Shown piece by piece: positions 1-64,000 of a DNA stretch of 64,000 bases. This DNA is from Burkholderiaceae bacterium (lineage in GTDB: Bacteria > Pseudomonadota > Gammaproteobacteria > Burkholderiales > Burkholderiaceae_D). A model generated the notes under the pieces. It was not told where the DNA came from, searched no databases, and saw only the letters and a program-made list of their open reading frames with translations. A program made the translations under genes and the position numbers. Numbering within the stretch: position 1 is the first letter of the stretch; each line of letters starts with the position of its first letter. Location of the stretch: positions 1,020-65,019 of the forward strand of contig DATBRC010000065.1 in the NCBI GenBank assembly GCA_036560485.1. Reading direction: 5' to 3'.

Positions 1-621
1 CTCCAGGTATACCGTTTCACAAGCGCCATTGCCCGTATCAGTACGAACAATACTGGTGCCACGCTTGAAAGCAAATCCGTGGTTATGCGAGTACTCGGCA
101 AGATAGCCACGAAAATGCACCTGGTCGCCAATCCGCACATCACGCACCTTGCGCGCGAGACGTGGGTCGTCGGTGATCAAGTGATTATTGGAAATCGCCG
201 TTTGATCAAACGCCGCGAATGCTTCGTTGGATGATGTGCTGAAATTACAGGTGAACTGTCCACTGGAAAACGAGATATCCTGGTATGCACCACTGCGCAC
301 GTTATTGCCCCATACGACACAGAGATCTGCGACATTCAGATTGTCATTCCATGCTTTATGAATGTAATCCCACCATGTGGCCGGATCATGCCTGCTCACC
401 ACCATCCCGTATAAATCATATGTGTAAAGCGGTTGAATTTTGTACGTAATGCCGCCTACTGTCGTTTCAATCGCGGGCTGGTGCGTCAACACTTGTGCAG
501 GTTCGACCAGCAATTGTTCGGACAAGCGTTGATGCTCCGGCAAAATATCCTTGCGCCATACAGCGACGATCAGTAGCAACAAGCTACCGATCAGCAAAAA
601 TTTTATGAGGCGATGTGCCAT
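1..621 (-). CDS. Hypothetical membrane-anchored protein (partial; runs off the left edge)
   Basis: Not in the supplied ORF track. My reverse-strand translation from ATG 621..619 gives MAHRLIKFLLIGSLLLLIVAVWRKD... (N-terminal hydrophobic anchor) and stays open for 207 codons to position 1. Confidence 0.5.
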   Translation of the reverse strand, partial: MAHRLIKFLLIGSLLLLIVAVWRKDILPEHQRLSEQLLVEPAQVLTHQPAIETTVGGITYKIQPLYTYDLYGMVVSRHDPATWWDYIHKAWNDNLNVADLCVVWGNNVRSGAYQDISFSSGQFTCNFSTSSNEAFAAFDQTAISNNHLITDDPRLARKVRDVRIGDQVHFRGYLAEYSHNHGFAFKRGTSIVRTDTGNGACETVYLE

Positions 622-646
622 GAATTATTAAAAGCAATCATACCGA

Positions 647-1069
647 TTAGTTCTCAATAACAAATTGCGGATTCCAAGCCACTTCCCACAAATGATCATC
701 AGGATCCTGAAAATATCCTGCGTAACCGCCCCAAAACGTATCGCCGGCTTCCTTGATGATTTTTGCGCCTGCGCTTTTTGCTTGTGTCATCACAGCATTC
801 ACTTCTTCTTTACTGTTGACGTTATGGCCGATGGATAACTCAGTCGCGCTACGCGGTGTTTTTGGCAGGTTGGTGTCATGCGCAAGACTGTCGCGCGGCC
901 ATAGCGCAAGTTTTAATCCTGATTGCAAATCAAAAAATGCAACGGCGCCATGCTCGAATTCTTTTCCGATAATCCCTTCTGTCGGCAAACCTAAACCATC
1001 GCGATAGAAAGCCACTGACTTCTCAAGATCATCCACACCCAATGTGATAAGGGTAATGCGTGGTTTCAT
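647..1069 (-). CDS. VOC / glyoxalase-bleomycin resistance family protein
   Basis: MKPRITLITLGVDDLEKSVAFYRDGLGL... is typical of the VOC fold. I prefer the ATG at 1069..1067, which overlaps the upstream stop in an ATGA coupling, over the longer ORF start at 1138. Confidence 0.8.
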   Translation of the reverse strand: MKPRITLITLGVDDLEKSVAFYRDGLGLPTEGIIGKEFEHGAVAFFDLQSGLKLALWPRDSLAHDTNLPKTPRSATELSIGHNVNSKEEVNAVMTQAKSAGAKIIKEAGDTFWGGYAGYFQDPDDHLWEVAWNPQFVIEN

Positions 1070-1887
1070 GCTGTATCCTTTCGCCATGTTCCAAGAAAGC
1101 GATGCACGCGCTCGTTGACCAAATCCGGAAATTCCCAAAGCGGAAAACCTCCTGCATCAGGAATAACTGCCCGCTGCACATTTGGCAGCTTGGCCGCTAA
1201 TTGATCAGTCATGTGTACGAAATCGGGCAAATCATATTGACCGTTCATCAGCAGCACAGGTATCGGCATTACAGCAGCTTGATCCAGAATCGGCGCAACC
1301 GATTTCGCGATTGATGAATCAAGCCAGGGCGCGCCTGAAAATTGCTCAATCATCTGCCAGTGTTCCTCTGCCCTGCAATGCTTTGGATTGTCGCGCATCA
1401 CCGCAAACCATTCTGCTTTTTCAAACCATTCCTTGCGCGCCATGGCAACACCACATTCACGCGCAGTCGCCTTCGCGCGACCGAGATTATTCGCGATAGA
1501 AGGTGCGCCAACGTCCGGCACCACAGCCCCCTCAAGCACAAGCGAATGAAATCGCTTCACATACCTTGATGCCAATAATAATCCAACGCCGGCACCCGTA
1601 TGTGTACCCCAGAAATGCGTTTTCTCAACACCTGCATCATTCATCGCAGTGAGTACGCTGGCAGCATATTCCTCCAGTCCATATGGTCCGGACATGGACG
1701 CCGATCTTCCATGCCCAGGCAAATCAATTAACAGCAATCGATAATCTTGTTGGAAAGAGTTAATTTGCGCAGAGAAAATATCGCTATGCTGAGAAGCGCC
1801 ATGCACCATGGTGATCCATGGTTTTTCAACATTGTCTGTTGAAATTGTTTTATAGAATGGAACAGAACGATTTTTGTTTTCGTGCAT
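1066..1887 (-). CDS. Alpha/beta hydrolase fold protein
   Basis: 273 aa with HGASQHS...LIDLPGHGRS and a G-T-H-T-G-A-G nucleophile-elbow-like motif. Translationally coupled to the VOC gene. Confidence 0.8.
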   Translation of the reverse strand: MHENKNRSVPFYKTISTDNVEKPWITMVHGASQHSDIFSAQINSFQQDYRLLLIDLPGHGRSASMSGPYGLEEYAASVLTAMNDAGVEKTHFWGTHTGAGVGLLLASRYVKRFHSLVLEGAVVPDVGAPSIANNLGRAKATARECGVAMARKEWFEKAEWFAVMRDNPKHCRAEEHWQMIEQFSGAPWLDSSIAKSVAPILDQAAVMPIPVLLMNGQYDLPDFVHMTDQLAAKLPNVQRAVIPDAGGFPLWEFPDLVNERVHRFLGTWRKDTA

Positions 1888-2088
1888 TATATTTTTATTG
1901 CCATAGGGCTGATAAAAAATTCACTTGCGCGGGAACGACGGTGATTTTTCTTTTGATATCCATTCTGCGTAAACGCTGCGCCATTTGTTTTCAACGAATG
2001 CTTTCATGCTCATCAAATTTTGTGCTCATCCAACGTTGAATAGGAAAGTATCGGTTTGGAAGTGGAATTGGCCAGCACTGTAAACACG

Positions 2089-2874
2089 CTATTGAGATAC
2101 CGGCTTCTCGACCGGCACTTCAGTCACCGGCTCAGGTAACCGTGCCAGTATCATGACTTCGACACGCCGGTTGCGTTGTCTTCCTTCTGGGGTGTCGTTA
2201 CTCGCCACAGGAAATTTAGGCCCATGTCCCACTGCCGTCAAACGCGCTTCCGGAATACCGTCGGCGATAAACAGTCTGACCACACTGCTGGCTCGGACGC
2301 TCGACAATTCCCAATTGGATGGAAATACTGATGTGTTGATCGGGATGCTATCGGTATGTCCTTCCACCTGAATGACATGTGGATCGTCCTTTAGTATCGC
2401 TGCAACTGCGTTAAGGGCTTGTCCGGATTCACTCGTTAATTTCGCCTCGCCCGGTGCGAACAAGACACTGGCATTGATTTCAACGCTGATGCCGCGGCTC
2501 GATTGCGTTACCCTCACCTTGCCTTGATTAACCAAGGGTGCAAGCGCCTTGAGAATATCGCGCGCCACACCTGTCAACTTGTCTTTCTCACGATTCAGGA
2601 GTTCGCTATTTTCCTTTTGCTGTGCAGTTTGCTTTGGCACGATCGCTGGAACCGCAGCACGAATACTGCTTTCTATGGTGGGACGCACGATTGCTTGTGC
2701 TTTGCCGAACGCGGTGCCTAATGCATTGGAGAGCACGCGGTATTTGCCTTCATTGAGCGAAGAGATCGCATACATCACGACAAAAAAAGCAAACAGCAAG
2801 GTGATGAAGTCGGCATACGAGACCAGCCATCGCTCGTGATTCTCATGCTCCTCTTCGAATTTTTTGCGTGCCAT
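2089..2874 (-). CDS. motD: Flagellar stator protein, MotB/OmpA family (MotD-like)
   Basis: N-terminus ...HENHERWLVSYADFITLLFAFFVVMYAISS is the MotB plug/TM signature. C-terminal OmpA-like peptidoglycan-binding region (NRRVEV). Confidence 0.85.
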   Translation of the reverse strand: MARKKFEEEHENHERWLVSYADFITLLFAFFVVMYAISSLNEGKYRVLSNALGTAFGKAQAIVRPTIESSIRAAVPAIVPKQTAQQKENSELLNREKDKLTGVARDILKALAPLVNQGKVRVTQSSRGISVEINASVLFAPGEAKLTSESGQALNAVAAILKDDPHVIQVEGHTDSIPINTSVFPSNWELSSVRASSVVRLFIADGIPEARLTAVGHGPKFPVASNDTPEGRQRNRRVEVMILARLPEPVTEVPVEKPVSQ

Positions 2875-2898
2875 GATGGTCGGGCTATTAATATTTCC

Positions 2899-2962
2899 GT
2901 AATTCGTGACAGCGAATTACGACTGTTCTCACCCTCTCCCTCGGGGAGAGGGTTGGGGTGAG
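2899..2962. repeat. Two adjacent REP-like hairpins in the motC-motD intergenic gap
   Basis: Hairpin 1: gtaattcg(2899-2906)/cgaattac(2913-2920), 8-bp stem. Hairpin 2: ccctctccc(2932-2940)-tcg-gggagaggg(2944-2952), 9-bp stem, extended imperfectly by ctcaccc(2928-2934)/gggtgag(2956-2962). Confidence 0.6.
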
Positions 2963-3022
2963 GGATTGAGCGTTCTGACTGTCATTCATTATGAAACGCT
3001 CAATATGAAATGATACTGCGCT

Positions 3023-3769
3023 CTAGAATTTGCCTTTGTATGCACTGATACGTTCTTCAATGACGCGGGGATTATCGCCGGACGCAATGGCGACCAATGC
3101 CTCTGCAATCATTTCACGCTTGTTCAGCTCTTTCCCCATAATCGATTTCAATTTGTTGGCGATCGGCAGGAACACAAGATTCGCAAGCCCGACGCCATAA
3201 ATCGTTGCGACGAAAGCGACGGCTATGCCGCTTCCCAATCGACTTGGATCTACCAGATTTTCCATCACGTGGATCAACCCGAGCACCGCGCCAAGAATAC
3301 CGATCGTCGGAGAATACCCGCCTGCTGCTTCCCAAATTTTGATCGCCTGACGCTCGCTGCCTTCATGGTTGGATATTTCGCTGTCAAGGATTTCACGGAT
3401 TTTTGCAGAGTCGATTCCATCGATCAGCATCCGCAATCCTTTTGCAATGAATGGATCGGATGCCACTTCCAGATAGCGTTCCAGACTTAGCAAGCCTTCG
3501 CGCCGTCCTGTGACGCTCCATAACCCAATGTCTTGCGCCAGTGCCTGATAGCTGTCCGGTGGACGATTGAAAACCAGGCGAACCATCTTGACGCCATGCA
3601 GAAAATTCGGCATGCCGCTTTGCAGCAGCACGGCGCCAAATGTTCCGACAAAGACGATGATAAAGGCGGCTGGTTGTATCAACGAATCAAGGCGGCCACC
3701 CTCAATGAGTTGGCCGCCCAGGATGCCTGCCAGCGCAAGCGCGAGGCCTGCTAGACTAGCCCAGTCCAC
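3023..3769 (-). CDS. motC: Flagellar stator protein, MotA/PomA family (MotC-like)
   Basis: 248 aa, four hydrophobic segments, MotA/TolQ/ExbB-type sequence. Start overlaps the fliA 3' end by 19 nt. Confidence 0.85.
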   Translation of the reverse strand: MDWASLAGLALALAGILGGQLIEGGRLDSLIQPAAFIIVFVGTFGAVLLQSGMPNFLHGVKMVRLVFNRPPDSYQALAQDIGLWSVTGRREGLLSLERYLEVASDPFIAKGLRMLIDGIDSAKIREILDSEISNHEGSERQAIKIWEAAGGYSPTIGILGAVLGLIHVMENLVDPSRLGSGIAVAFVATIYGVGLANLVFLPIANKLKSIMGKELNKREMIAEALVAIASGDNPRVIEERISAYKGKF

Positions 3770-4482
3770 GCCTTCTCCCTTAAGAACGAGCGAAGCCGTG
3801 CGATCGCCTGGCTATGCAATTGACTGACACGTGATTCGGATACATTCATGATGGCGCCAATTTCCTTCAGATTCATTTCTTGCTCATAGTAGAGACCCAT
3901 CAGGATTTTCTCCCGATCCGGCAATGCGGTAATCGCCTGGATAACGGCTTCACGGAAGCCGCTGTTCATCAAGCTTTGCAACGGATCGTCGGCACGCTCG
4001 GCACAATATCGATCAAGAAAATGCTCGTTGCCATCACCTTCGTGAAAATCTTCGTAATAAATCAGTTGATGCCCGCCGCCTTCGGTCAATAATTCCTGGT
4101 AGTCGGCCAATGACAATTTAAGCTGTGCAGCGACTTCGGTTTCCATCGGAGCACGACCAAGGCGCTGCTGTAATGTATTCATCGCCACCTCGATCTTGCG
4201 CATGTTTTGACGCATGCTGCGCGGCAGCCAGTCGCTGCTGCGCAATTCATCGAGCATCGCGCCGCGTATGCGTTGCACTGCATAGGTCTCAAACTGCGCG
4301 CCATGCGTTTCTTCGTAGCGGCTGACAGCATCCAGCAAACCAATCATGCCCGCCTGGATCAAATCGTCAACTTCGACACTCGGCGGCAACTTGGCTTTCA
4401 ATTGATGCGCAAGACGCTTTACCAAAGGCGCATGCTCGGTCAATAGTGCGTTCTTGTCTGATTTTCCGTTAACCGTGTACAT
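3751..4482 (-). CDS. fliA: Flagellar sigma factor sigma-28 (FliA)
   Basis: 243 aa with regions 2-4 recognisable (DDLIQAGMIGLLDAVSRYE; YYEQEMNLKEIGAIMNVSESRVSQLH). Confidence 0.9.
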   Translation of the reverse strand: MYTVNGKSDKNALLTEHAPLVKRLAHQLKAKLPPSVEVDDLIQAGMIGLLDAVSRYEETHGAQFETYAVQRIRGAMLDELRSSDWLPRSMRQNMRKIEVAMNTLQQRLGRAPMETEVAAQLKLSLADYQELLTEGGGHQLIYYEDFHEGDGNEHFLDRYCAERADDPLQSLMNSGFREAVIQAITALPDREKILMGLYYEQEMNLKEIGAIMNVSESRVSQLHSQAIARLRSFLREKAWTGLV

Positions 4483-4610
4483 TAATTTTTATTCTTCAGA
4501 TTTCTCTGTGGGCCAGGCACTTTACGTTACAGGACAGCATGTACTGTTCCCAAGTGCAACTAACAGTTTAATCCAAGATACCGTATTTGCAGAAAATACA
4601 GACGAAAATT

Positions 4611-5489
4611 TTACCTCCCCGCACTCACTCTTGTTGATGACATACCACGCAGTCCTGCTGCCGGCATTTCAGAAGGCGAACAACGCCCGGCCAGACGTCT
4701 GAATGCAACGGAAGAGACAGCTAAAGGAAACGCGTCGACAACACTGCGGCCCAGATAGCTCGCCTTCTTCAAATGTTCATCTGCCGGTACCGAACCCATT
4801 GAATGCAGTTCGACTGCGAGATAACGGCTCGCTGCCTGCGCCATGTTTTCATAGACGACTTTTGCCTCTTTTTCAGACGCGCCCGTTACCAGTAGATTGA
4901 ATGGATGCTTGCCCAATTTGGCGTTCAGTCTCTTGACAATTGCATAAGCATTTTTGATTGACACGGCACTTGTTGACACTTGAACCACGATTTCACTTTG
5001 CATCATCACTGGAACCGGCAAGGAATCATCGGTGCCAAGTTCTGCATCGACCAGCACAATGTCGGCTTTCTTGGCAAGTGCGCCGAATGCATTCGCCAGT
5101 CGGTTTGACTGGTCGACGCTCTGTGTCATCACACGCGTCGGCCCTCTTGTCAATGTCGCAATGCCGAATCCTTGTTGTACCGTTTGTACAACTTCATGCA
5201 GTGCAGCTTCCTTGCGTGCCACATCCAGCAAGGTCGCCTTGTGCGAAATTCCCAAACGGGAAAATACGCCGCTGGATTTGGTACTGGCATCGACCATGAG
5301 TACATCGCTGCCGGTGCGCACCAACGAAGCACCCAGGTTGATCAGCATCGCACTTTTGTCGTCCGCTGACAGCGCTGATAAAAATGTAAAGATCCGTGGC
5401 TTGGGCCCGGCCAGCATGCGGCGCAAGCCTTCTGCCTGATCTGTCGTTTGGTAGTTAGCCAAGGCGCACCTCGCGCAAGCTGCTGTCAT
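4611..5489 (-). CDS. flhG: FlhG/FleN-like MinD/ParA-family protein with a degenerate P-loop
   Basis: Sits directly after flhF. Shows a MinD/ParA-like fold signature (VLMVDAS, ADIVLVDAELG), but LSALSADDKS replaces the deviant Walker A (GKGGVGKT). Start uncertain. Confidence 0.65.
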   Translation of the reverse strand: MTAACARCALANYQTTDQAEGLRRMLAGPKPRIFTFLSALSADDKSAMLINLGASLVRTGSDVLMVDASTKSSGVFSRLGISHKATLLDVARKEAALHEVVQTVQQGFGIATLTRGPTRVMTQSVDQSNRLANAFGALAKKADIVLVDAELGTDDSLPVPVMMQSEIVVQVSTSAVSIKNAYAIVKRLNAKLGKHPFNLLVTGASEKEAKVVYENMAQAASRYLAVELHSMGSVPADEHLKKASYLGRSVVDAFPLAVSSVAFRRLAGRCSPSEMPAAGLRGMSSTRVSAGR

Positions 5490-6759
5490 TCATGTTACGT
5501 GCTGCGTTGGCGATCACGAGTGGCAATTCTGCGTCTTTCAGTTGGAAAGGCGCCGTTTCCCGTTTCAGCTTGAATGCACGGTCGACCAGATAATCCTTGT
5601 TCGCCACATGCAAGTCTTCCGGCACACGCTGGCCGTTGGCGACATAGTACAGATTCAACTTCTGGCGGATCACGACATCGATCACGCTGCCGACGGTTGC
5701 TGCTTCATCCAGTTTGGTCATGATGCAGCCGGCCAGGCCTGCGCCCTGATAGGCACGCACCACTTCATTCAGTGTTTCTCCGGTCGATGTCGCGCTTAAA
5801 CACAGCAAACGTTTAACGCTGTCGCCTGCACCTGCCAGCATCGCGATCTGTTCCGACACCATTTGATCGCGCTGGCTGACGCCGACTGTGTCGATCAACA
5901 CTGTGTGCTTGTTTTTCAATTCATCCAATGCAATGCGCAGATCGGTTTCATCCTTGACCGAATGCACCATCACGCCGAGGATCTTGCCGTAGATACGCAA
6001 CTGCTCGTAGCCGCCGATACGATAACCATCGGTGGTAATCAACGCGAGCTTGCCGGTGCCGTGACGCATCACGCAACGCGCTGCCAATTTGGCGGTCGTG
6101 GTGGTTTTCCCGACACCGGTAGGACCGACCAGCGCAAACACGCCGCCCTTTTCCAGCATTTCATTTTCGTCATTCATCGCGGATAAATTACGTGCGAGGA
6201 TCGACTTGATCCAATTCATGCCGGTGACTGCAGTCAAACCCGATGGTAATTTCTCTGTCAAATAGCGCGCCAGACTGGCACTGAAACCGGCAGCCAGCAT
6301 TTCACGCAAGACGACCGATTTGATCGGCTCGCGTTGTTGCTGTCCGGTCCATGCGATCTCGGCCAGTTGCGATTCCAGCATGCCGCGCATTGCACGAATT
6401 TCATTCATGACGCTGCTTAATTCCTGCGCGCTAGGCTCGCCGGTATTGTTTGCCTGTTTGGCCATATTTGCATTGCGCGCTACGCCCAATGCTTCCGCGA
6501 GATTGGATGCCTGGTCGTCTTCGCTCTTGCGCTTCTGCATCAGACTTGGCGCAAGTGCAGACAACGTCGATTGAGACAATCCGTTATTCTCGATCGAAGG
6601 TTCCGCCAATGCGGACATATCCTCGCTGGCCAGCGCAAGAATTTCGATCTCGCCATTGACTGTCCGATTGGACAAAATGACTGCATCGGACCCGAGCGCT
6701 TCGCGTACTTTACGCAATGCTTCACGAGAAGAAGTCGCGGTGAATTTTTTGACGTTCAT
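5455..6759 (-). CDS. flhF: Flagellar biosynthesis SRP-type GTPase FlhF
   Basis: GPTGVGKTTTTAKLAA, DTVG and TKLDE G-motifs. ATGA overlap with the flhA stop. Confidence 0.9.
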   Translation of the reverse strand: MNVKKFTATSSREALRKVREALGSDAVILSNRTVNGEIEILALASEDMSALAEPSIENNGLSQSTLSALAPSLMQKRKSEDDQASNLAEALGVARNANMAKQANNTGEPSAQELSSVMNEIRAMRGMLESQLAEIAWTGQQQREPIKSVVLREMLAAGFSASLARYLTEKLPSGLTAVTGMNWIKSILARNLSAMNDENEMLEKGGVFALVGPTGVGKTTTTAKLAARCVMRHGTGKLALITTDGYRIGGYEQLRIYGKILGVMVHSVKDETDLRIALDELKNKHTVLIDTVGVSQRDQMVSEQIAMLAGAGDSVKRLLCLSATSTGETLNEVVRAYQGAGLAGCIMTKLDEAATVGSVIDVVIRQKLNLYYVANGQRVPEDLHVANKDYLVDRAFKLKRETAPFQLKDAELPLVIANAARNMNDSSLREVRLG

Positions 6760-8846
6760 GCTTGGCCTCCAACTAGGCTGGTAACTTTAATCGTTTTTGA
6801 ATCGGGTAATTCTGAATGGGAAAGTACTTTCAATTGCGGTAATGCGCGGCGTAAGAAACGTGCCAGCAATGTGCGCAATTGCGCTGGAACCAGCAACACC
6901 GGCGTCAGGCCCATTTGTTCCTGGCGACGTGCTGCTTGTGCAGTCTGATCGGCCAACGTATCGGCCAAGCCTGGCTCGATACCGGCACCGTCTGGTCCGC
7001 TGGCTTGCAGTGCCTGCGTCAACAAACGCTCCAGCCTGTTATCCAGCGTCATGACCGATAATTCGTTCGATGAACCGTAAATCTGTTGAACAATTGCGCG
7101 GCCGAGCGCGACGCGTACCAATGCTGTCAAGTCGTTTGGATCCTGAACCTGATTGGCGTGCTCGGCGATGGTCTCGATGATGGTGCGCATATCGCGGATA
7201 TGCACGCCTTCCACCAACAGGTTTTGCAGAATTTTTTGCAGTGTTGAAATCGGGATCAATTTCGGAATCAAGTCTTCGATCAGCTTAGGCGATTCCTTAC
7301 CCAAATGATCAAGCAGCTGTTGCACTTCCTGCCGTCCGAGCAATTCGGATGCATGTGTCGTGATCAGATGATTCAAATGCGTCGCGATCACCGTGCCTGC
7401 ATCGACAACGGTATATCCCATCGACTGTGCCTGATCGCGCAAGCTGGCATCGACCCACGTGGCGGGCAGCCCGAAAGCCGGATCGGTTGTCGGCACGCCA
7501 GGCAATGTACCGGTCACCATGCCCGGATTAATTGCCAGGAATTGACCTTGCATCGATTCGCCGCTACCGATCTCGACACCTTTCAAGGTGATGCGATAAG
7601 CAGTAGGCTTCAACTCAAGATTGTCGCGAATGTGAACAGGTGGTGACAGGAATCCGACTTCTTGCGCAAACTTTTTGCGGATGCCTTTAATGCGGCGCAG
7701 CAGTTCTCCGCCCTGTCCTTTATCTACTAATGGGATCAAGCGATAACCGACTTCCAAACCAAGCGTGTCGACTGGAACGATGTCTTGCCATGTTGCCTCT
7801 TCTGCTTCCGTCGTAGGAGCCACAGCTGCTACCGGTTCGGGTACAGGTTCCTCTTTCGCGACTTTCATGCGCTCTGAAATGATGTAACCACCACCAGCCA
7901 ACAACGAGGCAAGAAAAATAAATGCAACATGTGGCATGCCTGGAATGATGCCCATGCCGCCGACAATCCCTGCAGTGATGTACAGCACTTGTGGCTTGGC
8001 AAACAGTTGTGTAACCAACTGACCGCCGATGTCTTGCTCACTGGCGACGCGCGATACGATCACACCGGCAGCGGTGGAAATAATCAAAGATGGAATTTGC
8101 GCAACCAGGCCATCACCGATTGCAAGCAATGTGTAATTTTTCAGTGCGCTGGAAAAATCCAGGTCGTGCTGGATCATGCCGACGATCAGGCCGCCAATGA
8201 TATTGACGACTGTGACGACAATACCGGCAACGGCATCACCACGCACGTATTTGCTGGCACCGTCCATCGCGCCGTAGAATTCCGCTTCTTGTGCAACTTC
8301 GGTACGGCGGCGGCGTGCTTCTTGTTCTGCGATCAAACCGGCATTCAGGTCGGCGTCAATCGCCATTTGTTTTCCCGGCATCGCATCCAACGCGAAGCGT
8401 GCTCCGACTTCAGCGATACGGCCCGCACCTTTTGTCACAACGGTAAAGTTGATGATCGTCAGAATCACGAATACGACGATACCAACCGTGTAATTTCCGC
8501 CGATCAGGAAATGGCCGAAAGCTTCGATCACTTTGCCTGCTGCATCGGGACCGGTATGGCCTTCTGTGAGTACCACGCGTGTCGATGCAACGTTGAGCGA
8601 CAGGCGCAACATGGTGCTGACCAGCAGCACAGCAGGAAACGCCATGAAGTCGAGTGGCTTGATCGTGTACAAGCTGGTCAACAGCACGATGATAGACAGT
8701 GCGATATTGAAGCTGAAGAAAATATCCAGCACAAAGGCTGGTAACGGCAACACCATCATCGACAACATCAAGATGATGAGTATCGGTGCAGCCAAGCCCT
8801 TGGTGCCGAGATTTGTCAACCAGAGTGGTAATTGCAAGCTGTTCAT
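6756..8846 (-). CDS. flhA: Flagellar type III export gate protein FlhA
   Basis: 696 aa with the FHIPEP signature (GDGLVAQIPSLIISTAAG) and a typical cytoplasmic C-domain. Confidence 0.97.
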   Translation of the reverse strand: MNSLQLPLWLTNLGTKGLAAPILIILMLSMMVLPLPAFVLDIFFSFNIALSIIVLLTSLYTIKPLDFMAFPAVLLVSTMLRLSLNVASTRVVLTEGHTGPDAAGKVIEAFGHFLIGGNYTVGIVVFVILTIINFTVVTKGAGRIAEVGARFALDAMPGKQMAIDADLNAGLIAEQEARRRRTEVAQEAEFYGAMDGASKYVRGDAVAGIVVTVVNIIGGLIVGMIQHDLDFSSALKNYTLLAIGDGLVAQIPSLIISTAAGVIVSRVASEQDIGGQLVTQLFAKPQVLYITAGIVGGMGIIPGMPHVAFIFLASLLAGGGYIISERMKVAKEEPVPEPVAAVAPTTEAEEATWQDIVPVDTLGLEVGYRLIPLVDKGQGGELLRRIKGIRKKFAQEVGFLSPPVHIRDNLELKPTAYRITLKGVEIGSGESMQGQFLAINPGMVTGTLPGVPTTDPAFGLPATWVDASLRDQAQSMGYTVVDAGTVIATHLNHLITTHASELLGRQEVQQLLDHLGKESPKLIEDLIPKLIPISTLQKILQNLLVEGVHIRDMRTIIETIAEHANQVQDPNDLTALVRVALGRAIVQQIYGSSNELSVMTLDNRLERLLTQALQASGPDGAGIEPGLADTLADQTAQAARRQEQMGLTPVLLVPAQLRTLLARFLRRALPQLKVLSHSELPDSKTIKVTSLVGGQA

Positions 8847-10027
8847 TGAACTAATCCATTGTCAGGTTGTGCGAGTTGCGCAAATTTTGAAGCAGGATTT
8901 AATGGATCGAGTTGTGGCGGCACATCGATTTCGCCGGGCATTTCCGGACGCATGCCGCCGTGTTTTTTGAACGTGCGAAGCTGGAACACATAAGCCAGCA
9001 CTTCTGCCACCGCTGTGTAAAGCCCTTCCGGAATTTCATCGCCCAATTCTGTATGCCGGTACAACGCACGTGCCAGTGGTGGCGCTTCCAGCAATGGCAC
9101 GTTATTTTCTTTTGCGAGTTCACGGATTTTTGCTGCGACTTCGTCCGCGCCTTTGGCGACAACTTGCGGCGCGCGCATTTTTCCATCTGCATATTTCAAC
9201 GCAACTGCATAGTGCGTCGGGTTGGTCACCACGACGTCTGCAGTTGGCACAGCACTCATCATGCGGCGCTTGGCCATCTCGCGCTGTTGCTGGCGAATCT
9301 TGGCTTTGATTTCAGGATTGCCATCCGATTCTTTTGCTTCTTGGCGCAATTCCTGGCGCGTCATCTTGAGCTTGTTTGCGTAGTGCCACATCTGGTAAGG
9401 CGCATCGATCATCGCAATGATGACAAGACCGCCAACGATGGCGATAAAGCTGGTGAGCATCAGATGTGCGAGATGTGTGGTGCCTGTTTTGGCAGGCTCG
9501 ACGCTGAGTGCAAGTACCGAATTGAGCTGATGCGAAATAACGATCCAGGCGACGATGCCGACCAATAATGTCTTGCCGATTGCCTTGAGCAATTCAACCC
9601 CTGCATTGGCAGAGATCATGTTGCCCAAACCTCTGAATGGACTCAAGCGGGCAAAGTCAGGTTGCAACGCCTTGGCACTAAATAACCAGCCGCCGATCAA
9701 CAGTGGTGAACCGAGCGCCACGACGATTAACAACAACGCAAACGGTGCAAATGCGATCATTAAGTCAACGATGGAAGCGGCGATTTGCGCAAGTTGCGCA
9801 TTGGAGTCAAATGCAGTCTCACGATCGAATGACAAGCCGGATACCAGCGTGCTATTGAGATGATGAACCAATCCATCTCCCAACACCCAGAATCCCAATC
9901 CTGCGGCCATCAAGATCGAGCAGGTTGCCAGTTCGCGCGAGCGAGGGACGTCACCATCCTCGCGCGCCTGCTCCATTCGTCTGGGCGACGCGGCTTCTGT
10001 CTTCTCGAGATCGCTTTCTTCGGCCAT
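8843..10027 (-). CDS. flhB: Flagellar export protein FlhB
   Basis: 394 aa with the NPTH autocleavage site (VVVTNPTHYAVAL). AGGAG lies upstream of the ATG. 4-nt overlap with flhA. Confidence 0.95.
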   Translation of the reverse strand: MAEESDLEKTEAASPRRMEQAREDGDVPRSRELATCSILMAAGLGFWVLGDGLVHHLNSTLVSGLSFDRETAFDSNAQLAQIAASIVDLMIAFAPFALLLIVVALGSPLLIGGWLFSAKALQPDFARLSPFRGLGNMISANAGVELLKAIGKTLLVGIVAWIVISHQLNSVLALSVEPAKTGTTHLAHLMLTSFIAIVGGLVIIAMIDAPYQMWHYANKLKMTRQELRQEAKESDGNPEIKAKIRQQQREMAKRRMMSAVPTADVVVTNPTHYAVALKYADGKMRAPQVVAKGADEVAAKIRELAKENNVPLLEAPPLARALYRHTELGDEIPEGLYTAVAEVLAYVFQLRTFKKHGGMRPEMPGEIDVPPQLDPLNPASKFAQLAQPDNGLVQ

Positions 10028-10264
10028 TGCCGACTCCTTTTTTGATCACATCATGCATTCGACATGACGTATTGAGACCAATTAGGAACGATTATTGTCT
10101 AGAAGGAAGAAATGCTATCGGGGGAATAGGTATGGAAACAGGCCGTAATTCACTTTGCAAGAAGATCACAGCGGCTGGTCTGATGATGTGTGGCGGGATT
10201 TGAATGAATAGCAGAAAAACGCACAAGAATATTTTGTGCAGCGCAATGCAAACTAAATTTAAGA

Positions 10265-10294
10265 GTGGTAAGCCCGAATTAGCAGACTTACCAC
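10265..10294 (-). terminator. Candidate hairpin terminator after the EAL/HDOD gene
   Basis: gtggtaag(10265-10272)/cttaccac(10287-10294), 8-bp stem and 14-nt loop, 18 nt past the stop. Only a weak T-tract follows. Confidence 0.3.
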
Positions 10295-10311
10295 GCTTAT
10301 GCGAGACAAAA

Positions 10312-11526
10312 TTATAATTTCAGGGTTTGCGCCCAAGCCAGCGCCGCCATGTGCGCTTCATTCACCTGTGCCGCACTGATGAATAATGAATCGGCTAATT
10401 CACCTACCGCCCCATTGCTCTGCTCGCATGCCTCGGCCAATGACAGGAACGGACCATACATCCCCTCACGCGTCAACAATGCTTGTGTGACTGGCTCAGG
10501 GAGCTGAATATTTTCCAAGACCTCTTCCATCGGGATGCCCAGCAAACGATCCAGCAAGGAAAACATACCGGCGACGAACAAATTCTCAGCTTCAGCCTTG
10601 GGCAAGAAACCTTTACTCAGCAATTCGGCAAAACGTCCGCGAACAATCGCTGTCTGCATCAACACAGGCGATTGCGCTCCGGCGTTTGCCACTGTCAATA
10701 ACACTGATAACCAGCGGTAAAGCGGTGTGTAGCCCAACATGGTCACCGCATGTTTGAGCGACTGAATTTCTGTCCCGAGACCAAAGCCGGCTGAATTGAT
10801 ATAGCGCAGCAGCTTGTATGACAGCGCAGCATCGCGCTTCAATATTTCTTCCAGCTTACGGACATCGGTATTCTTGCGTACCAAATCCATCAATTGCAGA
10901 ATCATGCCTTGCGCCGGATTCAATCCCTTTGGCTGATTTCCCGGCCGTGGCGTCAAATACAAGTTGCCGACAAAGGCATCCACACCAAGCGAAGCGCAGG
11001 AATCGAATTCCTGCCAGTTCGAGATATTCCGCCCGACCATTTTTTTGGATGATTGTTTAAGAGCGGCATACATCTTCGCCTGCTTTGGAAAATCTTCTGC
11101 GCCAAAGCGAAGCTCTACGTGCGAGACCGCCGGCAAAAGTGCGGCGTCTTTTCCCGAAACATCCGCTTCACGTAGCGCAATGCCAAATCCCTCTGCGAGC
11201 AGCGCCTTTGCTCTATCAACCGTGGCGGAATAACCCAAGTGCATCGGCGTCACTGTCAGCACGGTATTTTTGGGAGGCAAGGCGCTCAGAATCTCATCAG
11301 ACAGTAGCGCATCATTCGCCTGAAAAAACAGGACGCTATCTGTAAGTAGCCATCCTTTTTCCGAATCGTTCAAACGATCGCCAGCAAATGCGATCAATGA
11401 ACTTGCTTCTTCCGGGCCAGGATTCACAGTAGTCGCGTCAGGTGCCTGCCAAGTTAACTCATAACCCAGAATTTTTTGTTTAGGGTCCAGGAGTGGCTCT
11501 CTAATGATGAAATTTACGTCATGCAT
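10312..11526 (-). CDS. EAL-like plus HDOD domain signalling protein (COG3434-type)
   Basis: N-terminal IIREPLLDPKQKILGYELTWQ (degenerate EAL region). C-terminal HDOD-like region (LKRDAALSYKLLRYINSAGFG). Confidence 0.8.
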   Translation of the reverse strand: MHDVNFIIREPLLDPKQKILGYELTWQAPDATTVNPGPEEASSLIAFAGDRLNDSEKGWLLTDSVLFFQANDALLSDEILSALPPKNTVLTVTPMHLGYSATVDRAKALLAEGFGIALREADVSGKDAALLPAVSHVELRFGAEDFPKQAKMYAALKQSSKKMVGRNISNWQEFDSCASLGVDAFVGNLYLTPRPGNQPKGLNPAQGMILQLMDLVRKNTDVRKLEEILKRDAALSYKLLRYINSAGFGLGTEIQSLKHAVTMLGYTPLYRWLSVLLTVANAGAQSPVLMQTAIVRGRFAELLSKGFLPKAEAENLFVAGMFSLLDRLLGIPMEEVLENIQLPEPVTQALLTREGMYGPFLSLAEACEQSNGAVGELADSLFISAAQVNEAHMAALAWAQTLKL

Positions 11527-11568
11527 ATGCGTATATTAATTTGATGAGAGTTAATCGGTGACGTGCAA

Positions 11569-11670
11569 AGAGCGCCTAACAAAATGCCACTGAGGTTGTT
11601 GCAACTCCTTGCCGTACAGACGTACCGTCTGCGTCGTCGCGCCTAGCCAGTGGCATTTTTTAGGCGCTCT
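11569..11670. repeat. 102-nt inverted-repeat element (23/24-nt arms) between cheZ and the EAL/HDOD gene
   Basis: Left arm agagcgcctaacaaaatgccactg (11569-11592) pairs with right arm cagtggcattttttaggcgctct (11648-11670) apart from one extra c. An inner hairpin is cagacg-tac-cgtctg (11617-11631). Confidence 0.6.
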
Positions 11671-11711
11671 AAAATATAAAAATTGTGTCTGAAAGTTCGT
11701 TAAAAAAATCG

Positions 11712-12356
11712 TTAAAAACCAAGACTATCCAACAAGTCGTCTACCTGCCCTTGATCAGCAACTACGTCACTATTACCAGTGGGATTAATCTGCGGGCCGT
11801 TGAGCAACCCTGCTCCGGCGTCGCGCCTGATTTCAGGCGGCGCATAGTCAATCAACACTTGCACAAGTTGCTGTTCCAGATTGTGAGCCAACTCGGTAAT
11901 TTTTTTGATCACCTGGCCGGTCAAATCCTGAAAATCCTGCGCCATCATGATATCGAGCAGATGTTGTTTGGTTGCGTTGGTCGCTTGCTGCGTATCGCTC
12001 AAATATTTGAGCGTCTGCTCCGTCAAGTCATGGTATTGATCTTCTGAAAAAGGTCCGCCTACCGCCTTTTGACAAAGCTTCGATAAATCGCCTGCACCAG
12101 CATTAATCTTGTCTTGTAACGGCCCGGCAGCGTCTGTAGCATTCAATACCCGCTGCGCTGCCTGCTCCGTCATCTTCGCAACATAATCAAGGCGATCCCT
12201 GGCGTTGGGAATATCATGTGCTGCTCTCTCGATTAATTTATCAAAACCCAATCCACGCAAACTATCATGCAAAGTGCGCGTCATTTGGCCAACTCGTACT
12301 AACACCTCCTCTTGCTGATTCGGCTCAGTGCTTTGCTTGGCAACTGACGATAACAT
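11712..12356 (-). CDS. cheZ: CheY-P phosphatase CheZ
   Basis: Contains AQDFQDLTGQVIKKI (catalytic D/Q motif) and the C-terminal DDLLDSLGF CheY-binding tail. I prefer the ATG at 12356 (214 aa, MLSSVAKQ...) over the 12404 ORF start, which overlaps cheY. Confidence 0.9.
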   Translation of the reverse strand: MLSSVAKQSTEPNQQEEVLVRVGQMTRTLHDSLRGLGFDKLIERAAHDIPNARDRLDYVAKMTEQAAQRVLNATDAAGPLQDKINAGAGDLSKLCQKAVGGPFSEDQYHDLTEQTLKYLSDTQQATNATKQHLLDIMMAQDFQDLTGQVIKKITELAHNLEQQLVQVLIDYAPPEIRRDAGAGLLNGPQINPTGNSDVVADQGQVDDLLDSLGF

Positions 12357-12363
12357 GTCCAAA

Positions 12364-12753
12364 TCAAGCCCCAAGTTTTTCAAAAATTTTCGCCAGCTTT
12401 TCATCGAGGGTTGCTGCGGTAAATGGTTTCACCACATATCCATTTGCACCAGCTTGTGCTGCGGCGATAATGTTTTCCTTTTTAGCTTCTGCTGTGACCA
12501 TCAACACAGGAAGTTTCGACAACGCCGCGTCTGCCCGGATGTTCTGCAGCATGGTCAAGCCATCCATGATCGGCATGTTCCAATCTGAAATAACGAAATC
12601 AAACTGTTCGGTGCGCAGTTTGCTCAGCGCCATTGCGCCATCTTCTGCCTCGTCCACGTTGGTGTATCCCAATTCCTTGAGAAGATTTCGGACAATACGG
12701 CGCATCGTAGAAAAATCGTCAACGACCAAAAATTTTGTATTCGGACCAGCCAT
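12364..12753 (-). CDS. cheY: Chemotaxis response regulator CheY
   Basis: [24 protein letters not shown]...DWNMP...KPFTAATL, near-collinear with E. coli CheY. GGAG lies 6 nt upstream of the ATG at 12753. Confidence 0.95.
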
Positions 12754-12790
12754 GAACGACTCCATTAAATCTTAAAAAACATTATCAATC

Positions 12791-12817
12791 TTATTGGTAG
12801 CTCAATTACAAACTTAC
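12791..12817 (-). promoter_or_regulatory. Candidate sigma-28 (FliA) promoter for cheY-cheZ
   Basis: Minus strand reads GTAAGTTT-N11-ACCAATAA against the consensus TAAAGTTT-N11-GCCGATAA (6/8 + 6/8, exact spacing), about 38 nt upstream of the cheY ATG. Confidence 0.35.
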
Positions 12818-12980
12818 AGCAGCTTACCGTCATTATGCACTCAGGAACCCGGCAAACTAAGCGGAAACGATTACCGGAATGATCAGGTGCTGCATTTCTG
12901 TCGTTTTTTATTCATTGCGCTACTCGCTACCTGAGTTTCAGTCTTCCTGTTTTTGACGTTGCTCTGCTCACACAAAGTCA

Positions 12981-14057
12981 TCAGACACGCAATGCGCGGC
13001 TACTGTTGGCCGCCAAATACGCCAAGACCTTGCTCGGCAACTCTTGTAACGGTCCCACCTCATTGGTCGCACCAACTGCAATGGCTTCTCTCGGCATACC
13101 GAACACAACACAGGTCGCCTCATCTTGCGCAAAATTGTATGCGCCGGCATTTTTCATTTCGAGCATGCCTTGCGCGCCATCTTTGCCCATACCCGTCAAA
13201 ATCACGCCGACAGCATTTTTACCGGCATTGACAGCCGCAGAGCGGAACAAGACATCAACAGCAGGCCGATGGCGGTTCACAGGCGGTCCTTGGTCAAGTT
13301 GCGTTACGTAGTTTGCACCACTGCGCGCAAGCTGCAAATGTGAATGGCCTGGTGCGATATACGCATGTCCGGGCAAAATCCGCTCTCCGCCTGCCGCTTC
13401 ATTGACGGAGATCTTGCACAGTCCATCCAGGCGGCGTGCAAATGATCGTGTAAATCCTTCCGGCATGTGTTGTGTCACCAAAATACCGGGGCAGTCCGAT
13501 GGCATCTGGATCAAGAACTCCTTGATCGCTTCAGTGCCACCAGTCGATGCGCCAATAATGATGAGTTTTTCACTACTGGTCAGTGGGTTGCGAATTGGCG
13601 GAAGTGTGCCATCTGCATTTTTGTCGCCTGTAGGAGCAGGACGCGACATGGCTTTGACACGCGCCTTGGATGCTGCACGGATTTTGTCGGTAATCAATTC
13701 GGCATATTCAAGCATGCCGCTTTGGATCGACATTTTTGGCTTGGTCACAAAATCGACCGCACCGAGTTCAAGTGCACGCAAGGTGATCTCCGAACCGCGT
13801 TCGGTCAAAGACGACACCATTACTACCGGCATTGGCCGCAAACGCATCAGCTTTTCGAGAAAATCCAGGCCGTCCATTTTCGGCATCTCGACATCCAGTG
13901 TGAGCACATCCGGATTGGTTTGCTTGATCAATTCACGCGCGACCAATGGATCCGGCGCGACACCCACGACTTGCATATCAGACTGACTGCTGATAATTTC
14001 GCTCATGACGCTGCGTATCAACGCTGAATCGTCCACGATCAATACTTTAATTTTCAT
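12981..14057 (-). CDS. cheB: Chemotaxis methylesterase/deamidase CheB
   Basis: N-terminal receiver ([12 protein letters not shown]...DVEMP) plus a CheB methylesterase domain (GASTGG, HMPEGFT, GMGKDG). Confidence 0.95.
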
Positions 14058-14104
14058 AGTACTCTCTTGCGTCGTTTCTTTGAGCGGGTGCTTATGTTTA
14101 TCGA

Positions 14105-14713
14105 TCAGAAAAGCTCGACATCGCCACCTACCGGCTTGGTCTGCAGTCTGTTTGCATAATCCTGTTCGCGGTTAACCAATGTGTTGTTATTCATTTGCTT
14201 GAGTTTCTTGACCAGGACTTTTCCGGTACGCGGAAAGAAATAAACTTTGCGCGGATGGACATCGTTCAAGTCTTCTGCAGTCACTTTGATATTCTCATTC
14301 TGCAAATAATTGCGTACAAATTTTGCATTGCGTTCGCCAACATTAATTGCAGTAAATCCTCTTAACACGGCGCCACCGCCGAAAACTTTCGCTTCAAGAT
14401 TTTCGCGCCGCGCCCCAGCCTTGAGAAGATCATTGATCAGCACCTCCATCGCATATGTCCCGTATCGCATTGATGCCGAGACTGGGCTGTCTGTATCATT
14501 GCCACCATCCGGCAACATGAAATGATTCATGCCGCCGATGCCGGAAACGCGATCTCGAATGCAGGCCGCGACACAAGATCCCAATACCGTTACGATCAAC
14601 ATATCTTTCGGCGTAAAGTAATACTCACCCGGCAAAATTTTTGCCGCGTCACAGTCAAATGTCCGATCAAAATAGACATTTGTAGCAAATTGTTCTTCAG
14701 TTCCGTTGCTCAT
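14105..14713 (-). CDS. cheD: Chemoreceptor glutamine deamidase CheD
   Basis: 202 aa with [11 protein letters not shown] (catalytic Cys region) and GGMNHFMLP. Lies between cheR and cheB. Confidence 0.9.
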
Positions 14714-14749
14714 TTATTTGTTCTCATACCCGTGGTGAAATGCGTTTCA

Positions 14750-15625
14750 CTACGCCTTTTTATTTGCCAACTCATACACCGTTTTACCGCGTAATTTGAA
14801 TAGATCTGAAACATACAGAAAATTTTCAGAATGCCCTGCGAACAATAATCCTTCAGGCTTCAGCAACGGTGCGAAGCGAGATAAAATTTTTCCTTGCGTC
14901 GGCTTATCAAAATAAATCATCACATTGCGGCAAAAAATGACATCAAATGGTCCGGAAACAGGCCATTCTTGCGCCAACAGATTCAACTGCCTGAATGTCA
15001 CCATCTGCCGCAGTTCGGGCCTTACTCTGATCATTCCGGATTGCTCGCCCTTACCTCTCAGAAAAAAGCGTTTGGCGCGCTCCGGAGATAATTTCTCCAG
15101 TTTGTCGCTTGTGTACACACCATGCTGCGCAGTGGAGAGTACATTTGTATCGATATCAGTTGCGATGATTTGTGCCGGTGGAGTGAGTGTCCCGAACACT
15201 TCACACAAAGTCATTGCAATTGAATAGGGTTCTTCACCGGTGGAGCTGGCTGAACACCAAATCACAATCGGGTCCTTTAATTTCTTTACGTACTCGGCGA
15301 GAATGGGAAAATGATGCGCTTCTCGAAAAAACGATGTCAGATTCGTTGTCAGTGCATTGGTGAAGGCTTCCCATTCATCTGCATCGCCACCACCTTCAAG
15401 TTCATCCAGATAGACAGCAAATGATGTCATGCCTGTTGCGCGTAACCGGCGCGCTATCCGGCTATATACCAACTCCTGCTTGCTATCGGCCAAGGCAATA
15501 CCGGCACGGTTGTAAATCATTGCGCGCACTCTTTCAAAGTCACGCACTGTGAAATCAAATTCTTTCACCGATCCCACTTTGTTTTGTAAGCTTGCTTTCA
15601 CGCTGATACTATCTTTCAATTGCAT
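14750..15625 (-). CDS. cheR: Chemotaxis methyltransferase CheR
   Basis: TNLTSFFRE, IWCSASSTGEEPYS and VIFCRNVMIYFD motifs. Confidence 0.95.
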   Translation of the reverse strand: MQLKDSISVKASLQNKVGSVKEFDFTVRDFERVRAMIYNRAGIALADSKQELVYSRIARRLRATGMTSFAVYLDELEGGGDADEWEAFTNALTTNLTSFFREAHHFPILAEYVKKLKDPIVIWCSASSTGEEPYSIAMTLCEVFGTLTPPAQIIATDIDTNVLSTAQHGVYTSDKLEKLSPERAKRFFLRGKGEQSGMIRVRPELRQMVTFRQLNLLAQEWPVSGPFDVIFCRNVMIYFDKPTQGKILSRFAPLLKPEGLLFAGHSENFLYVSDLFKLRGKTVYELANKKA

Positions 15626-15705
15626 TTATTGATTCAATTTTGTTCTGTCAATCCTTTGCCGGTCTACTCTACTACCAATAGACTTTAAGATCGGTTAAGA
15701 CTTTG

Positions 15706-16209
15706 TTACGCGGCGATTTTGTCTATCAATCCCATTTCGGCACTCGACATGAGCTTGTCGATATCGATCAAAATCAGCATCCGCTCATCCAGTGTGCCTA
15801 GTCCGATCAGATAGTCTGTATTAAATGCGGTACCCATCTCCGGTGCCGGTTTGATCTGCTCGGCAGTCAGGGTGATTACATCGGACACGCTATCGACAAC
15901 CATACCCATGACGCGACCGCCAATATTGAGGATGATGACAACAGTGAATTGATCGTAAGTCGGTTCGCCCAGATTGAACTTGATACGCATATCCACGATC
16001 GGCACGATAATCCCGCGCAGGTTCACGACACCTTTGATAAATTCAGGCGCGTTTGCGATGCGGGTTACCGCCTCATAGCCACGAATTTCCTGCACTTTCA
16101 ATATGTCGATACCATATTCTTCTTTGCCCAACGTGAAAGCAAGAAATTCATTTCCAGTTGTGTCTGCTCCGGATTTATCCCCAGTGCCTTGAGTATTATT
16201 TGCTTGCAT
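15706..16209 (-). CDS. cheW: Chemotaxis coupling protein CheW
   Basis: 167 aa with [25 protein letters not shown]...VVNLRG, a CheW-like domain. Confidence 0.95.
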
Positions 16210-16220
16210 GGCTGTCGTCC

Positions 16221-18458
16221 TTATTGAGAATAGAGAGATTCATCATTGAGCTGGCGGCTGGAACGCAATAATGCCGCGACGTCGATAATCAGCGACACAC
16301 CACCATCGCCTAAAATCGTGGCACCGGAAATGCCCGCCACTTTACGGTAATTCGATTCAAGATTTTTCACTACAACTTGCTGTTGACCGACCAGATCATC
16401 AACGAACAATGCAGCTTTTTTTCCATCAGATTCGAGAATGACTAAAATGCCTTGTGAAGGATCGGTAAAGCTCGATCCAATACCAAACGTCTGATAAAGC
16501 GGGATCAAAGGCAAGTACTCTCCTCGCACTTTGACCACTCGGCCTTGACCGCTGATCTCTTTGATATCAACTGCTCTCGGCTGCAGCGATTCAATCACAT
16601 AGCCAAGCGGCAGGATGTAAACTTCTTCGCCTACTTTGATGGACATTCCATCCAGGATTGCAAGTGTCAGAGGTAACGAGATCGACATCGTGGTACCAAA
16701 ACCCTTTGCAGAACGAATATCGACCGTTCCACCCATCGCTTCAATATTTCGTTTGACGACGTCCATGCCTACGCCGCGACCGGAAATATCCGTCACCTTT
16801 TCAGCTGTCGAAAAACCCGGCGCAAAAATGAGCTGCCACACATCACTATCGCTCATCGCATCCGATACCGGAAGTCCTTGCTGCTGGGCTTTGGCGAGGA
16901 TTTTGTCGCGATGCAATCCACCGCCATCATCGCTGACTTCAATGATGATGTTGCCGCCCTGATGACTTGCGGAGAGTGACAACTTTCCTGTTTCGCTTTT
17001 GCCTGCCGCAACTCTGACAGCAGGCGTTTCTATGCCATGATCGACACTGTTGCGCACCAGATGCGTCATTGGATCGATGATGCGTTCTATCAATCCCTTG
17101 TCGAGTTCGGTTGCAGCACCGTGCGTAATGAATTCCACTTTTTTGCCAAGCTTTGCGGCCAAATCCCGCACCATGCGCGGGAAACGGGAAAACACATAAT
17201 CCATCGGCATCATGCGAATCGACATGACTGCCTCTTGTAGATCACGCGTATTACGCGTTAACTGACCGACGCTATTCAACAAACGTTCATGCAACATCGG
17301 ATCGAGTGAATCGGTACGCTGCTCTATCATCGCTTGCGTAATCACCAGTTCACCCACCAGATTAATCAGCTGGTCCACCTTTTCGATACTGACACGAATT
17401 GAGCTCGATGCATCACTGTTGGTGCCTTTGTCGGACTCACGTCTTGCGAATCCTTTTCTCTCATCTCCGCCGGTGCCGGCGCCTTCTTTTGCCAAAGGGT
17501 GTGCTCCTGAATTTGGCGGCACTTCACTGATTGGTATGGGAGGATGGTCATGTTCATGAATGATGGGTGCTGCTTGTTCTGTAATTTCTTTGGGGACAAA
17601 CGGCGCAAAGAAACCATAGCCTTGTTCTGCTTCTTTGTCTTTTGCGTCGCCATCTGACGATTGACCGCCCCCTATCGTCTCAATCGGATCGAAGAAACCA
17701 TAACCCAGCTCATCGTCTGTAGTTTGCTGCGTTGATTTTGCCGAATGGGAAACGGCCGTTTTCACGGCGCCTGCTTCCTGCGTAATCTTCAAATCATTTG
17801 GATTCAAAATGAAGGAGCAGATGGCCACAATGTCATCAGATCCTTCTTCCGTATCCAGTGTAAAAGCGAAACGTTTAGCATCAAGTGCTGTCTTGCTGAT
17901 TGCTCCCAGCAAGCCCAATTCTGTCGTCAACGCACCAATATCGCGTGCTGAAAGTTCTGGCAATTCAATACGAAAACGACGAAGTTGGTGTGAGGCTGGA
18001 GCTGAAGAGGATATTTTTTCATCTGCATTGGTATTCGAAGCAGCTGCTTTAGGCGCAATGATCGGCATAATCTCCTGCGACAGGGACTGCAGCATCATGC
18101 GTACATCTGCAACAGCTTCCTGATCAACCTCTGCACCATGCCGGTGTCCATCCAGTTGCATCTTGAGGATATCCTTGGCAGCGAGAAACGCATCGACATG
18201 CTCTGCTGTTAACGCCATCTCACCCTTGCGAATTTTATCGAGCAAGGTTTCAAGTACGTGGGTGACTTCTGTTAAATCTGTGATGCCGAACGTTGCTGCA
18301 CCGCCCTTGATCGAGTGAGCAGCACGGAAAATTGCATTGAGGTCTTCTGGATCCGGTGTCGAAATGTCAATAGCCAAGAGTAGTTTTTCCATTTCAGCTA
18401 GGAGCTCTTCGGTCTCTTCGAAGAACACCTGGAAAAACTGACTCATATCAATGGTCAT
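16221..18458 (-). CDS. cheA: Chemotaxis histidine kinase CheA
   Basis: P1 Hpt ([15 protein letters not shown]), a long linker/P2, the dimerisation and HATPase_c regions ([15 protein letters not shown]) and a C-terminal CheW-like P5. Confidence 0.97.
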
Positions 18459-18536
18459 CGCTTTGCTCCGTCGTATACGCTTTGCTTCATTTGATCAGCT
18501 CACTTGGCTCTTTTTATACCGCTTCGGCAAGTAGCG

Positions 18537-18902
18537 TTAACCAATTACTTTCTTCACCACTTCTGTCAGGCGCTGTGGATCAAAAGGTTTGACAAGCCAT
18601 CCATTGGCGCCGGCCGCTTTGCCTTTTGCCTTCATTTCATCACTCGCCTCAGTGGTCAGCATGAGAATGGGTGTACGCTGATAAGTGCTAAGCGCGCGCA
18701 ACGATCTGATTAAAGTAAGGCCATCCATGCGCGGCATGTTTTGATCCGTTAGAACAAGATCAAATGATTGTTCCTTCGCTTTATCCAGACCATCTTGCCC
18801 GTCTACTGCCTCAGTCACCTGGTACCCCGCCGCTTTAAGGCTGAATACCACCATCTGGCGTAAAGAGCCCGAGTCGTCCACTGCAAGTATCGTTTTTGCC
18901 AT
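18537..18902 (-). CDS. Single-domain CheY-like response regulator (second CheY)
   Basis: 121 aa with ILAVDDS...DQNMPRMDG...T...KP receiver residues. Lies immediately upstream of cheA. Confidence 0.9.
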   Translation of the reverse strand: MAKTILAVDDSGSLRQMVVFSLKAAGYQVTEAVDGQDGLDKAKEQSFDLVLTDQNMPRMDGLTLIRSLRALSTYQRTPILMLTTEASDEMKAKGKAAGANGWLVKPFDPQRLTEVVKKVIG

Positions 18903-18971
18903 CTTTGCTCCCGCTATTCTCGTTTCCAGGCTATATGCCGTATTTTATTGCTACCAACTACTGATTCAAGG

Positions 18972-19529
18972 TCAAAAAAGTTCGATGTCGCCGCTTTCCA
19001 TATGCGTCTGACGCACAGCCTTCCACAATACGCTCTCCAGCTTGGTGCTGTGTTCTTCCATCACCTTATTGATATCGTTTAAAAACGCGACGATTTCTTC
19101 CGTATCGCTTTCAGGCATGACGCCCGAGCTGCTCTGTCCGACCAAAGTAAGAACTTCGCGCAGTCCGGTTACACGCCTGACCGTCCTGCCAATTAATTGA
19201 CTCGTCATATCCTGGAATTGCAAGCCGGTGACAGCCGCATTGACATGCTTTCCTATTTCGTTATGGATCTCTTTGAGTCGCTCCACACTCTCAGGTTTCG
19301 GCACGCCACCGGCGAGCAGCAAATCCACTGTCTCCTGCTGAGAACAAACGGCCTCATGGATCGCCATGAAACTGGCGCCCAATTTTTGAATTGCCTCTCC
19401 AAGCAAAAATGTAGTTTGGACCAGGTCGGTTTCGACTTCTGTCAAATGCTGACTGCCTTGATCCGACACGCTTGATATGAAGCGCTTCACCTGTGAGCCC
19501 AACATTTTTTTTCTAGTCATGAAAAACAC
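18972..19529 (-). CDS. Hypothetical 185-aa protein with a CheZ-like FQDxTxQ motif (candidate mini-CheZ)
   Basis: GTG start in the ORF track. Lies between motB and the CheY-like gene. Contains LQFQDMTSQLI (19197-19220 encodes QFQDMTSQ), resembling the CheZ DFQDLTGQVI. Acidic C-terminal tail GDIELF. Confidence 0.6.
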   Translation of the reverse strand: MFFMTRKKMLGSQVKRFISSVSDQGSQHLTEVETDLVQTTFLLGEAIQKLGASFMAIHEAVCSQQETVDLLLAGGVPKPESVERLKEIHNEIGKHVNAAVTGLQFQDMTSQLIGRTVRRVTGLREVLTLVGQSSSGVMPESDTEEIVAFLNDINKVMEEHSTKLESVLWKAVRQTHMESGDIELF

Positions 19530-19571
19530 CTTATCATCGACTCAATCAAAAGTACAGATAGAGGCGTCCGC

Positions 19572-20498
19572 TTATTTGGCAGACTCACTCATCTGTTCCT
19601 TTTTTGCCTCTCCGTCATTCTGAACCTCAACCGTACCACCCACTTGAGATGCTGATTCCTCTGTTTTTTTATTCATCACGATAATGCTGATGCGTCGATT
19701 GCTCGCACTAAACGGATCCTGTTTATCGAAAGGCACGACAGAAGACAAGCCCACGACGCGCATGATTTTATTCTCATCCATGCCGCCCGCAATTAATTCA
19801 CGTCTTGATGCATTGGCGCGATCTGATGAAAGTTCCCAATTGCTGTAGCCTATTTCCCCACTTGAGTACGGCGTGGCATCGGTATGTCCGGAGAGGCTGA
19901 TTTTATTGGGAACTTCATTCAATGAGCGTCCGATTGCTTGCAAAATTTCCTTGGTATACGGCTGCAATTCTGCTTTTGCCGAGGCAAACATGGGTCGATT
20001 CTGCTCATCTACAATTTGTATGCGCAATCCTTCGGTTGTAATATCCAGCAGAAGCTGCTTGCTATATGGTTTCAAGCTCGAGCTGCCCTCAATCACCCCC
20101 TCAATTTGGGCTTTTAATGCCTTCAATCGCGCAGCTTCAGCACGTTCAAGCGCCTCTTGCCCCGCCTTGATGCTATAAGTTTTCTTTTCTGCTACCGTCT
20201 CGCCATTTTTAACCTGTCCGAATTTACGGGTAAGATCCTTGCCCCCACCCGTCACGACACTTGAACTGTCTCCACTACCAGAACCACCACCCATTGCTAC
20301 TTTAAGCGGCGTCTTGAAATAATCGGCAATACCTTGCAAATCGCCTTTCGTTGTCGAACCCATCAGCCACATCAGCAAAAAAAACGCCATCATTGCCGTG
20401 ACAAAATCGGCATAAGCAATCTTCCATGCGCCGCCATGTGCAGCACCGCCGACTTTCTTGATTCGTTTGACGACTATCGGTCGTCCCTCATCTGCCAT
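19572..20498 (-). CDS. motB: Flagellar stator protein MotB
   Basis: HGGAWKIAYADFVTAMMAFFLLMWL signature and a C-terminal OmpA-like domain (NRRISI). Confidence 0.93.
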   Translation of the reverse strand: MADEGRPIVVKRIKKVGGAAHGGAWKIAYADFVTAMMAFFLLMWLMGSTTKGDLQGIADYFKTPLKVAMGGGSGSGDSSSVVTGGGKDLTRKFGQVKNGETVAEKKTYSIKAGQEALERAEAARLKALKAQIEGVIEGSSSLKPYSKQLLLDITTEGLRIQIVDEQNRPMFASAKAELQPYTKEILQAIGRSLNEVPNKISLSGHTDATPYSSGEIGYSNWELSSDRANASRRELIAGGMDENKIMRVVGLSSVVPFDKQDPFSASNRRISIIVMNKKTEESASQVGGTVEVQNDGEAKKEQMSESAK

Positions 20499-20537
20499 GT
20501 CAATTCTCGCCGTTGTTTTTTTAATTAATCGATAGGA

Positions 20538-21398
20538 TTATTTTGATTTGGCCAATTTGATATGTTCTTCCAATTCGCTGAACGATGGACGTTCAGTCGA
20601 AAATAATACTTTCCGTCCAAACTCAACAGCAAGCGCCGGCGCATAGCCATTAAGACTTGCCAGCAATGTCACTTTCACGCACTGATACATCTTTGAAGAT
20701 TCGTGTAATTTCTGCTCCAACAAACTGGAAAGCGGCCCAACAAAGCCATACGCCAACAAGATCCCCAAGAAGGTACCAACTAACGCATGCGCGATCAAGA
20801 TGCCGAGTTCCTGTGGCGGCAATCCGACAGACTCCATTGTATGAACAACGCCCATGACGGCAGCCACAATACCGAACGCCGGCATACCGTCACCGAGCTT
20901 CGCGATGCAATGTGCCGGAACCTCACCTTCGGCATGATGCGTTTCAATTTCATTGTCCATCAGATTTTCAATCTGAAATGCATCCATGTTTCCTGACACC
21001 ATAAGCCGCAGGTAATCAGTGATAAATTCGATAATGTGATGATCTGACAGAATTGCCGGATATTTGCTGAAAATCGGACTTTCATCCGGCCTATCGATAT
21101 CACCTTCAATCGACATCAACCCTTCTTTTCGTACCTTGCTCAATATTTCGAACAGCATCGACATGAGTTCCATGTACAACGATTTCGTATATTTGGAGCC
21201 TTTCAACAAGCTCGGCAATGTCTTTAAAGTGGCTTTGATTGCCTTCCCGGTATTCCCAACGAAAAAAGCGCCAGTCGCAGCCCCGCCGATCATGAGCAGT
21301 TCGATAGGCTGCAGCAACGCGGCCAAATGCCCACCAGCAAGTGCGAAGCCACCAAAGACAGACAACACTACGGCAATATATCCAATGATGACTAACAA
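20538..21398 (-). CDS. motA: Flagellar stator protein MotA
   Basis: 286 aa MotA family. TTG start (21398..21396) with GGGAG 8 nt upstream. Confidence 0.92.
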   Translation of the reverse strand: MLVIIGYIAVVLSVFGGFALAGGHLAALLQPIELLMIGGAATGAFFVGNTGKAIKATLKTLPSLLKGSKYTKSLYMELMSMLFEILSKVRKEGLMSIEGDIDRPDESPIFSKYPAILSDHHIIEFITDYLRLMVSGNMDAFQIENLMDNEIETHHAEGEVPAHCIAKLGDGMPAFGIVAAVMGVVHTMESVGLPPQELGILIAHALVGTFLGILLAYGFVGPLSSLLEQKLHESSKMYQCVKVTLLASLNGYAPALAVEFGRKVLFSTERPSFSELEEHIKLAKSK

Positions 21399-21609
21399 GC
21401 GCTTAACTCCCGTTGTAAAAAAACGCCATTTTCACAGGCGGTCTATCGCAAATCCAACTACCAGGGGCAAAAAACTGCGCTCTTAAAATGCATCTACGCA
21501 TACGTTGTAAGAGGCGAACTGCTATATGGCAAAGCCATTGTGATTATTTATTGTATTTAAGAATGAATGTAACACAGGTAACTCTCCGTTTGCGCAGGTT
21601 TTATTGGAT

Positions 21610-22404
21610 CTATTTCATTGTCCAACAATACAACTCCGCCTCTTGAATGGAAGGTCGAATGATGTTATCCGGATTTCTGGCATCAATGAGAAATTCATAA
21701 CTGATCAACAAAGTGCCAGGCCGCATTTCAGCCTGCGCTTTTTCCCAAACTGAAGTCATGACTGCTGGGGATAAATAGGCAAAAACCACATCGTAATGCG
21801 AAAAATTCAACTGGTTATAATCGCCTCGCAAAAAGCGACACCGTCTACGTCCGATAAATGCACGCACCCAGCTTATTAACCAAGGTAATGGAGCCAATTC
21901 AATGCCAATGAAATCACTATCGGTACGGCGTTTATCAAGACTTAAAATCAATCCTCCCAATCCACTTCCAATATCAATGAATTTGACAGGCTGCTTCTCA
22001 GGCAGCAAATTTGCTACCGCGTCCCATATTTCAGGACTGGATGGATAAAACGGAACCTGTGTTTGAAATGTCGTCCAGTAAAGCGCCAATAGAAAAACGA
22101 ATGCGCCAAGAAAAATAACAGGAGGAAGATGCAGGGATAGTGCCGACAATATCGCAATCGGGAAGAAGAATTGAATAATCAACCACCATGATGCCATGCC
22201 GCGCCATTGCGAGATGCACAATGCAAGCACGCCTTGTATGGAAGTAACCCAAAACAGATTGACATCATGCTGTGTTAATACGGCCACGCCGCCCATTAAC
22301 AGAAGTGCCAATATCAACGATACGCATTGAATGATCAGAGCTTTAACGGCAGGCGCAGACAATATCGATTTTGAATAGATCACGGTCATATTGGAAGACA
22401 CCAT
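21610..22404 (-). CDS. Membrane-anchored class I SAM-dependent methyltransferase
   Basis: About 110 aa of hydrophobic segments followed by the SAM-binding motif FIDIGSGLGGLIL. Confidence 0.75.
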   Translation of the reverse strand: MVSSNMTVIYSKSILSAPAVKALIIQCVSLILALLLMGGVAVLTQHDVNLFWVTSIQGVLALCISQWRGMASWWLIIQFFFPIAILSALSLHLPPVIFLGAFVFLLALYWTTFQTQVPFYPSSPEIWDAVANLLPEKQPVKFIDIGSGLGGLILSLDKRRTDSDFIGIELAPLPWLISWVRAFIGRRRCRFLRGDYNQLNFSHYDVVFAYLSPAVMTSVWEKAQAEMRPGTLLISYEFLIDARNPDNIIRPSIQEAELYCWTMK

Positions 22405-22448
22405 ACTCCATTATCGACAGTGATTTTGATGCCGAAATTATTATCTTA

Positions 22449-23006
22449 TCAAGCTACTGCTGCTGTCGACTCAAGCTCATGCTCTTTTGATTTTTTAGTT
22501 TTTCCTGCACGAGAAGGCATATGGCAAAGGCCACACGTATAACCATTATGCAGATCGAGCCTGTGAACTACAAATTGCCCACCGCACTCACAGCAGCAAG
22601 TTGTCGTGAGCATTTTGCTATCGAAGAATCGAACCAATGTCCAAGCACGTGTAAGTGACAATACTGGCTCTGCATTATCACCCGGCTCAGCCTGTTCAAG
22701 ATAAAGTTTATAAGCTTTCATCACGGCTTCAATACCGGAGATCTGTGCATGCTCCACCAGATATTTATAAATATTGATGAAAAGCGAAGAATGAATATTA
22801 GGCTGCCAAGTGATGAACCAATCAGTCGAAAATGGCAACATTCCTTTGGGTGGTGACACACCTTTAAGCTCTTTGTATATTTTCAATAAGCGCTCACGTG
22901 ATAACGACGTCTCTGACTCCAGCAATTGAAGTCGCGCACCAAGCTTGACAAGTTCAATTGCGAGCTGGATTTCTTGCGCTTCTGTCACCACACTTTTCTT
23001 AGACAT
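22449..23006 (-). CDS. flhC: Flagellar master regulator subunit FlhC
   Basis: AIELVKLGARLQLLESETSLSRERLLKIYKELKG and a C-terminal Cys cluster (CCCECGG...CGLCHMP). Confidence 0.95.
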   Translation of the reverse strand: MSKKSVVTEAQEIQLAIELVKLGARLQLLESETSLSRERLLKIYKELKGVSPPKGMLPFSTDWFITWQPNIHSSLFINIYKYLVEHAQISGIEAVMKAYKLYLEQAEPGDNAEPVLSLTRAWTLVRFFDSKMLTTTCCCECGGQFVVHRLDLHNGYTCGLCHMPSRAGKTKKSKEHELESTAAVA

Positions 23007-23061
23007 TTTATGACCTCTTTTTTTATATTTCGCCTACGAGCACTTAATCAAAAAAATCAAG

Positions 23062-23379
23062 TTATACAATCTCTTCCACCGGCTGGCTGGCCATCAAGAT
23101 AGCAGCATGTGAATGAGACAAAGAGCGATTTTTATTGTAATTGGTCAGCATGCCAAGAATGGCACCATCATCAAAACGGAAACGAGCCAACATCATATTG
23201 GTGCCAGCGAGTTTCAATATTTGAGCATTATTGAGACCTTCGAGTAAATCTGCGATCTCGGCACTAATCCCTAAGCGGAATATTGCAGTGGCTTTATCAG
23301 AACGAATCATTTGTTGTGCCAACATCAAATAGCCCAAATTGGCGTCACGGATTTCAGCCATCATGTCATTTGTGTCCAT
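23062..23379 (-). CDS. flhD: Flagellar master regulator subunit FlhD
   Basis: 105 aa with IRDANLGYLMLAQQMIRSDKATAIFRLGIS. Strong SD (GAAGGAGGAG) upstream. Confidence 0.95.
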   Translation of the reverse strand: MDTNDMMAEIRDANLGYLMLAQQMIRSDKATAIFRLGISAEIADLLEGLNNAQILKLAGTNMMLARFRFDDGAILGMLTNYNKNRSLSHSHAAILMASQPVEEIV

Positions 23380-24208
23380 TTTTATCTCCTCCTTCGTTGA
23401 TTACTTGGAAGCAATTTGCGCTGCCAGTGAATGCATTCTGTTCCGGCGAATTGGAGGAGAAAATAGGCTCTAATCGGTATTTGTTGTCAGACACGACATG
23501 ACGCCACTTGTCGGTGTTTGTCTTACAAACACCAAGCGGCATAGAATTCACGCCAATTGAAATAGCGTGAAGAGTGGCTCTGGGCTTAGCTCTTAGCTTG
23601 ATTTAATAAACTGAGAATTCAGATTTATTAATGCCCAAAAATAAAAGATATATGCAAATCGTTATTATGTTCTTCGCAAAATTTCCAAAATTAAATGTTT
23701 CTTATAGGCCACAAAAGCGGCTTAATCCGCATCTCATGACTCATTAACGACACAATTTTTTGAAACTTTAGGGTTAAAACTAAAATATTTTCAAATTCTT
23801 TTGAATCTCTTGCGAATTATTAACGGTTGAAATGTTGAGAACTTTAATATTGCGGTTAAATAAATCTAAAATTAAATGTTTGCAAACATAAATCCTGAAA
23901 ATCGAGATTGATAAAGCTCACAGATAATCTCTGGAAAACGGGCCTGCCTTTACGTACCCCACTACTCTCCATAGATATCTTGTACGACGTGTTAATTATT
24001 TGATATAGTTCGCCGATCTAATTTGCTTACATATTGCTTACATGCAGTGACTTTAATTATTCGTTCGGATATTATCGTCGGGCAGAAAAGAATTTTCCTT
24101 GCAGAGCAAACAAGTGCAGTTAGAATGCATAACTTGCTTTTCAGGCAAATAGGGTTTTACCAGTATTGTCTTAGTATGGTTTCCAAAAATTCAACAGGAG
24201 AAAACAGC
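23380..24208. promoter_or_regulatory. 829-bp AT-rich divergent control region (flhDC leader/promoter and ABC operon promoter)
   Basis: No credible ORF. Contains a leader hairpin (23513-23533), a 14-nt exact direct repeat (23687-23700 and 23868-23881) and a 14-nt perfect palindrome (23876-23889). Confidence 0.5.
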
Positions 24209-25405
24209 ATGATGCTTAAACGCTTTGCCCTTACCACTCTAGCCATCGGAATGTTGGCCAGTGCAGCAGCCCGGGCTGAAGATCTGAAAATCGCTTTGAT
24301 TACCAGTAAAACTGGTCCTCTAGAAGCCTACGCTAAGCAAACCGAAACCGGTTTCATGATGGGCTTGAACTATTTGACCAATGGCACAATGACTTTGAAT
24401 GGTCGCAAAATTGTTGTCATCATGAAGGATGACCAGTTCAAACCAGATTTGGGCAAAGCACTTCTGGCAGCAGCCTACAATGATGACAAGGTAGATATCG
24501 CCGTCGGTACAACCGGCTCCGGTATTGCTGGTGCAATGCTGCCTGTCGCTGAAGAAAACAAGAAGATTCTGATTGTTGAACCAGCCGTTGCCGCCGATAT
24601 CACCGGTTCGAAATGGAACCGTTATATTTTCCGTACATCTCGCAACTCTTACCACGATTCCTGCTCTGCAGCGGCGATTACTCCTGCTTCGACCAATATC
24701 GCATTTCTGATTCAAGACAATGCATTCGGCAAGGAAGCCGTGAAATCGTTTGAAGAGTGCCTCGCTGCGATCAAGAGCAAAGCGAAGATTGTTCATATTG
24801 AAGCTGTCGATCCAAAAACAACGGATTTCACCGCAGCGGCACAACGCATGTTTGACGCATTGAAAGATAAAAAAGGCGAAAAACTGATTTCTATCGTTTG
24901 GGCTGGCGCAAACCCAATCGACAAAATCTATTCTCTCAATCCAGCACGTTACGGAATTGGCTTGACAGCAGGCGGCAACATTCTTCCAGTCATGAAGAGC
25001 TGGAAAAAATATGCTGGTTCTGAAGGCAGCCTGTACTACTACTATGCATTCCCGCACAACAAGATGAATGACTGGTTGGTTGCTGAGCACGAGAAGGAAT
25101 TCAAGAGCCCTCCTGATTTCTTCGTAGCCGGTGGTTTTGCTGCAGCCAGTGCCGTGGTTACAGCCCTGAAAAAAACCAACGGTTCTTCTGATGCCGAAAA
25201 GTTGATTAAAGCAATGGAAGGTATGGACTTTGATACGCCAAAAGGCAAAATGACTTTCCGTAAAGAAGATCACCAAGCCATGCAGCCTATGTATCACTTC
25301 CGAATCAAAGAAGAATCGAAACAAAAGAACGAATGGGACATTCTCGACCTAGTCCGTGAAATTCCAGCTTCGGAATTCGTTATCCCTATCCAGAATAAGC
25401 GTTAA
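24209..25405 (+). CDS. Periplasmic substrate-binding protein, Liv-type (branched-chain amino acid family) ABC transporter
   Basis: AGGAG at 24196-24200, then ATG at 24209. Signal peptide MMLKRFALTTLAIGMLASAAARA. Periplasmic-binding type I fold sequence. The 24023 ORF start is an upstream extension without an RBS. Confidence 0.85.
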   Translation: MMLKRFALTTLAIGMLASAAARAEDLKIALITSKTGPLEAYAKQTETGFMMGLNYLTNGTMTLNGRKIVVIMKDDQFKPDLGKALLAAAYNDDKVDIAVGTTGSGIAGAMLPVAEENKKILIVEPAVAADITGSKWNRYIFRTSRNSYHDSCSAAAITPASTNIAFLIQDNAFGKEAVKSFEECLAAIKSKAKIVHIEAVDPKTTDFTAAAQRMFDALKDKKGEKLISIVWAGANPIDKIYSLNPARYGIGLTAGGNILPVMKSWKKYAGSEGSLYYYYAFPHNKMNDWLVAEHEKEFKSPPDFFVAGGFAAASAVVTALKKTNGSSDAEKLIKAMEGMDFDTPKGKMTFRKEDHQAMQPMYHFRIKEESKQKNEWDILDLVREIPASEFVIPIQNKR

Positions 25406-25429
25406 TAGTTTATTCTGTGGTTTGTAAAA

Positions 25430-25465
25430 ATAACGCCGCTGACAGACTATTGTCGGCGGCGTTAT
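25430..25465 (+). terminator. Hairpin (partial terminator/attenuator) after the binding-protein gene
   Basis: ataacgccgctgac(25430-25443)/gtcggcggcgttat(25452-25465), 14-bp stem with one mismatch. No strong T-tract. Confidence 0.4.
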
Positions 25466-25520
25466 TGTGTGAAGAGAGACTTTATTTGTCTCACCTATTT
25501 CTCCATTATCAAATAACAGC

Positions 25521-26336
25521 GTGGGTAACAGTGTGAATAACAGTGTGAAAAGCAGCGCTGCTTCGGCTCAACAGAAGCCAACTCTATCAACACAAGGGTT
25601 GACCATTCGCTTCGGCGGACATGTGGCAGTCAATAATGTCACAGCAGAATTCAAAACAGGCGAGTTGACTGCCATTGTTGGTCCAAACGGTGCCGGCAAG
25701 ACGACTTATTTCAACTTGATTTCCGGACAGCTGCCAGCGACATCCGGGAAGGTGAATCTGTATGGGGAAGATATTACGCATCTCGGTGCGCCGCAACGAA
25801 CCAAAAGGGGCGTCGGACGTGCTTTTCAATTAACCAATTTGTTCCCGCATTTAACCGTATTGGAAAACGTACGTTTAGCGGTTCAGAGCAAAGCGGGATT
25901 GGGACTCAACTTGTTTTCCATATGGTCTGACCATAAAGAACTAATCGGAAAAGCAGAACATATCCTCGAGCAGGTTGCGATGACTGATCGTCGCTACGAG
26001 ATTGTCTCATTCCTCTCTCATGGCAACCAGCGCAAGCTGGAAGTCGCCATTCTTCTGGCACTTGAACCTGAGATTTTCATGTTTGACGAACCGACAGCCG
26101 GCATGAGCGTCGATGAAGTTCCCGTTCTGCTGGATCTGATTCATAAAATTAAAGCACAAGGCGACAAAACTATTTTGCTGGTCGAGCACAAGATGGACGT
26201 TGTCAGCTCTCTTGCGGATCGCATCATTGTGTTGCACAACGGCTGCCTGGTTGCAGATGGCGAGCCGAAGCAAGTCATGGCCTCACCCATCGTGCAACAG
26301 GCTTATCTAGGCATGGAGGTAGCAACAAATGTCTGA
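25521..26336 (+). CDS. ABC transporter ATP-binding protein (LivG-like)
   Basis: Walker A GPNGAGKTT, signature LSHGNQRKLE, Walker B IFMFDEP. GTG start; in-frame alternatives at 25533 and 25545. Confidence 0.9.
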   Translation: MGNSVNNSVKSSAASAQQKPTLSTQGLTIRFGGHVAVNNVTAEFKTGELTAIVGPNGAGKTTYFNLISGQLPATSGKVNLYGEDITHLGAPQRTKRGVGRAFQLTNLFPHLTVLENVRLAVQSKAGLGLNLFSIWSDHKELIGKAEHILEQVAMTDRRYEIVSFLSHGNQRKLEVAILLALEPEIFMFDEPTAGMSVDEVPVLLDLIHKIKAQGDKTILLVEHKMDVVSSLADRIIVLHNGCLVADGEPKQVMASPIVQQAYLGMEVATNV

Positions 26337-27054
26337 TGCACTATTAAAATTATCCGGTGTTCACACCCATATCGGTCAGTATCATATTTTGCACGGCGTT
26401 GATCTCGTTGTACCGAAAGGCGAATTGACTGTTCTGCTTGGCCGTAACGGCGCGGGCAAAACAACTACCCTGCGAACCATCATGGGACTCTGGCAGGCTT
26501 CTGCCGGCAATATCATGTTCAATGGCAGTGATATCACCAAGACGCCAACTCCAGACATATCCCAAAGTGGTATCGCATATATACCGGAGAATATGGGAAT
26601 TTTTGCCGGTTTGACGGTGCGTGAGAATCTGTTACTGGCTTCACGCTCGGGCGATCTCGATGAAAAACGTCTCGACTGGATCTTCAATTTTTTCCCTGCA
26701 TTGAAAAAATTCTGGAATCAACCTGCAGGCAAGCTCTCGGGTGGACAAAAGCAAATGGTGGCTATTGCGCGCGCCGTTGTTGAACCACGTAAATTGATAT
26801 TAGTTGATGAGCCTACCAAAGGACTCGCACCCGCCATCATTCAACATCTTATTGAAGCATTCAGGAATCTGAAAGAGACCGATACAACCATTCTGCTGGT
26901 TGAGCAAAATTTCGCTTTTGTGTCTGCTCTCGGCGATTCGGTTGCCGTCATGGATGGCGGTGTCATTGTTCATAGCGGCCGCATGGCCGAACTGGTTGAA
27001 GACAAGGCTTTGCAACACAAGCTGCTTGGTCTTTCACTCGACGCTCATCAATAG
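26329..27054 (+). CDS. ABC transporter ATP-binding protein (LivF-like)
   Basis: GRNGAGKTT, LSGGQKQMVAIARA, LILVDEP. 8-nt overlap with the preceding gene. Confidence 0.9.
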   Translation: MSDALLKLSGVHTHIGQYHILHGVDLVVPKGELTVLLGRNGAGKTTTLRTIMGLWQASAGNIMFNGSDITKTPTPDISQSGIAYIPENMGIFAGLTVRENLLLASRSGDLDEKRLDWIFNFFPALKKFWNQPAGKLSGGQKQMVAIARAVVEPRKLILVDEPTKGLAPAIIQHLIEAFRNLKETDTTILLVEQNFAFVSALGDSVAVMDGGVIVHSGRMAELVEDKALQHKLLGLSLDAHQ

Positions 27055-27064
27055 GAAGGAAGCC

Positions 27065-28087
27065 ATGACTGCGCCCACCACAACGGTAGCTGCTGACGAA
27101 GCGCTGCCAAAAATTCGTACTGACTTTGTTCCAATTTATCTCTTGTTGGCCATCGCCATCGCTGCCTTGCCATTTATCGGCAGTACGTCGACCTGGGTCA
27201 CACTGACCGTTGCCGGTTTGGCGATGGGAATGATGCTGTTTATCATGTCCAGCGGGCTGACTTTGGTGTTTGGTTTGATGGATGTGATGAACTTCGGTCA
27301 CGGCGCCTTCATTGCTGTCGGCGCATATACCGGATCATTGGTCTTCGGACGCATGCAAAGCTGGATGGAAGCTGATTCCTTCTGGATGAATATCTCGGTA
27401 ATCGGCATTGCGATTCTCGTCGCGATGGTCATTACAGCGATGCTCGGCTGGCTGTATGAGCGTCTATTCATCAAGCCGGTGTATGGCAATCCATTGATGC
27501 AGATTCTGATGACAACAGGTGCAATGATCGTTATAGAACAACTGATCATCGTTATCTGGGGACCGGATATGATTCCTCTGCAGATCCCGACAACATTGCA
27601 AGGCTCGTTTCTTTTTGGCGATGTAGTCATTGAAAAATACCGTCTTGCAGCAGTCATTATCGGCTTAGTGATTTTTATCGGCATGTACATGGTTCTCAAC
27701 CGCACCAGGATCGGCCTGCTGATTCGTGCCGGCGTTGAGAATGGTGAAATGGTACAAGCGTTGGGCTATCGCATCCGTCGTCTGTTTATTGGCGTCTTTG
27801 TATCCGGCGCTGCATTGGCTGCTCTTGGTGGCGTCATGTGGGGGTTATATAAACAAGAACTGACATCCGGAATCGGTGGTCAGGTTTTTGTTTCCGTGCT
27901 GATCGTCATCATTATCGGTGGCATGGGTTCAGTCGGCGGTTGCTTCATTGCTGCGTTGATGGTATCCCTGCTATCCAACTATGTGGGCTTCCTGGCACCT
28001 AAAATATCGCTGGTCACAGAAATTTTGCTCATGGTCGCGGTGCTGTCCTGGCGTCCGCGCGGGCTTTATCCAGTCTCGAGCAACTAG
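27065..28087 (+). CDS. ABC transporter permease (LivH-like)
   Basis: GGAAGGAAG precedes the ATG at 27065 (MTAPTTT...). Polytopic membrane protein. The 26900 ORF start overlaps the ATPase gene and was rejected. Confidence 0.9.
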   Translation: MTAPTTTVAADEALPKIRTDFVPIYLLLAIAIAALPFIGSTSTWVTLTVAGLAMGMMLFIMSSGLTLVFGLMDVMNFGHGAFIAVGAYTGSLVFGRMQSWMEADSFWMNISVIGIAILVAMVITAMLGWLYERLFIKPVYGNPLMQILMTTGAMIVIEQLIIVIWGPDMIPLQIPTTLQGSFLFGDVVIEKYRLAAVIIGLVIFIGMYMVLNRTRIGLLIRAGVENGEMVQALGYRIRRLFIGVFVSGAALAALGGVMWGLYKQELTSGIGGQVFVSVLIVIIIGGMGSVGGCFIAALMVSLLSNYVGFLAPKISLVTEILLMVAVLSWRPRGLYPVSSN

Positions 28088-28096
28088 GAGAATCAG

Positions 28097-29200
28097 ATGC
28101 TAAAAAGAATTCTTTCCGAAGATATGCCTCGCAGCCGCATCTTGAGTGTGCTGCTCCCTGTCATATTGCTTCTTCTTGCATTTGCACCTTTTATTTTTCC
28201 AGGTGCTCGCGCAATCAACGTCGCTGCCACGATCTGTGTATTTATTGTCCTGGTAGCTTCATACGATCTGTTGCTCGGTTATACCGGCATCATTTCTTTT
28301 GCCCATACGATGTTTTATGGCATTGGTGCTTATGGCGTAGGGCTGTCATTGAATAAATTCGGCGCTACTTGGAGTTCGGTTTTTATAGGCTTTGCCATCG
28401 CGATGGTTATTTCCTTTATCCTTGCGTTGATCATTGGCCTTTTCTCCCTGCGTGTGAAAGCACTGTTTTATGCAATGATCACATTGGCGATTGCTTTTGC
28501 CTTTGCGGTGTTGGCAGTGCAATTATCCGATCTTACAGGCGGCGATGACGGCTTAACCATCCAAGTTCCTGAACAACTGAAACCAAGCTACAAGTTGATT
28601 GAATCGCAGATATTTGGCGTAGACATCAACGGCAAGATATTGACTTATTACCTGGTATTTTTTGTGGCATTGGCAGCGTTCTTGGTCATGCTGCGCATTG
28701 TAAACTCACCGTTCGGTAAAGTACTACAGTCGATTCGTGAAAACGAATTCAGGGCGGAAGCGATTGGATACAAGACAGTTGTCTATCGCACCATCAGTAA
28801 TTGTCTCGGTGCTTTGGGTGCAACCCTGGCTGGTGGCTTGTTGGTCTTATGGTTACGCTATGTCGGTCCTGACACATCACTTTCATTCGGCATCATGCTC
28901 AATATTTTGTTGATCGTATTTATCGGCGGCATGGCGACGATGTACGGCTCTGTTGTTGGCACAGTGCTCTTCATCATTGCGCAAAACTATCTGCAGGATT
29001 TAATGAAAGTTGGCAGTGGCGCTTTGACTCAATTCGCATCGTCTTACACTGACTCGGTAATGGGTTCGACTATCGCGTTCTTCTCGCGATTGATCAGTCC
29101 GGACAGATGGTTCATGTGGTTGGGTATTTTGTTTGTGCTTTCCGTTTATTACTTCCCCTTGGGTATCGTAGGAAAACTACGCACTCTTAAAAAGCGCTAA
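28097..29200 (+). CDS. ABC transporter permease (LivM-like)
   Basis: 367 aa polytopic membrane protein. AGGAG upstream. Confidence 0.9.
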   Translation: MLKRILSEDMPRSRILSVLLPVILLLLAFAPFIFPGARAINVAATICVFIVLVASYDLLLGYTGIISFAHTMFYGIGAYGVGLSLNKFGATWSSVFIGFAIAMVISFILALIIGLFSLRVKALFYAMITLAIAFAFAVLAVQLSDLTGGDDGLTIQVPEQLKPSYKLIESQIFGVDINGKILTYYLVFFVALAAFLVMLRIVNSPFGKVLQSIRENEFRAEAIGYKTVVYRTISNCLGALGATLAGGLLVLWLRYVGPDTSLSFGIMLNILLIVFIGGMATMYGSVVGTVLFIIAQNYLQDLMKVGSGALTQFASSYTDSVMGSTIAFFSRLISPDRWFMWLGILFVLSVYYFPLGIVGKLRTLKKR

Positions 29201-29210
29201 GTCTGGCATT

Positions 29211-29251
29211 CCTCGATTGAACAGCTCACACCGAGTCATGTTCAATCGAGG
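29211..29251 (+). terminator. Hairpin after the ABC operon
   Basis: cctcgattgaac(29211-29222)/gttcaatcgagg(29240-29251), perfect 12-bp stem with a 17-nt loop. No T-tract. Confidence 0.4.
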
Positions 29252-29393
29252 AAAATAAGCTCATCAACAAAGCTGCTTTCCATGCAATCCCTCTGCAATA
29301 AAACAAACTGCTTTCCCTCCCCTACTTCCAGATAGTACTACTCAACATCCGGATAGTATTAAAATGGGATGTATCTAATGTAATGGAACTCCC

Positions 29394-30245
29394 ATGCCCG
29401 CCAGAAAAATAAAATATTTAAGTCAATGTCCTCCGCATCCGCATCACATTTTTTATAAAGAGTGGGGTGACATTCACAACCAGAACGCACTATTCTGCGC
29501 CCATGGATTGACACGCAATAGCGGTGATTTCGATTACTTCTGCAGCAAGATGGAAGAGCACTATCATATTATTTGTCCGGATATGCCAGGTAGAGGACAA
29601 AGTGATTGGCTCGCCAAAGACGAATATCACTACTCGGTGTATATGGCGGATGCAGGTACCCTTATAGCGCAATTGGGTGCAAAAAGACTGGATTGGGTAG
29701 GCACCTCAATGGGTGGGCTGATGGGGATGATACTCGCATCGCAACCCAATACACCTATCCGCAAATTGGTTATCAATGATGTCGGCCCTTTTGCTTCTCG
29801 CGCTTCTCAACTCACCATCGGCAAGTATGCAGGCAATGATGAACGCTTCAACACTTTTGAAGAAGTCACTACGTATTTCAAGAATCTCTATGCGGCCTGG
29901 GGCAACGTCTCAGAAGACCAATGGCTGAGTGTGGCCAAACAAAGTTCCAGAGTATTGGAAGATGGAACTTACGCACTTGCGTATGATCCTGCCATCGTTG
30001 CGCCCTTAAAAGGAAATGTGGACGCGCTTGAAGACATCAGCATTTGGCCTGTATATGAAGCGATTCAAATTCCGATGCTTTTGTTGCATGGCGCTGAATC
30101 AACCATTGTGCCTGCCGCACTAGTAGAGGAAATGAAGCAGCGCAACAAGAATCTGGAAGTAGTAGATTTTCCGGGCATAGGACACGCGCCTTCCTTAATG
30201 GAAGACTACCAAGTTAATTTAGTGCGCGAATGGCTGCGCAAATAA
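29394..30245 (+). CDS. Alpha/beta hydrolase fold protein
   Basis: 283 aa with HGLTRNSGDF and a G-T-S-M-G-G nucleophile elbow. Convergent with the CCR gene. Confidence 0.8.
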   Translation: MPARKIKYLSQCPPHPHHIFYKEWGDIHNQNALFCAHGLTRNSGDFDYFCSKMEEHYHIICPDMPGRGQSDWLAKDEYHYSVYMADAGTLIAQLGAKRLDWVGTSMGGLMGMILASQPNTPIRKLVINDVGPFASRASQLTIGKYAGNDERFNTFEEVTTYFKNLYAAWGNVSEDQWLSVAKQSSRVLEDGTYALAYDPAIVAPLKGNVDALEDISIWPVYEAIQIPMLLLHGAESTIVPAALVEEMKQRNKNLEVVDFPGIGHAPSLMEDYQVNLVREWLRK

Positions 30246-30267
30246 ACAAAAACAGCCCGCATGAATT

Positions 30268-31596
30268 TTAAATAACGGTAGCTGTTCTGGCCTCATTGCG
30301 CAGGAATCGTTCTTCAATTTCTGCCCGCGTTTTCAACCCGCGTACATCATTCGGCATCACCAGCACGCTGGCATTACCGATAATCTTGTTATGAAAAAGA
30401 TCGTCATGCGCTTGCGCCAATTGATCGTATGAATAAGTATGCGTGTTGATCACATCGATCTTCTTTTTTGAAATCAAGGTATTCGCCTGTCGGCAATCCA
30501 TGAAGTTTGCATAGTGCGAACCGATAATGCGCTTTTGCTGCATCCATAAATGACGCACATCGAAATTCAAATCGTAGCCGGTCGTCGCACCGCAAATAAC
30601 GATGCGACCAAAGCGAGCGGCCAAAAATACTGACGTTGCGAAAGTCTCGCGACCAGAGTGCTCGAATACGATATCAGGCGAACGCTTTTCACCACAGATG
30701 TCCCATATTTTTTTGCCGATCGCTTTCATCATCTGCGCTCTGCGGGTATTGTTTGCGGCAGTTTCGTATTGGTTGAATTCCACATCCTGGATTTCATAAC
30801 CCTTGAATTCAGTACGATTGATGTATCCAAGCGCACCCAATTTCTTGCAGAACTCGCCCTTCTCTTCGCTTGATACCACGGCGATTGCATCCGCACCTAC
30901 TTCACGGCATAACTGGATCGCATACGTGCCCAAGCCCCCTGCACCACCCCAGATCAATGCCAATTCGCCTGCCTTGAGTCCGCCATTAGTAATCAGCATG
31001 CGGTATGCAGTGAAATAGGTCAGCACATAGGACGCGGCATCTTCCCAGGATAGGTGGGCAGGCTTTGGAAGGATTTGCTGAGCTTGCGCAGACACAAATT
31101 GCGCAAAACTGCCGTCCGGCGTTTCATAACCCATGATCGCGACGTTGTGCCCGCTCATCGGATCGAACGATATGAAATTGGGATTGTTCAAGCCGCCATT
31201 GCCATGTTCCAGACATTGCTTGAAACAAGTGACGATGACTTCATCGCCGATCTTGCAGTTCTTCACATTCTTGCCGATCTTCCAGACAATGCCGGATGCA
31301 TCCGATCCGGGAATATGGTATTCCTTCTCGTGCAGATTAAATATGCTGATCGGTTGTCCCAGACCTGCCCATACCGTGTTGTAGTTGACGCCAACCGCCA
31401 TGACACGCACCAGCACATCATTGTCACCAACATCAGGAACAGGAAGGATCTTTTGCACCAATGCGTGCAATGGCTCACCAAAACGATTTTTCTGAATCAC
31501 CCATGCATGCATTTGATTTGGCACGACACCAAGCGCGCCATACTCCTGCAAAGCATAGATGTGAGGGTTCGTATTGCTTGAAGTAAGATTATTCAT
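30268..31596 (-). CDS. ccr: Crotonyl-CoA carboxylase/reductase family enzyme (CCR/ECR)
   Basis: 442 aa that I can align along its length with Streptomyces CCR from memory (MHAWVIQK..., VMAVGVNYNTVWAGLG, GSDASGIVW, GYETPDGSFAQF, VFEHSGRETF, FDVRHLWMQQKRIIGSHYAN). Confidence 0.85.
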   Translation of the reverse strand: MNNLTSSNTNPHIYALQEYGALGVVPNQMHAWVIQKNRFGEPLHALVQKILPVPDVGDNDVLVRVMAVGVNYNTVWAGLGQPISIFNLHEKEYHIPGSDASGIVWKIGKNVKNCKIGDEVIVTCFKQCLEHGNGGLNNPNFISFDPMSGHNVAIMGYETPDGSFAQFVSAQAQQILPKPAHLSWEDAASYVLTYFTAYRMLITNGGLKAGELALIWGGAGGLGTYAIQLCREVGADAIAVVSSEEKGEFCKKLGALGYINRTEFKGYEIQDVEFNQYETAANNTRRAQMMKAIGKKIWDICGEKRSPDIVFEHSGRETFATSVFLAARFGRIVICGATTGYDLNFDVRHLWMQQKRIIGSHYANFMDCRQANTLISKKKIDVINTHTYSYDQLAQAHDDLFHNKIIGNASVLVMPNDVRGLKTRAEIEERFLRNEARTATVI

Positions 31597-31618
31597 GTTA
31601 TCTATACTGCTTCATATT

Positions 31619-34600
31619 TCAAACTGTTATTTGTAAAACCGGCGCATGAATTGACTTGGTTAATTCAATCAAGTTCTTCTGATAGCGTTGCGCAAGCTTT
31701 TCAATATCGGTTATTGCAAACCGGCTCTTGTCGAATGCAAATCTTACCCAGGTTTTTTCTTCCGGAACGATAAAAACACGCAAAGGAAATTGCCAGCCGT
31801 CCGTCCACAATGCCGCAATGGTTTTAATCGGCAGCTCAACTCCGCCAGAATCTGCTCTCGGAATATTCTCGAAAATAAAATTGCTTGAATAAAGGTTGTC
31901 ATTCCCGGTATGTCCAATTGCATTGGCAATCTGCTTCAACGACGGCAGGTTATGCGTTTGTGCTTGGGCATTTGCTCTATGTACAACTTGCAAAAGCTGT
32001 GCCACCGTCATATCCGAAGCTAATGACACACGAACAGGAAGTGAATTGGTGCACTGTCCGATAATTTCTGTAATGCCGTCGAAATCCGCCGAGCGTCCGG
32101 ATACCGTTGCGCCATATACGACATCGTTGGCGCCACTCAACTGCGCCAATGAGAGTGCCCATGCGGCCTGAAATACCGCGTTGCTGGTTGTTTGACTCGC
32201 CCTGGCAGTTTCCTGAACCGAGTTGAGCAAATTATCATCAATGACGAGTTGAGATTCTGCATAAGAATCTTCTGCCTTCGTTATTGAAGAAGAGGCAGAC
32301 ATCAAGCTTTGCAATGGTTCAACGTGGCGATAACCATCGAACGCCTTGCGCCAATGGAGCAGTGCGTCATCGAGTGACTGTCGCTCCAACCAATCGATAT
32401 AGCGTCCAAAATCAGCTTGATTCTGCATTGCCGGCAGATCTTTACCCGATACCATGCTCATCAAACACATGATTAAATCCTTGCTCAACAAACTGGATGT
32501 CCAGCCATCGAGAATGATTTGATGATTCGACATGACGATTGCGAAGCGTCCTGCTTGTGGCGACAGCATGACCCAGTACAGCCGCAATGCTGGCGCCTTC
32601 GACAAATCGTAACGAGTCAATCGATCCTTGACCTGCAATTGCATCAGCGCTTGCTGTTGGCCGGCTTCATCGAGATGTGAATAATCGAGTTCAATCAATG
32701 CAAAATCAGCATGCTTGCAAACGACCTGCGCAGGTTCGCCATTGACATCATGCATGAAGCGTGTACGCAGCACTTTATGACGCGCTACCAGTGCTTGCCA
32801 AACGGCTTGCAGCAGCCTCTTGTCTATCGGCCCTTCCATCACCGTCACTGCCTGCGTAACGTTAGCCAAGGGTTTGCTTTCATCGCTGTAACGCCGATAA
32901 ATCTCAGATTGAAAAGCAGTGAGACCGTAGCAATCTTCAATCTGATCGGCACTGATACCGCATGCCTGCAAAGTCGCATCCGATATCTTATGGCGGGAAC
33001 CTGATGATTGAATTGCATTCCAATCGGCATTGGACAGCGCCTGCAAATTTTCAATCAAAGTGTTCAGCAAACCTTGAATCGTCGCCTCATGATATTGCTT
33101 CTTGCTGAAGTTCCAGTTCAGCGCGATTTGTCCATTCTGGCTATAGGCAATGACATCATGCTGATAAAGCCGTTGGTTGGAAGGATCGCGCAGTGTGCGG
33201 ATCGCATCTTGCGCGTCAGTGGTCATGCCGCCGGCAATCAATTGATTGATCTGGCCGATGTAATTTAAAGAGATTGCCGCTGCCGGTATTTGCGACAACA
33301 TCTTCCTGACAGTCAGGTCGTCATGCAAAGTCTTCAGCCATGCGAGACTTAACCCTTGTTGTGGAACGGATTGAATCTGTGACTTGAGTGAAGCAAGTTG
33401 CGACGTTAATGGCGATGCAGATAATTTCAACGGGATCGGGCTGCCTGTGCCGAACCAGCCGACTGTTCTGGAAAAATCCATAGTATCGAAATCCGGCCGG
33501 CCGTGGTGCACCATATCAATAATAACGTTCGGCTGTTGCTGCCAGTCGCTTATGGTTTTGGCCAGCACCGCAAGCAACAGTTCATTGATCTTCAAGCCAG
33601 TATGCTTGGCTGCCTGCTGTGATAATCGTTGCGTGGAATCAGCATCCAGCGAAGCGGACAATGACGCAATATCGCCCTCCAGATTCGAGCCTCGCGCAAT
33701 ATCGATAGACATTTCACACGGTATCTTCGCTACCTCACCGGCAACATTTTGCCAATACAGAAGATCGGCTTGCAAAGATGCGACCCTGGTCGGCAAACCG
33801 GTAGAAAAATCCTTATACGATGTTGTCTTGGCCGGCAACAGCTTGGCCATATCGGTTTTTCTATCGGTTGCTGACGCAGCCAAAAGCGTCTGCAAGTCTT
33901 CGATCACAATTCCCAGTGAGATTGCATCCATCACCAGATGATGGAAGAGTAGTGCCAGCTTGTTATGTGCAGAATCCGCCGCTTTGAAATAGGCCAGCTT
34001 GAACAGCGGCCCGTTTTCGATATGCATCTCCGATTGCAGCCGCTGGCAATGCTGTTGTACCTGCTCCGAAAAAGCGCCACCTGTTGTCGAAGTCAGATCA
34101 ACCCATGCAACATGCTGATCGCTATTCGCTGACGTGTAGGTCTGTTGCCATGCGCCCTGCTCGTTACGAACAAAATGCGAACGCAGCACGTCATGTTGTT
34201 CCAGCAAGCACAGCACCACCATCTTCAATGCTGGCTCAGAAATAGTCTGCGTGACATTCAGTAATGCTCCGACATTCCAGTGATCCTTGTTGGACCATGA
34301 CGTGTTCAGGAACTGTTGCTGTATCGGCGAACAAGGCGATGTCCCCATGACCAGCGATTGATCGACGATGACAGCATTTGATTTTTTCAGGTTTTTGACG
34401 ATCTCACCAATAGTCGGTGTCGCGAACATTTGCTTGGTCTCCAGGAACAAGCCCATCTTCTTCGCCTTCACGACGATCTTGACGCCCAACAGCGACTCAC
34501 CGCCCAGCTCGAAGAAATTATCATTCACACCGATCTTGCTGATGCCCAGCGTTTCCTGCCAGATGGATGCCAGCAGCTTTTCTTCGTCGGTGGAAGGCGC

Positions 34601-37600
34601 GACATATTCTGTCGATAAACTGGGCCGCTCGTAGAGCGACAGATTATCCTGGCCTGCCGTTGTGTCTGATTCATTGGTATCGAAATCGGCCAACAGCACG
34701 TCCGACATTTTGCGATTCTTGCGCAGCAGCTTCTGAAAGTCAGTGGTCGAGATAACAGCTTGCGGCTTGCCGGACGATAGCGCACGATAAATGACATCGA
34801 TGCCTTCCATCGGCAGGATGGCAGTCTTGTTATCCTGCTGCTTCTGGCGCAGCACACTGTCATTTTGCGCCTTGACGGCTTGCTGCGGCGTATTCCAGAC
34901 ATCCCAATTGATGCTCACATATCGTGTCGCCGGATCATCCCGATGCGCATGTGCGATCGCATCAAGATAGGCACATGCGCTGACATAGCCCACCAGCCCA
35001 TAACCGGTGGTGGCAACCGACATCGATGAGCAAAGCAGAACGAAATCCAGTTTTTCATTCTTCAATACTTGAAGCAAATTGTCAGTACCAGCGACTTTCG
35101 GCGCCAGCACGGCATCGATGATGTCTTTCGATGTTTCCTTCACCGTCACGAACTCGCCATAACCGGCGCAATGAATCAAGCCATTGATAGCGCCGACATT
35201 CTTACGTATCTGCTCGACTGCATCAGCCAATTGCGCTGCATCGGTTACGTCAGCCTGCACAACCGTGACGGTCGCGCCTTGAGCCTGCAAGGCCTTGATT
35301 CCTTTGATCTGCTCTTTCAGCAGTGCATTCTCGTTTGCATCGGCAAGCAATGCATTCCACTTTTCTTCAGCCGGGAAAGCGCTACGCTGCAGCAATACCA
35401 AACGCGTCTTGTATGCAGCCAATGCTTGTGCATGCACCATGCCGACACCACCCAGACCGCCAGTGATGACGTAGATGCCATTTTGTTTGATATCGACATG
35501 CTGACCTGCATTGTCTTCGGTCACTAAAGGAATGTAATCTTTAACAAAGCGTAAGTTGTTTCTGAGCGCAATGGATGTATGGACTACTGAAGCGCCATTT
35601 TGCGCTGTCAGTATTTGCAACTCATTGAGAACAAACCGTATGAAATCCTCTGGCTTTGTTGTCGCCGCATTCACATCCAGCGTGACAAAACGGATATTCG
35701 GATGTTCATACGGAATGACGTTCGCCGGGCCGGTAATCAACGCCTGTGAGCAATCAACCTGGTCGGCATCCAATATGGCTTCGCGCTGATTGGTAATGCC
35801 GACGATGTTGACCATGTCGCTGTTGTTCGCCTCTAGTGCCTTCGCAAGATAGACGAAACTCAAATGAAGATTGGTGCGCAGTTGATCCTGATCTGTGGCA
35901 GATGACAAACTCCAGCCATGAAAAATTGTTTTGGGTGTCGCGTTTAAATCGATGAGGCGTTTAAGCAATAGTTGATAGTCGTTGCTGTTACCGGCAGCAA
36001 TTTCAAAATTATCTTGATCAATTTCGCTAAACTTTGCTCCCTGCGTCACGCAAACGACACGCGTGCCCTTCGTGCGCAATTGCACAATCACACCCTCACC
36101 ATAACGACGATCGTCAAGCAATGCCAATACTGTGCCTTGATCATCAGCTGCTGCTTGCGCCGGCTTGCGCTCTTCGAGGCGCCAACCTGGTTGCCATAAC
36201 CAATCCGCTATCGGCAGCTTTGCACCAGCGTGCGCAACGTCTTTCCTGTTCTCTACCCAATAACGCTTGCGATCAAACGGATAACCTGGCAAGCCGATGC
36301 GCTTGCGCTTTTCATCGGCATAAAAAGCTTTCCAATCAATGTCGATACCGGCGATCCACAGCTTGCCCATTGTTTCCAGCAAATGCGATTGATCGTCCTT
36401 CTCTTCCTTGATGTGTCTGAGCGTATTCAACAGCACTGCTTCCGATTTTTCCGGCAGTTGAGCGCGGACGAAACTACTAAGCGCATTGCCTGGTCCCATT
36501 TCAAGGAATATCGTATTGTCGTCTTTAAGCAGCATCGCTACGCCGTCAGAGAAAAGAACGGTCCGGCGCAAATGATTTTTCCAGTAATCTGCCGTGCTGA
36601 TTTCGCTTTGTTCGGCCCAGCCACCTGACATGTTCGAGATAAACGGGATCGACGATTTACCGAACTTGACCTTCGATAAGAATTGCCCGAATTCCTGCAT
36701 GATCGGATCGATCATCGGCGAATGACCCGCCGTATCGATCAACAATTTTTGATACTCGATCTGCTTCGCATCCAGCAGTTTGCCAAATTCCAGCATTGGT
36801 GTATGCCGTCCGGCCACAACGCAACGGCCCGGATCATTGATGGTCGCAATCGACACACCATCAATCAACATCGTTTTGACTTGCTCGGCAGGCAATGTCA
36901 CGCTGAACATGCTGCCCTTCTCGATTTTTTCGAATAGAGCGCCTCTGAAGCAAATCAGATCCACTGCCTGTTCCAAAGTGAATATGCCTGCTATGCAGGC
37001 TGCGGTGTATTCGCCCAAACTGTGGCCGATCATTGCATCGGGCTTTACTCCCCATGACATCCACAGTTTGGCCAAGCTGTATTCGACCGCAAACAAAGCA
37101 GCAAAGAAATTTTTCGGCTTTTGCAGAATGACGCTATGCGGTTCGGTGTGTGCGTCATCCGGATAAATCAAATCGATCACATCCAGATCCATCTTGCGCT
37201 TGAACAAGGCAGCACATGTATCCAATGTCTGCTTGAAATATGGCTCCTGCTCATACAGGTCGCGCGCCATATTCACATATTGCGTACCGCCGCCTGGAAA
37301 CATGAATACGATTTTCTTTTGTTTCTCCGGTCTCTTGCCTGCAAATCCTTTGGTCGGCGCAATGTTCGGCGCAATGCGACTTAGTTTTTCTGCGGGCACC
37401 ACGAAAGCGCGGCGAAAGCCAAAACCTTTACGGCCAACTTGCAATGTATAGGCAACATCGGCAATGCTTTCGTCGGAAGTCTTGGCCATGTAAGCAGAAA
37501 GATTTTCCGCCATCCTGTCGAGCGCGCTCGGCGTCTTGGCTGACAAAAGCAATAATTGCCACGATCGGCTTTCCGACGATTCCGCTTCCGGCGCTTCTTC

Positions 37601-38932
37601 CAGCACGATATGCGCGTTGGTGCCGCCGATGCCCAGGGAACTGACACCTGCTCGGGCCGGATATTCACCCGGCTCTATCCGTTCCAATTTATCGATCACA
37701 TAGAACGGACTGTTTGCAATATCCAGCTTCGGATTCGGACTTTCGAAATGCAGACTTTCGGGAATGACCTTGTGCTTGAGCGACAACGCAGCCTTGACGA
37801 TGCTCGCTGCACCGGCAGCTACACCAAGATGGCCGATGTTGGTCTTGACCGAACCGATGCCGCAGAAATTTTTCTTGTCGGTTTCCAGACGGAATGCACG
37901 TGTCAGTGCAGTGAACTCGATCGGGTCACCCAATTCAGTTGCCGTACCATGTGCTTCGATGAAACGGATGCTGTCCGGCTCAACGCCAGCGACAGCCTGC
38001 GCCTCGGCAATGATGTTGGTCTGACCGACTATGCTTGGTGCGGTGTAACCGATTTTTTCCGAACCATCGTTATTGACGGCCGAACCTTTGATCACTGCGT
38101 AGATCGTATCGTTGTCAGCCAGCGCATCATCCAGACGTTTGAGCAAGACAAAGCAGGTGCCTGCACCGCCTACTGTGCCTTTTCCTTTTGCGTCGAACGC
38201 GCGGCAGTATCCATCGGGCGAGCTGTAGCCGCCTTGATGGTAGACATGGCCGGTGCAATTCGGCGTGGCGAGATGCGATCCGCCCGCAAGCGCCATTTTC
38301 GATTCGCCGTTCAACAGGCTTTGGCATGCAAGATGTATGCAAACCAGTGAAGTCGAACAGGCAGTGCCCAGTGCAACGCTAGGACCGTTCAGATTCAGCT
38401 TGTATGAGATGCGCGATGCAAACATGTCCTTGTCGACGCTGATTTGCGTATCCAGCGCATCGCCTCCCGCAGTCGCCTCATCACCCTTGAGCAAATTGAA
38501 AATGAAATACGTGCTCATGTTCACACCGGCAAATACACCGACGCTGCCATTGACTGACTCCGGTGTATAACCGGCATGTTCCAGCGTTTGCCATGCGACT
38601 TCCAATGCAAAGCGATGTTGCGGATCGAGATTGGCCGCTTCGCGCGGGTTCATCTCGAAGAAGTGCGCATCGAACTTGTCCTGATCCGGAATGAATCCAC
38701 CTGCCGGAACAAAATGAGGATCGGCAAGTGCAGCCGGTGCTACGCCCATCTTTGCCAATTCATCCAATGAGAAGCGGGTGATGCAATCTCGCGAGCTGAC
38801 AAGATTGGTCCAGAACTCGTCGACACTATCCGCCATCGGAAAGCGTCCCGCCATGCCGATGATGGCGATATCATTATTCACGTCGTCGTAGTCGTCGTGT
38901 TCTTCGCTTGCGTAATCTTCTTTGGTTGACAT
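31619..38932 (-). CDS. Hybrid PKS/NRPS: KS-AT-KR-PCP-E(like)-C, 2437 aa
   Basis: KS Cys in GTACSTSLV (Cys192, 38357-38359). AT GHSLGE (Ser638, 37019-37021). KR Rossmann ITGGLGGVG. Carrier FFELGGESLL (Ser1480, 34493-34495). HHLVMDAIS (33938-33943). Terminal SNHQIILDGW (32522-32527). Confidence 0.95.
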   Translation of the reverse strand: MSTKEDYASEEHDDYDDVNNDIAIIGMAGRFPMADSVDEFWTNLVSSRDCITRFSLDELAKMGVAPAALADPHFVPAGGFIPDQDKFDAHFFEMNPREAANLDPQHRFALEVAWQTLEHAGYTPESVNGSVGVFAGVNMSTYFIFNLLKGDEATAGGDALDTQISVDKDMFASRISYKLNLNGPSVALGTACSTSLVCIHLACQSLLNGESKMALAGGSHLATPNCTGHVYHQGGYSSPDGYCRAFDAKGKGTVGGAGTCFVLLKRLDDALADNDTIYAVIKGSAVNNDGSEKIGYTAPSIVGQTNIIAEAQAVAGVEPDSIRFIEAHGTATELGDPIEFTALTRAFRLETDKKNFCGIGSVKTNIGHLGVAAGAASIVKAALSLKHKVIPESLHFESPNPKLDIANSPFYVIDKLERIEPGEYPARAGVSSLGIGGTNAHIVLEEAPEAESSESRSWQLLLLSAKTPSALDRMAENLSAYMAKTSDESIADVAYTLQVGRKGFGFRRAFVVPAEKLSRIAPNIAPTKGFAGKRPEKQKKIVFMFPGGGTQYVNMARDLYEQEPYFKQTLDTCAALFKRKMDLDVIDLIYPDDAHTEPHSVILQKPKNFFAALFAVEYSLAKLWMSWGVKPDAMIGHSLGEYTAACIAGIFTLEQAVDLICFRGALFEKIEKGSMFSVTLPAEQVKTMLIDGVSIATINDPGRCVVAGRHTPMLEFGKLLDAKQIEYQKLLIDTAGHSPMIDPIMQEFGQFLSKVKFGKSSIPFISNMSGGWAEQSEISTADYWKNHLRRTVLFSDGVAMLLKDDNTIFLEMGPGNALSSFVRAQLPEKSEAVLLNTLRHIKEEKDDQSHLLETMGKLWIAGIDIDWKAFYADEKRKRIGLPGYPFDRKRYWVENRKDVAHAGAKLPIADWLWQPGWRLEERKPAQAAADDQGTVLALLDDRRYGEGVIVQLRTKGTRVVCVTQGAKFSEIDQDNFEIAAGNSNDYQLLLKRLIDLNATPKTIFHGWSLSSATDQDQLRTNLHLSFVYLAKALEANNSDMVNIVGITNQREAILDADQVDCSQALITGPANVIPYEHPNIRFVTLDVNAATTKPEDFIRFVLNELQILTAQNGASVVHTSIALRNNLRFVKDYIPLVTEDNAGQHVDIKQNGIYVITGGLGGVGMVHAQALAAYKTRLVLLQRSAFPAEEKWNALLADANENALLKEQIKGIKALQAQGATVTVVQADVTDAAQLADAVEQIRKNVGAINGLIHCAGYGEFVTVKETSKDIIDAVLAPKVAGTDNLLQVLKNEKLDFVLLCSSMSVATTGYGLVGYVSACAYLDAIAHAHRDDPATRYVSINWDVWNTPQQAVKAQNDSVLRQKQQDNKTAILPMEGIDVIYRALSSGKPQAVISTTDFQKLLRKNRKMSDVLLADFDTNESDTTAGQDNLSLYERPSLSTEYVAPSTDEEKLLASIWQETLGISKIGVNDNFFELGGESLLGVKIVVKAKKMGLFLETKQMFATPTIGEIVKNLKKSNAVIVDQSLVMGTSPCSPIQQQFLNTSWSNKDHWNVGALLNVTQTISEPALKMVVLCLLEQHDVLRSHFVRNEQGAWQQTYTSANSDQHVAWVDLTSTTGGAFSEQVQQHCQRLQSEMHIENGPLFKLAYFKAADSAHNKLALLFHHLVMDAISLGIVIEDLQTLLAASATDRKTDMAKLLPAKTTSYKDFSTGLPTRVASLQADLLYWQNVAGEVAKIPCEMSIDIARGSNLEGDIASLSASLDADSTQRLSQQAAKHTGLKINELLLAVLAKTISDWQQQPNVIIDMVHHGRPDFDTMDFSRTVGWFGTGSPIPLKLSASPLTSQLASLKSQIQSVPQQGLSLAWLKTLHDDLTVRKMLSQIPAAAISLNYIGQINQLIAGGMTTDAQDAIRTLRDPSNQRLYQHDVIAYSQNGQIALNWNFSKKQYHEATIQGLLNTLIENLQALSNADWNAIQSSGSRHKISDATLQACGISADQIEDCYGLTAFQSEIYRRYSDESKPLANVTQAVTVMEGPIDKRLLQAVWQALVARHKVLRTRFMHDVNGEPAQVVCKHADFALIELDYSHLDEAGQQQALMQLQVKDRLTRYDLSKAPALRLYWVMLSPQAGRFAIVMSNHQIILDGWTSSLLSKDLIMCLMSMVSGKDLPAMQNQADFGRYIDWLERQSLDDALLHWRKAFDGYRHVEPLQSLMSASSSITKAEDSYAESQLVIDDNLLNSVQETARASQTTSNAVFQAAWALSLAQLSGANDVVYGATVSGRSADFDGITEIIGQCTNSLPVRVSLASDMTVAQLLQVVHRANAQAQTHNLPSLKQIANAIGHTGNDNLYSSNFIFENIPRADSGGVELPIKTIAALWTDGWQFPLRVFIVPEEKTWVRFAFDKSRFAITDIEKLAQRYQKNLIELTKSIHAPVLQITV
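31622..32965 (-). other. Terminal condensation domain (DCL-like); last domain of the line
   Basis: IEDCYGLTAFQSEIY and SNHQIILDGWT. The protein ends right after this domain, with no A, T or TE. Confidence 0.7.
32978..34360 (-). other. Epimerisation-like domain lacking the EGHGRE glutamates
   Basis: SPIQQQFL, FHHLVMDAISLG, MVHHGRP (33494-33511) in place of EGHGRE, and SRTVGWFG. Confidence 0.65.
34388..34615 (-). other. NRPS-type carrier (PCP) domain serving the PKS module
   Basis: YVAPSTDEEKLLASIWQETLG...FFELGGESLLGVKIV. This is the PCP-style GGxS motif rather than the ACP-style LGxDS. Confidence 0.75.
34733..36235 (-). other. KR domain incl. structural subdomain (approx. aa 900-1400)
   Basis: GIYVITGGLGGVGMVHAQAL (35401-35480 region). 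Catalytic region SSMSVATTGYGLVGYVSACAYLDA. Confidence 0.65.
36383..37300 (-). other. AT domain (approx. aa 545-850) with a TAGH specificity motif
   Basis: FMFPGGGTQY, GHSLGEYTAA, and IDTAGHSPMI with TAGH at 36722-36733 (aa 734-737). Confidence 0.75.
37598..38875 (-). other. KS domain (approx. aa 20-445)
   Basis: DIAIIGMAGRFP..., GTACSTSLV, EAHGTATELGDP, GSVKTNIGHLGVAAG. Confidence 0.8.
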
Positions 38933-38964
38933 GCTGTCGTTTCGTTTATGAAGGTGATTTGATA

Positions 38965-41900
38965 TTACCGCGACGTCTTGCGCTCACGCGAACGATTTCG
39001 ACGCTGCATTGCAGCGCGTCTTTCTTGTCCGGCATTACGCGCTGCATCTGCGGCTGGAGCGGGTGTTTGACCACCATGCTGCCCGAGGAATATTGCCAAC
39101 TTCTCAATAGTGGTGGAATTGAACAACTCGACCATGGGAAACTCGATATTCATTTGCTGCTGAATCTCGTGATGCAGTTTGACGATCAAGAGCGAATTGG
39201 CACCGACATCGAAGAAATTATCCTTGATGCCGATCGGCTCTGCCGCGCCGAATACGCTGGTGGCAATCGCCGTCAGCGTTTCTTCCAGCTCATCGCGTGG
39301 TGCAATTTTCTCTACTTTGGCTGAGCCGGACTGTGCAAAAGTTTTGCGTAAAGCTGCCAGATCAATTTCACCGCTTGCTGTTTTTGGCAAAGACTCAACC
39401 TGAATATATTGCACATGCAATGACAAACCAAATTCGTCGGTTAGCACTGCTTCAGCGGCAACCTCATTCGTGATGCCTGGTTCATTGGCCGCGAAATAAC
39501 ACACCAGCTGTCGATCCGACGGTTGAACGTCCGTCACCAGCTGTCGAATATTGGGTCTGGTATCGTCCAGGCCGATCAGTACATTGCGGCGGCCGTGATA
39601 CAACACCACCAGCATCGAGAACAATCCCTTGCTCGCCACAATCGGTGTAAAGCCGAGTGCTTTCGACAAACTCTCCGCTTGCTTGTACTGGCTGCCCATG
39701 CCGGTGTCATGCCAGAGACTCCAGCTGATGCACACGCTACGGACATTTTTGTTGTCGCGCACCGATTCGACAAAGGCTTCCTGATAACGATTGCCGATGT
39801 TGTACGCCGCCATGCCGCTGCCGCCGAAGAATCCATTGACCGACGAAAAATTTACAAACAAGGTATCGGTCCTGTGGTTGCAAATGTTATAGAGCACGCG
39901 CGTTCCGGATGTCTTGGCGCGCAGCACATCATGCAAGCTGTGTATCGTTTGTCCGGCCATCGCTTCTTCATGCGCCAGACCGGCAAGATGAAATACACCC
40001 GCCAATTTTTGTTTCCACTCTGCTTCCGCTTTGTCCACAGCAGATTCGACCGCCGCATGGTTGCAGATATCCGCATCGGCATATTGCACATTGCCCATGC
40101 CGGCGAGCTGATCCAGCATGTCCTTCTTGTCGGCCGGCAGTTTTTCCAACGGTGTCCTGCCGATCAACAATAATTTTGCGTTAAATTGTTTCAACAACAT
40201 CCTGGCGAGCTCGTAACCAATTCCGCCCAGCCCGCCCGAAATCAGATAACCGCCGCCGGAGACGAGCGGCATCTCGCGTTTTTCGCGAATGACCCGGCGC
40301 TCCTTGCGCAAGCGTACGACAAGCCGCTTGCCATCGCGGTAAGCGACTTCATCGATTGCATGATAAGTCACGATTTCGCGCTTCAACCATGCTGCATGGT
40401 CGGCGATATCATTGCCTTCAAAATCTACATGGTGACATTTGAGCCATGCAAATTCTTTTGGCAAAGTCTTCATCAGCGCCAGCGTAGCCGCCTTGTCGGG
40501 GCTGATGACATCGCTGCCATTCACGCATTGTGCTTTGCGTGCAGCCCAAATCCAGCGCATGGTCGGCGGCGTCTCCAATGCAGCAAATGCCTGCGCCAGA
40601 TACCATGCCGAATACAATCCGATCGCATCGGACAACGTGGCTTTAGTCAACAGCGCATCGGCAGTGCGTGCATTCGATTCATAATCCCACAGGTTCACGA
40701 CACGGCTGATCGTGATTGAACGTTGGGTCAGCGATGCTACCAACTGCACGTAATGTTCCTGTACGCCCGGATTGATTTGATAAGAATCGCCACGGTCTTG
40801 ATATGCCTGCCCCTGTGTAACTGTGATCACATGGCCCGACAAACCAAGTGCAGCCGCGCAACCTGCAAAGTCGGCAAACACAAGCGTCGCACCGACAGGA
40901 GATAACTCGACCACATTATTCAAACGCTTTTGCACCCATGTCTTGCTGAACGACCAATCAGGCAATGTGTTCTCATTGCGCTCCGCCAGATCGAGTGCGC
41001 GCAATGCATAATCGAATTCACCACGATTGAATGATTGCGCTAGTTTGATTAATTGAATCTTGCCGATTTCCGTCTTCGGCACCTGATCTTTTTCCACCGG
41101 AACAATAAAGGATGGATTGATGCCGATTTTTTCCACGACGGCTTGACGAATCAGTTTGATCAGCCCCAACAGAGGTTCGCCTTTTTGCGCGGTGTTGAAG
41201 AAAATCGCCAGCTGATCGCTGTTGCTGCCATTGCGGCGCACTGCGCATGCGCCGGTATAGGACACCACGACGCCTGGCACGGTTTCCACCACTTCGGCAA
41301 TCTCATGACCGTAGAAATTCACGCCATTGATAATGATGACGTCTTTCTCGCGCCCGGTGATTGTCAATTCGCCATTCTGGATGAATGCCAGATCACCTGT
41401 CTTGAACCAGCCATCCTGTGTGAAAACATCCTTGTTGACGTTCTCACCGCCCAGATAGCCCTTGGTCACTGTCACACCGGATACTTGCAAACGGCCGGAC
41501 TGCCCTTCCATCATCACCTGATCATGTTCATCGACGATACGCATGTTGACACCCGGGATCGGGCGTCCTACCGAAACGAATACCGTGTCATCGCTGCCGT
41601 AAGTCAACTGCAGACGTTTTGCATAGGTCACACCGGATGAAATTTCAGACATGCCGTAAACAGGTTTCACCGAATCTTCAGCAAGCTTGAATTGTTGCAG
41701 CAGCTCGATGAACGCCTGCGTAGTTTTCGGCACCACGGCTTCTGCACCGTTCAGCATGAAGTGCAGGCAACTTAAATCAAGCGTCAACTTCTTCAGTTCC
41801 TCCTGACGCTCGACAATCAAAGCGAAAGCAAAATTGGGCGCCCAAGTGATATTGACCCTATGCTGATCGATCAATCGCAACCAGCGCAACGGATCGGCCA

Positions 41901-44900
41901 GGATGTAATCCGTATCGGCTTGCACTTGTGTCGCGCCAAGATACGCATCGCGGATATGGAAGTAGATGATGCCACCGACGTGATCCAGCGCCATCCAGTT
42001 CAACGACACCATGTCGGAATGGAAGCCGTTCATTTGTGCCGAACCGAGTGTGCGGCCAATCAGGTTGGCATGGGTCAGCTGCACACCCTTCGGCAAACCG
42101 GTGCTACCCGATGTCAGCATGATCAGCGCCACATCATCGGATGCGCCTTGATGGAAATCATGCGCTGGTTCAGCTTCATACAACGATGTAATCTCATGCA
42201 CATCGAAAGCGTCGATCTTCTCCAGCGTACCGATATGGCGCACGCCTTCAACAATATTTTCACCGGCGAGGACGATCGCCTTGTCCATCATGTTCCATGC
42301 ATGCGCAACTTTGACAGTTTGCGCATTGCTGGTTCGGTAGTTCTTTGCTGCTGCGATTGGAACCGGAATGAAACCGCCTAACTCACAAGCCCAGAACGAG
42401 ACGATGAAATCCTCGTTCCGATCGAATTGAAAAATAACCTTGCTGCCAACCGTCAATCCCGTTGCGCGCAAACCGCCCAACACACATTGCGCTTTATGCA
42501 GCAGCTTTACATACGACATGCTGGTTGTCGAGTTATCTGCATGGTAAAACTCGATGACCTTGTCGCCATGTACTTGTGCCGTATTGATGATCATGTCGGC
42601 CAAACTATTTGGACGTCTGATCACCTCAATGATCGGCTCGCTGATGATGAGCGCAGGAGACTTCGATATCGATTCGTTGTTGATTTTTCTGGTCTTGCTA
42701 ACAATCGATGCAGCATTGCCGCTTGTACCGCGCGCCTCTATCGGCAACAAGTCGAGCAAATGCGATACCGGCTGCTGTTCGCTGATCATTTGCGATATGA
42801 CCACTGCCTCATTGATCTTGCCAATTTGACTTACCTTGCCTGTCCACAATTGTCTTGTCACCGGATTGTGCACTGCATACTTGTACAACTGCCTTGCATT
42901 GACTTCGCCATGTCTGGTCAACGGAATCGCGCCAACCTTGACACAAGCAAACACGTTGATATCTGTGAATCCAGATGACTGCAGATACTGTGTGAAATCC
43001 TCTGCATCCGGCTCTTCATCTTTGCAAACCAGATAGACAACGATTTGATTACCTAACTCGGCATGTTCCCGAATCGCGACATGGCAATCCTGCACATCAG
43101 GTCTCGTCAGCAACTGCTGTTCGACGACACGTGGATATACGAGTTGATTATTGATCAATGCAACATCGTCGACAGACGACAACAAGACCAGTCCATTGGC
43201 AGTCTGGCGTGCGGTGAAACCGCTGGCCAACAGCTTATACAAACGGCCGTTAATGTTTACTTCAGCGATGCGGCCATTCAAAAGGGTGGACGTATCCGTC
43301 TGGCCTTTTATCTCGAAATACAATTTGCCAACAACACCATGCGGCACGGCATTACCTGTGGCATCAAGAAGATAATAATTCGCGATATCGCTTTCCGACA
43401 CAATTGCTTTGCCATATAGCGCACGCAAAATCGGATAGGCATCCAGCGTAATTGAAGCAGGCGTAATCGCGTTATCGGGTGCAAGCGATAGTCCGGACAC
43501 CTTATGCTGCGGACTGGCAATAATGGCATTCAGCAAATGAATGAATGCCGATACGAAGCCCTGAATCGTTTCGCGTTTAAATAGATCGGTGTTGTATTCA
43601 AAACTGCCGGACAAGCCATCGGGCGTAGTCATGAACTCCAACAGCAAATCGAACTTGGCAGTCTTGTTTTCCAGTGCGATGTTGTCGATCGTTATACCGG
43701 GCAACGTGAAGCTGTTGGCCGCTGCATTCTGCTGGAATGAAAATGACACCTGGAACAACGGCGACCGCGATGGATCGCGCTCCGGCAGCACCAAGTCCAC
43801 CACCTTTTCAAACGGTATGTCCTGGTTCGAATAAGCTTCCAGCGTAGTTTTCTTGACCTGCTGCAGCAATGCCGCAAAAGTCGGATCGCCATCCAGATCG
43901 GAGCGTAATGTCAGCGTGTTGGCGAAGAAACCGATCAACGGTTCAATTTCGGCACGCACTCGATTGGCGATCGGTGTGCCGATACTGATATCGGTGTCAC
44001 CCGAATATTTGCCAAGCATCACATTGAATGCGCTCAACAAGGTCATGAACAAGGTAGCGCCTTGATGATGGCTCAACTCGTCCAGTGCAGCGACCATCGC
44101 TTTGTCGATGACAAATGAGGCACGGTCACCGTTGTAAGTCTGATTGCGTGGCCGCTCAAAATCCAGCGGCAATGAAAGCGTCGTCAGATCTTTAAGCTTC
44201 TTGCTCCAATAAACACTTTGCTGTGTCAGCACCGGCCCTTGCAGGTATTCGATTTGCGATACCGCATAATCGGCATACTGCACCGGCAAGTCCTTCAGCT
44301 TCGCTGGAGTCTTGCTCACATTAGCTGAATACAATGCCGTGATTTCGTTGATCAATATGTTAATTGACCAGCCGTCGGCAATAATGTGATGCATGTTGAT
44401 GAATAATCGATATTCATCATCGGCAAACTTGCACAGCGAGACGCGTAACAAGGCATCAGACTCAAGATTGAAAGCCGTCTTTAGCTGTGCATCGATATAA
44501 GCAGAAAATTCTGCTTCCTTCTCTTCAACAGTTCCACCCTCAAGCTCGATTACATCCATAGCCCAATCGATCGATGAGTGAATCTTCTGGAAGCCCTGCC
44601 CTTGATCCGAGATGAAATTGGTGCGCAGTACTTCATGCCGTCCAATCAACGTGACGAAAGCATGGTTAAGCGCATCGACATCCAGGTCGCCGACGATCTT
44701 CATCACGCTCGGCATGTGATAGAAATTGCTGTTCTCTTCGTAACGGTCAAGGAACCACAAGCGCTGCTGTGCGAAGGACAGCGGCACCTTGTCGCGCTGA
44801 TCGAGAATACGAATCGGATTTTCAACGTAGCTCGCGTTGGCGTGTTCGATCACAACCGCAAGGCGCTCAATGGTTGAATTTTCGAAGAATTGCTGCAACG

Positions 44901-47900
44901 ATAATTCGACACTGAATTCCGACCGAACGCGCGCAACGATCTTCGTGGCCAGCAATGAGTGGCCGCCCAGTTCAAAGAAATCGTGGTGCGTGCCGATATC
45001 CTGGATATTGAGGATGCCGGACCAGATATCAGCCAGTCGCTTCTCAACCGGCGATTTCGGCGCGACATACAAATCGTCTTCACCTTCGTTGAGCGGATAA
45101 TTCTGCAGCGCGAGACGATCGATCTTGCGATTCGGCGTCAGCGGCATTGCATCCAATTCCACAAACAATGACGGCACCATATAGTTCGGCAACTTCTCGC
45201 TGACCACTTTGCGCAATTCTGCCGAAGTAAGATGATGCGCATGATCTAATCGCGCATAGAAACACACCAGCCGTGCCAAGCCCTGCTCGTCATCGCGACT
45301 GTTGACCACGACTTCCACAATGCCCGGCACAGTGCGCAATACATCTTCGATTTCAGTCAACTCGACACGGAATCCGCGGATGCTGACCTGGAAATCTTCG
45401 CGGCCGATGAATTCAATTTCGCCATTCGGCAAATAACGCCCAAGGTCGCCGGTCTTGTACATGCGTGACGTTCTGTCATCGCTGAACGGATTCGGAATAA
45501 AGCTCTTTGCCGTTGCTACCGGATCATCGACATAGCAAGTCGCCAGACCAACGCCGGCTGTATGAATTTCGGCAATCACACCGATCGGCACCTGCTTCAG
45601 GTTTTCATCCAGCAAGTACATTTGCGTATTGGGGAATGCCTTGCCGATGGTGAGTTTTTCGCCGACTTGCCTGTACTCATACAAAGTCGAACCGATCGAC
45701 ACTTCCGAATTGCCGTACAGGTTAAGGAAGCGCACACCAAGCGCCGTCCACTTCGCCACTACCGCATCGTTGCAGGGCTCGGCGGAGGAAACCACCACAC
45801 GCAGACTCTTGGGCATGCGATCCACCGGGACGGTGGACAGCAGCGACACCGGCCAGGTCACGTGGGTAATCTGGTTTTCTTCCATGAATTCGTACAAGGG
45901 TTCGTCCGGCAGGTTTTCCTTGGACGTAACGCTATAGATGGTGCCGCCAGGCACCCACGCCATGTACGTGCCCCAGAACGCGATGGAGAAACTCAGCGAA
46001 GCGAACTGCAGCACGCGGCTGTCGGGTGTATGCAATCCGGCCCACTGCTGCGAATTCGCCATGTTGCGGAAGGCGCGATGGCCAACCAGGATACCCTTTG
46101 GCTTGCCGGTGGTGCCGGAGGTGAACAGGATATAAGCCGAATGGCCGGCGCCAATGCGCGGCGGATTGGAGATGGGCTGCGACTGGATCGCGTCCCATTC
46201 TGTATCGAGGGCGACGATCTCGGCGCCAGTATCGGCGAACAGCGGCTTCAAGTGTTCCAGCGTCAAAATGATTTTCGGCTTGGCGACGTCGAGCATGCGC
46301 TCGATGCGGTCCTTGGGATAATTCAGGTCGATGGGCACATAAGTACCGCCGGATTTGGCGACCGCCAGCCCGCTGATGCCGGCCCAAGTCGAACGCTCGA
46401 CCGAAACGCCTACCCTTGCCTCGGGGCCGACGCCGCGGCTTTGCAGGAAATGTGCGAGCCGGTTGGCGCGCGCGTTCAATTCGGCAAAGGTAAATCGGTC
46501 ATCGCCGCAGACATATGCCAGTTTGTTCGGCATGCGTTGCACGGTGCGCTCGAACAAGTGGTGCATACATTCGTCTTGCGGATAATCGATATCCGTTGCA
46601 TTCCAGCGTCGTACCTGCTCCATTTCCTCTTGCGTTACCACCGACAGTTTTTCGATGGCGATCGTGGAATCCGACATCGCGGCTTCCAGAATGGTCTGGT
46701 AATGCTTGGCAATGCGCGCGACCGTTTGCTCACTGAAAATGTCGGTAGCAAACTCGATCACGCCTTTCAGGCCATCGCCTGTTTCTGCCAATGAGAAATT
46801 CAAATCAAGCTTGGCGCTTTGTGTCGGCAGGTTGATCAGTTCGCTGCGCAATCCGGCAAACGAACTCGTCTGTGCCATTTGCTGATTATGCAAACGGAAC
46901 ATCACCTGGAAAATCGGCGGCACACCAAGGCTGCGTTCAGGCTGTACGGCTTCCACCACGCCGTCGAACGGCACGCTGCTATTGCTGAATGCTTCCAACG
47001 CTTCATTACCTACTGCGGCAACCAGCTGCTGGAAATTATCTTTCGCATTGACGCGGCAACGAATCACCAATGTATTGGCGAAGCAACCGATCAATGGCTC
47101 CAATTCCTTTTGCGGACGATTGGCAACGGCTGTACCAACCGGAATATCGTTGGTGCGTCCATAACGCGACAATAAAATCGCGAGGCCTGACAACAGCAAG
47201 TTATACAAGGTCGTATTGTGTTGCCGCGCATACTGGTTCAGGCGCGCTGTCAAACTGAACGGCAAACTGATCGGCAATTCCTTGCCGCGATAACTCTGAA
47301 TCGGCGGACGCGGATAGTCGAGCGGCAGATTCAGCAACGGCGCCAAGCCATCCAGTTTCTTCTTCCAGAAATCGGTCTGCTTGTTGAAGGTATCGCCGAC
47401 GATATTTTTCTGCTGCCATTGCGAATAATCGCCGTATTGCAATTCGAGTTGCGGCAATGGGCTCGGTTTACCGGCACTAAAGCTGCTGTAGAGCGCAATC
47501 AACTCGTTCATCAGAATATTGAGCGACCATCCATCTGCTACAACGTGGTGCACCACCAACGTCACGACATGATTGTCGTCGGCGATACTCAATAGACGAA
47601 TGCGTATCGGCAATTCGTTTTCAAGGTCGAATATATAAGTGAAATCGGCGCGCACCTGTTCTTCGACATCTTCCTCGGCGACCTGCACGATCTGCAGCTT
47701 GAACTCGCTTGCAGGAACGATTGCCTGTAACGGCTCGCCATCCCTGGACGGGAATAAGGTACGCAACGATTCATGGCGCTCAATCAACGCATGGAAAGTT
47801 TTCTGCAATGCCGTAACATTCAACTCGCCATGCATACGCATTGCAAATGGAATGTTGTAGGTATAGCTGCCGCCCTCAAGCTGATGCAGGAACCAGTATG

Positions 47901-50900
47901 GCTTTTGATCGAGCGATAAAGGAATCGAACCAGTTTCTTCCCGCTTGCTGATCGCAGGTAAAGCCGTTCCAGGTGTGTCTTCCTGTCCAGCTAAAAAGAT
48001 CGCCAGCGACTCGACAGTCGTATGGGTAAACAAATCCTTGATCGTCAGCGGCAAGCCCAGTCCATCCTTGACGCGCGATACCACTTGCACCGCAAGCAGC
48101 GAATGCCCGCCGATCTCGAAGAAGTTGCGATTGACGCTGATATTTTTCTGGCCGAGCACTTCAGTCCAGATTGCTGCGATCTTTTCTTCCAGCGGATTTC
48201 TCGGTGCAACGTATGCGATGCTTTGATCGTCGTCCAGCGTAGGCTTGGGCAAACCGAGACGATCAACCTTGCGGTTAGGCGTCAACGGCATTGCATCCAG
48301 TTTCACAAACAGCGATGGCACCATGTAACTCGGCAGCTTGCGGCTGACCAATGCGCGCAACTGTCCGGCATCGAGACCCTGTGCGTCCGGTTTTTCGACA
48401 TAGAAGCACACCAGACGTCCAACCTTGTTTGCATCGAGCTGGCTGACTACAACGACTTCGGCGATGCCGGGCGCGGCACGCAAAACGTTTTCAATCTCGA
48501 CCAGCTCTACACGGAAACCGCGGATGCTGACCTGGAAATCTTCTCGACCTATGAATTCAATTTCACCATTCGGCAAATAACGTCCCAAATCGCCGGTCTT
48601 GTACAAGCGCTCCGGCTTCCCCTTTGCGAATGGATTGGGGATAAAGCTATTGGCTGTCGCTTCCGGATTATCCCAATAACAGGTTGCCAAACCGGCCCCT
48701 GCCGTATGAATTTCTGCGATGACACCAATCGGCACTTGCCGCAAATGTCTATCGAGCAGATACATGCGTGTATTCGGGAAAGCGACGCCTATCGTCAGCT
48801 TCTGGCCGACTTTGTGATACTCATACAAAGTGGAGCCGAGCGACACTTCTGAATTGCCATACATGTTCAGGAAGCGCACGCCGCGCGCAGTCCAGCGTGC
48901 GACGACGGCATCGTTACACGGCTCAGCCGAAGAAATGATCGTTTGCAAACTGTTCGGCATGCGCTCAACCGGCAAGGTTGATAACAGCGAGACCGGCCAT
49001 GTCGCGTGCGTGACTTTTTCACGCTCCAGCAATCCATAAAGTGATTCGCCGGGCAACGCTTCGTCTTGTGTCACAGCGATCAACGTCCCGCCAGGCACCC
49101 ACGCCATGAAGCTGTCCCACATCGAGATCGAAAAGCTCAGCGATGCAAACTGCAACACACGATTATTCGGCGAGTGCAGTTTTGCCCAGCGATGCGATTC
49201 CGGCATGTTGCGGAAACTGCGATGGCTGATCAGGATTGCTTTCGGACGTCCGGTCGTGCCGGAAGTGAACAGGATATAAGCCGAATGATCCGCGCCGATA
49301 TGCGGCAGGTTCTCCGTCGGTTTGGAGGCAACCGTTTCCTGGATCTGCTCGACGTGAATGACTTGCGCAATCCTGTCGTCGAACAGTTCGGAAATTTCAT
49401 CAGTCGTCAAAATGATCTTCGGCTTGACCACATCGAGCATGATGTCGATCCGCTCTCTCGGATATTTTGGATCGAGAGGAACATAGGTGCCGCCAGCCTT
49501 GAATACTGCCAGCATGCTGACGCCAGCCCATGACGTACGGCCGACGCTGACGCCGACCCGTACTTCCGGTCCGACACCAATCGATTGCAGATAATGCGCG
49601 AGCTGGTTTGCCTTGGCGTTCAATTCTGCATAGGTAAAACGATCATTGCCGCACACATAGGCCAGTTTGGCCGGCATCTTTGCACAGGTTTGTTCGAACA
49701 GATGGTAGACACATTCATCCGTTGGATACGGAACGACTGTGTTATTCCAGTTTTCAACCAGATCGAATTCTTCTTTGGATAAAAGATTCAGGCTTTCAAC
49801 TTCTGCATCGGGATGTACCATCGCCGATTCAAGCAGCAACTGGAAATGGCGCGTGATGCGGCGTACGGTTTTTTCCGAGAACAGGTCGGTCGCATATTCG
49901 AGAATGCCTTCGATGCCGGCATCGGTCTCAGCCAGTGAGAAATTCAAGTCGAGCTTGGCGCTTTCGCTCTCGATATTAATCAGTTCAGCTTCAAGATCGG
50001 CGAATTGAATACCTTGGCCAGTCTTGTGATTATGCAGGCGGAACATCACCTGGAATAACGGTGGGACGCCCAGGCTGCGTTCAGGCTGCACTGCGTCCAC
50101 CACGACATCCAGCGGCACTTCCGCATGTTCATAAGCATCAAACACAACGCCATTGACGCGCTTGACCAGATCGATAAAGCTGCGGGTTTGATCAACCTTG
50201 TTACGCAATACCAGTGTATTGGCGAAGCAGCCGATCAATGGTTCCAGATTGGTCTGCGAGCGATTGGCAATTGCCGTGCCGACGACGATGTCTTCACTAC
50301 GGCTGTAACGTGACAGCAGCACATTCAAACCAGCAAGCAACGTATTGAAAAGTGTTGTATTGTTCTTGCGCGAAAATGCATTCAGCGCTTGCGTCAATTC
50401 AAACGGCAGCACAAAACCAACTTCCCTGCCGCGATAACTTTGCACCGGCGGTCGAGGATAATCGGTTGGCAGATCGATCATCGGCGGCACGCCCTTGAGC
50501 TTGTCGCGCCAGTAGCCGACCTGCTTCTCGTAATAAGCACCCACCAGATTCTGCTTTTGCCAAACAGCATAGTCGCCGTATTGCACCTGCAGTGGCGCCA
50601 ACGGATTTTCCTTTTGCGCGACGTGGGCGTTATACAGCTGCGCCAATTCTCCCATCAGGATTCCCAACGACCAGCCGTCGGCCATCGTGTGATGCAACAA
50701 TACCGTCAATACATAATCGTCATCGTATAGCTTGTGCAGCACTGCACGGATCGGAATCTCTTTTTTCAGATCGAACACATGGCGCGCATCCAGTTCAATC
50801 TGTTTGTCGAGGATTTCCTTGTAACGATTATCTTTTTTACTGTCGATAATCAGCTTGAATTCAGGCGAAGGTAAAACCTGCTGCAACGGCGCGCCGTTTT

Positions 50901-53900
50901 CCACAACAAAGATCGTACGCAGACTTTCATGACGCTGTATCAGCGCGGCAAAACTCTGCTCCAATGCAGGTATATCGACCTTGCCGGTCAATCGCATTGC
51001 TGTCGGAATATTGTAGGTGGCGGTGCCGCCTTCCATCTCATACAGGAACCAATACGATTGCTGCTCCAGCGACAACGGCACGATATTGCTGTCTGCACGC
51101 GGTTCGACCTGCGGCAATAGCGCATCCTTGCTGGAAGCTTCGGCAATCCGTTTGGCCAATGCCGCAATGTTGGTATAGACAAAAAGGTCGGCCACTTTCA
51201 ACTGCACGCCAAAGCCTTCCTTGATGCGCGAAATCACCTGGATCGCCAGTAGTGAATGTCCGCCCAGGTCAAAAAAGTTATTGTTGATCCCAACTTTTTC
51301 CAGCTTAAGCAATTCACCCCAGATAGCCGCAAGCCCGACTTCAATCTGATTGCCCGGTGCGACATATTCTGTCTTGACCAGGCTGGCAATATCCGGTTCC
51401 GGCAAACGCTTTCGATCGACCTTGCCATTCGGCGTCATCGGGAATTGTTGGACCGGGACAAATATCGATGGGATCATGTAGTTCGGCATCGACTGTGCTA
51501 AATGACGACGCAGCGCCTCGGCATTGAATGCATCATGTTCAATGACCAGATAGGCAACCAGGCGTTGGTTGTTGTCGCGATCCTTATGCAACACGACGAT
51601 GCTGTCGATGACACCCGGCTGTTTCGATAATGCCGTTTCAATCTCGCCAAGTTCGATACGGAAACCACGCAGCTTGACTTGGTTATCGATACGGCCGATG
51701 AACTCAAGGTTGCCATCGTTCAGCCAGCGCGTCAGGTCGCCGGTTGCATACAGCTTGCCGGAACCGAACGGATTGTCGACAAATTTTTCCTTGTTCAATT
51801 CATCGCGGCCGAGATAGCCCCGCCCTACGCCACAGCCGCCCACATACAGTTGTCCTGCCACACCGACAGGCGTCGGCTGCATCAATTCATCCAGCACATA
51901 CAACTGCACACCGCGCATCGGCTTGCCGATATGAACCACATCGGATGCCGGCGTCAGTCGTCCAATACTCGAACAGACAGTCGCTTCGGACGGACCGTAT
52001 GCATTGTAGAAATTTCTGTCGTGCGACCATTCCTTCATCAAGCCAAGCGGGCATTGCTCGCCGGCGACGACCAGGTGCGCTACAGATTGCCACATGCTTC
52101 TATCCAGGACAGATAGCAACGCCGGCGGCAGAGTTGCATGCGTAATCCCTTTACGAGCAACGTAATCAGAAAGATCGGTACCGGACTGTGCAATCTCTTT
52201 TGACATGATGTGCAAACACGCACCTGCACACAAGGCCATGAAGATTTCCGATGTCGCTGCGTCGAATGCAAACGATGCGAACTGGATGACATGGCTATTG
52301 CCATCAACATGGAAAAATTCTTTTTGCGCTTGCGCCAGATTCGATAAACCTTTGTGCATCAGCAGCGATGCCTTCGGGTTGCCGGTTGAACCGGATGTGT
52401 AGATCACATAAGCGAGCGAATCTGGTGTCAGACCCAGCTTGGCGACCGGAATATCTTCTGATGAAAGTGCATCGAACAACACATTGTTATCAATGAAGAC
52501 GAGTCGTTGCCCATTGATTGGCAGCACGTGTGACAAGGATGTCTGCGTCATCACCAGCTTGACGCCGGAATCCTCCAGCAAATAACGTAAGCGATCGGAT
52601 GGATAAGTCGGATCAAAAGCAACATAGGCGCCACCCGCTTTCAGGATACCCAACATCGCAACGACCAGTTCCAGCGAACGTTCTGCACACAGGCCGATCA
52701 ACGTGTCCGGCTTGACGCCATTCGCAATCAAATAATGCGCAACCAGATTGGCGCGGCGATTGAGCTCCTCATACGTCATTGTCTGTTCATTGAACTGCAG
52801 CGCAATGGCGTTCGGCGTCTTCGCAACCTGCTCTTCAAAAAGCAGATGGCTGCAAACCGGTTCGAACGCATCGTTTGCATAGGCGTTGCAATTGCTCAGC
52901 AGCGTGTGCCTGTCGCTCTCGGTGACTAGCGGCAAACGTTTGACAGCGATCTGCGGTGATTGTGTGACTGCATCCAACAGTATTGCGAAGCTGTTCGCCA
53001 AGCGATGGATCGTTGCTTCGTCAAACAGATCCTTTGCGTATTCCCAATTCAGTTTCAAACCTTGGTCAGATTCGACGATATTCAAGGTCAGATCAAATTT
53101 GGTAGCAAGTGCTGTTTCCCTGATTTCAGCAGCTTCCAGTCCAGCCAATTTCAGGCGGTTCTCGCCGCCGCTTTGGAATACCAGCATGACCTGGAACAGC
53201 GGATTAACACTTTGACTGCGTTCGACTTGCATTTCATTGACCAGCATTTCGAACGGCAGATCCTGCTGCTCATATGCATCCAGCAAAGTCGATTTGCTTT
53301 GAGAAAGCAAGGCAGTAAAGTCCAAATCTTCCGAAAAATCGCTACGTACCACAAGCGTATTGACGAACAGGCCGACCAACGGCTCCAGCTCCACCAGATC
53401 GCGATTGGCAACCGGCGTGCCGAGCACGATATCGGTCTCGCCGCTGTAGCGATGCAGCAAACCGGCGAACGCCGCATGCAATACCATGAATAACGTGGCA
53501 TCGTTTTCTTTGGCCACGTGATGGAGACTGGCAGACGTATTGGCTGAAATGATTTGTGCAACCACACCGCCTTCATGACTCGATTGCGCCTGACGTGCAT
53601 GATCGAGCGGCAGGTTATGCACGCTTGGCAGATTTGCCAATTGGCTGCGCCAATAGGACACCAGTGAATTCAGTTTGTGGCCTGCAAGCGTCTTGCGTTG
53701 CCAAGCCGAATAGTCGGCATACTGATATCGCAGGTCCGGCAACGATGCGCTGCGGTTTTCGACAAAGGCACTGTACAACTCTGCCAATTCTTTCACCATG
53801 ACACCGGTAGACCAGCCATCGCTCGCGATGTGATGCATGGTCACCAGCAACGTGTGTCGCTTGTCAGACAGCTTGATCAAGGTGGCGCGCAACATCAGAT

Positions 53901-56900
53901 CACGCGCCAGGTCGAATGGCTGCCACGCTTCTTCTTCAGTCAATGCGTGAAGCGCATTGAATTGCGCAAGCTGCTCGCGATCCGACAGATCGATTTTCTT
54001 CAGCTCAAATTCGACCGGATCGCGAATGATTTGGTGTGGCAACCCATCCTTTACATCATAGACGGTGCGCAGAATCTCATGACGGCCGATGAACGCATCA
54101 AATGCCTTCTCCAGTGCGGCCGCATTCAACTCGCCGGACAATTCGATCGCCGCCGGCATGTTGTACTGTGCCGCAATGGTATCGATCTCATTGACGAGCC
54201 AAAGACGCTGCTGCGCATACGACAGTGGCAATGTCTCTTCACGCGAAACACGTTTGATCGGATGACTCTCAAGTCCGGAGGCCTGTTCAATCAATGCGGC
54301 AAGTGCATGCAACTCTTGCGCTTCGAACGCTCGCTTGATCGGAAATTCGATTTTCCAGCGGTCACGTACTTTTGCGACCATGCGCATCGCCAACAGAGAA
54401 TGGCCGCCAAGATCGAAGAAATTATGGTTGATGCCGATTCGGTCAACATTCAGCAATTCACACCAGATAGCGGCAAGGCCTTCCTCGACACCGTTGCGCG
54501 GAGCGACATACTCGGTACTTATCAGACTGCTGATATAAGGTTTCGGCAGACGCTTCTTGTCCACCTTGCCGTTGACACTGAGCGGTAATGTATCGATTGA
54601 GATGAAGGCTGATGGAATCATGTAGCTTGGCATCGATTCCGCCAAATGACTGCGCAATACATCAGCATCGATCGTACCTTCTTCCGGAACGATATACGCA
54701 ACCAGCCGCTTATCACCGGGTACATCTTCACGCGCCATCACAACGGCATCGCGCACTGCCGGCAATGCGGCCAGTGCAGATTCAATCTCGCCAAGCTCGA
54801 TACGGAAGCCGCGAATTTTCACCTGATCGTCAATGCGGCCCAGGTATTCGATATTGCCATCCGGCAGATAGCGCGCCAGGTCGCCGGATCGATACATCCT
54901 TGCACCGGACTCTGCACTAAAAGGATTCGGAATAAATTTTTCTGCAGTCAGGTCGGGACGGTTCAGGTAGCCACGCGCCAGGCCGACACCGGCGATATGC
55001 AATTCACCGGCAACACCAACCGGAGTCGGGTTACCGTATGCATCGAGAATATGGATCTGGATATTGGCAATCGGTTTGCCGATCGGGACGCAATGCAGAT
55101 CGGTATTTTCTCGGCATTGCCAGAACGTGACATCGACCGATGCTTCGGTCGGGCCATACAGATTATGCAGTTCAACGTGACGAAGCTGTGCAAAGAAGCG
55201 CCGTTGCAATTCAATCGGCAATGCTTGTCCGCTGCAAATAACCTGTCTCAAGCTGCCGCATAATTTCGTCTCTGCCGTGCTCAAGAACACTTCCAACATC
55301 GGCGGCACAAAGTGCAGCGTCGTGATCGCTTGCGATTGAATCAGTTCCGCCAAATACTGTGCATCCTGATGGCCGCCCGGTTTGGCGACAACCAGAGTAG
55401 AACCATATAAAAGCGGCCAGAAAAATTCCCACACCGAGACATCGAAACTGAACGGGGTTTTTTGCAAGACACGATCGGCGGCAGTCAGCCGATACGCTTG
55501 TTGCATCCATTGCAGACGATTGACAATCCCGGCATGCTCAACGCCAACGCCCTTAGGACGTCCAGTCGATCCGGAAGTAAAAATGACATAAGCGAGATTG
55601 CGCGCGACAGTATGGTTTTCAGGATTGCTGGTGGCGTACGCTTCGACTTCATGCCACTGCGTATCAAGACAGAAGGTTTTGGTATCGCTTGCCGGCAAAT
55701 TTTCCAATAAATGCTGCTGCGTCAACAGTACCGGCGGCTTGCAATCCGACAGCATGAATGCCAGACGATCTTTCGGATAATCGGGATCAAAAGGCACATA
55801 GGCGCCGCCCGCTTTTAAAATGCCATACAGACCGATCACCATTTCAATCGATCGCTCAACGCAAATCCCTACTTGTACATCAGGACCGACTCCGATGCTG
55901 CGCAAATAATGCGCCAGCTGATTTGCCTTGGTGTTCAATTCGGCATAGGTTAGCGCGGTATCTTCAAATACCAATGCCGTGTGATTTGGCGTACTTGCAA
56001 CCTGTGCTTCAAACAATTGATGCAGCGTCAGATTCTTGGGATAGTCGACTGCCGTATCGTTGAATACATCAAGGAGCTGATGTCTTTCATTTGCATCAAG
56101 CAAAGACAAATTGCTCAAGCACTCACTTGGCGCACTCACAATTTCCGCCAGCAAGTGTTTGAAATGCGATGACAGCCGGTGTATTGTTGCCTCGTTAAAC
56201 AAATCGGTCTTGTACTCCAGATGACCTGTGAGCCCCGCTTCACCTTCGGCCAATTCCAATGTGATATCGAACTTTGACGTCTTGGATGCAATCGTATTTT
56301 TCCGTACTGTGACACCGGGTAATGACAAGCTGTTTTGGTCTATGTCCTGCAGCACAAACATCACCTGGAACAGCGGCGATGTCGTCAAATCGCGCTCTTT
56401 CTGCACCAGGTCAACCACCTTTTCAAACGGCAGATCCTGATGTGCATAGGCATCGACCGTTAACGCTCTGATGTCCTGCAATAAATCGCTGAACATCGGA
56501 TCGCCGCCATAGTTGGCACGCATAGCCAGCGTGTTAACGAAAAAGCCCATCAGGTTTTTCGTTTCCATCATCGTGCGGTTTGCGATCGGAGTCCCTACAC
56601 AAATATCGTCCTGACCGCTGTACTTGTGCAGCAACACGCCAAAAGCAGTCAACAGGGTCATATACAGTGTGACGCCGTGTTCCTTGCTCAAGGCTTTCAA
56701 TTGATCCGTCAGCTCTGCATCCAGTTGCAGCGGAATTGAATTGCCTGAATATGTCAGCGTTGCCGGCCTGATTTTGTCGACCGGAAGCTCCAGCGGTGTC
56801 ACACCATCCAACTGCGATTTCCAATATTCTTCCTGCCGTTGCAGCACGTCTCCGGTCAAATAATCACGTTGCCAGGCCGCATAATCAGGATATTGAATCG

Positions 56901-59487
56901 GCAATGGAGATAAAGGCGATGTCTGTCCGTTTGAATAAGCCGCATACAACGTAGCAAGCTCATTCATCAATACCGAAATCGACCAGCCATCCGAGATGAT
57001 GTGGTGCATGCATACAACGAGGGAATACGCGCCGTCCGGCTGCTTGTACACCGCCGTGCGGAATAAAATATCCTGTGACAGATCAAAAACGAAATGCAAT
57101 TCCTTGTCGATTGCCTCATCGACCTCGGCTTGATTCCGATCGCTCATGTCAATCACGCTGAGATTCCAGTCATGCGCATCGCCGATGACCTGCATCGGTT
57201 CGAAATTCTCGACAACGAAACGCGTTCTCAATGCATCGTGACGACGCATGATTTCCTGAAAACTCCGATCCAGCGCCTGAACATCAAGATCGCCCTCGAT
57301 ACGCAATACGCCATGAATGTTATACAAAGCGCTTGCTTCATATTGCATCAGGAACCACATGCGTTGCTGCGCAAAAGACAATGGATAACGATTACCGTGT
57401 GTCGCAATCGGTGTAATGCGCTGGCGCTTGTTGGCAGGATCAAGCAATTTTGCGTTCAACGCTGCAGAAAGTTTCTGAACTGTTTCATATTCGAACAAGT
57501 TCTGCACCTGCAAATTGATATCGAGTTCGTCCGATATCCTTGCCGCGATTTGCGTCAGCGTCAGCGAATCCAATCCATAACCAATAAATGCCACATCGCG
57601 CTGCATCGTGCCGGCAGATAATTTTGCGTAAGCTTCGAACAACGCTGCAATGTAATCTTCGACAGCAGCCGTTCTCTTCGGCTCCGGCAATGCAAGCCAG
57701 GCTTCCTTGTCAAAACGCTTGATGTCTTCAACGGACATATCGGCAGATTTGTCGATGCGGCCGATCGCTTCAATTTGATGATCAAGAAATTGTTGTTTGC
57801 AGCGTTGACGTTGTACCTTGCCGCTTGATGTCTTCGGTAATTGCCCAGGCTTGATGAAGACAATACTGCGTACCTGCAGCTCATGCTGCAAGACGACTGC
57901 TTGCTGAATGGCGCGTGCCAATGCTTCCGGATCGAATGTTCGCAAATACGTGCGACGTATTTCCAGCACGATGACAAGTTGTTCCTGGCCTTTTTCTTCG
58001 ACTGTAAAAACCGCCGCGCCATTCGGCATGAAAGCTTCATGACTTTCAAACGCAGTCAATTCTATATCCTGCGGATAATGGTTCATGCCGCGGATGATCA
58101 CTACATCCTTCAAGCGGCCGGCAATATACAGTTCGCCCTGATGCACAAAGCCAAGGTCGCCCGTGCGCAGGTACGGGCCTTCCTTTGTATCCGATGTATA
58201 GGCTGCGAAAGTCGTTGCCGTTGCATCCGGCCTTTGCCAGTATCCCTTGGCATTGCTATCGCCATACGCCCAGATTTCGCCAACTTCGCCATCGGCACAT
58301 CGCGTCATGGTATCCGGATCGACGATCACCACACCTTGCTCGCAACGCGCAGAACCACAGCTTACAAGCTCATGTCCCGTCGCATGTGCATCCACCATCA
58401 CAGCACGTTTCTGCTGCAACCGGCTTTCATCAAAATACGAGGTGCGTGTACCCTTGCCAGGCTCAGCGCCGGTTATCAGAAGCGTCGTTTCGGCCATGCC
58501 ATAACAGGCATAGTGCGATGACGGATTAAAGCCGCAGCGGCTGAATTTATCGCTGAATGCACGTAGCGTTTCCGGACGTATCGGTTCTGCGCCATTGAAT
58601 GCAATGCGCCATGAATGTAAATCCAGTTGAGCGAGCTCTTCATCGTTGATGCTGTCAACGCAAAGATCGTAAGAGAAGTTAGGACCGCCGCTAGTGGTTG
58701 CCCTGTATTTGGAAATCGCTTCCAGCCAACGCATCGGACGTTGCAGGAAAGAAGCCGGCGCCATCAAGGTCGATGGGATACCAGCATATATCGGTTGCAA
58801 TACATTGCCGATCAAGCCCATGTCATGGAACAAAGGCAGCCACCCAACGACAACGGTGTCTGGTCCATGCCCCATCGCATCATAAATACTGCGCGAGTTG
58901 GCCATCAAGTTAGCGTGCGTAACCATCACGCCTTTTGGATCGCCGGTCGAGCCCGACGTGTATTGCAAGAAGGCGATATCGTCGGCCTGCACCTGCGGCA
59001 GCGCCACATCTTCCACGTGATCATTACCGGCAATATCGGTAATCACCCATGCCAGGGATTTGAGTTCATCCACTTCGACAAATTGCGGTTCGGCTATCAA
59101 TTGCGTCTGCAAATCAGTCATGGCCACTTTGGCCTGACAGTTTTGCACCAACGATTTCAAACGGCCTAGTTTCTGATTGCGCTTCGGTGGGTACCCAGGG
59201 ACGGCAATCACACCGGCGTATAGGCAGCCGAAGTAGGCAGCGATGAAATCTATGCCGGATGGATAAAGCATCAACGCCCGATCACCAGGCCGGCACTTCA
59301 TTAATAATTGTTTTGCGATTTGACGGGCGCGGGAATCCAGCGCCTTGAAAGTAATCGTATCTTCTTCAACGCTGGTTGCGGAATAGGACAAGAACCGAAA
59401 TGCAAGCACATCAGGCTGAATACTGGCTCTGTATGACAACAAGTCTACAAAAGTCTTGATTGATTCAGGTACTACCGTGCCCACCAT
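38965..59487 (-). CDS. Giant NRPS, 6840 aa: FAAL-ACP-(C-A-T)x4-C-[A remnant]-AL-KR-T
   Basis: GAGGG SD lies 8-9 nt before the ATG at 59487. Five HHxxxDG C domains, four TSG(S/T)TG A domains with GGHS carriers, and two FAAL-like ANL domains. See the domain features below. Confidence 0.95.
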   Translation of the reverse strand: MVGTVVPESIKTFVDLLSYRASIQPDVLAFRFLSYSATSVEEDTITFKALDSRARQIAKQLLMKCRPGDRALMLYPSGIDFIAAYFGCLYAGVIAVPGYPPKRNQKLGRLKSLVQNCQAKVAMTDLQTQLIAEPQFVEVDELKSLAWVITDIAGNDHVEDVALPQVQADDIAFLQYTSGSTGDPKGVMVTHANLMANSRSIYDAMGHGPDTVVVGWLPLFHDMGLIGNVLQPIYAGIPSTLMAPASFLQRPMRWLEAISKYRATTSGGPNFSYDLCVDSINDEELAQLDLHSWRIAFNGAEPIRPETLRAFSDKFSRCGFNPSSHYACYGMAETTLLITGAEPGKGTRTSYFDESRLQQKRAVMVDAHATGHELVSCGSARCEQGVVIVDPDTMTRCADGEVGEIWAYGDSNAKGYWQRPDATATTFAAYTSDTKEGPYLRTGDLGFVHQGELYIAGRLKDVVIIRGMNHYPQDIELTAFESHEAFMPNGAAVFTVEEKGQEQLVIVLEIRRTYLRTFDPEALARAIQQAVVLQHELQVRSIVFIKPGQLPKTSSGKVQRQRCKQQFLDHQIEAIGRIDKSADMSVEDIKRFDKEAWLALPEPKRTAAVEDYIAALFEAYAKLSAGTMQRDVAFIGYGLDSLTLTQIAARISDELDINLQVQNLFEYETVQKLSAALNAKLLDPANKRQRITPIATHGNRYPLSFAQQRMWFLMQYEASALYNIHGVLRIEGDLDVQALDRSFQEIMRRHDALRTRFVVENFEPMQVIGDAHDWNLSVIDMSDRNQAEVDEAIDKELHFVFDLSQDILFRTAVYKQPDGAYSLVVCMHHIISDGWSISVLMNELATLYAAYSNGQTSPLSPLPIQYPDYAAWQRDYLTGDVLQRQEEYWKSQLDGVTPLELPVDKIRPATLTYSGNSIPLQLDAELTDQLKALSKEHGVTLYMTLLTAFGVLLHKYSGQDDICVGTPIANRTMMETKNLMGFFVNTLAMRANYGGDPMFSDLLQDIRALTVDAYAHQDLPFEKVVDLVQKERDLTTSPLFQVMFVLQDIDQNSLSLPGVTVRKNTIASKTSKFDITLELAEGEAGLTGHLEYKTDLFNEATIHRLSSHFKHLLAEIVSAPSECLSNLSLLDANERHQLLDVFNDTAVDYPKNLTLHQLFEAQVASTPNHTALVFEDTALTYAELNTKANQLAHYLRSIGVGPDVQVGICVERSIEMVIGLYGILKAGGAYVPFDPDYPKDRLAFMLSDCKPPVLLTQQHLLENLPASDTKTFCLDTQWHEVEAYATSNPENHTVARNLAYVIFTSGSTGRPKGVGVEHAGIVNRLQWMQQAYRLTAADRVLQKTPFSFDVSVWEFFWPLLYGSTLVVAKPGGHQDAQYLAELIQSQAITTLHFVPPMLEVFLSTAETKLCGSLRQVICSGQALPIELQRRFFAQLRHVELHNLYGPTEASVDVTFWQCRENTDLHCVPIGKPIANIQIHILDAYGNPTPVGVAGELHIAGVGLARGYLNRPDLTAEKFIPNPFSAESGARMYRSGDLARYLPDGNIEYLGRIDDQVKIRGFRIELGEIESALAALPAVRDAVVMAREDVPGDKRLVAYIVPEEGTIDADVLRSHLAESMPSYMIPSAFISIDTLPLSVNGKVDKKRLPKPYISSLISTEYVAPRNGVEEGLAAIWCELLNVDRIGINHNFFDLGGHSLLAMRMVAKVRDRWKIEFPIKRAFEAQELHALAALIEQASGLESHPIKRVSREETLPLSYAQQRLWLVNEIDTIAAQYNMPAAIELSGELNAAALEKAFDAFIGRHEILRTVYDVKDGLPHQIIRDPVEFELKKIDLSDREQLAQFNALHALTEEEAWQPFDLARDLMLRATLIKLSDKRHTLLVTMHHIASDGWSTGVMVKELAELYSAFVENRSASLPDLRYQYADYSAWQRKTLAGHKLNSLVSYWRSQLANLPSVHNLPLDHARQAQSSHEGGVVAQIISANTSASLHHVAKENDATLFMVLHAAFAGLLHRYSGETDIVLGTPVANRDLVELEPLVGLFVNTLVVRSDFSEDLDFTALLSQSKSTLLDAYEQQDLPFEMLVNEMQVERSQSVNPLFQVMLVFQSGGENRLKLAGLEAAEIRETALATKFDLTLNIVESDQGLKLNWEYAKDLFDEATIHRLANSFAILLDAVTQSPQIAVKRLPLVTESDRHTLLSNCNAYANDAFEPVCSHLLFEEQVAKTPNAIALQFNEQTMTYEELNRRANLVAHYLIANGVKPDTLIGLCAERSLELVVAMLGILKAGGAYVAFDPTYPSDRLRYLLEDSGVKLVMTQTSLSHVLPINGQRLVFIDNNVLFDALSSEDIPVAKLGLTPDSLAYVIYTSGSTGNPKASLLMHKGLSNLAQAQKEFFHVDGNSHVIQFASFAFDAATSEIFMALCAGACLHIMSKEIAQSGTDLSDYVARKGITHATLPPALLSVLDRSMWQSVAHLVVAGEQCPLGLMKEWSHDRNFYNAYGPSEATVCSSIGRLTPASDVVHIGKPMRGVQLYVLDELMQPTPVGVAGQLYVGGCGVGRGYLGRDELNKEKFVDNPFGSGKLYATGDLTRWLNDGNLEFIGRIDNQVKLRGFRIELGEIETALSKQPGVIDSIVVLHKDRDNNQRLVAYLVIEHDAFNAEALRRHLAQSMPNYMIPSIFVPVQQFPMTPNGKVDRKRLPEPDIASLVKTEYVAPGNQIEVGLAAIWGELLKLEKVGINNNFFDLGGHSLLAIQVISRIKEGFGVQLKVADLFVYTNIAALAKRIAEASSKDALLPQVEPRADSNIVPLSLEQQSYWFLYEMEGGTATYNIPTAMRLTGKVDIPALEQSFAALIQRHESLRTIFVVENGAPLQQVLPSPEFKLIIDSKKDNRYKEILDKQIELDARHVFDLKKEIPIRAVLHKLYDDDYVLTVLLHHTMADGWSLGILMGELAQLYNAHVAQKENPLAPLQVQYGDYAVWQKQNLVGAYYEKQVGYWRDKLKGVPPMIDLPTDYPRPPVQSYRGREVGFVLPFELTQALNAFSRKNNTTLFNTLLAGLNVLLSRYSRSEDIVVGTAIANRSQTNLEPLIGCFANTLVLRNKVDQTRSFIDLVKRVNGVVFDAYEHAEVPLDVVVDAVQPERSLGVPPLFQVMFRLHNHKTGQGIQFADLEAELINIESESAKLDLNFSLAETDAGIEGILEYATDLFSEKTVRRITRHFQLLLESAMVHPDAEVESLNLLSKEEFDLVENWNNTVVPYPTDECVYHLFEQTCAKMPAKLAYVCGNDRFTYAELNAKANQLAHYLQSIGVGPEVRVGVSVGRTSWAGVSMLAVFKAGGTYVPLDPKYPRERIDIMLDVVKPKIILTTDEISELFDDRIAQVIHVEQIQETVASKPTENLPHIGADHSAYILFTSGTTGRPKAILISHRSFRNMPESHRWAKLHSPNNRVLQFASLSFSISMWDSFMAWVPGGTLIAVTQDEALPGESLYGLLEREKVTHATWPVSLLSTLPVERMPNSLQTIISSAEPCNDAVVARWTARGVRFLNMYGNSEVSLGSTLYEYHKVGQKLTIGVAFPNTRMYLLDRHLRQVPIGVIAEIHTAGAGLATCYWDNPEATANSFIPNPFAKGKPERLYKTGDLGRYLPNGEIEFIGREDFQVSIRGFRVELVEIENVLRAAPGIAEVVVVSQLDANKVGRLVCFYVEKPDAQGLDAGQLRALVSRKLPSYMVPSLFVKLDAMPLTPNRKVDRLGLPKPTLDDDQSIAYVAPRNPLEEKIAAIWTEVLGQKNISVNRNFFEIGGHSLLAVQVVSRVKDGLGLPLTIKDLFTHTTVESLAIFLAGQEDTPGTALPAISKREETGSIPLSLDQKPYWFLHQLEGGSYTYNIPFAMRMHGELNVTALQKTFHALIERHESLRTLFPSRDGEPLQAIVPASEFKLQIVQVAEEDVEEQVRADFTYIFDLENELPIRIRLLSIADDNHVVTLVVHHVVADGWSLNILMNELIALYSSFSAGKPSPLPQLELQYGDYSQWQQKNIVGDTFNKQTDFWKKKLDGLAPLLNLPLDYPRPPIQSYRGKELPISLPFSLTARLNQYARQHNTTLYNLLLSGLAILLSRYGRTNDIPVGTAVANRPQKELEPLIGCFANTLVIRCRVNAKDNFQQLVAAVGNEALEAFSNSSVPFDGVVEAVQPERSLGVPPIFQVMFRLHNQQMAQTSSFAGLRSELINLPTQSAKLDLNFSLAETGDGLKGVIEFATDIFSEQTVARIAKHYQTILEAAMSDSTIAIEKLSVVTQEEMEQVRRWNATDIDYPQDECMHHLFERTVQRMPNKLAYVCGDDRFTFAELNARANRLAHFLQSRGVGPEARVGVSVERSTWAGISGLAVAKSGGTYVPIDLNYPKDRIERMLDVAKPKIILTLEHLKPLFADTGAEIVALDTEWDAIQSQPISNPPRIGAGHSAYILFTSGTTGKPKGILVGHRAFRNMANSQQWAGLHTPDSRVLQFASLSFSIAFWGTYMAWVPGGTIYSVTSKENLPDEPLYEFMEENQITHVTWPVSLLSTVPVDRMPKSLRVVVSSAEPCNDAVVAKWTALGVRFLNLYGNSEVSIGSTLYEYRQVGEKLTIGKAFPNTQMYLLDENLKQVPIGVIAEIHTAGVGLATCYVDDPVATAKSFIPNPFSDDRTSRMYKTGDLGRYLPNGEIEFIGREDFQVSIRGFRVELTEIEDVLRTVPGIVEVVVNSRDDEQGLARLVCFYARLDHAHHLTSAELRKVVSEKLPNYMVPSLFVELDAMPLTPNRKIDRLALQNYPLNEGEDDLYVAPKSPVEKRLADIWSGILNIQDIGTHHDFFELGGHSLLATKIVARVRSEFSVELSLQQFFENSTIERLAVVIEHANASYVENPIRILDQRDKVPLSFAQQRLWFLDRYEENSNFYHMPSVMKIVGDLDVDALNHAFVTLIGRHEVLRTNFISDQGQGFQKIHSSIDWAMDVIELEGGTVEEKEAEFSAYIDAQLKTAFNLESDALLRVSLCKFADDEYRLFINMHHIIADGWSINILINEITALYSANVSKTPAKLKDLPVQYADYAVSQIEYLQGPVLTQQSVYWSKKLKDLTTLSLPLDFERPRNQTYNGDRASFVIDKAMVAALDELSHHQGATLFMTLLSAFNVMLGKYSGDTDISIGTPIANRVRAEIEPLIGFFANTLTLRSDLDGDPTFAALLQQVKKTTLEAYSNQDIPFEKVVDLVLPERDPSRSPLFQVSFSFQQNAAANSFTLPGITIDNIALENKTAKFDLLLEFMTTPDGLSGSFEYNTDLFKRETIQGFVSAFIHLLNAIIASPQHKVSGLSLAPDNAITPASITLDAYPILRALYGKAIVSESDIANYYLLDATGNAVPHGVVGKLYFEIKGQTDTSTLLNGRIAEVNINGRLYKLLASGFTARQTANGLVLLSSVDDVALINNQLVYPRVVEQQLLTRPDVQDCHVAIREHAELGNQIVVYLVCKDEEPDAEDFTQYLQSSGFTDINVFACVKVGAIPLTRHGEVNARQLYKYAVHNPVTRQLWTGKVSQIGKINEAVVISQMISEQQPVSHLLDLLPIEARGTSGNAASIVSKTRKINNESISKSPALIISEPIIEVIRRPNSLADMIINTAQVHGDKVIEFYHADNSTTSMSYVKLLHKAQCVLGGLRATGLTVGSKVIFQFDRNEDFIVSFWACELGGFIPVPIAAAKNYRTSNAQTVKVAHAWNMMDKAIVLAGENIVEGVRHIGTLEKIDAFDVHEITSLYEAEPAHDFHQGASDDVALIMLTSGSTGLPKGVQLTHANLIGRTLGSAQMNGFHSDMVSLNWMALDHVGGIIYFHIRDAYLGATQVQADTDYILADPLRWLRLIDQHRVNITWAPNFAFALIVERQEELKKLTLDLSCLHFMLNGAEAVVPKTTQAFIELLQQFKLAEDSVKPVYGMSEISSGVTYAKRLQLTYGSDDTVFVSVGRPIPGVNMRIVDEHDQVMMEGQSGRLQVSGVTVTKGYLGGENVNKDVFTQDGWFKTGDLAFIQNGELTITGREKDVIIINGVNFYGHEIAEVVETVPGVVVSYTGACAVRRNGSNSDQLAIFFNTAQKGEPLLGLIKLIRQAVVEKIGINPSFIVPVEKDQVPKTEIGKIQLIKLAQSFNRGEFDYALRALDLAERNENTLPDWSFSKTWVQKRLNNVVELSPVGATLVFADFAGCAAALGLSGHVITVTQGQAYQDRGDSYQINPGVQEHYVQLVASLTQRSITISRVVNLWDYESNARTADALLTKATLSDAIGLYSAWYLAQAFAALETPPTMRWIWAARKAQCVNGSDVISPDKAATLALMKTLPKEFAWLKCHHVDFEGNDIADHAAWLKREIVTYHAIDEVAYRDGKRLVVRLRKERRVIREKREMPLVSGGGYLISGGLGGIGYELARMLLKQFNAKLLLIGRTPLEKLPADKKDMLDQLAGMGNVQYADADICNHAAVESAVDKAEAEWKQKLAGVFHLAGLAHEEAMAGQTIHSLHDVLRAKTSGTRVLYNICNHRTDTLFVNFSSVNGFFGGSGMAAYNIGNRYQEAFVESVRDNKNVRSVCISWSLWHDTGMGSQYKQAESLSKALGFTPIVASKGLFSMLVVLYHGRRNVLIGLDDTRPNIRQLVTDVQPSDRQLVCYFAANEPGITNEVAAEAVLTDEFGLSLHVQYIQVESLPKTASGEIDLAALRKTFAQSGSAKVEKIAPRDELEETLTAIATSVFGAAEPIGIKDNFFDVGANSLLIVKLHHEIQQQMNIEFPMVELFNSTTIEKLAIFLGQHGGQTPAPAADAARNAGQERRAAMQRRNRSRERKTSR
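39058..42660 (-). other. Second FAAL-like acyl ligase (AL)-KR-T tridomain at the NRPS C-terminus
   Basis: LIMLTSGSTGLPKGV (Thr5792, 42112-42114), YGMSEISS, FKTGDLA. KR SGGGYLISGGLGGIGYEL (40201-40260) and GMAAYNIGN. Carrier FFDVGANSLL (Ser6765, 39193-39195). Confidence 0.7.
42853..43497 (-). other. Adenylation-domain remnant (only A6-A10-like C-terminal part; no A1-A5, no carrier)
   Basis: YYLLDATGNAVPHGVVGKLYFEIKG (43321-43380) ... IPLTRHGEVNARQL (about 42880-42930). I found no TSGxTG, FDxS or YGPTE motif and no GGxS after it. Confidence 0.6.
43498..44808 (-). other. C5 condensation domain
   Basis: VPLSFAQQRLWFL (Pro4902 at 44782-44784) and MHHIIADGWS (44341-44400 region). Confidence 0.75.
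44809..47946 (-). other. Module 4, C-A*-T; near-duplicate of module 3 (code SIWTVSLIGK)
   Basis: VHHVVADGWS. LSFSIAFWG with Ser4501 (45985-45987). NLYGNSEVS. PNRKIDR. Confidence 0.7.
47947..51102 (-). other. Module 3, C-A*-T; non-canonical A domain (code SIWTISMLGK)
   Basis: LHHTMADGWS. LSFSISMWD with Ser3453 (49129-49131) where Asp235 is expected. NMYGNSEVS instead of NxYGPTE. PNRKVDR. Confidence 0.7.
51103..54252 (-). other. Module 2, C-A-T; A-domain code DASTVAAVCK (aromatic/Tyr-like)
   Basis: MHHIASDGWS. FAFDAATSE (Asp2409, 52261-52263). ATLPPA, VVAGE, NAYGPSEATVC. Confidence 0.6.
54253..57402 (-). other. Module 1, C-A-T; hand-extracted A-domain code DVWHISLVDK (Ser-like)
   Basis: MHHIISDGWS. 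FSFDVSVWE (Asp1349, 55441-55443). HFVPP, ICSG, NLYGPTEASVD. T Ser1697 (54397-54399). Confidence 0.7.
57403..59487 (-). other. Loading region: fatty acyl-AMP ligase (FAAL)-like domain plus ACP
   Basis: FLQYTSGSTGDPKGV, YGMAETT, LRTGDLG, PKTSSGKVQRQ. ACP motif GYGLDSLT (Ser641, 57565-57567). Confidence 0.8.
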
Positions 59488-59973
59488 ATTGAAGCCCTCA
59501 CCTATTCATCCAAATAGCATGCAACCAAGCGAGTCTCCTGTAATACGCATTAATGCCGACTACGGATCAGGCATGCTGTTAAGCTGATCCAGGCAATAAA
59601 TTGTATTTTTATAATTTTATGCTGCAGTGCAGTATAAAGAGTTTTATTACAACAAACTATATGGTGAGACTACTATGGCAATCGAATTAACAAATAATTA
59701 ACTAAAATTCACAATTGACAGTTACTTTGAATAAAAATACCATCTTGCCGCAAAGAAAAAATCAAAACCAGCCCAAAATGCATGGCGTTGTAAAAAGTGA
59801 ATAAGCACCTTCCTTTTTTGATATGCAGCAAAGTTTCATCGTCAGACTTACACAATAATGTAGAGGCATTTGTTATCATCCTTTATCAGTATTACAAGAA
59901 GATAACAACAACATAACCATAAGAAAATTTGCCGCTTTGCGTGAGCAAATGGTTAAAACAGGAGACAAGGACA
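59488..59973. promoter_or_regulatory. AT-rich divergent promoter region of the NRPS operon and the mbtH-TEII-PPTase operon
   Basis: 486 bp with no ORF. Leader hairpin ggatcag(59564-59570)/ctgatcc(59584-59590). I recognise no convincing operator. Confidence 0.4.
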
Positions 59974-60183
59974 ATGAGTCACCGAGAAGACAGTGATGAA
60001 ACCATCTATAAGGTTGTCATCAGTCACGATGAACAATACTCAATATGGCCCGCACACAAAACCCCTGCACGTGGCTGGAGTGAGACTCAAACGCAAGGCA
60101 CCAAGGGAGAATGTCTGGCATTCATCAAGAGTACCTGGACCGACATGCGTCCAAAAAGCTTGCGGGACAAGATGGTTAATTGA
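59974..60183 (+). CDS. MbtH-like protein
   Basis: GGAGACAAGG precedes the ATG at 59974. Sequence ...YKVVISHDEQYSIWPAHKTPARGW...LAFIKSTWTDMRP carries the MbtH Trp signature. Confidence 0.9.
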   Translation: MSHREDSDETIYKVVISHDEQYSIWPAHKTPARGWSETQTQGTKGECLAFIKSTWTDMRPKSLRDKMVN

Positions 60184-60255
60184 AGACTCATTGAAGTACA
60201 TCGTCACTGCAGAATAGAATAGCGGGCTATAGAATCAGAATAAATACTGCCCCTA

Positions 60256-61005
60256 ATGCAAAACGTACCCAACTCCTGCTTTATACGCCCCAAACCGGTT
60301 GCCCATCCGCGTGTGCGCCTGTTCTGTTTTCCGTATGCAGGAGGATCGGCTGCGATTTATCACCAGTGGCCCGTACACGTCTCCACAGACATAGAACTAC
60401 TGGCAGTGCAATATCCGGGCCGCGCTACTCGCCTGCGAGAATCGCCGCGTAAAGATCTGAATCTTCTGCTTGATGATATTGAAGAAGCCATCACACCGCT
60501 TCTGAACAGACCGTTTGCCTTCTTCGGACACAGCATGGGTGCAACGGTCTGCTATGAGCTCACACGACGCCTGCATGCCAAACAAAAGCCGTTGCCCATG
60601 TATTTGTTTCTTTCAGGCCGTAGCGCACCGCATCTGCCTGCAGTAAAACCCCCGGTTCATAACCTGCCCGATAAAGAATTTCTTGAGTCGATGCGCAATC
60701 TGAACGGCACGCCGACAGAGCTTCTCGAACATAGCGAGCTGATGGAAATGATGCTGCCGATCATTCGCGCAGATTTTCAATTATTGGAAACATGGGAGTA
60801 TCAAGCTTCGCCTCCACTAGACATCCCGGTGTCGGTTTTTGGCGGACTTGCCGACGATGGTGTGCCACTGGCAAATCTGGATGCATGGGCTGCCTGCACG
60901 ACCGGTAAAATGAAACGCCACATGTTTCCCGGCGATCACTTTTTCCTGCATCAGCAATATCCGGCCATGTTAAACATCATCAATCGTGCGCTCAGCAGTG
61001 AATGA
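60256..61005 (+). CDS. Type II (editing) thioesterase
   Basis: 249 aa with LFCFPYAGGSAAIY and GHSMGA, typical of GrsT/TEII. Confidence 0.9.
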   Translation: MQNVPNSCFIRPKPVAHPRVRLFCFPYAGGSAAIYHQWPVHVSTDIELLAVQYPGRATRLRESPRKDLNLLLDDIEEAITPLLNRPFAFFGHSMGATVCYELTRRLHAKQKPLPMYLFLSGRSAPHLPAVKPPVHNLPDKEFLESMRNLNGTPTELLEHSELMEMMLPIIRADFQLLETWEYQASPPLDIPVSVFGGLADDGVPLANLDAWAACTTGKMKRHMFPGDHFFLHQQYPAMLNIINRALSSE

Positions 61006-61771
61006 CCCTGCCGCACTGAAAGCATTGGAGAGCGAACTGCATGTGTGGATCGCCTATCCGGACAATGCCCCTGCTCAGCATTTAATCGAACAATTTTTGC
61101 CGCTGTTGAATCAGGAAGAGCAAGACCGGTATCGGCGCTTTCATTTCGATCATGATCGCCATACTTATCTTGCGGCTCATGCGCTGCTGCGTATCACCCT
61201 GTCGCGCTACGCGCCATGCGAACCTGCTCAGTGGCGATTTACACGCGGTGCGCAAGGCAAACCCGAGATAGAAGCTAAGATAGAAGCTAAAGCTGATCTG
61301 CCAGCACTCCGTTTTAATTTGAGCCATACGAAAGACATGGTCGCATGTGTTGTTTCGCTGAATAGCGTATGCGGCGTTGATGTTGAGCGTATTAGACCGA
61401 TGAAAGACATGGCAGGCATCGCGGAAACCGTATTCTCAAATGCAGAAGTCTCGTCTTTGCATGCATTGGATGAGGCAGACAGGCCAGATACTTTTTTCAA
61501 AATTTGGACCTTGAAAGAAGCGTATATCAAGGCAATCGGCCAAGGACTTGCCGCACCGCTTAAAGACATTTCATTTGATATTGAAGCGCCATTCATTCGC
61601 GCCAGTTTCAATGGAGAGGAGCTCAACAACACAGGATGGCAATTTCATCATAGGAAACCTATATCTACACATCATCTGGCAGTCACTACGCAATCAATAG
61701 GTTCACCAATTAAAATTGTCTATTCCGACCTTAATCTAGCTGATAATTTAGAAAACACTTTGCAACGCTGA
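60986..61771 (+). CDS. Sfp-type 4'-phosphopantetheinyl transferase
   Basis: GAQGKPEI...FNLSH...GVDVE...FKIWTLKEAYIKAIG. GTG start at 60986 or 60998, overlapping the TEII stop. Confidence 0.9.
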   Translation: MRSAVNDPAALKALESELHVWIAYPDNAPAQHLIEQFLPLLNQEEQDRYRRFHFDHDRHTYLAAHALLRITLSRYAPCEPAQWRFTRGAQGKPEIEAKIEAKADLPALRFNLSHTKDMVACVVSLNSVCGVDVERIRPMKDMAGIAETVFSNAEVSSLHALDEADRPDTFFKIWTLKEAYIKAIGQGLAAPLKDISFDIEAPFIRASFNGEELNNTGWQFHHRKPISTHHLAVTTQSIGSPIKIVYSDLNLADNLENTLQR

Positions 61772-61970
61772 TATATGGATTTATCCCATCACTAGACCCG
61801 AACTTCTTAAAGAACAAAAAAATCTCGTAGACGCGTTTTAGTTTGCGTACATCAATTGGATTCGTCAGAAGGTGCCTCAATTTTTCGACCTGTTCACGCT
61901 CAGTTTTTAATGTGATGTTGCCCCTGAGGTCTGTGCCACAGAAGCCAAGCGGATCAGATCATACAACCAC

Positions 61971-62327
61971 TTATTGAAGTATGAGTCCGTCCAATAGCGC
62001 ATAGCCGCTGTAGCAAGTGCCTGTTACAAAAATCCTGACATTGCGGGATGAGAGTTGGGCAGCAAGTAACGTCGCAAACAATCGTTTTTTTCGATCATCA
62101 TCCACGACAAAATAAAAGCCATTGCGTACAGTACACGCACCAGAATCTGTCGGATTGGATGTCACGCTCACATCAACATAAACATAATTAGCTGCACCAG
62201 CACTTTGTTGGTTTAAGTTCGATATCGTGCCAAAGTCAGTCCAACCAGATGCAGCAATTGCTTCTCCAGTTGCGAGTATGAATAGCAGTCCGAAGATAAA
62301 TATTGCACATAACTGTTTTCCCATCAT
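61971..62327 (-). CDS. Small secreted protein of unknown function (2 Cys)
   Basis: GAGAGG SD precedes ATG 62327. Signal peptide MMGKQLCAIFIFGLLFILATGEAIA. About 95-aa mature part. AT-rich surroundings. Confidence 0.55.
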   Translation of the reverse strand: MMGKQLCAIFIFGLLFILATGEAIAASGWTDFGTISNLNQQSAGAANYVYVDVSVTSNPTDSGACTVRNGFYFVVDDDRKKRLFATLLAAQLSSRNVRIFVTGTCYSGYALLDGLILQ

Positions 62328-62609
62328 AAGAACCTCTCTAAAAAACATTTTAATAAAACACATTCAAGTTACGACATTAAAAAGCTGAATTTGACTTGAC
62401 ATTCATATGCATCATGACCTTGCCACTGTTTTCCGTATCCCATAACCAAAACATGAGGTCATCCGTTAGCACGTAGATACTGTTATTCAAATCCAGTCCC
62501 GCACAGCCTTCAAGCACCACCATTTCTTGCAGATCAGCCTAATCAACAACTAAAGGCGTCAACATCGCCTTGTTTTTCATCACATCGCCATTTTTCATTT
62601 CATCTTCCA

Positions 62610-63338
62610 TCAAAATCCAAAATCCGTTTGGTTGACTACCGTAGTTGTGTCGGGCAGTCTTGCCGGCCTGCCACCCCGTACCTGTGTTCGTCGCACTCCG
62701 GTCGCTGCGCTCATTTCTTTTTTGAACCGTTCATTTCCCATCGGCTGCCCTTGCATCAATGCGGCACGCAAATCCGTTATTACCGCCTCGTCCAATTCGT
62801 ATCGAAACAAATCGCGGTACGCCGATTTTCTTGAATCCTCTTCTTGTCCCAACGCCAGGTACAGTGGATTAGGATGCAACCGCTCATCCGTTTGTCCCAA
62901 TGCGTAATGCCGATAGCTCGACCAGCGGTACAGCGCCGGATCATTCACCATACCTGCCCGTACCGGATTGAGCTCGATATAACGCTGGCATAGCAACAAA
63001 TACCCTTCCGCCTGCACCAGGCTTGACTTGAAGCGCCCTTCCCACAAGGTGCCACTGCGCTTGTAAAACCGGTTCACATACTGCACATAGCGCCGTCCAA
63101 CCGACTGCATCAACTTGGCCAGTCCGCCCGGCGTCTCCGGCGTGACCAACAAATGCACATGGTTGGTCATCAGCACATACGCATGAACGTGACACCGCCA
63201 ATCGGCAGCCGCTTCAAAGAGCCAGTGGAGGTAGCAGTAATAATCCTCTTCACTAAAAAAACATGGTTCTCGATTGACACCCCGTTGCACAAGATGCTGC
63301 GGTACACCAGCTAATTTAATACGTGGCCGACGCGGCAT
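62610..63338 (-). CDS. REP-associated tyrosine transposase (IS200/IS605 Y1 family, RAYT-like)
   Basis: 242 aa starting MPRRPRI...; HUH motif in LMTNHVHLLV; Tyr region YRWSSYRHY. Confidence 0.8.
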   Translation of the reverse strand: MPRRPRIKLAGVPQHLVQRGVNREPCFFSEEDYYCYLHWLFEAAADWRCHVHAYVLMTNHVHLLVTPETPGGLAKLMQSVGRRYVQYVNRFYKRSGTLWEGRFKSSLVQAEGYLLLCQRYIELNPVRAGMVNDPALYRWSSYRHYALGQTDERLHPNPLYLALGQEEDSRKSAYRDLFRYELDEAVITDLRAALMQGQPMGNERFKKEMSAATGVRRTQVRGGRPARLPDTTTVVNQTDFGF

Positions 63339-63365
63339 GAGTTATCTTTGAAAACATTGCGATGC

Positions 63366-63395
63366 TGACCCCTTTAATTCTGACCCCTTTAATTC
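63366..63395. repeat. Perfect 15-nt tandem direct repeat (tgacccctttaattc x2) upstream of the RAYT gene
   Basis: 63366-63380 and 63381-63395 are identical, 28 nt upstream of the transposase ATG. Confidence 0.8.
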
Positions 63396-63483
63396 TCGCG
63401 AGGTTGACCGTGAAAAAATAAGTAGCTCCTGGCAGGTTCGCTCTGCAGTATTTCATCGGGTATTCCAGTTCATCTCCATTAAT

Positions 63484-63510
63484 GTTGGGCTGATGAAGCG
63501 TTAGCCCAAC
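63484..63510. repeat. REP-type hairpin next to the RAYT gene
   Basis: gttgggct(63484-63491)/agcccaac(63503-63510), 8-bp stem, followed by ctac. Resembles the GTTGGG...CCCAAC REP stems found with this transposase family. Confidence 0.55.
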
Positions 63511-63561
63511 CTACCTTGCTGACCCTTGGGAATTTCCATGGATTTATCGATTACGAAACAA

Positions 63562-64000
63562 CTATTTAACTTGGTATGATTGCACCGGCCCTTGGGATAT
63601 GACGTGAGACCCAGCGCCATCGATATATTTCGCGTAAGGTGTATAACAAAATCCTGGTGTACCAAGCTCTGTATTAATAAATGTCGCTCCAAACTTATGA
63701 GCACCTGCAGATAAACCTATGGTTGCGTTGTAACTATGATTTGTTCCATCAACGTTAAATATCATATATCCAGAACATGTTAGTCCTACAGAAAGCGGCA
63801 CTTGATCTAAATAAAAATACACGCTAACCAATGTAGGTGGAGTTGGCGGAACGACGGGTACACAGCCTCGGCCAAAATCAAAGCCCTGTATTCCCTCGCC
63901 GATCATTGTATTGACGACGCGTATTTGGGTTGAACCTAGAGCAGCTGGATCAAAGTAAAACGACCAGCTTATAGGACCTACGTATGAGCCAGTAGTCGAA
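63562..64000 (-). CDS. Hypothetical protein (partial; N-terminus beyond the right edge)
   Basis: The frame of the 63562..63906 ORF stays open upstream to position 64000 by my translation (...STTGSYVGPISWSFYFDPAALGSTQIRVVNTMIGEG...). Contains a PPTPPT linker. I recognise no family. Confidence 0.45.
   Translation of the reverse strand, partial: STTGSYVGPISWSFYFDPAALGSTQIRVVNTMIGEGIQGFDFGRGCVPVVPPTPPTLVSVYFYLDQVPLSVGLTCSGYMIFNVDGTNHSYNATIGLSAGAHKFGATFINTELGTPGFCYTPYAKYIDGAGSHVISQGPVQSYQVK

Follow-up and report, generated by a model that had tools for sequence, protein, structure and literature searches.

The stretch of DNA analysed here, 64,000 nucleotides long and referred to below as the window, contains two very large synthase genes whose order of domains, as read motif by motif in an earlier note, matched no textbook pathway and ended without any TE or R release domain. 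The question raised by this locus is whether it encodes a new kind of assembly line and how such a line could release its product. The gene cluster at this locus is genuine and intact and encodes the synthesis of a peptide/ester/polyketide hybrid with a fatty-acid cap. Most of its unusual-looking parts belong to known module types; what stands out as unexplained is the release mode, together with two building-block selectors (the third and fourth adenylation domains, A3 and A4). The biosynthetic cluster, whose borders at 30268-61771 were fixed by synteny with related loci, probably consists of seven genes from a Burkholderiaceae/Oxalobacteraceae-type metagenome-assembled genome (MAG), among them:

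30268..31596, minus strand: crotonyl-CoA carboxylase/reductase (CCR), 442 aa; 456.9 bits with the equivalog model TIGR01751, whose cut-off is 378.55
31619..38932, minus strand: PKS-NRPS hybrid, 2437 aa; KS-AT-psiKR-KR-T (PCP type)-E*-C, from Pfam and full-length orthologues of 48-81% identity
38965..59487, minus strand: NRPS, 6840 aa (NCBI HEY8102378.1, exact look-up); FAAL-ACP, four C-A-T and one C-A(keto)-KR-T, from Pfam
59974..60183, plus strand: MbtH-like protein (PF03621, E 9e-17); ORF 59929-60183, likely ATG at 59974; 58%-identical homologue in L010
60256..61005, plus strand: type II thioesterase (PF00975, E 6e-49); kept in L004, L008 and L010
60986..61771, plus strand: Sfp/HetI-type phosphopantetheinyl transferase (PPTase; PF01648 and PF22624); HetI model 131 bits, under its cut-off; kept in L004 and L010

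The ORF calls reproduced the two co-directional minus-strand megasynthases described earlier, the gap of 32 nt between them (38933-38964) and the CCR gene, and the profile searches matched the divergent mbtH-like, type II thioesterase and Sfp-type PPTase genes. The Pfam parse, for which the NRPS was cut into ten overlapping pieces, recovered nearly the entire motif-read domain string: in the NRPS, FAAL (24-575)-ACP (611-677), four times C-A-T, C (4898-5338), 300 aa with no Pfam match, AMP-binding (5637-6157), psiKR-KR (6218-6594) and T (6737-6800); in the PKS-NRPS hybrid, KS-AT-psiKR-KR-T followed by two Condensation-family domains. The reported lack of a TE or R domain was borne out, Pfam finding no TE, R, DH, ER or MT domain in either megasynthase, and no megasynthase piece reached an NCBIfam equivalog cut-off. 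The statement that the window holds no transporter or regulator proved, instead, to be wrong, although comparative synteny places both of the following outside the cluster:

24023-29200: Liv/Urt-type ABC importer
about 22449-23379: FlhDC regulator genes

The Liv-type ABC system was rejected as the cluster transporter, and the alpha/beta hydrolase at 29394-30245 as a release enzyme, both being absent from all six related loci.

The domain order is common to about 20 other genomes or MAGs, with a PKS identity of 48-81%. Collinear clusters occur in Paucimonas lemoignei, whose cultured type strain bears one (GCA_004342585.1, contig SLZQ01000001, about 440-482 kb), in one Paucimonas MAG and in soil MAGs; an orthologous PKS is present in Janthinobacterium sp. 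17J80-10, and Noviherbaspirillum sedimenti has a shortened version of the cluster. The NRPS-PKS-CCR order and the domain counts are the same in the Paucimonas genomes, for which the domain order was assembled by combining the N-terminal 4039 aa in L010 with the C-terminal 3321 aa in L005, and the cluster flanks differ in every genome compared. Literature searches, carried out without MIBiG, found no characterised member of the family and no paper on it, in agreement with the earlier description of it as uncharacterised. Thus, the cluster is an orphan version of a familiar type of system and belongs to an orphan family rather than being a one-off. Orphan hybrid clusters are common.

The N-terminal part of the NRPS is organised as follows:

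57457..59418, minus strand: loading didomain, FAAL (aa 24-575) and ACP (aa 611-677); PF00501, PF23024, PF00550; PDB FAALs at E 1e-165 to 1e-70; NCBIfam FAAL subfamilies
54289..57390, minus strand: module 1, C-A-T; A code DVWHISLVDK (Ser)
51145..54240, minus strand: module 2, C-A-T; A code DAS-VAAVCK as aligned (gap at 278), DASTVAAVCK by eye (Tyr)
47995..51087, minus strand: module 3, C-A*-T; A code SIW(H/T)ISMLGK, a Ser-like pocket with Asp235 replaced by Ser; YGNSE replaces YGPTE
44857..47931, minus strand: module 4, C-A*-T; A code SIW(H/T)VSLIGK, Asp235 replaced by Ser

Priming by a FAAL was supported by the PDB search, in which the loading domain showed full-length homology to solved FAALs, with 7R7E-G (E 1e-165), 3KXW (1e-136) and FadD23/32/28 and 3PBK (1e-98 to 1e-70) as best matches, above the NRPS A domains, which matched this region at 1e-42 or worse. 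A dedicated carrier lies directly 3' of the FAAL, with a visible GLDSL serine motif. The first two A domains had been read as Ser-like and aromatic-like, in agreement with their codes: that of A1 is a Ser code, and that of A2 is the Tyr code DASTVAAVCK, as tabulated for CepA (PMC11355689); read by eye in the window, the latter is obtained outright from the alignment of A2 in L010. The two aberrant A domains (A*) were also confirmed, since A3 and A4 both have Ser in place of Asp235. In the HMMER alignment of A3, FSISMWD stands opposite FDGSALD of LgrA; an apparent closeness of A3 to the Gly domain of LgrA (512 bits) was discarded as an artefact, two ordinary A-domain matches having been summed. 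Module 4, which is 58% identical to module 3, duplicates it in tandem, and the A* type is shared by L005, L008, L009 and L010. All five C domains of the NRPS contain HHxxxDG, and a motif search of the NRPS for the dual E/C motif HH[ILVM]xxxxGD gave no match and no evidence of hidden epimerisation.

The rest of the NRPS forms the fifth module:

43474..44796, minus strand: C5 (aa 4898-5338, MHHIIADGWS), predicted ester-forming C domain; Pfam
42580..43473, minus strand: degenerate A6-A10-like stretch and linker (aa 5339-5636), the earlier 'A remnant'; no Pfam match, A6/A7/A8/A10-like motifs visible
41017..42579, minus strand: keto-acid-type adenylation domain of the McyG/StsA class (aa 5637-6157), the earlier 'AL'; 6ULW E 3.5e-207, 4R0M E 6e-144
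39088..40836, minus strand: psiKR-KR (aa 6218-6594), post-KR A9/A10-like fragment (YIQVESLPKTASGEIDLAAL), T5 (aa 6737-6800, GANSL) and basic docking tail; Pfam, PDB match and motifs

This part had been presented as '[A remnant]-AL-KR-T' and counted as non-textbook. Motifs and Pfam confirmed the domains but not their novelty: on sequence homology, the module is the known keto-acid A-KR-T depsipeptide module with Asub-like fragments. In fact, its A domain, psiKR-KR, Asub fragment and T are collinear with StsA (PDB 6ULW), query residues 260-1467 matching chain residues 70-1309. The degenerate stretch is the N-terminal Asub-like piece of the module, and stand-alone A-KR-T proteins, collinear with the module, begin within it, at query residue 117. 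We take the fragments flanking the fifth A domain to be a pseudo-Asub, from the PDB match together with general background on these modules. The code extracted from this A domain was VGIHPTVSGK, with a weak alignment to an amino-acid A domain (score 192), and the KR has the NADPH-binding Gly motif GGLGGIG and the catalytic-Tyr motif AAYNIGN (PF08659, E 6.8e-37). Of the earlier prediction of an N-acyl peptide with a possible ester, the acyl cap stands, supported by the PDB matches of the FAAL, whereas the ester is to be expected and not merely possible, because the fifth module is an established keto-acid A-KR-T depsipeptide module; C5 would form it by analogy with the logic of C-A-KR-T modules (PMC11355689, PMC3869250).

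The PKS-NRPS hybrid contains:

37742..38875, minus strand: KS (aa 20-397); PF00109 and PF02801; 71-93% identity across orthologues
36341..37309, minus strand: AT (aa 542-864); PF00698; GHSLGE and TAGHS motifs at aa 636 and 734
34892..36088, minus strand: PKS-module psiKR and KR (aa 949-1347); PF21394 and PF08659; GGLGGVG present, LDD absent
34394..34576, minus strand: PKS-module carrier (aa 1453-1513, GGESL), PCP-like; PF00550; PDB matches are NRPS PCPs; collinear with PvdL T-E-C
33032..34345, minus strand: epimerase-like domain E* (about aa 1530-1967); HHLVMDAIS kept, Glu of EGHGRE replaced by Val (MVHHGRP)
31628..32938, minus strand: terminal condensation domain (aa 1999-2435), NHQIILDGWT; PF00668 profile 2-444/456; second (catalytic) His replaced by Gln

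The NRPS C-terminal tail is basic and the PKS N-terminus acidic, and the two are complementary. The TAGH-type AT of the earlier reading was recovered by motif search, and (T/A)AGHS is present in all 23 PKS orthologues on which the motif and domain counts given here are based; the sequence of the KR has neither of the stereotype markers, LDD and the diagnostic Trp. As for the CCR, its best PDB match was 4GI2, deposited as crotonyl-CoA carboxylase/reductase, followed by AntE (4Y0K), its gene adjoins the PKS in L004, L005, L007 and L009 (78-83% identity), and the role that homology assigns to it is the supply of ethyl- or alkyl-malonyl-CoA.

The last NRPS module, KS-AT(TAGH)-KR and CCR repeat the logic of antimycin antCDE, in which a hydroxy-acid ester is followed by one alkylmalonyl extension (PMC3869250). 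The cluster has the antimycin-type operon NRPS(...C-A-KR-T)-PKS(KS-AT...)-CCR, sharing the NRPS-PKS-CCR order with AntC (C-A-T-C-A-KR-T), AntD (KS-AT-ACP-TE) and AntE (CCR) of Streptomyces, which has the KR AntM in addition; in both, a C-A-KR-T keto-acid module feeds a single KS-AT module that takes a CCR-made alkylmalonyl unit, after which the beta-keto group undergoes reduction (PMC3869250). On the other hand, the residue that closes the ring would not be the antimycin one, antimycin starts from 3-formamidosalicylate and the cluster from a fatty acid, via the fused FAAL-ACP, and no antFGHIJKLNO-like genes, for 3-aminosalicylate starter and formylation, were found among its neighbours, which are only MbtH, type II thioesterase, PPTase, hydrolase and ABC importer. 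The keto-acid module is preceded by four modules, the nearest being of the A* type, rather than by one Thr module; a cis KR stands in place of AntM; the PKS ends with a PCP-type carrier and E*-C, with no PF00975 match, instead of a TE; and the host is proteobacterial and not Streptomyces.

Other systems resemble single parts of the line. Keto-acid modules (StsA, and the A-KR-T modules of the cereulide, valinomycin and kutzneride type) share the collinear A, psiKR-KR, post-KR Asub fragment and T, Asub-like pieces on both sides and an intact C domain 5' of the module; that of the cluster differs in serving for elongation within a FAAL-primed line, with the product handed to a PKS, and in its longer N-terminal remnant, which includes A6/A7-like motifs too. 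In PvdL of pyoverdine, too, the NRPS opens with a fused fatty acyl-AMP ligase and carrier, after which come C-A-T modules. The PvdL-like NCBIfam model PRK05691 was the best match for the FAAL-ACP and T-E*-C pieces (627 and 501 bits, far under the cut-off of 4090), and among solved structures PvdL matched T-E*-C best; the cluster, however, has no chromophore-forming Dab module, its E-like domain has no Glu, and the next C domain is without the His and without an A-T after it. Lines such as FkbP/RapP, apratoxin AprL and those with fungal CT domains also have no TE or R but a C-family domain last, after the last carrier, and for FkbP and AprL, precedents of release by a terminal C domain, macrolactonisation has been proposed (PMC3075265). 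Compared with these, the terminal C domain of the cluster comes after the carrier of a PKS module, resembles DCL domains in sequence, contains HQxxxDG and in most cases has an E-like domain before it; its similarity to the CT domain of TqaA is weak (E 6.5e-11). The cyanobacterial chlorosphaerolactylate (cly) pathway is alike by description, a FAAL and a C-A-KR-T module being mentioned for it, and the product described there, a simple acyl lactylate, is unlike the one predicted here (PMC7923214).

The order PCP-type carrier, E-like domain and C domain at the end of the line was confirmed by PDB matches and alignment. E* has the homology and the HHxxxD motif of E domains, its best PDB matches being those of PvdL, TycA and GrsA (E 1e-62 to 1e-38), and in the HMMER alignment HHLVMDAIS stands opposite HHLVVDGVS; nevertheless, it scored 65.3 bits with TIGR01720, under the cut-off of 74.2, 'dmvhhgrp' stands opposite 'QLEGHGRE', and the Glu of this motif is absent (V, I or Y) in all the orthologues with the domain (17 of 23). 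The remaining 6 have lost E* yet keep the terminal C domain. The latter has a full-length Condensation fold, with TycB C1, McyB and SrfA-C as nearest solved structures, and is in frame, with an invariant HQxxxDG, in 23/23 orthologues; what it lacks of a canonical C domain is the second His of HHxxxDG and an acceptor A-T module on its 3' side, the protein stopping 2 aa past it. The synteny comparison showed no other conserved release enzyme among the related loci. Three features are conserved in the family and unexplained: Ser-like A3 and A4 without Asp235, E* without the EGHGRE Glu on a PKS carrier, and a terminal HQxxxDG C domain without an acceptor module. An antimycin-like ring closure on the hydroxyl of residue 1 was rejected as a family-wide mechanism, because residue 1, Ser in the window, is Gln-like by A code in L010 (Paucimonas MAG) and L004 (N. 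sedimenti).

The terminal C domain might be an ordinary elongation domain of an E-DCL cassette that serves an acceptor A-T(-TE) module encoded at another locus; the cluster in the window would then be incomplete and the real product longer. T-E*-C is indeed collinear with an internal inter-module cassette of PvdL, the closest solved C domain, TycB C1, accepts a D-configured donor, and proteins that end in C and are partnered by an A-first protein exist, e.g. microcystin McyE. We consider this unlikely, since none of six loci (window, L004, L005, L007, L008 and L009), whose flanks all differ, has an A-T gene next to the PKS, the catalytic His is Gln in every orthologue, unlike in an ordinary elongation C domain, and the orthologues without the E-like domain still keep the terminal one. 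Slightly less likely again is that E* and the terminal C domain are dead relics and that the chain leaves as a linear acid or small lactone, either spontaneously or through the conserved type II thioesterase. Either domain could be inactive, the key catalytic residues being absent from both, and the type II thioesterase gene occurs in every locus in which the relevant flank is seen (window, L004, L008 and L010). Both domains are, however, kept in frame (E* 36-73% and C 41-79% identity) across lineages in which the PKS is only 48-52% identical, and HQIILDGW is invariant, which points to a function under purifying selection; moreover, type II thioesterases are usually editing enzymes. Uninterrupted ORFs of 6840 and 2437 aa, core motifs intact in A, C, T, KS, AT and KR, and a CCR gene identical in four independent assemblies, with the same neighbours in the three listed, make a silent or decaying relic without product very improbable, even if the copy of N. 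sedimenti has lost three modules and has overlapping reading frames inside a C domain.

The reading we prefer is, therefore, that of a TE-less FAAL-primed NRPS-PKS line, whose predicted product is probably an N-acyl lipodepsipeptide-ketide hybrid. In the pathway proposed, steps 1-4 follow homology to solved or characterised domains and step 5 is what we infer. The PPTase would prime seven carrier domains, and the FAAL would adenylate a free fatty acid and pass it to the fused ACP (step 1). Ser on T1 would be N-acylated by C1, Tyr added by C2, and two copies of a Ser-like unit by C3 and C4, whose A domains are without the alpha-amino-binding Asp235 (step 2). The fifth A domain would load an alpha-keto acid, reduced by the embedded KR to an alpha-hydroxyacyl thioester that C5 would join as an ester (step 3). 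The chain would then move from the basic NRPS tail through the acidic PKS N-terminus to the KS, the TAGH-type AT would load the CCR-made ethyl- or alkyl-malonyl unit, and the KR would give a 2-alkyl-3-hydroxy acyl thioester on the PCP-type carrier (step 4). Finally, the conserved terminal HQxxxDG C domain would release the chain, most likely by intramolecular esterification to a macrolactone, with the Glu-less E-like domain as an accessory and the type II thioesterase as an editor (step 5).

It is possible, but on balance doubtful, that the HQxxxDG C domain, with or without E*, is a new TE-independent off-loading device for a polyketide-extended PCP-held chain and that the duplicated Asp235-less Ser-like A domains load a non-alpha-amino analogue of Ser, e.g. 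glycerate or isoserine; if so, the product would be a new ester-rich lipodepsipeptide-ketide scaffold from Oxalobacteraceae. The cluster mostly obeys known rules and leaves the understanding of NRPS-PKS systems unchanged; rather, it isolates three questions of enzymology, i.e. the substrate of Asp235-less Ser-type A domains, the role of a Glu-less E-like domain on a PKS carrier and chain release by a His-to-Gln C domain. It also offers, through the type strain of P. lemoignei, a defined and culturable entry to an orphan natural-product family in which Proteobacteria combine lipoinitiation with the chemistry of depsipeptides and of CCR-fed polyketides. In scans of genome contigs, the A-KR-T region, used as a single-protein query, gave no relatives, and the FAAL-ACP alignment one true relative, L010.

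The gene set claimed in the earlier note, namely three co-directional minus-strand genes (NRPS, PKS-NRPS hybrid and crotonyl-CoA carboxylase/reductase, CCR), with 32 nt between the two megasynthase genes, and divergent genes for an MbtH-like protein, a type II thioesterase (TEII) and a phosphopantetheinyl transferase (PPTase), was recovered in full by an ORF scan. The cluster genes and their neighbours are as follows:

38965-59487, minus strand: NRPS, 6840 aa (ORF scan)
31619-38932, minus strand: PKS-NRPS hybrid, 2437 aa (ORF scan)
30268-31596, minus strand: CCR, 442 aa (ORF scan; TIGR01751 equivalog passed with 456.9 bits, cut-off 378.55)
59929-60183, plus strand: MbtH-like ORF; its Pfam match begins at residue 16, hence the likely start at 59974
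60256-61005, plus strand: TEII (ORF scan)
60986-61771, plus strand: PPTase (ORF scan)
29394-30245, plus strand: alpha/beta-fold hydrolase, 283 aa (PF00561, PF12697, PF12146)
24023-29200, plus strand: five-gene Liv/Urt-type ABC uptake system (NCBIfam scores all below equivalog cut-offs)
about 1-23400, minus strand: flagellar/chemotaxis region (genes called on the source contig: FlhD, FlhC, MotA, MotB)
62610-63338, minus strand: IS200-like Y1 transposase family protein, 242 aa (PF01797)

By tblastn, the CCR, TEII, PPTase and MbtH genes are present in related loci, in which none of the alpha/beta hydrolase, the ABC importer, a 130-aa ORF and the Y1 transposase was found; the cluster therefore spans 30268-61771, and the borders first proposed are upheld. 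The earlier description of the window as free of transporter and regulator genes was incorrect but harmless. The sequence is deposited under HEY8102378.1 (the NRPS) and HEY8102377.1 ('MAG TPA: Burkholderiaceae bacterium'); the locus sits on a 624,732-bp JGI metagenome contig and occurs in two Logan assemblies.

Oxalobacteraceae-like bacteria carry a recurrent orphan family of which this cluster is one member; no characterised member was found in the literature, and no NCBIfam equivalog fits a megasynthase piece. Full-length PKS orthologues (2420-2523 aa, 48-81% identity) include those of Janthinobacterium sp. 17J80-10, Noviherbaspirillum sedimenti and several MAGs; six shorter ones (about 1956-2048 aa), Paucimonas lemoignei included, are without the E-like domain (E*). 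The related loci are:

L004, N. sedimenti: shortened, one amino-acid module, overlapping frames inside a C domain
L005, P. lemoignei: 6839-aa NRPS, PKS, CCR
L007, GCA_036675285.1: NRPS cut by the contig end, PKS, CCR
L008, Logan assembly (SRR26541466): 6810-aa NRPS, PKS, TEII
L009, soil MAG: 6930-aa NRPS, PKS, CCR
L010, Paucimonas MAG: NRPS beginning with a FAAL; PPTase, TEII and MbtH genes divergent from it

When the first 4039 aa of the L010 NRPS (N-terminal) and the last 3321 aa of that of L005 (C-terminal) are taken together, their Pfam domain counts fit the order in the window. In L004 (N. sedimenti QYUQ01000002.1, 4198-15391) the single amino-acid module, with the Gln-like code DAWQFGLINK, precedes the keto-acid module, and frames 4198-10206 and 9863-15391 overlap, dividing a C domain; the pattern suggests that a module deletion is combined here with a frameshift or sequencing error. 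The AT motif is AAGHS, not TAGHS, in L008 and in the orthologous proteins P0127, P0146 and P0147, and in L008 a TEII gene follows the PKS, with no CCR there, suggesting that the AT motif and the presence of a CCR change together with the extender unit.

The domain string, previously read motif by motif, agrees with a Pfam parse of ten overlapping NRPS pieces and the whole PKS protein:

NRPS aa 24-575 and 611-677: FAAL-ACP
NRPS aa 700-1733: module 1, C-A-T
NRPS aa 1750-2781: module 2, C-A-T
NRPS aa 2801-3831: module 3, C-A-T
NRPS aa 3853-4877: module 4, C-A-T
NRPS, module 5: C (4898-5338), 300 aa with no match, AMP-binding (5637-6157), psiKR-KR (6218-6594), T (6737-6800)
PKS: KS (20-397), AT (542-864), psiKR-KR (949-1347), T (1453-1513) and a pair of Condensation-family domains, the latter of which spans 1999-2435

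As claimed for TE and R release domains, Pfam found no TE, R, DH, ER or MT family in either megasynthase. The FAAL assignment is solid in comparison with the PDB, where solved FAALs match at E 1e-165 to 1e-70 and NRPS A domains no better than 1e-42. All five NRPS C domains carry HHxxxDGWS, and the AT motifs are GHSLGE and TAGHS. The Ser-like and aromatic-like calls for A1 and A2 also stood: the A1 code is DVWHISLVDK (Ser), and A2 reads DAS-VAAVCK by alignment (gap at 278) and DASTVAAVCK by eye, the latter being the Tyr code of CepA (PMC11355689) and the aligned A2 code of L010. The PKS KR (34892-36088, minus strand) has HCAGYGEF at the LDD position of B-type KRs, lacks the diagnostic Trp and shows YVSAC where YAAAN is usual; its stereochemical type is not assignable by the usual rules.

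Modules 3 and 4 are tandem copies (58% identity), whose A domains (A*) give the codes SIW(H/T)ISMLGK (A3) and SIW(H/T)VSLIGK (A4). Their pocket is in essence the Ser pocket of A1 (W239, H278, I299, S301), but with Ser for Asp235 and Gly for Asp331; the A5 motif is YGNSE and the remaining core motifs are intact. An HMMER alignment pairing FSISMWD with FDGSALD of LgrA confirms the loss of Asp235, the residue to which the alpha-amino group binds in A domains for amino acids (PMC11355689). The signature recurs in L005, L008, L009 and L010, and a reasonable guess for the substrate would be a Ser analogue with no alpha-amine (glycerate) or with the amine elsewhere (isoserine). The Arg usual in the N-terminal C1 motif is missing from C3 and C4 (44857-51087, minus strand; LSLEQQSYWF and LSLDQKPYWF, versus LSxAQQRLWF in domains C1, C2 and C5), which pair together (53% mutual identity, against 35-40% with the remaining C domains), possibly in connection with the unusual acceptor substrate of A*.

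The 'A remnant-AL-KR-T' string of module 5, considered unusual in the earlier note, was confirmed as a string, but its novelty was not: the C-terminal 1502 aa of the NRPS are collinear with StsA, a solved keto-acid initiation module (PDB 6ULW; E 3.5e-207, query 260-1467 versus chain 70-1309), and by homology the string is a known depsipeptide module type. Its A part also matches McyG, and a second A9/A10-like fragment, YIQVESLPKTASGEIDLAAL, follows the KR. Alonzo et al. (2020) reportedly described an A-KR-T architecture for keto acids in which the Asub-like part is split into pieces, as in module 5. The A-KR-T unit occurs in hundreds of proteins, stand-alone (about 1400 aa) or after a C domain, from Deltaproteobacteria, Acidobacteria, Ktedonobacter, Streptomyces, Kutzneria, Paenibacillus and cyanobacteria; the stand-alone homologue P0016 begins at query residue 117, at an A8-like motif within the 'remnant', and is collinear through the carrier. 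Since such modules select a keto acid, reduce it through the KR and form an ester (conclusions of Alonzo et al. as summarised in PMC11355689), the ester bond, only 'possibly' present in the first reading, is now to be expected from module 5.

Gene order and, starting with the keto-acid module, predicted chemistry are the same as in antimycin, whose antCDE operon encodes AntC (C-A(Thr)-T-C-A(pyruvate)-KR-T), AntD (KS-AT-ACP-TE) and the CCR AntE, which supplies acylmalonyl-CoAs; the beta-keto group is reduced by a discrete KR, AntM, before dilactone closure by the TE (PMC3869250). Among solved relatives of the CCR, AntE ranks second (318 bits), above 3HZZ, 3KRT and 6OWE, which are deposited as CCR structures. 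Unlike antimycin, the cluster lacks aminosalicylate starter genes, a Thr module before the keto-acid module and a TE on the PKS, and its KR is in cis rather than discrete. It resembles the last part of the antimycin line without being a cluster of the antimycin type, and is best classed among FAAL-primed NRPS-PKS depsipeptide lines.

By homology, the FAAL would load a fatty acid onto the ACP, C1 to C4 would build acyl-Ser-Tyr-X-X, and module 5 would add an alpha-hydroxy acid via an ester; the chain would then pass to the PKS, whose acidic N-terminus would meet the basic tail of the NRPS, and be extended with a CCR-derived alkylmalonyl unit and reduced. Its release by the terminal C is an inferred last step. 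The tail RRAAMQRRNRSRERK (38965-39070, minus strand) is strongly basic and conserved in L005 and L007-L009, and the PKS start (38840-38932, minus strand) is strongly acidic (EEHDDYDD; DDYDD) and conserved in orthologues; the two are a probable electrostatic docking pair fixing the NRPS-to-PKS order.

The PKS-module carrier is PCP-like, and T-E*-C aligns collinearly with a T-E-C cassette inside the pyoverdine NRPS PvdL (E 1.6e-135). E* keeps HHxxxD, with Val opposite the Glu of EGHGRE in the HMMER alignment, a position at which each of the 17 orthologues having E* shows V, I or Y. The terminal C, 22-24% identical to C1-C5, is a full-length Condensation domain with the His motif NHQIILDGWT, in which the catalytic second His is Gln; HQIILDGW is invariant in 23 of 23 family members, including the six with no E*. 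Identity across the family is 36-73% for E*, 41-79% for the terminal C and 71-93% for the KS.

For release we tentatively favour, at slightly below an even chance, intramolecular esterification by the terminal C, because the antimycin line ends in macrolactonisation and the same has been proposed for the terminal C domains of FK520 and apratoxin (PMC3075265). Candidate ring-closing nucleophiles include a fatty-acid hydroxyl, Tyr and an X-residue hydroxyl; residue 1 is Ser in the window and Gln-like in L010 and L004. Less likely rival readings are a missing trans partner module, TEII or hydrolytic release with E* and C dead, and a silent relic. An acceptor A-T gene is adjacent in none of the loci. 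E* and the terminal C stay in frame across lineages with PKS proteins 48-52% identical overall, and they therefore look to be under selection rather than decay. Orphan hybrid clusters are common, and one of the features first held unusual is a known module type; three specific oddities lend themselves to testing, for which a cultured type strain can be had: the conserved HQ C-domain terminus, the E* that sits on a PKS carrier and lacks its Glu, and the Ser-like A domains with no Asp235.

Outside the cluster, the alpha/beta-fold hydrolase gene, unlisted in the first reading, runs convergently towards the CCR gene, with 22 nt between it and the CCR stop; it probably does not belong to the cluster, being absent from all six related loci. 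The ABC system (periplasmic binding protein, two ATPases, two permeases) shows no synteny with the cluster in other loci. The Y1 transposase lies 0.8 kb beyond the PPTase gene and may be REP-associated. In L009, MotA/MotB lie ~6 kb past the CCR, and flagellar genes near the cluster both there and in the window hint at a common insertion neighbourhood.

Follow-up and report, generated by a model that had tools for sequence, protein, structure and literature searches.

In an uncultured Burkholderiaceae bacterium, the last polyketide module of an orphan assembly line was found to end in the order KS-AT-KR-PCP-E*-C, where E* is an epimerase-lineage domain. This ending is unusual but not unprecedented. 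We interpreted it as a graft in which a PKS module has received an NRPS T-E-C termination cassette; the terminal C domain would off-load the chain and E* would be an accessory. We put the probability of this reading at about one half. A thioesterase (TE) closes most of the bacterial assembly lines described in textbooks; endings in a C domain are rarer, and those on PKS modules are poorly understood. The cluster belongs to an orphan family, the members of which occur in Oxalobacteraceae (Paucimonas) and in Cellvibrionaceae.

The PKS protein and its gene cluster

The PKS gene (31619..38932, minus strand) lies in the window, i.e. the whole 64,000-nt stretch of DNA that was analysed. It is a single ORF, the translation of which gave a protein of 2437 aa with the above layout. 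Pfam placed KS at residues 20–397, AT at 542–864, KR at 1152–1347 and PP-binding at 1453–1513, followed by two Condensation-superfamily stretches, the second at 1999–2435. The KS-AT-KR part (34892..38875, minus strand) was taken as residues 20–450, 542–864 and 949–1347. The module contained a KR, and no DH or ER was detected in it by Pfam. The interval treated in a preliminary description (31622–34615) corresponds to residues 1440–2437, and all the sequence strings claimed there were recovered in the translation: YVAPSTDEEKLLASIWQETLG, GGES, SPIQQQF, HHLVMDAIS, VHHGRP, SRTVGWFG, IEDCYGL and SNHQIILDGW.

The stop codon (31619–31621) directly follows the terminal C domain, and neither Pfam nor the translation revealed an A, T, TE or R domain behind it. 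The final module likewise lacked a TE or R domain in cis after its last domain in all ten related loci. This agreed with the preliminary description as far as a TE in cis is concerned. On the other hand, the cluster does encode a free-standing type II thioesterase of 249 aa (60256..61005, plus strand; PF00975, 6e-49), so that the claim of 'no TE' holds only for a TE in cis.

A crotonyl-CoA carboxylase/reductase (CCR) gene (30268..31596, minus strand; TIGR01751, 457 bits against a cut-off of 379) lies 22 bp downstream of the PKS gene. A CCR gene adjoins the PKS gene in nine of the ten related loci, and it likely supplies an alkylmalonyl extender. The AT motifs read from the translation were GHSLGE and TAGH, the latter of which we take to be a mark of ethylmalonyl-type ATs. 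With the CCR gene directly following, this AT, and a KR without a DH, the alpha-branched beta-hydroxyacyl substrate proposed earlier appeared plausible.

Upstream of the PKS gene, a 6840-aa NRPS is encoded (38965..59487, minus strand; Pfam). Its layout was FAAL-ACP-(C-A-T)x4-C, then a stretch of about 260 aa without a domain call, then A(keto acid)-KR-T. The last 1200 aa matched the keto-acid A-KR-PCP module of StsA (6ULW) at 5e-207. The NRPS, PKS and CCR genes form one operon, with gaps of 32 and 22 bp. The remaining cluster genes, on the plus strand, encode an MbtH-like protein (59974..60183; PF03621, 5e-17), the type II thioesterase, and an Sfp-type phosphopantetheinyl transferase (60986..61771; PF01648 and PF22624). 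The product would be a lipo(depsi)peptide-polyketide.

Lineage and motifs of the three terminal domains

The carrier (residues 1445–1520; 34373..34600, minus strand) was assigned to the NRPS PCP type from PF00550 and its closest PDB relatives, with the phosphopantetheine site at Ser1480 within GGES (nt 34493–34495). These relatives were all PCPs preceding E domains (LgrA T2, PvdL, McyA, TycA and GrsA; 4e-30 to 7e-14). The result bore out the PCP-type assignment made before, and supported the idea of an NRPS T-E-C cassette behind KS-AT-KR, with a carrier specifically of the E-associated type.

E* (residues 1531–1985; 32978..34342, minus strand) matched E domains at 1e-62 (PvdL) to 5e-38 (GrsA), with TycB, TycA and BacC among them, and ordinary C domains at only about 1e-8. 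The epimerase lineage previously suggested for this domain was thus upheld. The HHxxxD motif was present as H1664-H1665-LVM-D1669 (HHLVMD, nt 33926–33943, within HHLVMDAIS, residues 1664–1672). It retains the second His (TycA H743), and it was invariant in all nine E* domains of the family. On the other hand, the EGHGRE motif was replaced by VHHGRP (residues 1808–1813, nt 33494–33511). The PvdL EGHGRE and VHHGRP aligned column for column, so that both Glu are gone, as had been claimed, and no shift was involved. V1808 occupies the position of TycA Glu882, the first Glu of the motif, and the E882A substitution in TycA abolished 99.5% of activity (PMC8905534). This position was Glu in 358 of 370 surveyed E-type domains, and Val or Ile in every member of the family.

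Pairwise identity among the nine E* domains was only 33–54%, and HH, D, S, HGR, RTVGWF and NY(L/I)G were retained in all of them. The dN/dS of E* was 0.21, indicating purifying selection. The substrate would also differ from that of an NRPS E domain, in that E* is preceded by KS-AT-KR in a module without an A domain. The best reading of these motif states is that classical two-base (His/Glu) epimerization would no longer be possible.

The E-C linker (residues 1986–1995; 32948..32977, minus strand) persisted in some relatives without E*. The terminal C domain follows (residues 1996–2437; 31622..32947, minus strand; Pfam and PDB matches). It matched the DCL-type C domains of PvdL, McyB, BacC, TycB1 and SrfA-C at 6e-52 to 1e-35, which confirmed the DCL-like assignment of the preliminary description; the next-best other C domains (Txo1 and TycC) scored 5e-22 to 6e-22. 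The PDB matches also included AmbE and, among the weak ones, the terminal C-like domains of LovB and MokA.

The motif of the terminal C domain, H2137-Q2138-I-I-L-D-G (HQIILDG, nt 32504–32524), did not retain the catalytic second His, contrary to what had been stated. In the alignment, Q2138 sits under the second His of 'sNHHilidaw' in PvdL. His2137, the mutagenesis target proposed earlier, is the first (structural) His, and the informative residue is Q2138. HQxxxDG, rather than HHxxxDG, was invariant across the family. Several positions conserved in DCL domains were also altered (Y to N2024, F to C2294, I to T2295 and Q to H2318). With the second His missing and so many conserved positions changed, the terminal C domain could be non-catalytic, or at least not an acyl transferase.

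However, HQxxxDG was also found in 17 C domains outside the family, nearly all of them after E domains in multimodular NRPSs. In the three proteins checked, Pfam confirmed an A domain directly downstream of the HQxxxDG C domain. This suggested that the variant occurs in ordinary elongation DCL domains, and that loss of the second His need not inactivate the terminal C domain. The domain was present in all ten genomic loci and in every metagenomic relative, and about 150 of its columns were invariant. Around its motifs C3 and C5 lie polar residues that are invariant and specific to the family. Its dN/dS (0.13) was similar to those of KR and AT.

Loss of E* and the release of the chain

E* was missing from five of the ten related loci, with two distinct deletion boundaries. 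A single E*-less clade was recovered in 0 of 300 bootstraps, and the grouping of three loci (L005, L006 and L007) with the E*-bearing P0165 received 99–100% support. E* was therefore deleted at least twice, each time with an Asn-to-Gln change beside the active-site motif of the terminal C domain (N2136, nt 32525–32527, in the window), a residue which co-varies with the presence of E*. Convergent columns correlated with E* numbered 3 of 433 in the C domain, versus 1 of about 1395 from KS to T. No other visible change in KR or the carrier accompanied the loss. One of the E*-less clusters is that of a cultured strain, Paucimonas lemoignei DSM 7445.

Since E* was lost at least twice from clusters that otherwise stayed intact, it appeared to be dispensable. 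The retained HHxxxD and the co-variation of N2136/Q with E*, on the other hand, argued that it is more than a passive spacer.

In the grafted-cassette reading, the NRPS would make a fatty-acylated peptide ending in an alpha-hydroxy acid, and hand it to the KS. One PKS extension with a CCR-derived alkylmalonyl unit, followed by reduction, would place a 2-alkyl-3-hydroxyacyl thioester on the PCP. The PCP, E-like domain and DCL-type C domain would constitute the NRPS T-E-C cassette fused behind the PKS module, and the terminal C domain, with its HQxxxDG motif, would off-load the acyl chain onto a nucleophile not carried by a downstream module. The most likely nucleophile would be an internal hydroxyl, such as that of the module-1 Ser-type residue (assigned by eye from a partial specificity code, DVWH), and release would then yield a macrolactone. 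The alternatives are water and a small free nucleophile; no pathway for the latter was found in the window, or behind the PKS gene in the ten related loci. The type II thioesterase would edit mis-primed carriers. E*, as a conserved but dispensable accessory, may serve only to position the PCP-bound chain for the C domain, or may use the retained His1665 for a one-base enolization that slightly alters the chain before release.

The type II thioesterase may have an editing function, or it may compete as a release enzyme, and its presence in the cluster means that, contrary to what had been supposed, the terminal C domain is not the sole candidate for release. The rival reading, that this thioesterase hydrolyses the chain off and the terminal C domain serves as a non-catalytic scaffold or gatekeeper like the glycopeptide X domain or LovB CON, we considered unlikely though worth keeping in view. 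In the ten related loci, CCR is the only gene behind the PKS gene that recurs family-wide. Type II thioesterase homologues adjoin the PKS gene in three of these loci, all of Cellvibrionaceae (L008–L010), and this co-conservation in distant lineages is consistent with hydrolytic release, as are the HQxxxDG motif, the replaced DCL-conserved residues and the LovB/MokA matches. However, type II thioesterases are usually editing enzymes, and HQxxxDG occurs in elongation domains that must condense. Strong purifying selection and the invariant polar residues near C3 and C5 also point to a tuned active site rather than a scaffold. It is highly improbable that the line instead continues, with the terminal C domain joining the chain to an aminoacyl-PCP that belongs to a protein from another part of the genome. 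There are NRPS subunits whose last domain is a C domain and which an A-T-starting partner continues (e.g. McyE), but no such acceptor was encoded in the window, nor in the sequenced parts of the 10 kb that follow the PKS gene in the ten related loci, which span two bacterial classes, and the terminal C domain is not followed by a C-terminal docking extension.

Two further readings assign a chemical role to E*. A doubtful one is that E* has become a one-base surrogate for the missing DH: His1665 would take the C2 proton and the enolate would expel the 3-hydroxyl, there being no Glu to re-protonate it. E*-bearing relatives would then make a 2-alkyl-2-enoyl terminus, and E*-less ones a 3-hydroxy terminus. 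The presence of KR without DH, the dN/dS of E*, and the invariance of HHxxxD, NY(L/I)G and RTVGWF at such low identity all fit this reading. Changes at E1808, W1673, R1674 and T1828 are fixed within the family, so that the site looks remodelled, not decayed. The Asn-to-Gln switch in both independent loss lineages, together with the convergent columns, suggests that the C domain meets a different substrate when E* is present. Beta-eliminating domains of the C superfamily also exist, e.g. AmbE. However, we know of no E-lineage domain that dehydrates, no evident new acid that could serve the leaving hydroxyl was found, the co-variation comes from just two independent events, and the loss of E* without other change in KR or carrier would fit a passive role equally.

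The other, which is improbable, is that E* is still an epimerase, setting the C2 configuration to suit a DCL-type C domain with its D-specific donor site, and that His1809 or water has taken over from Glu as the base. Epimerizing NRPS modules have exactly this T-E-DCL order, His stands at motif position 2, beside the lost Glu, in the window and its closest relatives, and the Glu is also missing from about 2% of other E-type domains. Yet His1809 is not conserved (other members read VGHGRP, IGHGRE or VGHGRS), the Glu position is fixed as a hydrophobic Val or Ile, and in half of the loci the terminal C domain would have to work with no E* present; the effect of E882A in TycA (PMC8905534) speaks against it as well. 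More broadly, E* may be the first epimerase-fold domain recruited to polyketide chemistry, by His-only enolization leading to dehydration or C2 inversion, coupled to a re-tuned, releasing DCL-type C domain. The coupling is suggested by the Asn-to-Gln change that came with each loss of E*. We regard this proposal as tentative and less likely than not.

The family represents a natural experiment, with close clusters that either have or lack a Glu-less E-like domain. A comparison of products across it would reveal the effect of an epimerase-fold domain on a polyketide intermediate. The family also bears on whether a C domain with Gln for the 'catalytic' His can release a chain, and thus on the long debate over the role of the second His. 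It is relevant, too, to the engineering of hybrid synthases, in which T-E-C cassettes might serve as portable termination units.

Comparison with known systems

The closest sequences for all three domains were those of NRPS PCP-E-DCL segments (the PvdL module, PDB 9LCQ; TycA/TycB1; PCP-E of GrsA). These share the domain order, the E-C linker IEDxY(P/G)LT and the HHxxxD of the E domain. They differ in standing behind C-A instead of KS-AT-KR, and in having the catalytic Glu (TycA E882) where the family has Val or Ile. In addition, the C domain here has HQxxxDG and no downstream A-T, and its substrate is presumably a polyketide thioester, not an aminoacyl or peptidyl one.

Chain-terminating C domains, such as the fungal CT domain of TqaA and that of the bacterial Cma9 (T-E-CT), are likewise last domains without TE or R after them. 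The mechanism proposed here is modelled on the cyclizing release put forward for them. In Cma9, an APD-cyclolipodepsipeptide synthetase with an A-T-E-CT terminus, the CT is likewise immediately preceded by an E domain, and release by cyclization was proposed (PMC13110770). However, the terminal C domain described here is of the DCL lineage and falls outside the fungal CT clade (SHxxxD): the TqaA CT matched at only 9e-12, compared with 6e-52 for PvdL, and the motif is HQxxxDG, not SHxxxD or HHxxxD. Unlike TqaA and Cma9, it is attached to a PKS module, and its E domain lacks the Glu.

Glycopeptide X domains, LovB CON, dehydrating CmodAA domains such as that of AmbE, and NocB C5 have the C/E fold with altered motifs, and act as scaffolds or in C-alpha deprotonation/beta-elimination. 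AmbE scored 1e-18 against the terminal C domain and 7e-7 against E*. All of them lie outside the E lineage, and none comes after the KR-carrier pair of a PKS; the likeness is one of analogy only.

In the fungal PKS-NRPS hybrids related to PfaA (KR-ACP-E-C1-C2-A-T-CT), an E domain of unexplained function directly follows a PKS carrier, and C-type domains with imperfect His motifs come next (PMC11731387). These are eukaryotic iterative HR-PKSs in which E is followed by a complete NRPS module, unlike in the window, and the likeness considered here is one of architecture.

The PKS protein and its NRPS-type ending

The PKS gene (31619..38932, minus strand) encodes a protein of 2437 aa in a single reading frame through all domains (HEY8102377.1, the sole member of its 90%-identity cluster). 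It is carried on a 624,732-bp contig of a MAG labelled 'Burkholderiaceae bacterium'. Pfam placed the KS at residues 20-397, the AT at 542-864, the KR at 1152-1347 (N-terminal subdomain from 949) and a PP-binding carrier at 1453-1513, followed by two Condensation-superfamily stretches, the second at residues 1999-2435. Nucleotides 31622-34615 correspond to residues 1440-2437 and span the carrier, an epimerase-like domain (E*) and a terminal condensation (C) domain. All sequence strings quoted in the preliminary description were found in the translation, with VHHGRP at nt 33494-33511 as given.

The closest solved structures to the carrier were PCPs of NRPSs, not ACPs, and all of them precede E domains (LgrA T2, PvdL, McyA, TycA and GrsA; 4e-30 to 7e-14). 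The carrier is therefore PCP-type, as had been proposed, and its E-associated type supports an NRPS origin of the whole T-E-C cassette. The most economical reading of the sequence is that an NRPS T-E-C termination cassette was fused behind the PKS module.

The AT bears a TAGH motif, which we take to be typical of ethylmalonyl-type ATs, and a crotonyl-CoA carboxylase/reductase (CCR) gene lies 22 bp downstream of the PKS gene (TIGR01751, 457 bits). Since the module also has a KR and no DH, the chain on the PCP should be a 2-alkyl-3-hydroxyacyl chain. Stereochemical typing of the KR was considered as a guide to the role of E* and was uninformative, because the KR has neither the LDD nor the W motif and its active-site stretches did not differ between relatives with and without E*.

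A conserved and dispensable E-like domain

Scores of E* (residues 1531-1985) ranged from 1e-62 to 5e-38 against E domains, and were just ~1e-8 against ordinary C domains. In the alignment with PvdL, 'iidmVHHGRPd' of E* sat beneath 'lvqlEGHGREa'. The catalytic Glu is the first of EGHGRE, as seen from TycA: the motif spans residues 882-887, and the sequence deposited for the E882A mutant has LAGHGRE at this point. Mutation of this Glu in TycA abolishes 99.5% of coupled activity (PMC8905534). A set of 270 fetched proteins gave 370 E-type motifs; Glu occupied the first position in 358 of these, and Val was found there in members of the E* family only. As judged from these alignments, E* cannot use a His/Glu two-base mechanism.

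Eight further E-type domains lacked the first Glu and had F, G, T, T, Q, K, G or D instead; they belong to six of the fetched proteins (P0008, P0122, P0155, P0220, P0252 and P0256), and several lie at or near the protein C-terminus. The window and the three relatives closest to it have His directly after the lost Glu (VHHGRP; His1809, window 33506-33508, minus strand), and more distant members have Gly there. His1809 may act as a compensating base particular to this lineage.

In a comparison with 120 canonical E domains, E* retained HH, D, S, HGR, D1819, RTVGWF and NY(L/I)G. At positions 75-97% conserved in other E domains, the family was fixed for E1808V/I, W1673L, R1674G/S, T1828G, G1670A, L1534C and Q1554V, and GxGYG was changed to GLSLA. 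Every family locus carrying E* had Val or Ile at the Glu position and retained HHLVxDA. Pairwise dN/dS was 0.21-0.24 for E*, against 0.04-0.07 for KS and 0.12-0.28 for KR. With these features E* looks like a remodelled subfamily rather than a decaying relic.

Close homologues of the PKS were scarce. One shared 88% identity with it, two shared 70-72% and three ~54%; in the last three the carrier is joined directly to the terminal C domain, without E*. A representative-wide search with E* was dominated by giant NRPSs with multiple E and C domains; it found P0165 as the sole family representative and was mainly of use as a source of canonical E and DCL domains (DCL being the C type that follows E domains). 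A locus scan with one genome per species gave ten loci of the layout A-KR-T, KS-AT-KR-T-(E*)-C, CCR, seven from Paucimonas and other Oxalobacteraceae/Burkholderiales and three from Cellvibrionaceae (Agarilytica). E* was present in five of the ten (L001, L003, L008, L009 and L010). The cluster of Paucimonas lemoignei DSM 7445 (L005) has no E*, and that of Paucimonas MAG LC007 has one.

Bootstrapped NJ trees were built separately from the KS-to-T part and the C domain. Three loci without E* (L005, L006 and L007) grouped with the E*-bearing P0165 at 99-100% support in either tree, and L002, likewise without E*, was placed outside this clade. Monophyly of the E*-less loci was recovered in 0 of 300 bootstraps, and the deletion boundaries differed between the two E*-less groups, the E-C linker being kept in one and gone in the other. 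From this, the most likely history is an ancestral E* with two or more losses, the remaining cluster staying intact. By sequence comparison, then, E* is both conserved and dispensable, which fits a presenting or scaffolding role for the PCP-bound chain, or a modest tailoring step, for example a one-base enolisation that would lead to dehydration or inversion. The family is a useful built-in comparison of clusters with and without E*.

The terminal C domain and chain release

Among solved structures, the terminal C domain (residues 1996-2437) was closest to post-E C domains, with 6e-52 to 1e-35 for PvdL, McyB, BacC, TycB1 and SrfA-C. Of the other C domains, the best were those of Txo1 and TycC, at 5e-22 to 6e-22, and the fungal chain-terminating C domain (CT) of TqaA scored 9e-12. 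This bears out its assignment to the DCL lineage. The second His of its active-site motif, described as retained, was a misreading: the motif reads H2137-Q2138-I-I-L-D-G, and Q2138 aligns with the second His of 'NHHILID' in PvdL. Of the anatomy in the preliminary description, the domain layout, PCP, E lineage and DCL lineage stood, and the second His did not; its interpretation was partly supported.

Of 120 canonical DCL domains, 115 have His here, and [N/Q]HQIILDGW was invariant in the terminal C domains of the family. HQxxxDG was also found in 17 non-family C domains, nearly all directly behind E domains in multimodular NRPSs, so the HQ motif alone does not imply an inactive terminal C. In three checked proteins Pfam confirmed an adenylation (A) domain after the HQ-type C domain. 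The motif occurred in post-E DCL domains of P0123, P0136, P0146, P0154, P0193, P0197 and P0237 (all fetched proteins), at times in every such domain. HQxxxDG for HHxxxDG is, at the sequence level, a recurrent natural variant; a literature search for 'HQxxxDG' gave no match. Other family-invariant residues at DCL-conserved sites were N2024 for Tyr and H2318 for Gln, and motif C5 reads Q2293-C2294-T2295 where DCL domains conserve Leu-Phe-Ile.

The residue right before the HQ motif was Asn in all 10 E*-bearing sequences and Gln in all 7 E*-lacking ones, in both loss groups. Convergent columns correlated with E* numbered 3 of 433 in the C domain, against 1 of ~1395 in KS-to-T (a count that leaves out two linker columns). 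This is a hint, from a small sample with two loss events, that the active site of the terminal C may sense the presence of E*.

The terminal C was the sole post-carrier domain common to every relative. Downstream of the PKS gene in the ten loci, no conserved acceptor, nucleophile-making or tailoring gene was found; just the CCR recurred, together with a type II thioesterase (TEII) in three loci. On these two grounds the terminal C is taken as the likely off-loading catalyst. It would either esterify the chain intramolecularly or pass it on to water or a small nucleophile. A partial specificity code (DVWH) in the A domain of module 1 is Ser-like; a Ser-type residue from this module could supply the hydroxyl, as the preliminary description had suggested. 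A genuine rival is release by the TEII rather than the terminal C; a TEII gene lies in the window (60256..61005, divergent from the NRPS gene; PF00975, 6e-49).

The remaining downstream neighbours were lineage-specific (P450, PHB-depolymerase-like esterase, glycosyltransferase, FtsH and TonB receptor). The Agarilytica loci have a cytochrome P450 gene between CCR and TEII (L009:12764-14164, plus strand, with a matching ORF in L010), and no P450 gene of this type is in the window. An alpha/beta hydrolase (29394-30245) was rejected as a release enzyme, as it had no homologue at any related locus and closes a Liv-type ABC transporter operon.

The NRPS, the cluster edges and precedents

The NRPS gene (38965..59487, minus strand; 6840 aa) lies 32 bp upstream of the PKS gene in the same operon. 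It encodes FAAL-ACP, four C-A-T modules, a fifth C, a stretch of ~260 aa and A-KR-T. The A-KR-T unit matched the keto-acid-selecting A-KR-PCP module 6ULW (5e-207). The stretch between the fifth C and A-KR-T (residues ~5338-5599; window ~42700-43480, minus strand) had no Pfam assignment; by eye it looks like the C-terminal portion of an A domain, perhaps left over from one that was replaced. A domains 3 and 4 (residues ~3300-3800 and ~4380-4880) read LQFASLSFSI(S/A)(M/F)W at the expected FDxS, which puts Ser in place of the alpha-amino-binding Asp235, and NxYGNSE in place of NxYGPTE. The substrates of these two A domains are probably not standard alpha-amino acids.

Divergent from the NRPS gene are also an MbtH-like gene (59974..60183) and a PPTase gene (60986..61771). 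The flanks (Liv-type ABC transporter, alpha/beta hydrolase, FlhC and IS200-type transposase) appear unrelated. The IS200/Y1-type transposase gene (62610-63338, minus strand) marks the cluster edge ~0.8 kb past the PPTase gene, and the opposite edge adjoins the ABC transporter operon and flhC. The transposase and unrelated genes at the edges are consistent with an inserted island.

Literature searches found no characterised product or cluster of the E* family, and nothing relevant on Paucimonas nonribosomal peptides or Agarilytica gene clusters. Among the fetched proteins, P0117 (1465 aa, 26 member sequences; KS-AT-PCP-C) is a bacterial PKS likewise ending in a C domain; it is unrelated to the E* family, and its C domain has SHxxxDG, resembling fungal CT domains. 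For architectures like KR-T-E-C, the paper on fungal PfaA relatives alone matched; E-type domains after PKS carriers were noted there and left unexplained (PMC11731387). Cma9, the APD-cyclolipodepsipeptide synthetase, also ends in T-E-CT, and cyclising release was proposed for it (PMC13110770). Release by a terminal C and degenerate domains of the C/E fold are already known, and the orphan cluster family described here would be a further case of both.

What the first reader, a model, noticed from the sequence alone, without database searches (positions are those of the whole stretch)
39058..44808. C domain followed by an A-domain remnant, then a FAAL-like ligase-KR-carrier tridomain
After C5 (intact MHHIIADGWS) come about 215 residues that resemble only the C-terminal part of an A domain (YYLLDATGNAVPHGVVGKLYFEIKG ... 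IPLTRHGEVNARQL). This stretch has no A1-A5 cores and no carrier. It is followed by a complete second fatty-acyl-AMP-ligase-type domain (LTSGSTGLPKGV, YGMSEISS), a KR (GGLGGIGYEL; AAYNIGN) and the only available acceptor carrier (GANS, Ser6765). Known A-KR-T depsipeptide modules use NRPS-type A domains to load 2-keto acids. Here an ANL/FAAL-type ligase appears to have displaced the A core and left a scar. Hypothesis: the ligase loads a keto acid, the KR reduces it, and C5 forms an ester (or other unusual) bond before hand-off to the KS.
Basis: partly seen in the sequence, partly recalled or inferred. Interest (0 to 1): 0.7.

Follow-up and report, generated by a model that had tools for sequence, protein, structure and literature searches.

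The report
Standard keto-acid depsipeptide NRPS module
The stretch is an ordinary member of an already described type of peptide-synthetase module that loads a 2-keto acid, reduces it to a hydroxy acid and joins it through an ester bond; the "A-domain scar" in front of the ligase is a published, conserved feature of this module type.

Summary
After an intact C5 domain, the 6840-aa NRPS (38965..59487, minus strand) has a catalytically dead A6-A10 piece of a canonical A domain. It has no A1-A5 and no carrier. A complete ligase, a KR and the carrier with Ser6765 follow.

The novelty premise is wrong. The ligase-KR-carrier unit matches the solved StsA keto-acid module (PDB 6ULW) from end to end: phmmer E 1.6e-206, and top Foldseek hit of the model. 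It carries both keto-acid signatures: Val5837 at the Asp235 position, and Gly-Met in A5. The known A-KR-T depsipeptide modules use this same FAAL-like ligase type ("KAL").

A 2026 PNAS paper (PMC13643306) describes C-Ax-KAL-KR-T modules and four-domain modules that keep a partial Ax with A6-A10 motifs. This module is one of the latter.

New here:
- The remnant is under purifying selection (dN/dS about 0.09) and is predicted to fold.
- A short element after the remnant and a piece after the KR align as the two halves of one split Asub.
- These upstream and post-KR parts co-occur in 63 of 63 homologues.

The path from ester formation to a KS, with a CCR alongside, mirrors antimycin AntC/AntD/AntE.

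Verdict: a new member of a known kind, of low interest.

The parts
44857..45039 (-). T4, the donor carrier of the preceding amino-acid module (ORF residues about 4817-4877, FFELGGHS)
   Evidence: Pfam PP-binding; motif scan
43474..44796 (-). C5 condensation domain (residues 4898-5338) with intact HHIIADG at 5033-5039. It is the predicted ester-forming step.
   Evidence: Pfam Condensation, 385 bits; motif. Ester formation is inferred from the precedents CrpD-M2 and AntC C2.
42853..43458 (-). Partial Ax: the dead C-terminal third of a canonical NRPS A domain (residues about 5344-5545). It spans degenerate A6 to A10 and includes a complete but inactive Asub. A7 reads LLASGF, A8 reads SSVDDVALINNQ, and A10 reads PLTRHGEVN (Lys to Glu).
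   Evidence: Alignment with the protein's own A1-A4; PDB phmmer E 2e-7; blastp against A1 E 1.6e-9; sub-threshold AMP-binding_C only; model pLDDT 80-93 and Foldseek hits to A-domain C-termini; dN/dS 0.09
42727..42852 (-). Conserved element after the remnant's A10 (residues 5546-5587, LWTGKVSQIGKINEAVVISQ...HLLDLLP). It is the predicted N-terminal half of the split pseudo-Asub.
   Evidence: Family-wide consensus WE..L...P.V.qAAVV...HLsDLLP. hhalign to canonical Asub columns 20-47, probability 86.8%. pLDDT about 80 with a helix and strands when modelled together with KAL-KR. Co-occurs with the post-KR piece. StsA precedent.
42580..42726 (-). Low-complexity linker into the ligase (residues 5588-5636)
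   Evidence: pLDDT below 50 for residues 5588-5606; poorly conserved
40993..42579 (-). KAL, a 2-keto acid AMP ligase with core plus its own Asub (residues 5637-6165). A3 is TSGSTGLPKG. Val5837 in LDHVGG sits at the Asp235 position. A5 is YGMSE (Gly5945-Met5946). A7 is FKTGD. A10 is PKTEIGK, with Lys6143 retained.
   Evidence: Pfam AMP-binding, 171 bits. phmmer to StsA 6ULW E 1.6e-206, with I306 and G414-M415 aligned. Foldseek top hits 6ULW, 4R0M and 6ULX. Motifs.
40258..40992 (-). Linker plus the structural (pseudo) KR subdomain (residues 6166-6410)
   Evidence: Pfam PF21394 at piece positions 1589-1728; aligned to StsA 695-890
39700..40257 (-). Catalytic KR (residues 6411-6596). It has GGLGGIG at 6418-6424, Lys6525, Ser6548/6549, Tyr6562 and Asn6566.
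   Evidence: Pfam KR, 125 bits; residue-by-residue alignment to the StsA KR; coordinates
39283..39699 (-). Post-KR piece (residues 6597-6735). It is the C-terminal two thirds of an Asub (QLVCYFAA ... SLPKTASGEID, Lys to Glu) plus an A-T-type linker (IAPRDELE). It forms the second half of the pseudo-Asub.
   Evidence: No Pfam hit. Aligned to StsA 1150-1240. hhalign to canonical Asub columns 38-119, probability 97.2%, E 4e-11.
39073..39282 (-). T5 acceptor carrier (residues 6736-6805). The phosphopantetheine attachment site is Ser6765, in FFDVGANS (codon 39193-39195).
   Evidence: Pfam PP-binding; the motif is also conserved as GANS in P0001 and P0003
38968..39072 (-). Basic C-terminal tail (residues 6806-6840, ...ERRAAMQRRNRSRERKTSR), a possible docking element towards the KS protein
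   Evidence: Read directly from the translation. The downstream protein starts with an acidic stretch, EDYASEEHDDYDDVNND. Docking is an inference.
31619..38932 (-). Downstream acceptor: KS-AT-KR-T-E-C protein (2437 aa). It starts 32 nt after the NRPS stop codon.
   Evidence: Pfam; TIGR01720; motifs
30268..31596 (-). Crotonyl-CoA carboxylase/reductase, the probable supplier of an alkylmalonyl extender unit
   Evidence: TIGR01751, 456.9 bits against a cut-off of 378.55

Best explanation
Residues 4898-6805 of the NRPS form one elongation module of the known keto-acid (depsipeptide) type, C-[partial Ax]-KAL-KR-T.

Proposed mechanism:
1. The KAL ligase adenylates a 2-keto acid, probably a small or medium aliphatic one, and loads it on Ser6765 of T5.
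2. The in-cis KR reduces the tethered 2-ketoacyl thioester to a 2-hydroxyacyl thioester, using NADPH.
3. C5 then lets that hydroxyl attack the lipopeptidyl thioester on T4, which makes an ester.
4. The depsipeptidyl chain passes to the KS of the next protein. There it is extended with a malonyl-type unit, probably supplied by the CCR.

The A-like remnant has no catalytic role. It is a retained, folded piece of an ancestral canonical A domain. The short element just after it and the piece after the KR are the two halves of a split Asub (the 'pseudo-Asub' of the StsA crystal structure). This probably braces the KR within the module.

Shown here: the homology, the motifs, the conservation, the co-occurrence and the predicted folds.
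Inferred: substrate class, order of steps, the ester bond, the docking and the structural role.
For: Homology to the keto-acid module:
- Full-length match of residues 5652-6805 to StsA A-KR-T (6ULW), E 1.6e-206, 691 bits. McyG is second.
- The KR to T part is aligned with all catalytic residues.
- The AlphaFold model (pLDDT 84.3) has 6ULW as top Foldseek hit over about 1165 columns.

Keto-acid determinants:
- Val at StsA I306 / Asp235, and Gly-Met at StsA G414-M415.
- Their meaning is taken from PMC11253843 and PMC13643306.
- LDHVGG and xGMSE are family-wide.

Nothing competing between C5 and the KAL:
- No complete A domain and no carrier there.

Architectural class:
- In 22 homologues the C-to-KAL spacers fall into two classes, 179-352 aa and 507-633 aa, with one outlier at 882 aa. 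This module's spacer is 298 aa.
- This fits the published four-domain class with a partial Ax.

The remnant is constrained:
- dN/dS is 0.09, against 0.08 for C5 and 0.135 for the KAL, in the comparison with a relative at 79-86% identity.
- It is predicted to fold like an A-domain C-terminus.

Split pseudo-Asub:
- hhalign probabilities of 97.2% and 86.8%, colinear with a canonical Asub.
- 10 of 10 homologues without an upstream region also have a short KR-to-T spacer. 53 of 53 with an upstream region have the long spacer.
- The StsA crystal shows N-terminal residues plus post-KR residues forming this domain.

Hand-off to a KS, with a CCR:
- Gene order.
- The same cassette occurs in Noviherbaspirillum sedimenti.
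- Biochemically established precedent in antimycin AntC(C2-A2-KR-T2)/AntD/AntE (PMC3869250).
Against: - No biochemistry and no product are known.
- The substrate cannot be named. My motif-based reading of the pocket (V G I N M N V S G K, against I G V N M N A S A K for StsA) is approximate, and I had no panel of labelled references.
- C domains that precede KAL modules do not form a clade of their own in a quick NJ tree. C5 groups with C1 of the same protein. So nothing in C5 itself marks it as ester-forming.
- dS is near saturation (0.9-1.4), so the dN/dS values are rough.
- I could not inspect model coordinates. The contact between the upstream element and the post-KR piece is therefore inferred, not seen.
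- The element's hhalign match is only moderate (86.8%).
Confidence: 0.85

Rival explanations
1. The remnant is a neutral evolutionary scar, a decaying leftover with no present role.
For: - All catalytic residues of A7, A8 and A10 are lost.
- Pfam no longer detects it above threshold.
- It diverges faster than the catalytic domains in the distant comparison: 54% against 68-77% identity to N. sedimenti.
- A subfamily of KAL-KR-T-TE proteins does without any upstream region.
Against: - dN/dS is 0.09 in the close comparison, the same as C5.
- The Asub part and the following element are present in 80-99% of 70 homologues that have at least 150 aa upstream.
- It is predicted to be folded, with pLDDT 80-93.
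- It co-occurs strictly with the post-KR piece.
- The StsA crystal shows N-terminal residues completing the pseudo-Asub.
Confidence: 0.12
2. The ligase is a true fatty-acyl or aryl-acid AMP ligase (FAAL- or McyG-like) that loads a non-keto acid. The KR would then act on something else or be idle, so no ester is formed by the route proposed.
For: - The ligase is closer to the protein's own N-terminal FAAL (27.5% identity, E 9e-44) than to its A1-A4 (21-25% identity, E about 1e-17).
- After StsA and McyG, the best structural matches are FAALs.
- McyG, the second-best match, loads phenylpropanoid-type acids.
Against: - Identity to StsA extends through the pseudo-KR, the KR, the pseudo-Asub and T, not only the ligase.
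- Both keto-acid determinants are present.
- NCBIfam FAAL models score far below their cut-offs: PRK09192 at 228 against 600, PRK05850 at 157 against 775.
- C5 needs a nucleophile on the acceptor. Only reduction of a 2-keto group, or a pre-formed hydroxy acid, would supply one.
Confidence: 0.06
3. The module is inactive or skipped, and the lipopeptide passes from T4 directly to the downstream KS.
For: None specific. The unusual GANS carrier motif and the degenerate region might raise the suspicion.
Against: - All catalytic motifs of C5, the KAL, the KR and T5 are intact.
- dN/dS is 0.08-0.14 across the module.
- GANS is conserved in the closest relatives.
- The same cassette is kept in N. sedimenti, where it is the only module in front of the KS protein.
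Confidence: 0.03

Closest known systems
StsA / cereulide-type keto-acid module (A-KR-T; PDB 6ULW, 6ULX, 6ULY; Alonzo et al. 2020, as summarised in PMC10510592 and PMC11253843)
   Same: - The same ligase clade, with a hydrophobic residue at Asp235 and Gly-Met in A5.
- The same pseudo-KR plus KR.
- The same post-KR pseudo-Asub piece and carrier.
- Colinear over about 1150 residues.
   Different: - StsA module 1 is an initiation module with no C domain and only a short N-terminal element. Here the module is an elongation module with C5 and an extra 200-aa dead A6-A10 piece.
- Foldseek reports about 32% identity over the roughly 1165 aligned columns. I did not compute a figure for the ligase alone.
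- The organism is a Burkholderiaceae-type proteobacterium rather than a Bacillus.
Four-domain C-KAL-KR-T modules with a partial Ax (CrpD-M2 of cryptophycin) and five-domain C-Ax-KAL-KR-T modules (Dol15D-M2, PyrG), PMC13643306
   Same: - An embedded KAL does the activation.
- A degenerate canonical A domain sits between C and the KAL.
- The four-domain class keeps only A6-A10, exactly as here. The C-to-KAL spacer is 298 aa, within the 179-352 aa class.
   Different: - This is not the five-domain class, because A1-A5 are absent.
- The paper reports these modules mainly from actinobacteria and cyanobacteria. This one and its closest relatives are from Burkholderiaceae / Oxalobacteraceae-type genomes.
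- The module feeds a KS rather than a TE or another C domain.
Antimycin assembly line: AntC (C1-A1-T1-C2-A2-KR-T2), AntD (KS-AT-ACP-TE), AntE (CCR), PMC3869250
   Same: The same logic: keto acid loaded, reduced in cis, and condensed by the upstream C domain. The chain is then handed to a single PKS module whose extender comes from a CCR.
   Different: - The starter differs: FAAL-ACP lipoinitiation and four amino-acid modules here, against 3-aminosalicylate plus Thr.
- The PKS protein here carries its own KR and ends in T-E-C instead of a TE.
- No sequence comparison with Ant proteins was possible with the tools. This is a 'works like' statement, not a claim of membership.
Fatty acyl-AMP ligases (FAAL; e.g. 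3PBK, 7R7E, FadD32)
   Same: - The ANL fold.
- The ligase is nearer to FAALs than to amino-acid A domains in both sequence and structure.
   Different: - It scores far below the FAAL family cut-offs.
- It has the keto-acid Gly-Met / hydrophobic-235 signature.
- It is fused to the KR / pseudo-Asub apparatus that defines KAL modules.

Membership tests
Keto-acid-activating NRPS module (KAL-KR-T; StsA/Ces/CrpD-M2 type) | ANL ligase of the KAL clade with complete A3, A5, A7, A8 and A10 cores | tested here: met
   phmmer to 6ULW E 1.6e-206 and to 6ULX E 6.6e-128. Motifs TSGSTGLPKG, YGMSE, FKTGD and PKTEIGK are present. Foldseek top hits are 6ULW, 6ULX and 6ULY.
Keto-acid-activating NRPS module (KAL-KR-T; StsA/Ces/CrpD-M2 type) | The Asp235 equivalent is replaced by a hydrophobic residue | tested here: met
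   Val5837 in LDHVGG aligns with StsA I306. Dol15D-M2 has Val219 at this position.
Keto-acid-activating NRPS module (KAL-KR-T; StsA/Ces/CrpD-M2 type) | Gly-Met in the A5 core, in place of the Gly-Pro of amino-acid A domains | tested here: met
   YGMSE (Gly5945-Met5946) aligns with StsA G414-M415. The protein's own A1-A2 read YGPTE/YGPSE, while its A3-A4 read YGNSE, so the Gly-Pro contrast holds only for A1-A2.
Keto-acid-activating NRPS module (KAL-KR-T; StsA/Ces/CrpD-M2 type) | In-cis KR with structural subdomain, NADPH motif and Lys/Ser/Tyr | tested here: met
   PF21394 plus PF08659. GGLGGIG, Lys6525, Ser6548/9 and Tyr6562-x3-Asn6566 align to the StsA KR.
Keto-acid-activating NRPS module (KAL-KR-T; StsA/Ces/CrpD-M2 type) | Pseudo-Asub formed by residues upstream of the ligase plus about 70 residues after the KR | tested here: inconclusive
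   Both halves are present and colinear with a canonical Asub (hhalign 86.8% and 97.2%), and they co-occur across homologues.
Keto-acid-activating NRPS module (KAL-KR-T; StsA/Ces/CrpD-M2 type) | Carrier domain with a phosphopantetheinyl serine directly after the pseudo-Asub | tested here: met
   PP-binding; FFDVGANS with Ser6765.
Keto-acid-activating NRPS module (KAL-KR-T; StsA/Ces/CrpD-M2 type) | Adenylation of a 2-keto acid, and its reduction while on the carrier | not testable with these tools
   This needs enzyme assays.
Four-domain C-KAL-KR-T class with partial Ax (PMC13643306) | A partial Ax-like region keeping A6-A10 but not A1-A5 lies between C and the KAL | tested here: met
   Alignment to the protein's own A1-A4 starts just before A6. 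No PF00501 hit. Alignment with full-Ax homologues. Spacer of 298 aa.
Five-domain C-Ax-KAL-KR-T class (Dol15D-M2, PyrG) | Ax retains the whole A1-A10 architecture | tested here: not met
   A1-A5 are absent. The spacer of 298 aa compares with 507-633 aa in the full-Ax homologues.
Fatty acyl-AMP ligase (FAAL) | Scores above the curated FAAL family thresholds | tested here: not met
   PRK09192 scores 228 bits against a cut-off of 600. PRK05850 scores 157 against 775. The best matches are keto-acid ligases instead.
Fatty acyl-AMP ligase (FAAL) | The FAAL-specific insertion that blocks CoA ligation | not tested
   Not examined; it would not change the verdict.
Antimycin-type depsipeptide assembly logic | A C-A(KAL)-KR-T module directly upstream of a KS-AT module, with a CCR in the operon | tested here: met
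   Domain order; CCR TIGR01751 at 457 bits; precedent described in PMC3869250. This shows the same logic only. Homology to Ant proteins was not tested.

The most novel reading that the evidence does not exclude
The module keeps relics of two different canonical A-domain C-termini in addition to the ligase's own Asub. One is a complete but dead A6-A10 piece. The other is a second Asub that is split around KAL-pseudoKR-KR. Both are kept under purifying selection. If so, the 'scar' would be a load-bearing scaffold, and the origin of keto-acid modules would have needed more than one insertion into one A domain. Separately, the cluster would make an undescribed lipodepsipeptide-polyketide in Burkholderiaceae by antimycin-like logic, with an unusual T-E-C ending.
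Probability: 0.4. Interest if true: 0.3.

Novelty: new member of a known kind. Interest (0 to 1): 0.15.

Why it matters
Mostly as a correction. A ligase that looks FAAL-like and is fused to a KR and a carrier, with a degenerate A-domain piece in front, is the normal signature of a 2-hydroxy-acid (ester) position in a nonribosomal product. It should be annotated as such and not flagged as an anomaly.

For this cluster it predicts an ester-linked 2-hydroxy acid between a lipotetrapeptide and a polyketide unit. The producer is a Burkholderiaceae-type bacterium, a group poorly represented among described keto-acid modules.

The conservation and co-occurrence data add modest support to the published idea that the leftover A-domain parts are structural. 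That matters to anyone who wants to transplant KAL-KR-T units when engineering depsipeptides: the upstream element should be moved along with them.

Tried and rejected
1. Finding the source genome or close loci in the GTDB-representative genomes with the 1502-aa query. There were 22 pattern matches and none was confirmed. The window's genome is apparently not a species representative. The closest proteins are MAG fragments from Burkholderiaceae (96% and 86% identity) and Noviherbaspirillum sedimenti (65%).

2. Looking for an 'ester-forming' clade of C domains. An NJ tree of 40 C domains showed no common clade for C domains that precede KAL modules. C5 sits with C1 of its own protein. There was no bootstrap, and I did not pursue it.

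3. Naming the substrate from the specificity pocket. StsA (2-ketoisocaproate) was the only labelled reference. The pocket is similar but not identical, so I left it at 'aliphatic 2-keto acid, unresolved'.

4. The primary StsA paper (Alonzo et al. 2020) is not in the library. I relied on two reviews and the 2026 PNAS paper for its content.

5. dN/dS against N. sedimenti. dS is saturated (1.1 to above 2.9), so only the MAG comparison is used as evidence.

6. Checking contacts between the upstream element and the post-KR piece in the AlphaFold model. Coordinates are not exposed. Two weak hints remain. The element is better ordered when modelled with KAL-KR (pLDDT 82/85/69/82 for its first four 10-residue blocks). 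It is less ordered when modelled with the remnant alone (75/72/60/56 for the blocks nearest it). The two alignments differ, so this is not decisive.

7. A model spanning the remnant through the post-KR piece (1281 aa or more) exceeds the 1200-aa limit.

8. Rejected: that the remnant hides a carrier or a functional A domain.

9. Rejected: that the ORF is interrupted or frameshifted here. It is a single ORF.

Full report
**Setting.** The finding lies inside one uninterrupted 6840-aa ORF on the minus strand (38965..59487). Its layout from Pfam and motif scans is:
- FAAL-ACP;
- four C-A-T modules, with HHxxxDG at residues 828, 1885, 2932 and 3980;
- C5, with HHIIADG at 5033;
- a 298-aa stretch with no Pfam hit above threshold;
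- an AMP-binding domain (5637-6012) with its C-terminal subdomain;
- the structural and catalytic halves of a KR;
- a final carrier.

Thirty-two nucleotides downstream begins a KS-AT-KR-T-E-C protein (31619..38932). A crotonyl-CoA carboxylase/reductase follows it (30268..31596; TIGR01751, 457 bits against a cut-off of 379). A type II thioesterase and a PPTase are transcribed divergently upstream.

**Check of the observation.** The stretch after C5 aligns with the protein's own A1-A4 only from just before core A6 through A10. Nothing corresponds to A1-A5. Three independent comparisons show it is a real relic:
- phmmer against the PDB finds residues 381-545 of the FscH A domain (E 2e-7).
- blastp against A1 gives 27% identity over 176 aa (E 1.6e-9).
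- Scanned alone, it gives a sub-threshold AMP-binding_C hit (22.5 bits) and neither PF00501 nor PP-binding.

The catalytic residues are gone. A7 reads LLASGF, A8 reads SSVDDVALINNQ, and the A10 lysine is Glu.

**What the ligase-KR-carrier unit is.** The segment from the ligase to the end of the protein matches one solved structure from end to end. That structure is the A-KR-T keto-acid-selecting module of stratospherulide synthetase StsA (6ULW): E 1.6e-206, query 23-1176 against chain 122-1309. The McyG A-PCP is second.
- The alignment places Val5837 (LDHVGG) on StsA I306, which is the Asp235 position.
- It places Gly5945-Met5946 (YGMSE) on StsA G414-M415.
- These are the two features that the literature gives as the basis of 2-keto acid recognition (PMC11253843; PMC13643306).
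- The KR half aligns with the NADPH motif and Lys/Ser/Tyr-x3-Asn conserved. The alignment continues through the post-KR piece into the carrier.
- An AlphaFold model of residues 5546-6740 (36-sequence alignment, mean pLDDT 84.3) has 6ULW as its top Foldseek match over about 1165 columns. That entry is titled 'Adenylation, ketoreductase, and pseudo Asub multidomain structure of a keto acid-selecting NRPS module'. McyG, the isolated StsA A domain and then FAALs follow.

The ligase really is nearer to FAALs than to amino-acid A domains. It shares 27.5% identity (E 9e-44) with the protein's own N-terminal FAAL, against 21-25% (E about 1e-17) with A1-A4. But this is true of all characterised keto-acid modules.

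The 2026 PNAS paper on dolastatin 15 (PMC13643306) makes the following points:
- It names these ligases KALs.
- It places them in their own ANL clade, apart from FAALs and canonical A domains.
- It shows that Dol15D-M2 and PyrG have the order C-Ax-KAL-KR-T with a degenerate full-length Ax.
- It states that four-domain modules such as CrpD-M2 'retain partial Ax-like regions' with A6-A10 motifs.
- It proposes KAL recruitment followed by Ax reduction.

**Placement among relatives.** A search of the 5.8-billion-protein collection gave 374 hits. Mapping the domains on the best 120 shows two classes of spacer between the C domain and the KAL:
- 179-352 aa in 8 proteins;
- 507-633 aa in 13 proteins, plus one of 882 aa.

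This module, at 298 aa, belongs to the short class. Most initiation-type KAL-KR-T proteins carry about 190-210 aa before the ligase, and this region aligns to the Asub part of the remnant. The closest relatives are Burkholderiaceae MAG fragments (96% and 86% identity) and Noviherbaspirillum sedimenti (65%). In N. sedimenti the same C-remnant-KAL-KR-T | KS-AT-KR-...-C | CCR cassette follows only one amino-acid module.

**Is the remnant a mere scar?** Several results say no.
- Against the MAG relative, dN/dS is 0.09 for the A6-A10 piece, 0.08 for C5 and 0.135 for the start of the KAL. The flanking linkers give 0.25-0.27. dS is about 1, so the values are rough.
- A model of residues 5339-5640 is confident (pLDDT 80-93) over about 5368-5555. 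It matches the last 175-210 residues of LgrA, PA1221, PheA, EntE and other ANL enzymes at E about 1e-11.
- Beyond the remnant's own A10 lies a short family-wide element (LW...INEAVVISQ...HLLDLLP, residues 5546-5582). Its profile aligns with the helix and strand that follow A8 in a canonical Asub (hhalign 86.8%).
- The post-KR piece aligns with the rest of a canonical Asub and the A-T linker (97.2%, E 4e-11).
- The two are colinear, as if KAL-pseudoKR-KR had been inserted into an Asub. This matches the description of the StsA crystal, where about 30 N-terminal residues and about 70 post-KR residues form the pseudo-Asub (PMC10510592).
- Across homologues the two parts co-occur without exception. 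All 10 proteins with fewer than 45 aa before the KAL have a short KR-to-T spacer (69-101 aa). All 53 with at least 108 aa upstream have a long one (108-146 aa).

I could not inspect model coordinates, so the physical pairing remains an inference.

**Mechanism.**
- Shown: a complete KAL with the keto-acid signature, an intact KR, one carrier, an intact C5, and no other A domain or carrier in the module.
- Inferred from the characterised homologues (Ces/StsA, CrpD-M2, Dol15D-M2, AntC): the KAL loads a 2-keto acid on Ser6765. The KR reduces it on the carrier. Only then does the acceptor have a nucleophile. C5 forms the ester with the T4-bound lipopeptide.
- The chain then moves to the downstream KS. 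A very basic tail on the NRPS and a very acidic head on the KS protein may serve as docking partners.
- The combination of a keto-acid module, a single PKS module and a CCR is the established logic of antimycin biosynthesis (AntC C2-A2-KR-T2, AntD, AntE; PMC3869250).
- The substrate is unresolved. The pocket read from motif positions resembles that of StsA (2-ketoisocaproate) with conservative aliphatic changes.

**Verdict.** The feature is a regular member of a described module class, so it is not surprising to a specialist. What is new is limited to three things: membership in a Burkholderiaceae cluster of unknown product, supporting evidence that the leftover A-domain parts are constrained, and the point that the module contains both a complete dead Asub and a separate split one. 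Interest is 0.15.

Noticed in passing
window 31619-38932 (-): The downstream protein reads KS-AT-KR-T-E-C. Its carrier is PCP-like (FFELGGES), followed by an epimerisation-type domain (HHLVMDA, TIGR01720 region). The terminal C domain has a motif that reads NHQIILDG, with Gln at the position of the second, catalytic His of HHxxxDG. There is no TE in the protein, so the release chemistry is unclear.
   Followed up: partly
window 30268-31596 (-): A crotonyl-CoA carboxylase/reductase (TIGR01751, 457 bits, above cut-off) sits at the end of the operon. It suggests an ethyl- or alkyl-malonyl extender for the single PKS module, as with AntE in antimycin.
   Followed up: partly
window 38968-39072 (-) and 38860-38932 (-): The NRPS ends in a strongly basic tail (ERRAAMQRRNRSRERKTSR). 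The KS protein begins with a strongly acidic stretch (EDYASEEHDDYDDVNND). This looks like a complementary docking pair.
   Followed up: no
window about 44850-51090 (-), ORF residues about 2800-4880: Modules 3 and 4 look like a recent tandem duplication. C3/C4 cluster together, and A3/A4 share long identical runs such as IGVIAEIHTAG.GLATCY and GREDFQVSIRGFRVEL.
   Followed up: no
L001 (Noviherbaspirillum sedimenti QYUQ01000002.1) 4294-24205: The same cassette (TEII, PPTase, FAAL-ACP-C-A-T-C | C-remnant-KAL-KR-T | KS...C | CCR), but with only one amino-acid module. The first two gene calls overlap at 10001-10206 inside a C domain. This could be a frameshift, an assembly error or a real split.
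   Followed up: no
homologues P0032, P0036, P0038, P0047, P0048, P0054, P0057, P0061, P0069, P0108: A subfamily of KAL-KR-T(-TE) proteins lacks both the upstream Asub-like region and the post-KR pseudo-Asub piece (KR-to-T spacer 69-101 aa). So the KAL-KR unit can exist without any relic of a canonical A domain. This may represent the donor type of the insertion.
   Followed up: partly
window 62610-63338 (-): An IS200-like (Y1) transposase lies just beyond the PPTase at the edge of the cluster. The window's genome was not found among the GTDB species representatives.
   Followed up: no
window 60256-61771 (+): Genes for a type II thioesterase and a HetI/Sfp-type PPTase overlap by 20 nt and are divergent from the NRPS. 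N. sedimenti has the same pair, also overlapping and on the strand opposite its NRPS genes.
   Followed up: no
window 22449-29200: FlhC (22449-23006, minus strand) and a five-gene branched-chain amino-acid-type ABC importer (24023-29200, plus strand) flank the cluster. The importer could be unrelated, or it could feed branched-chain precursors of the keto acid.
   Followed up: no
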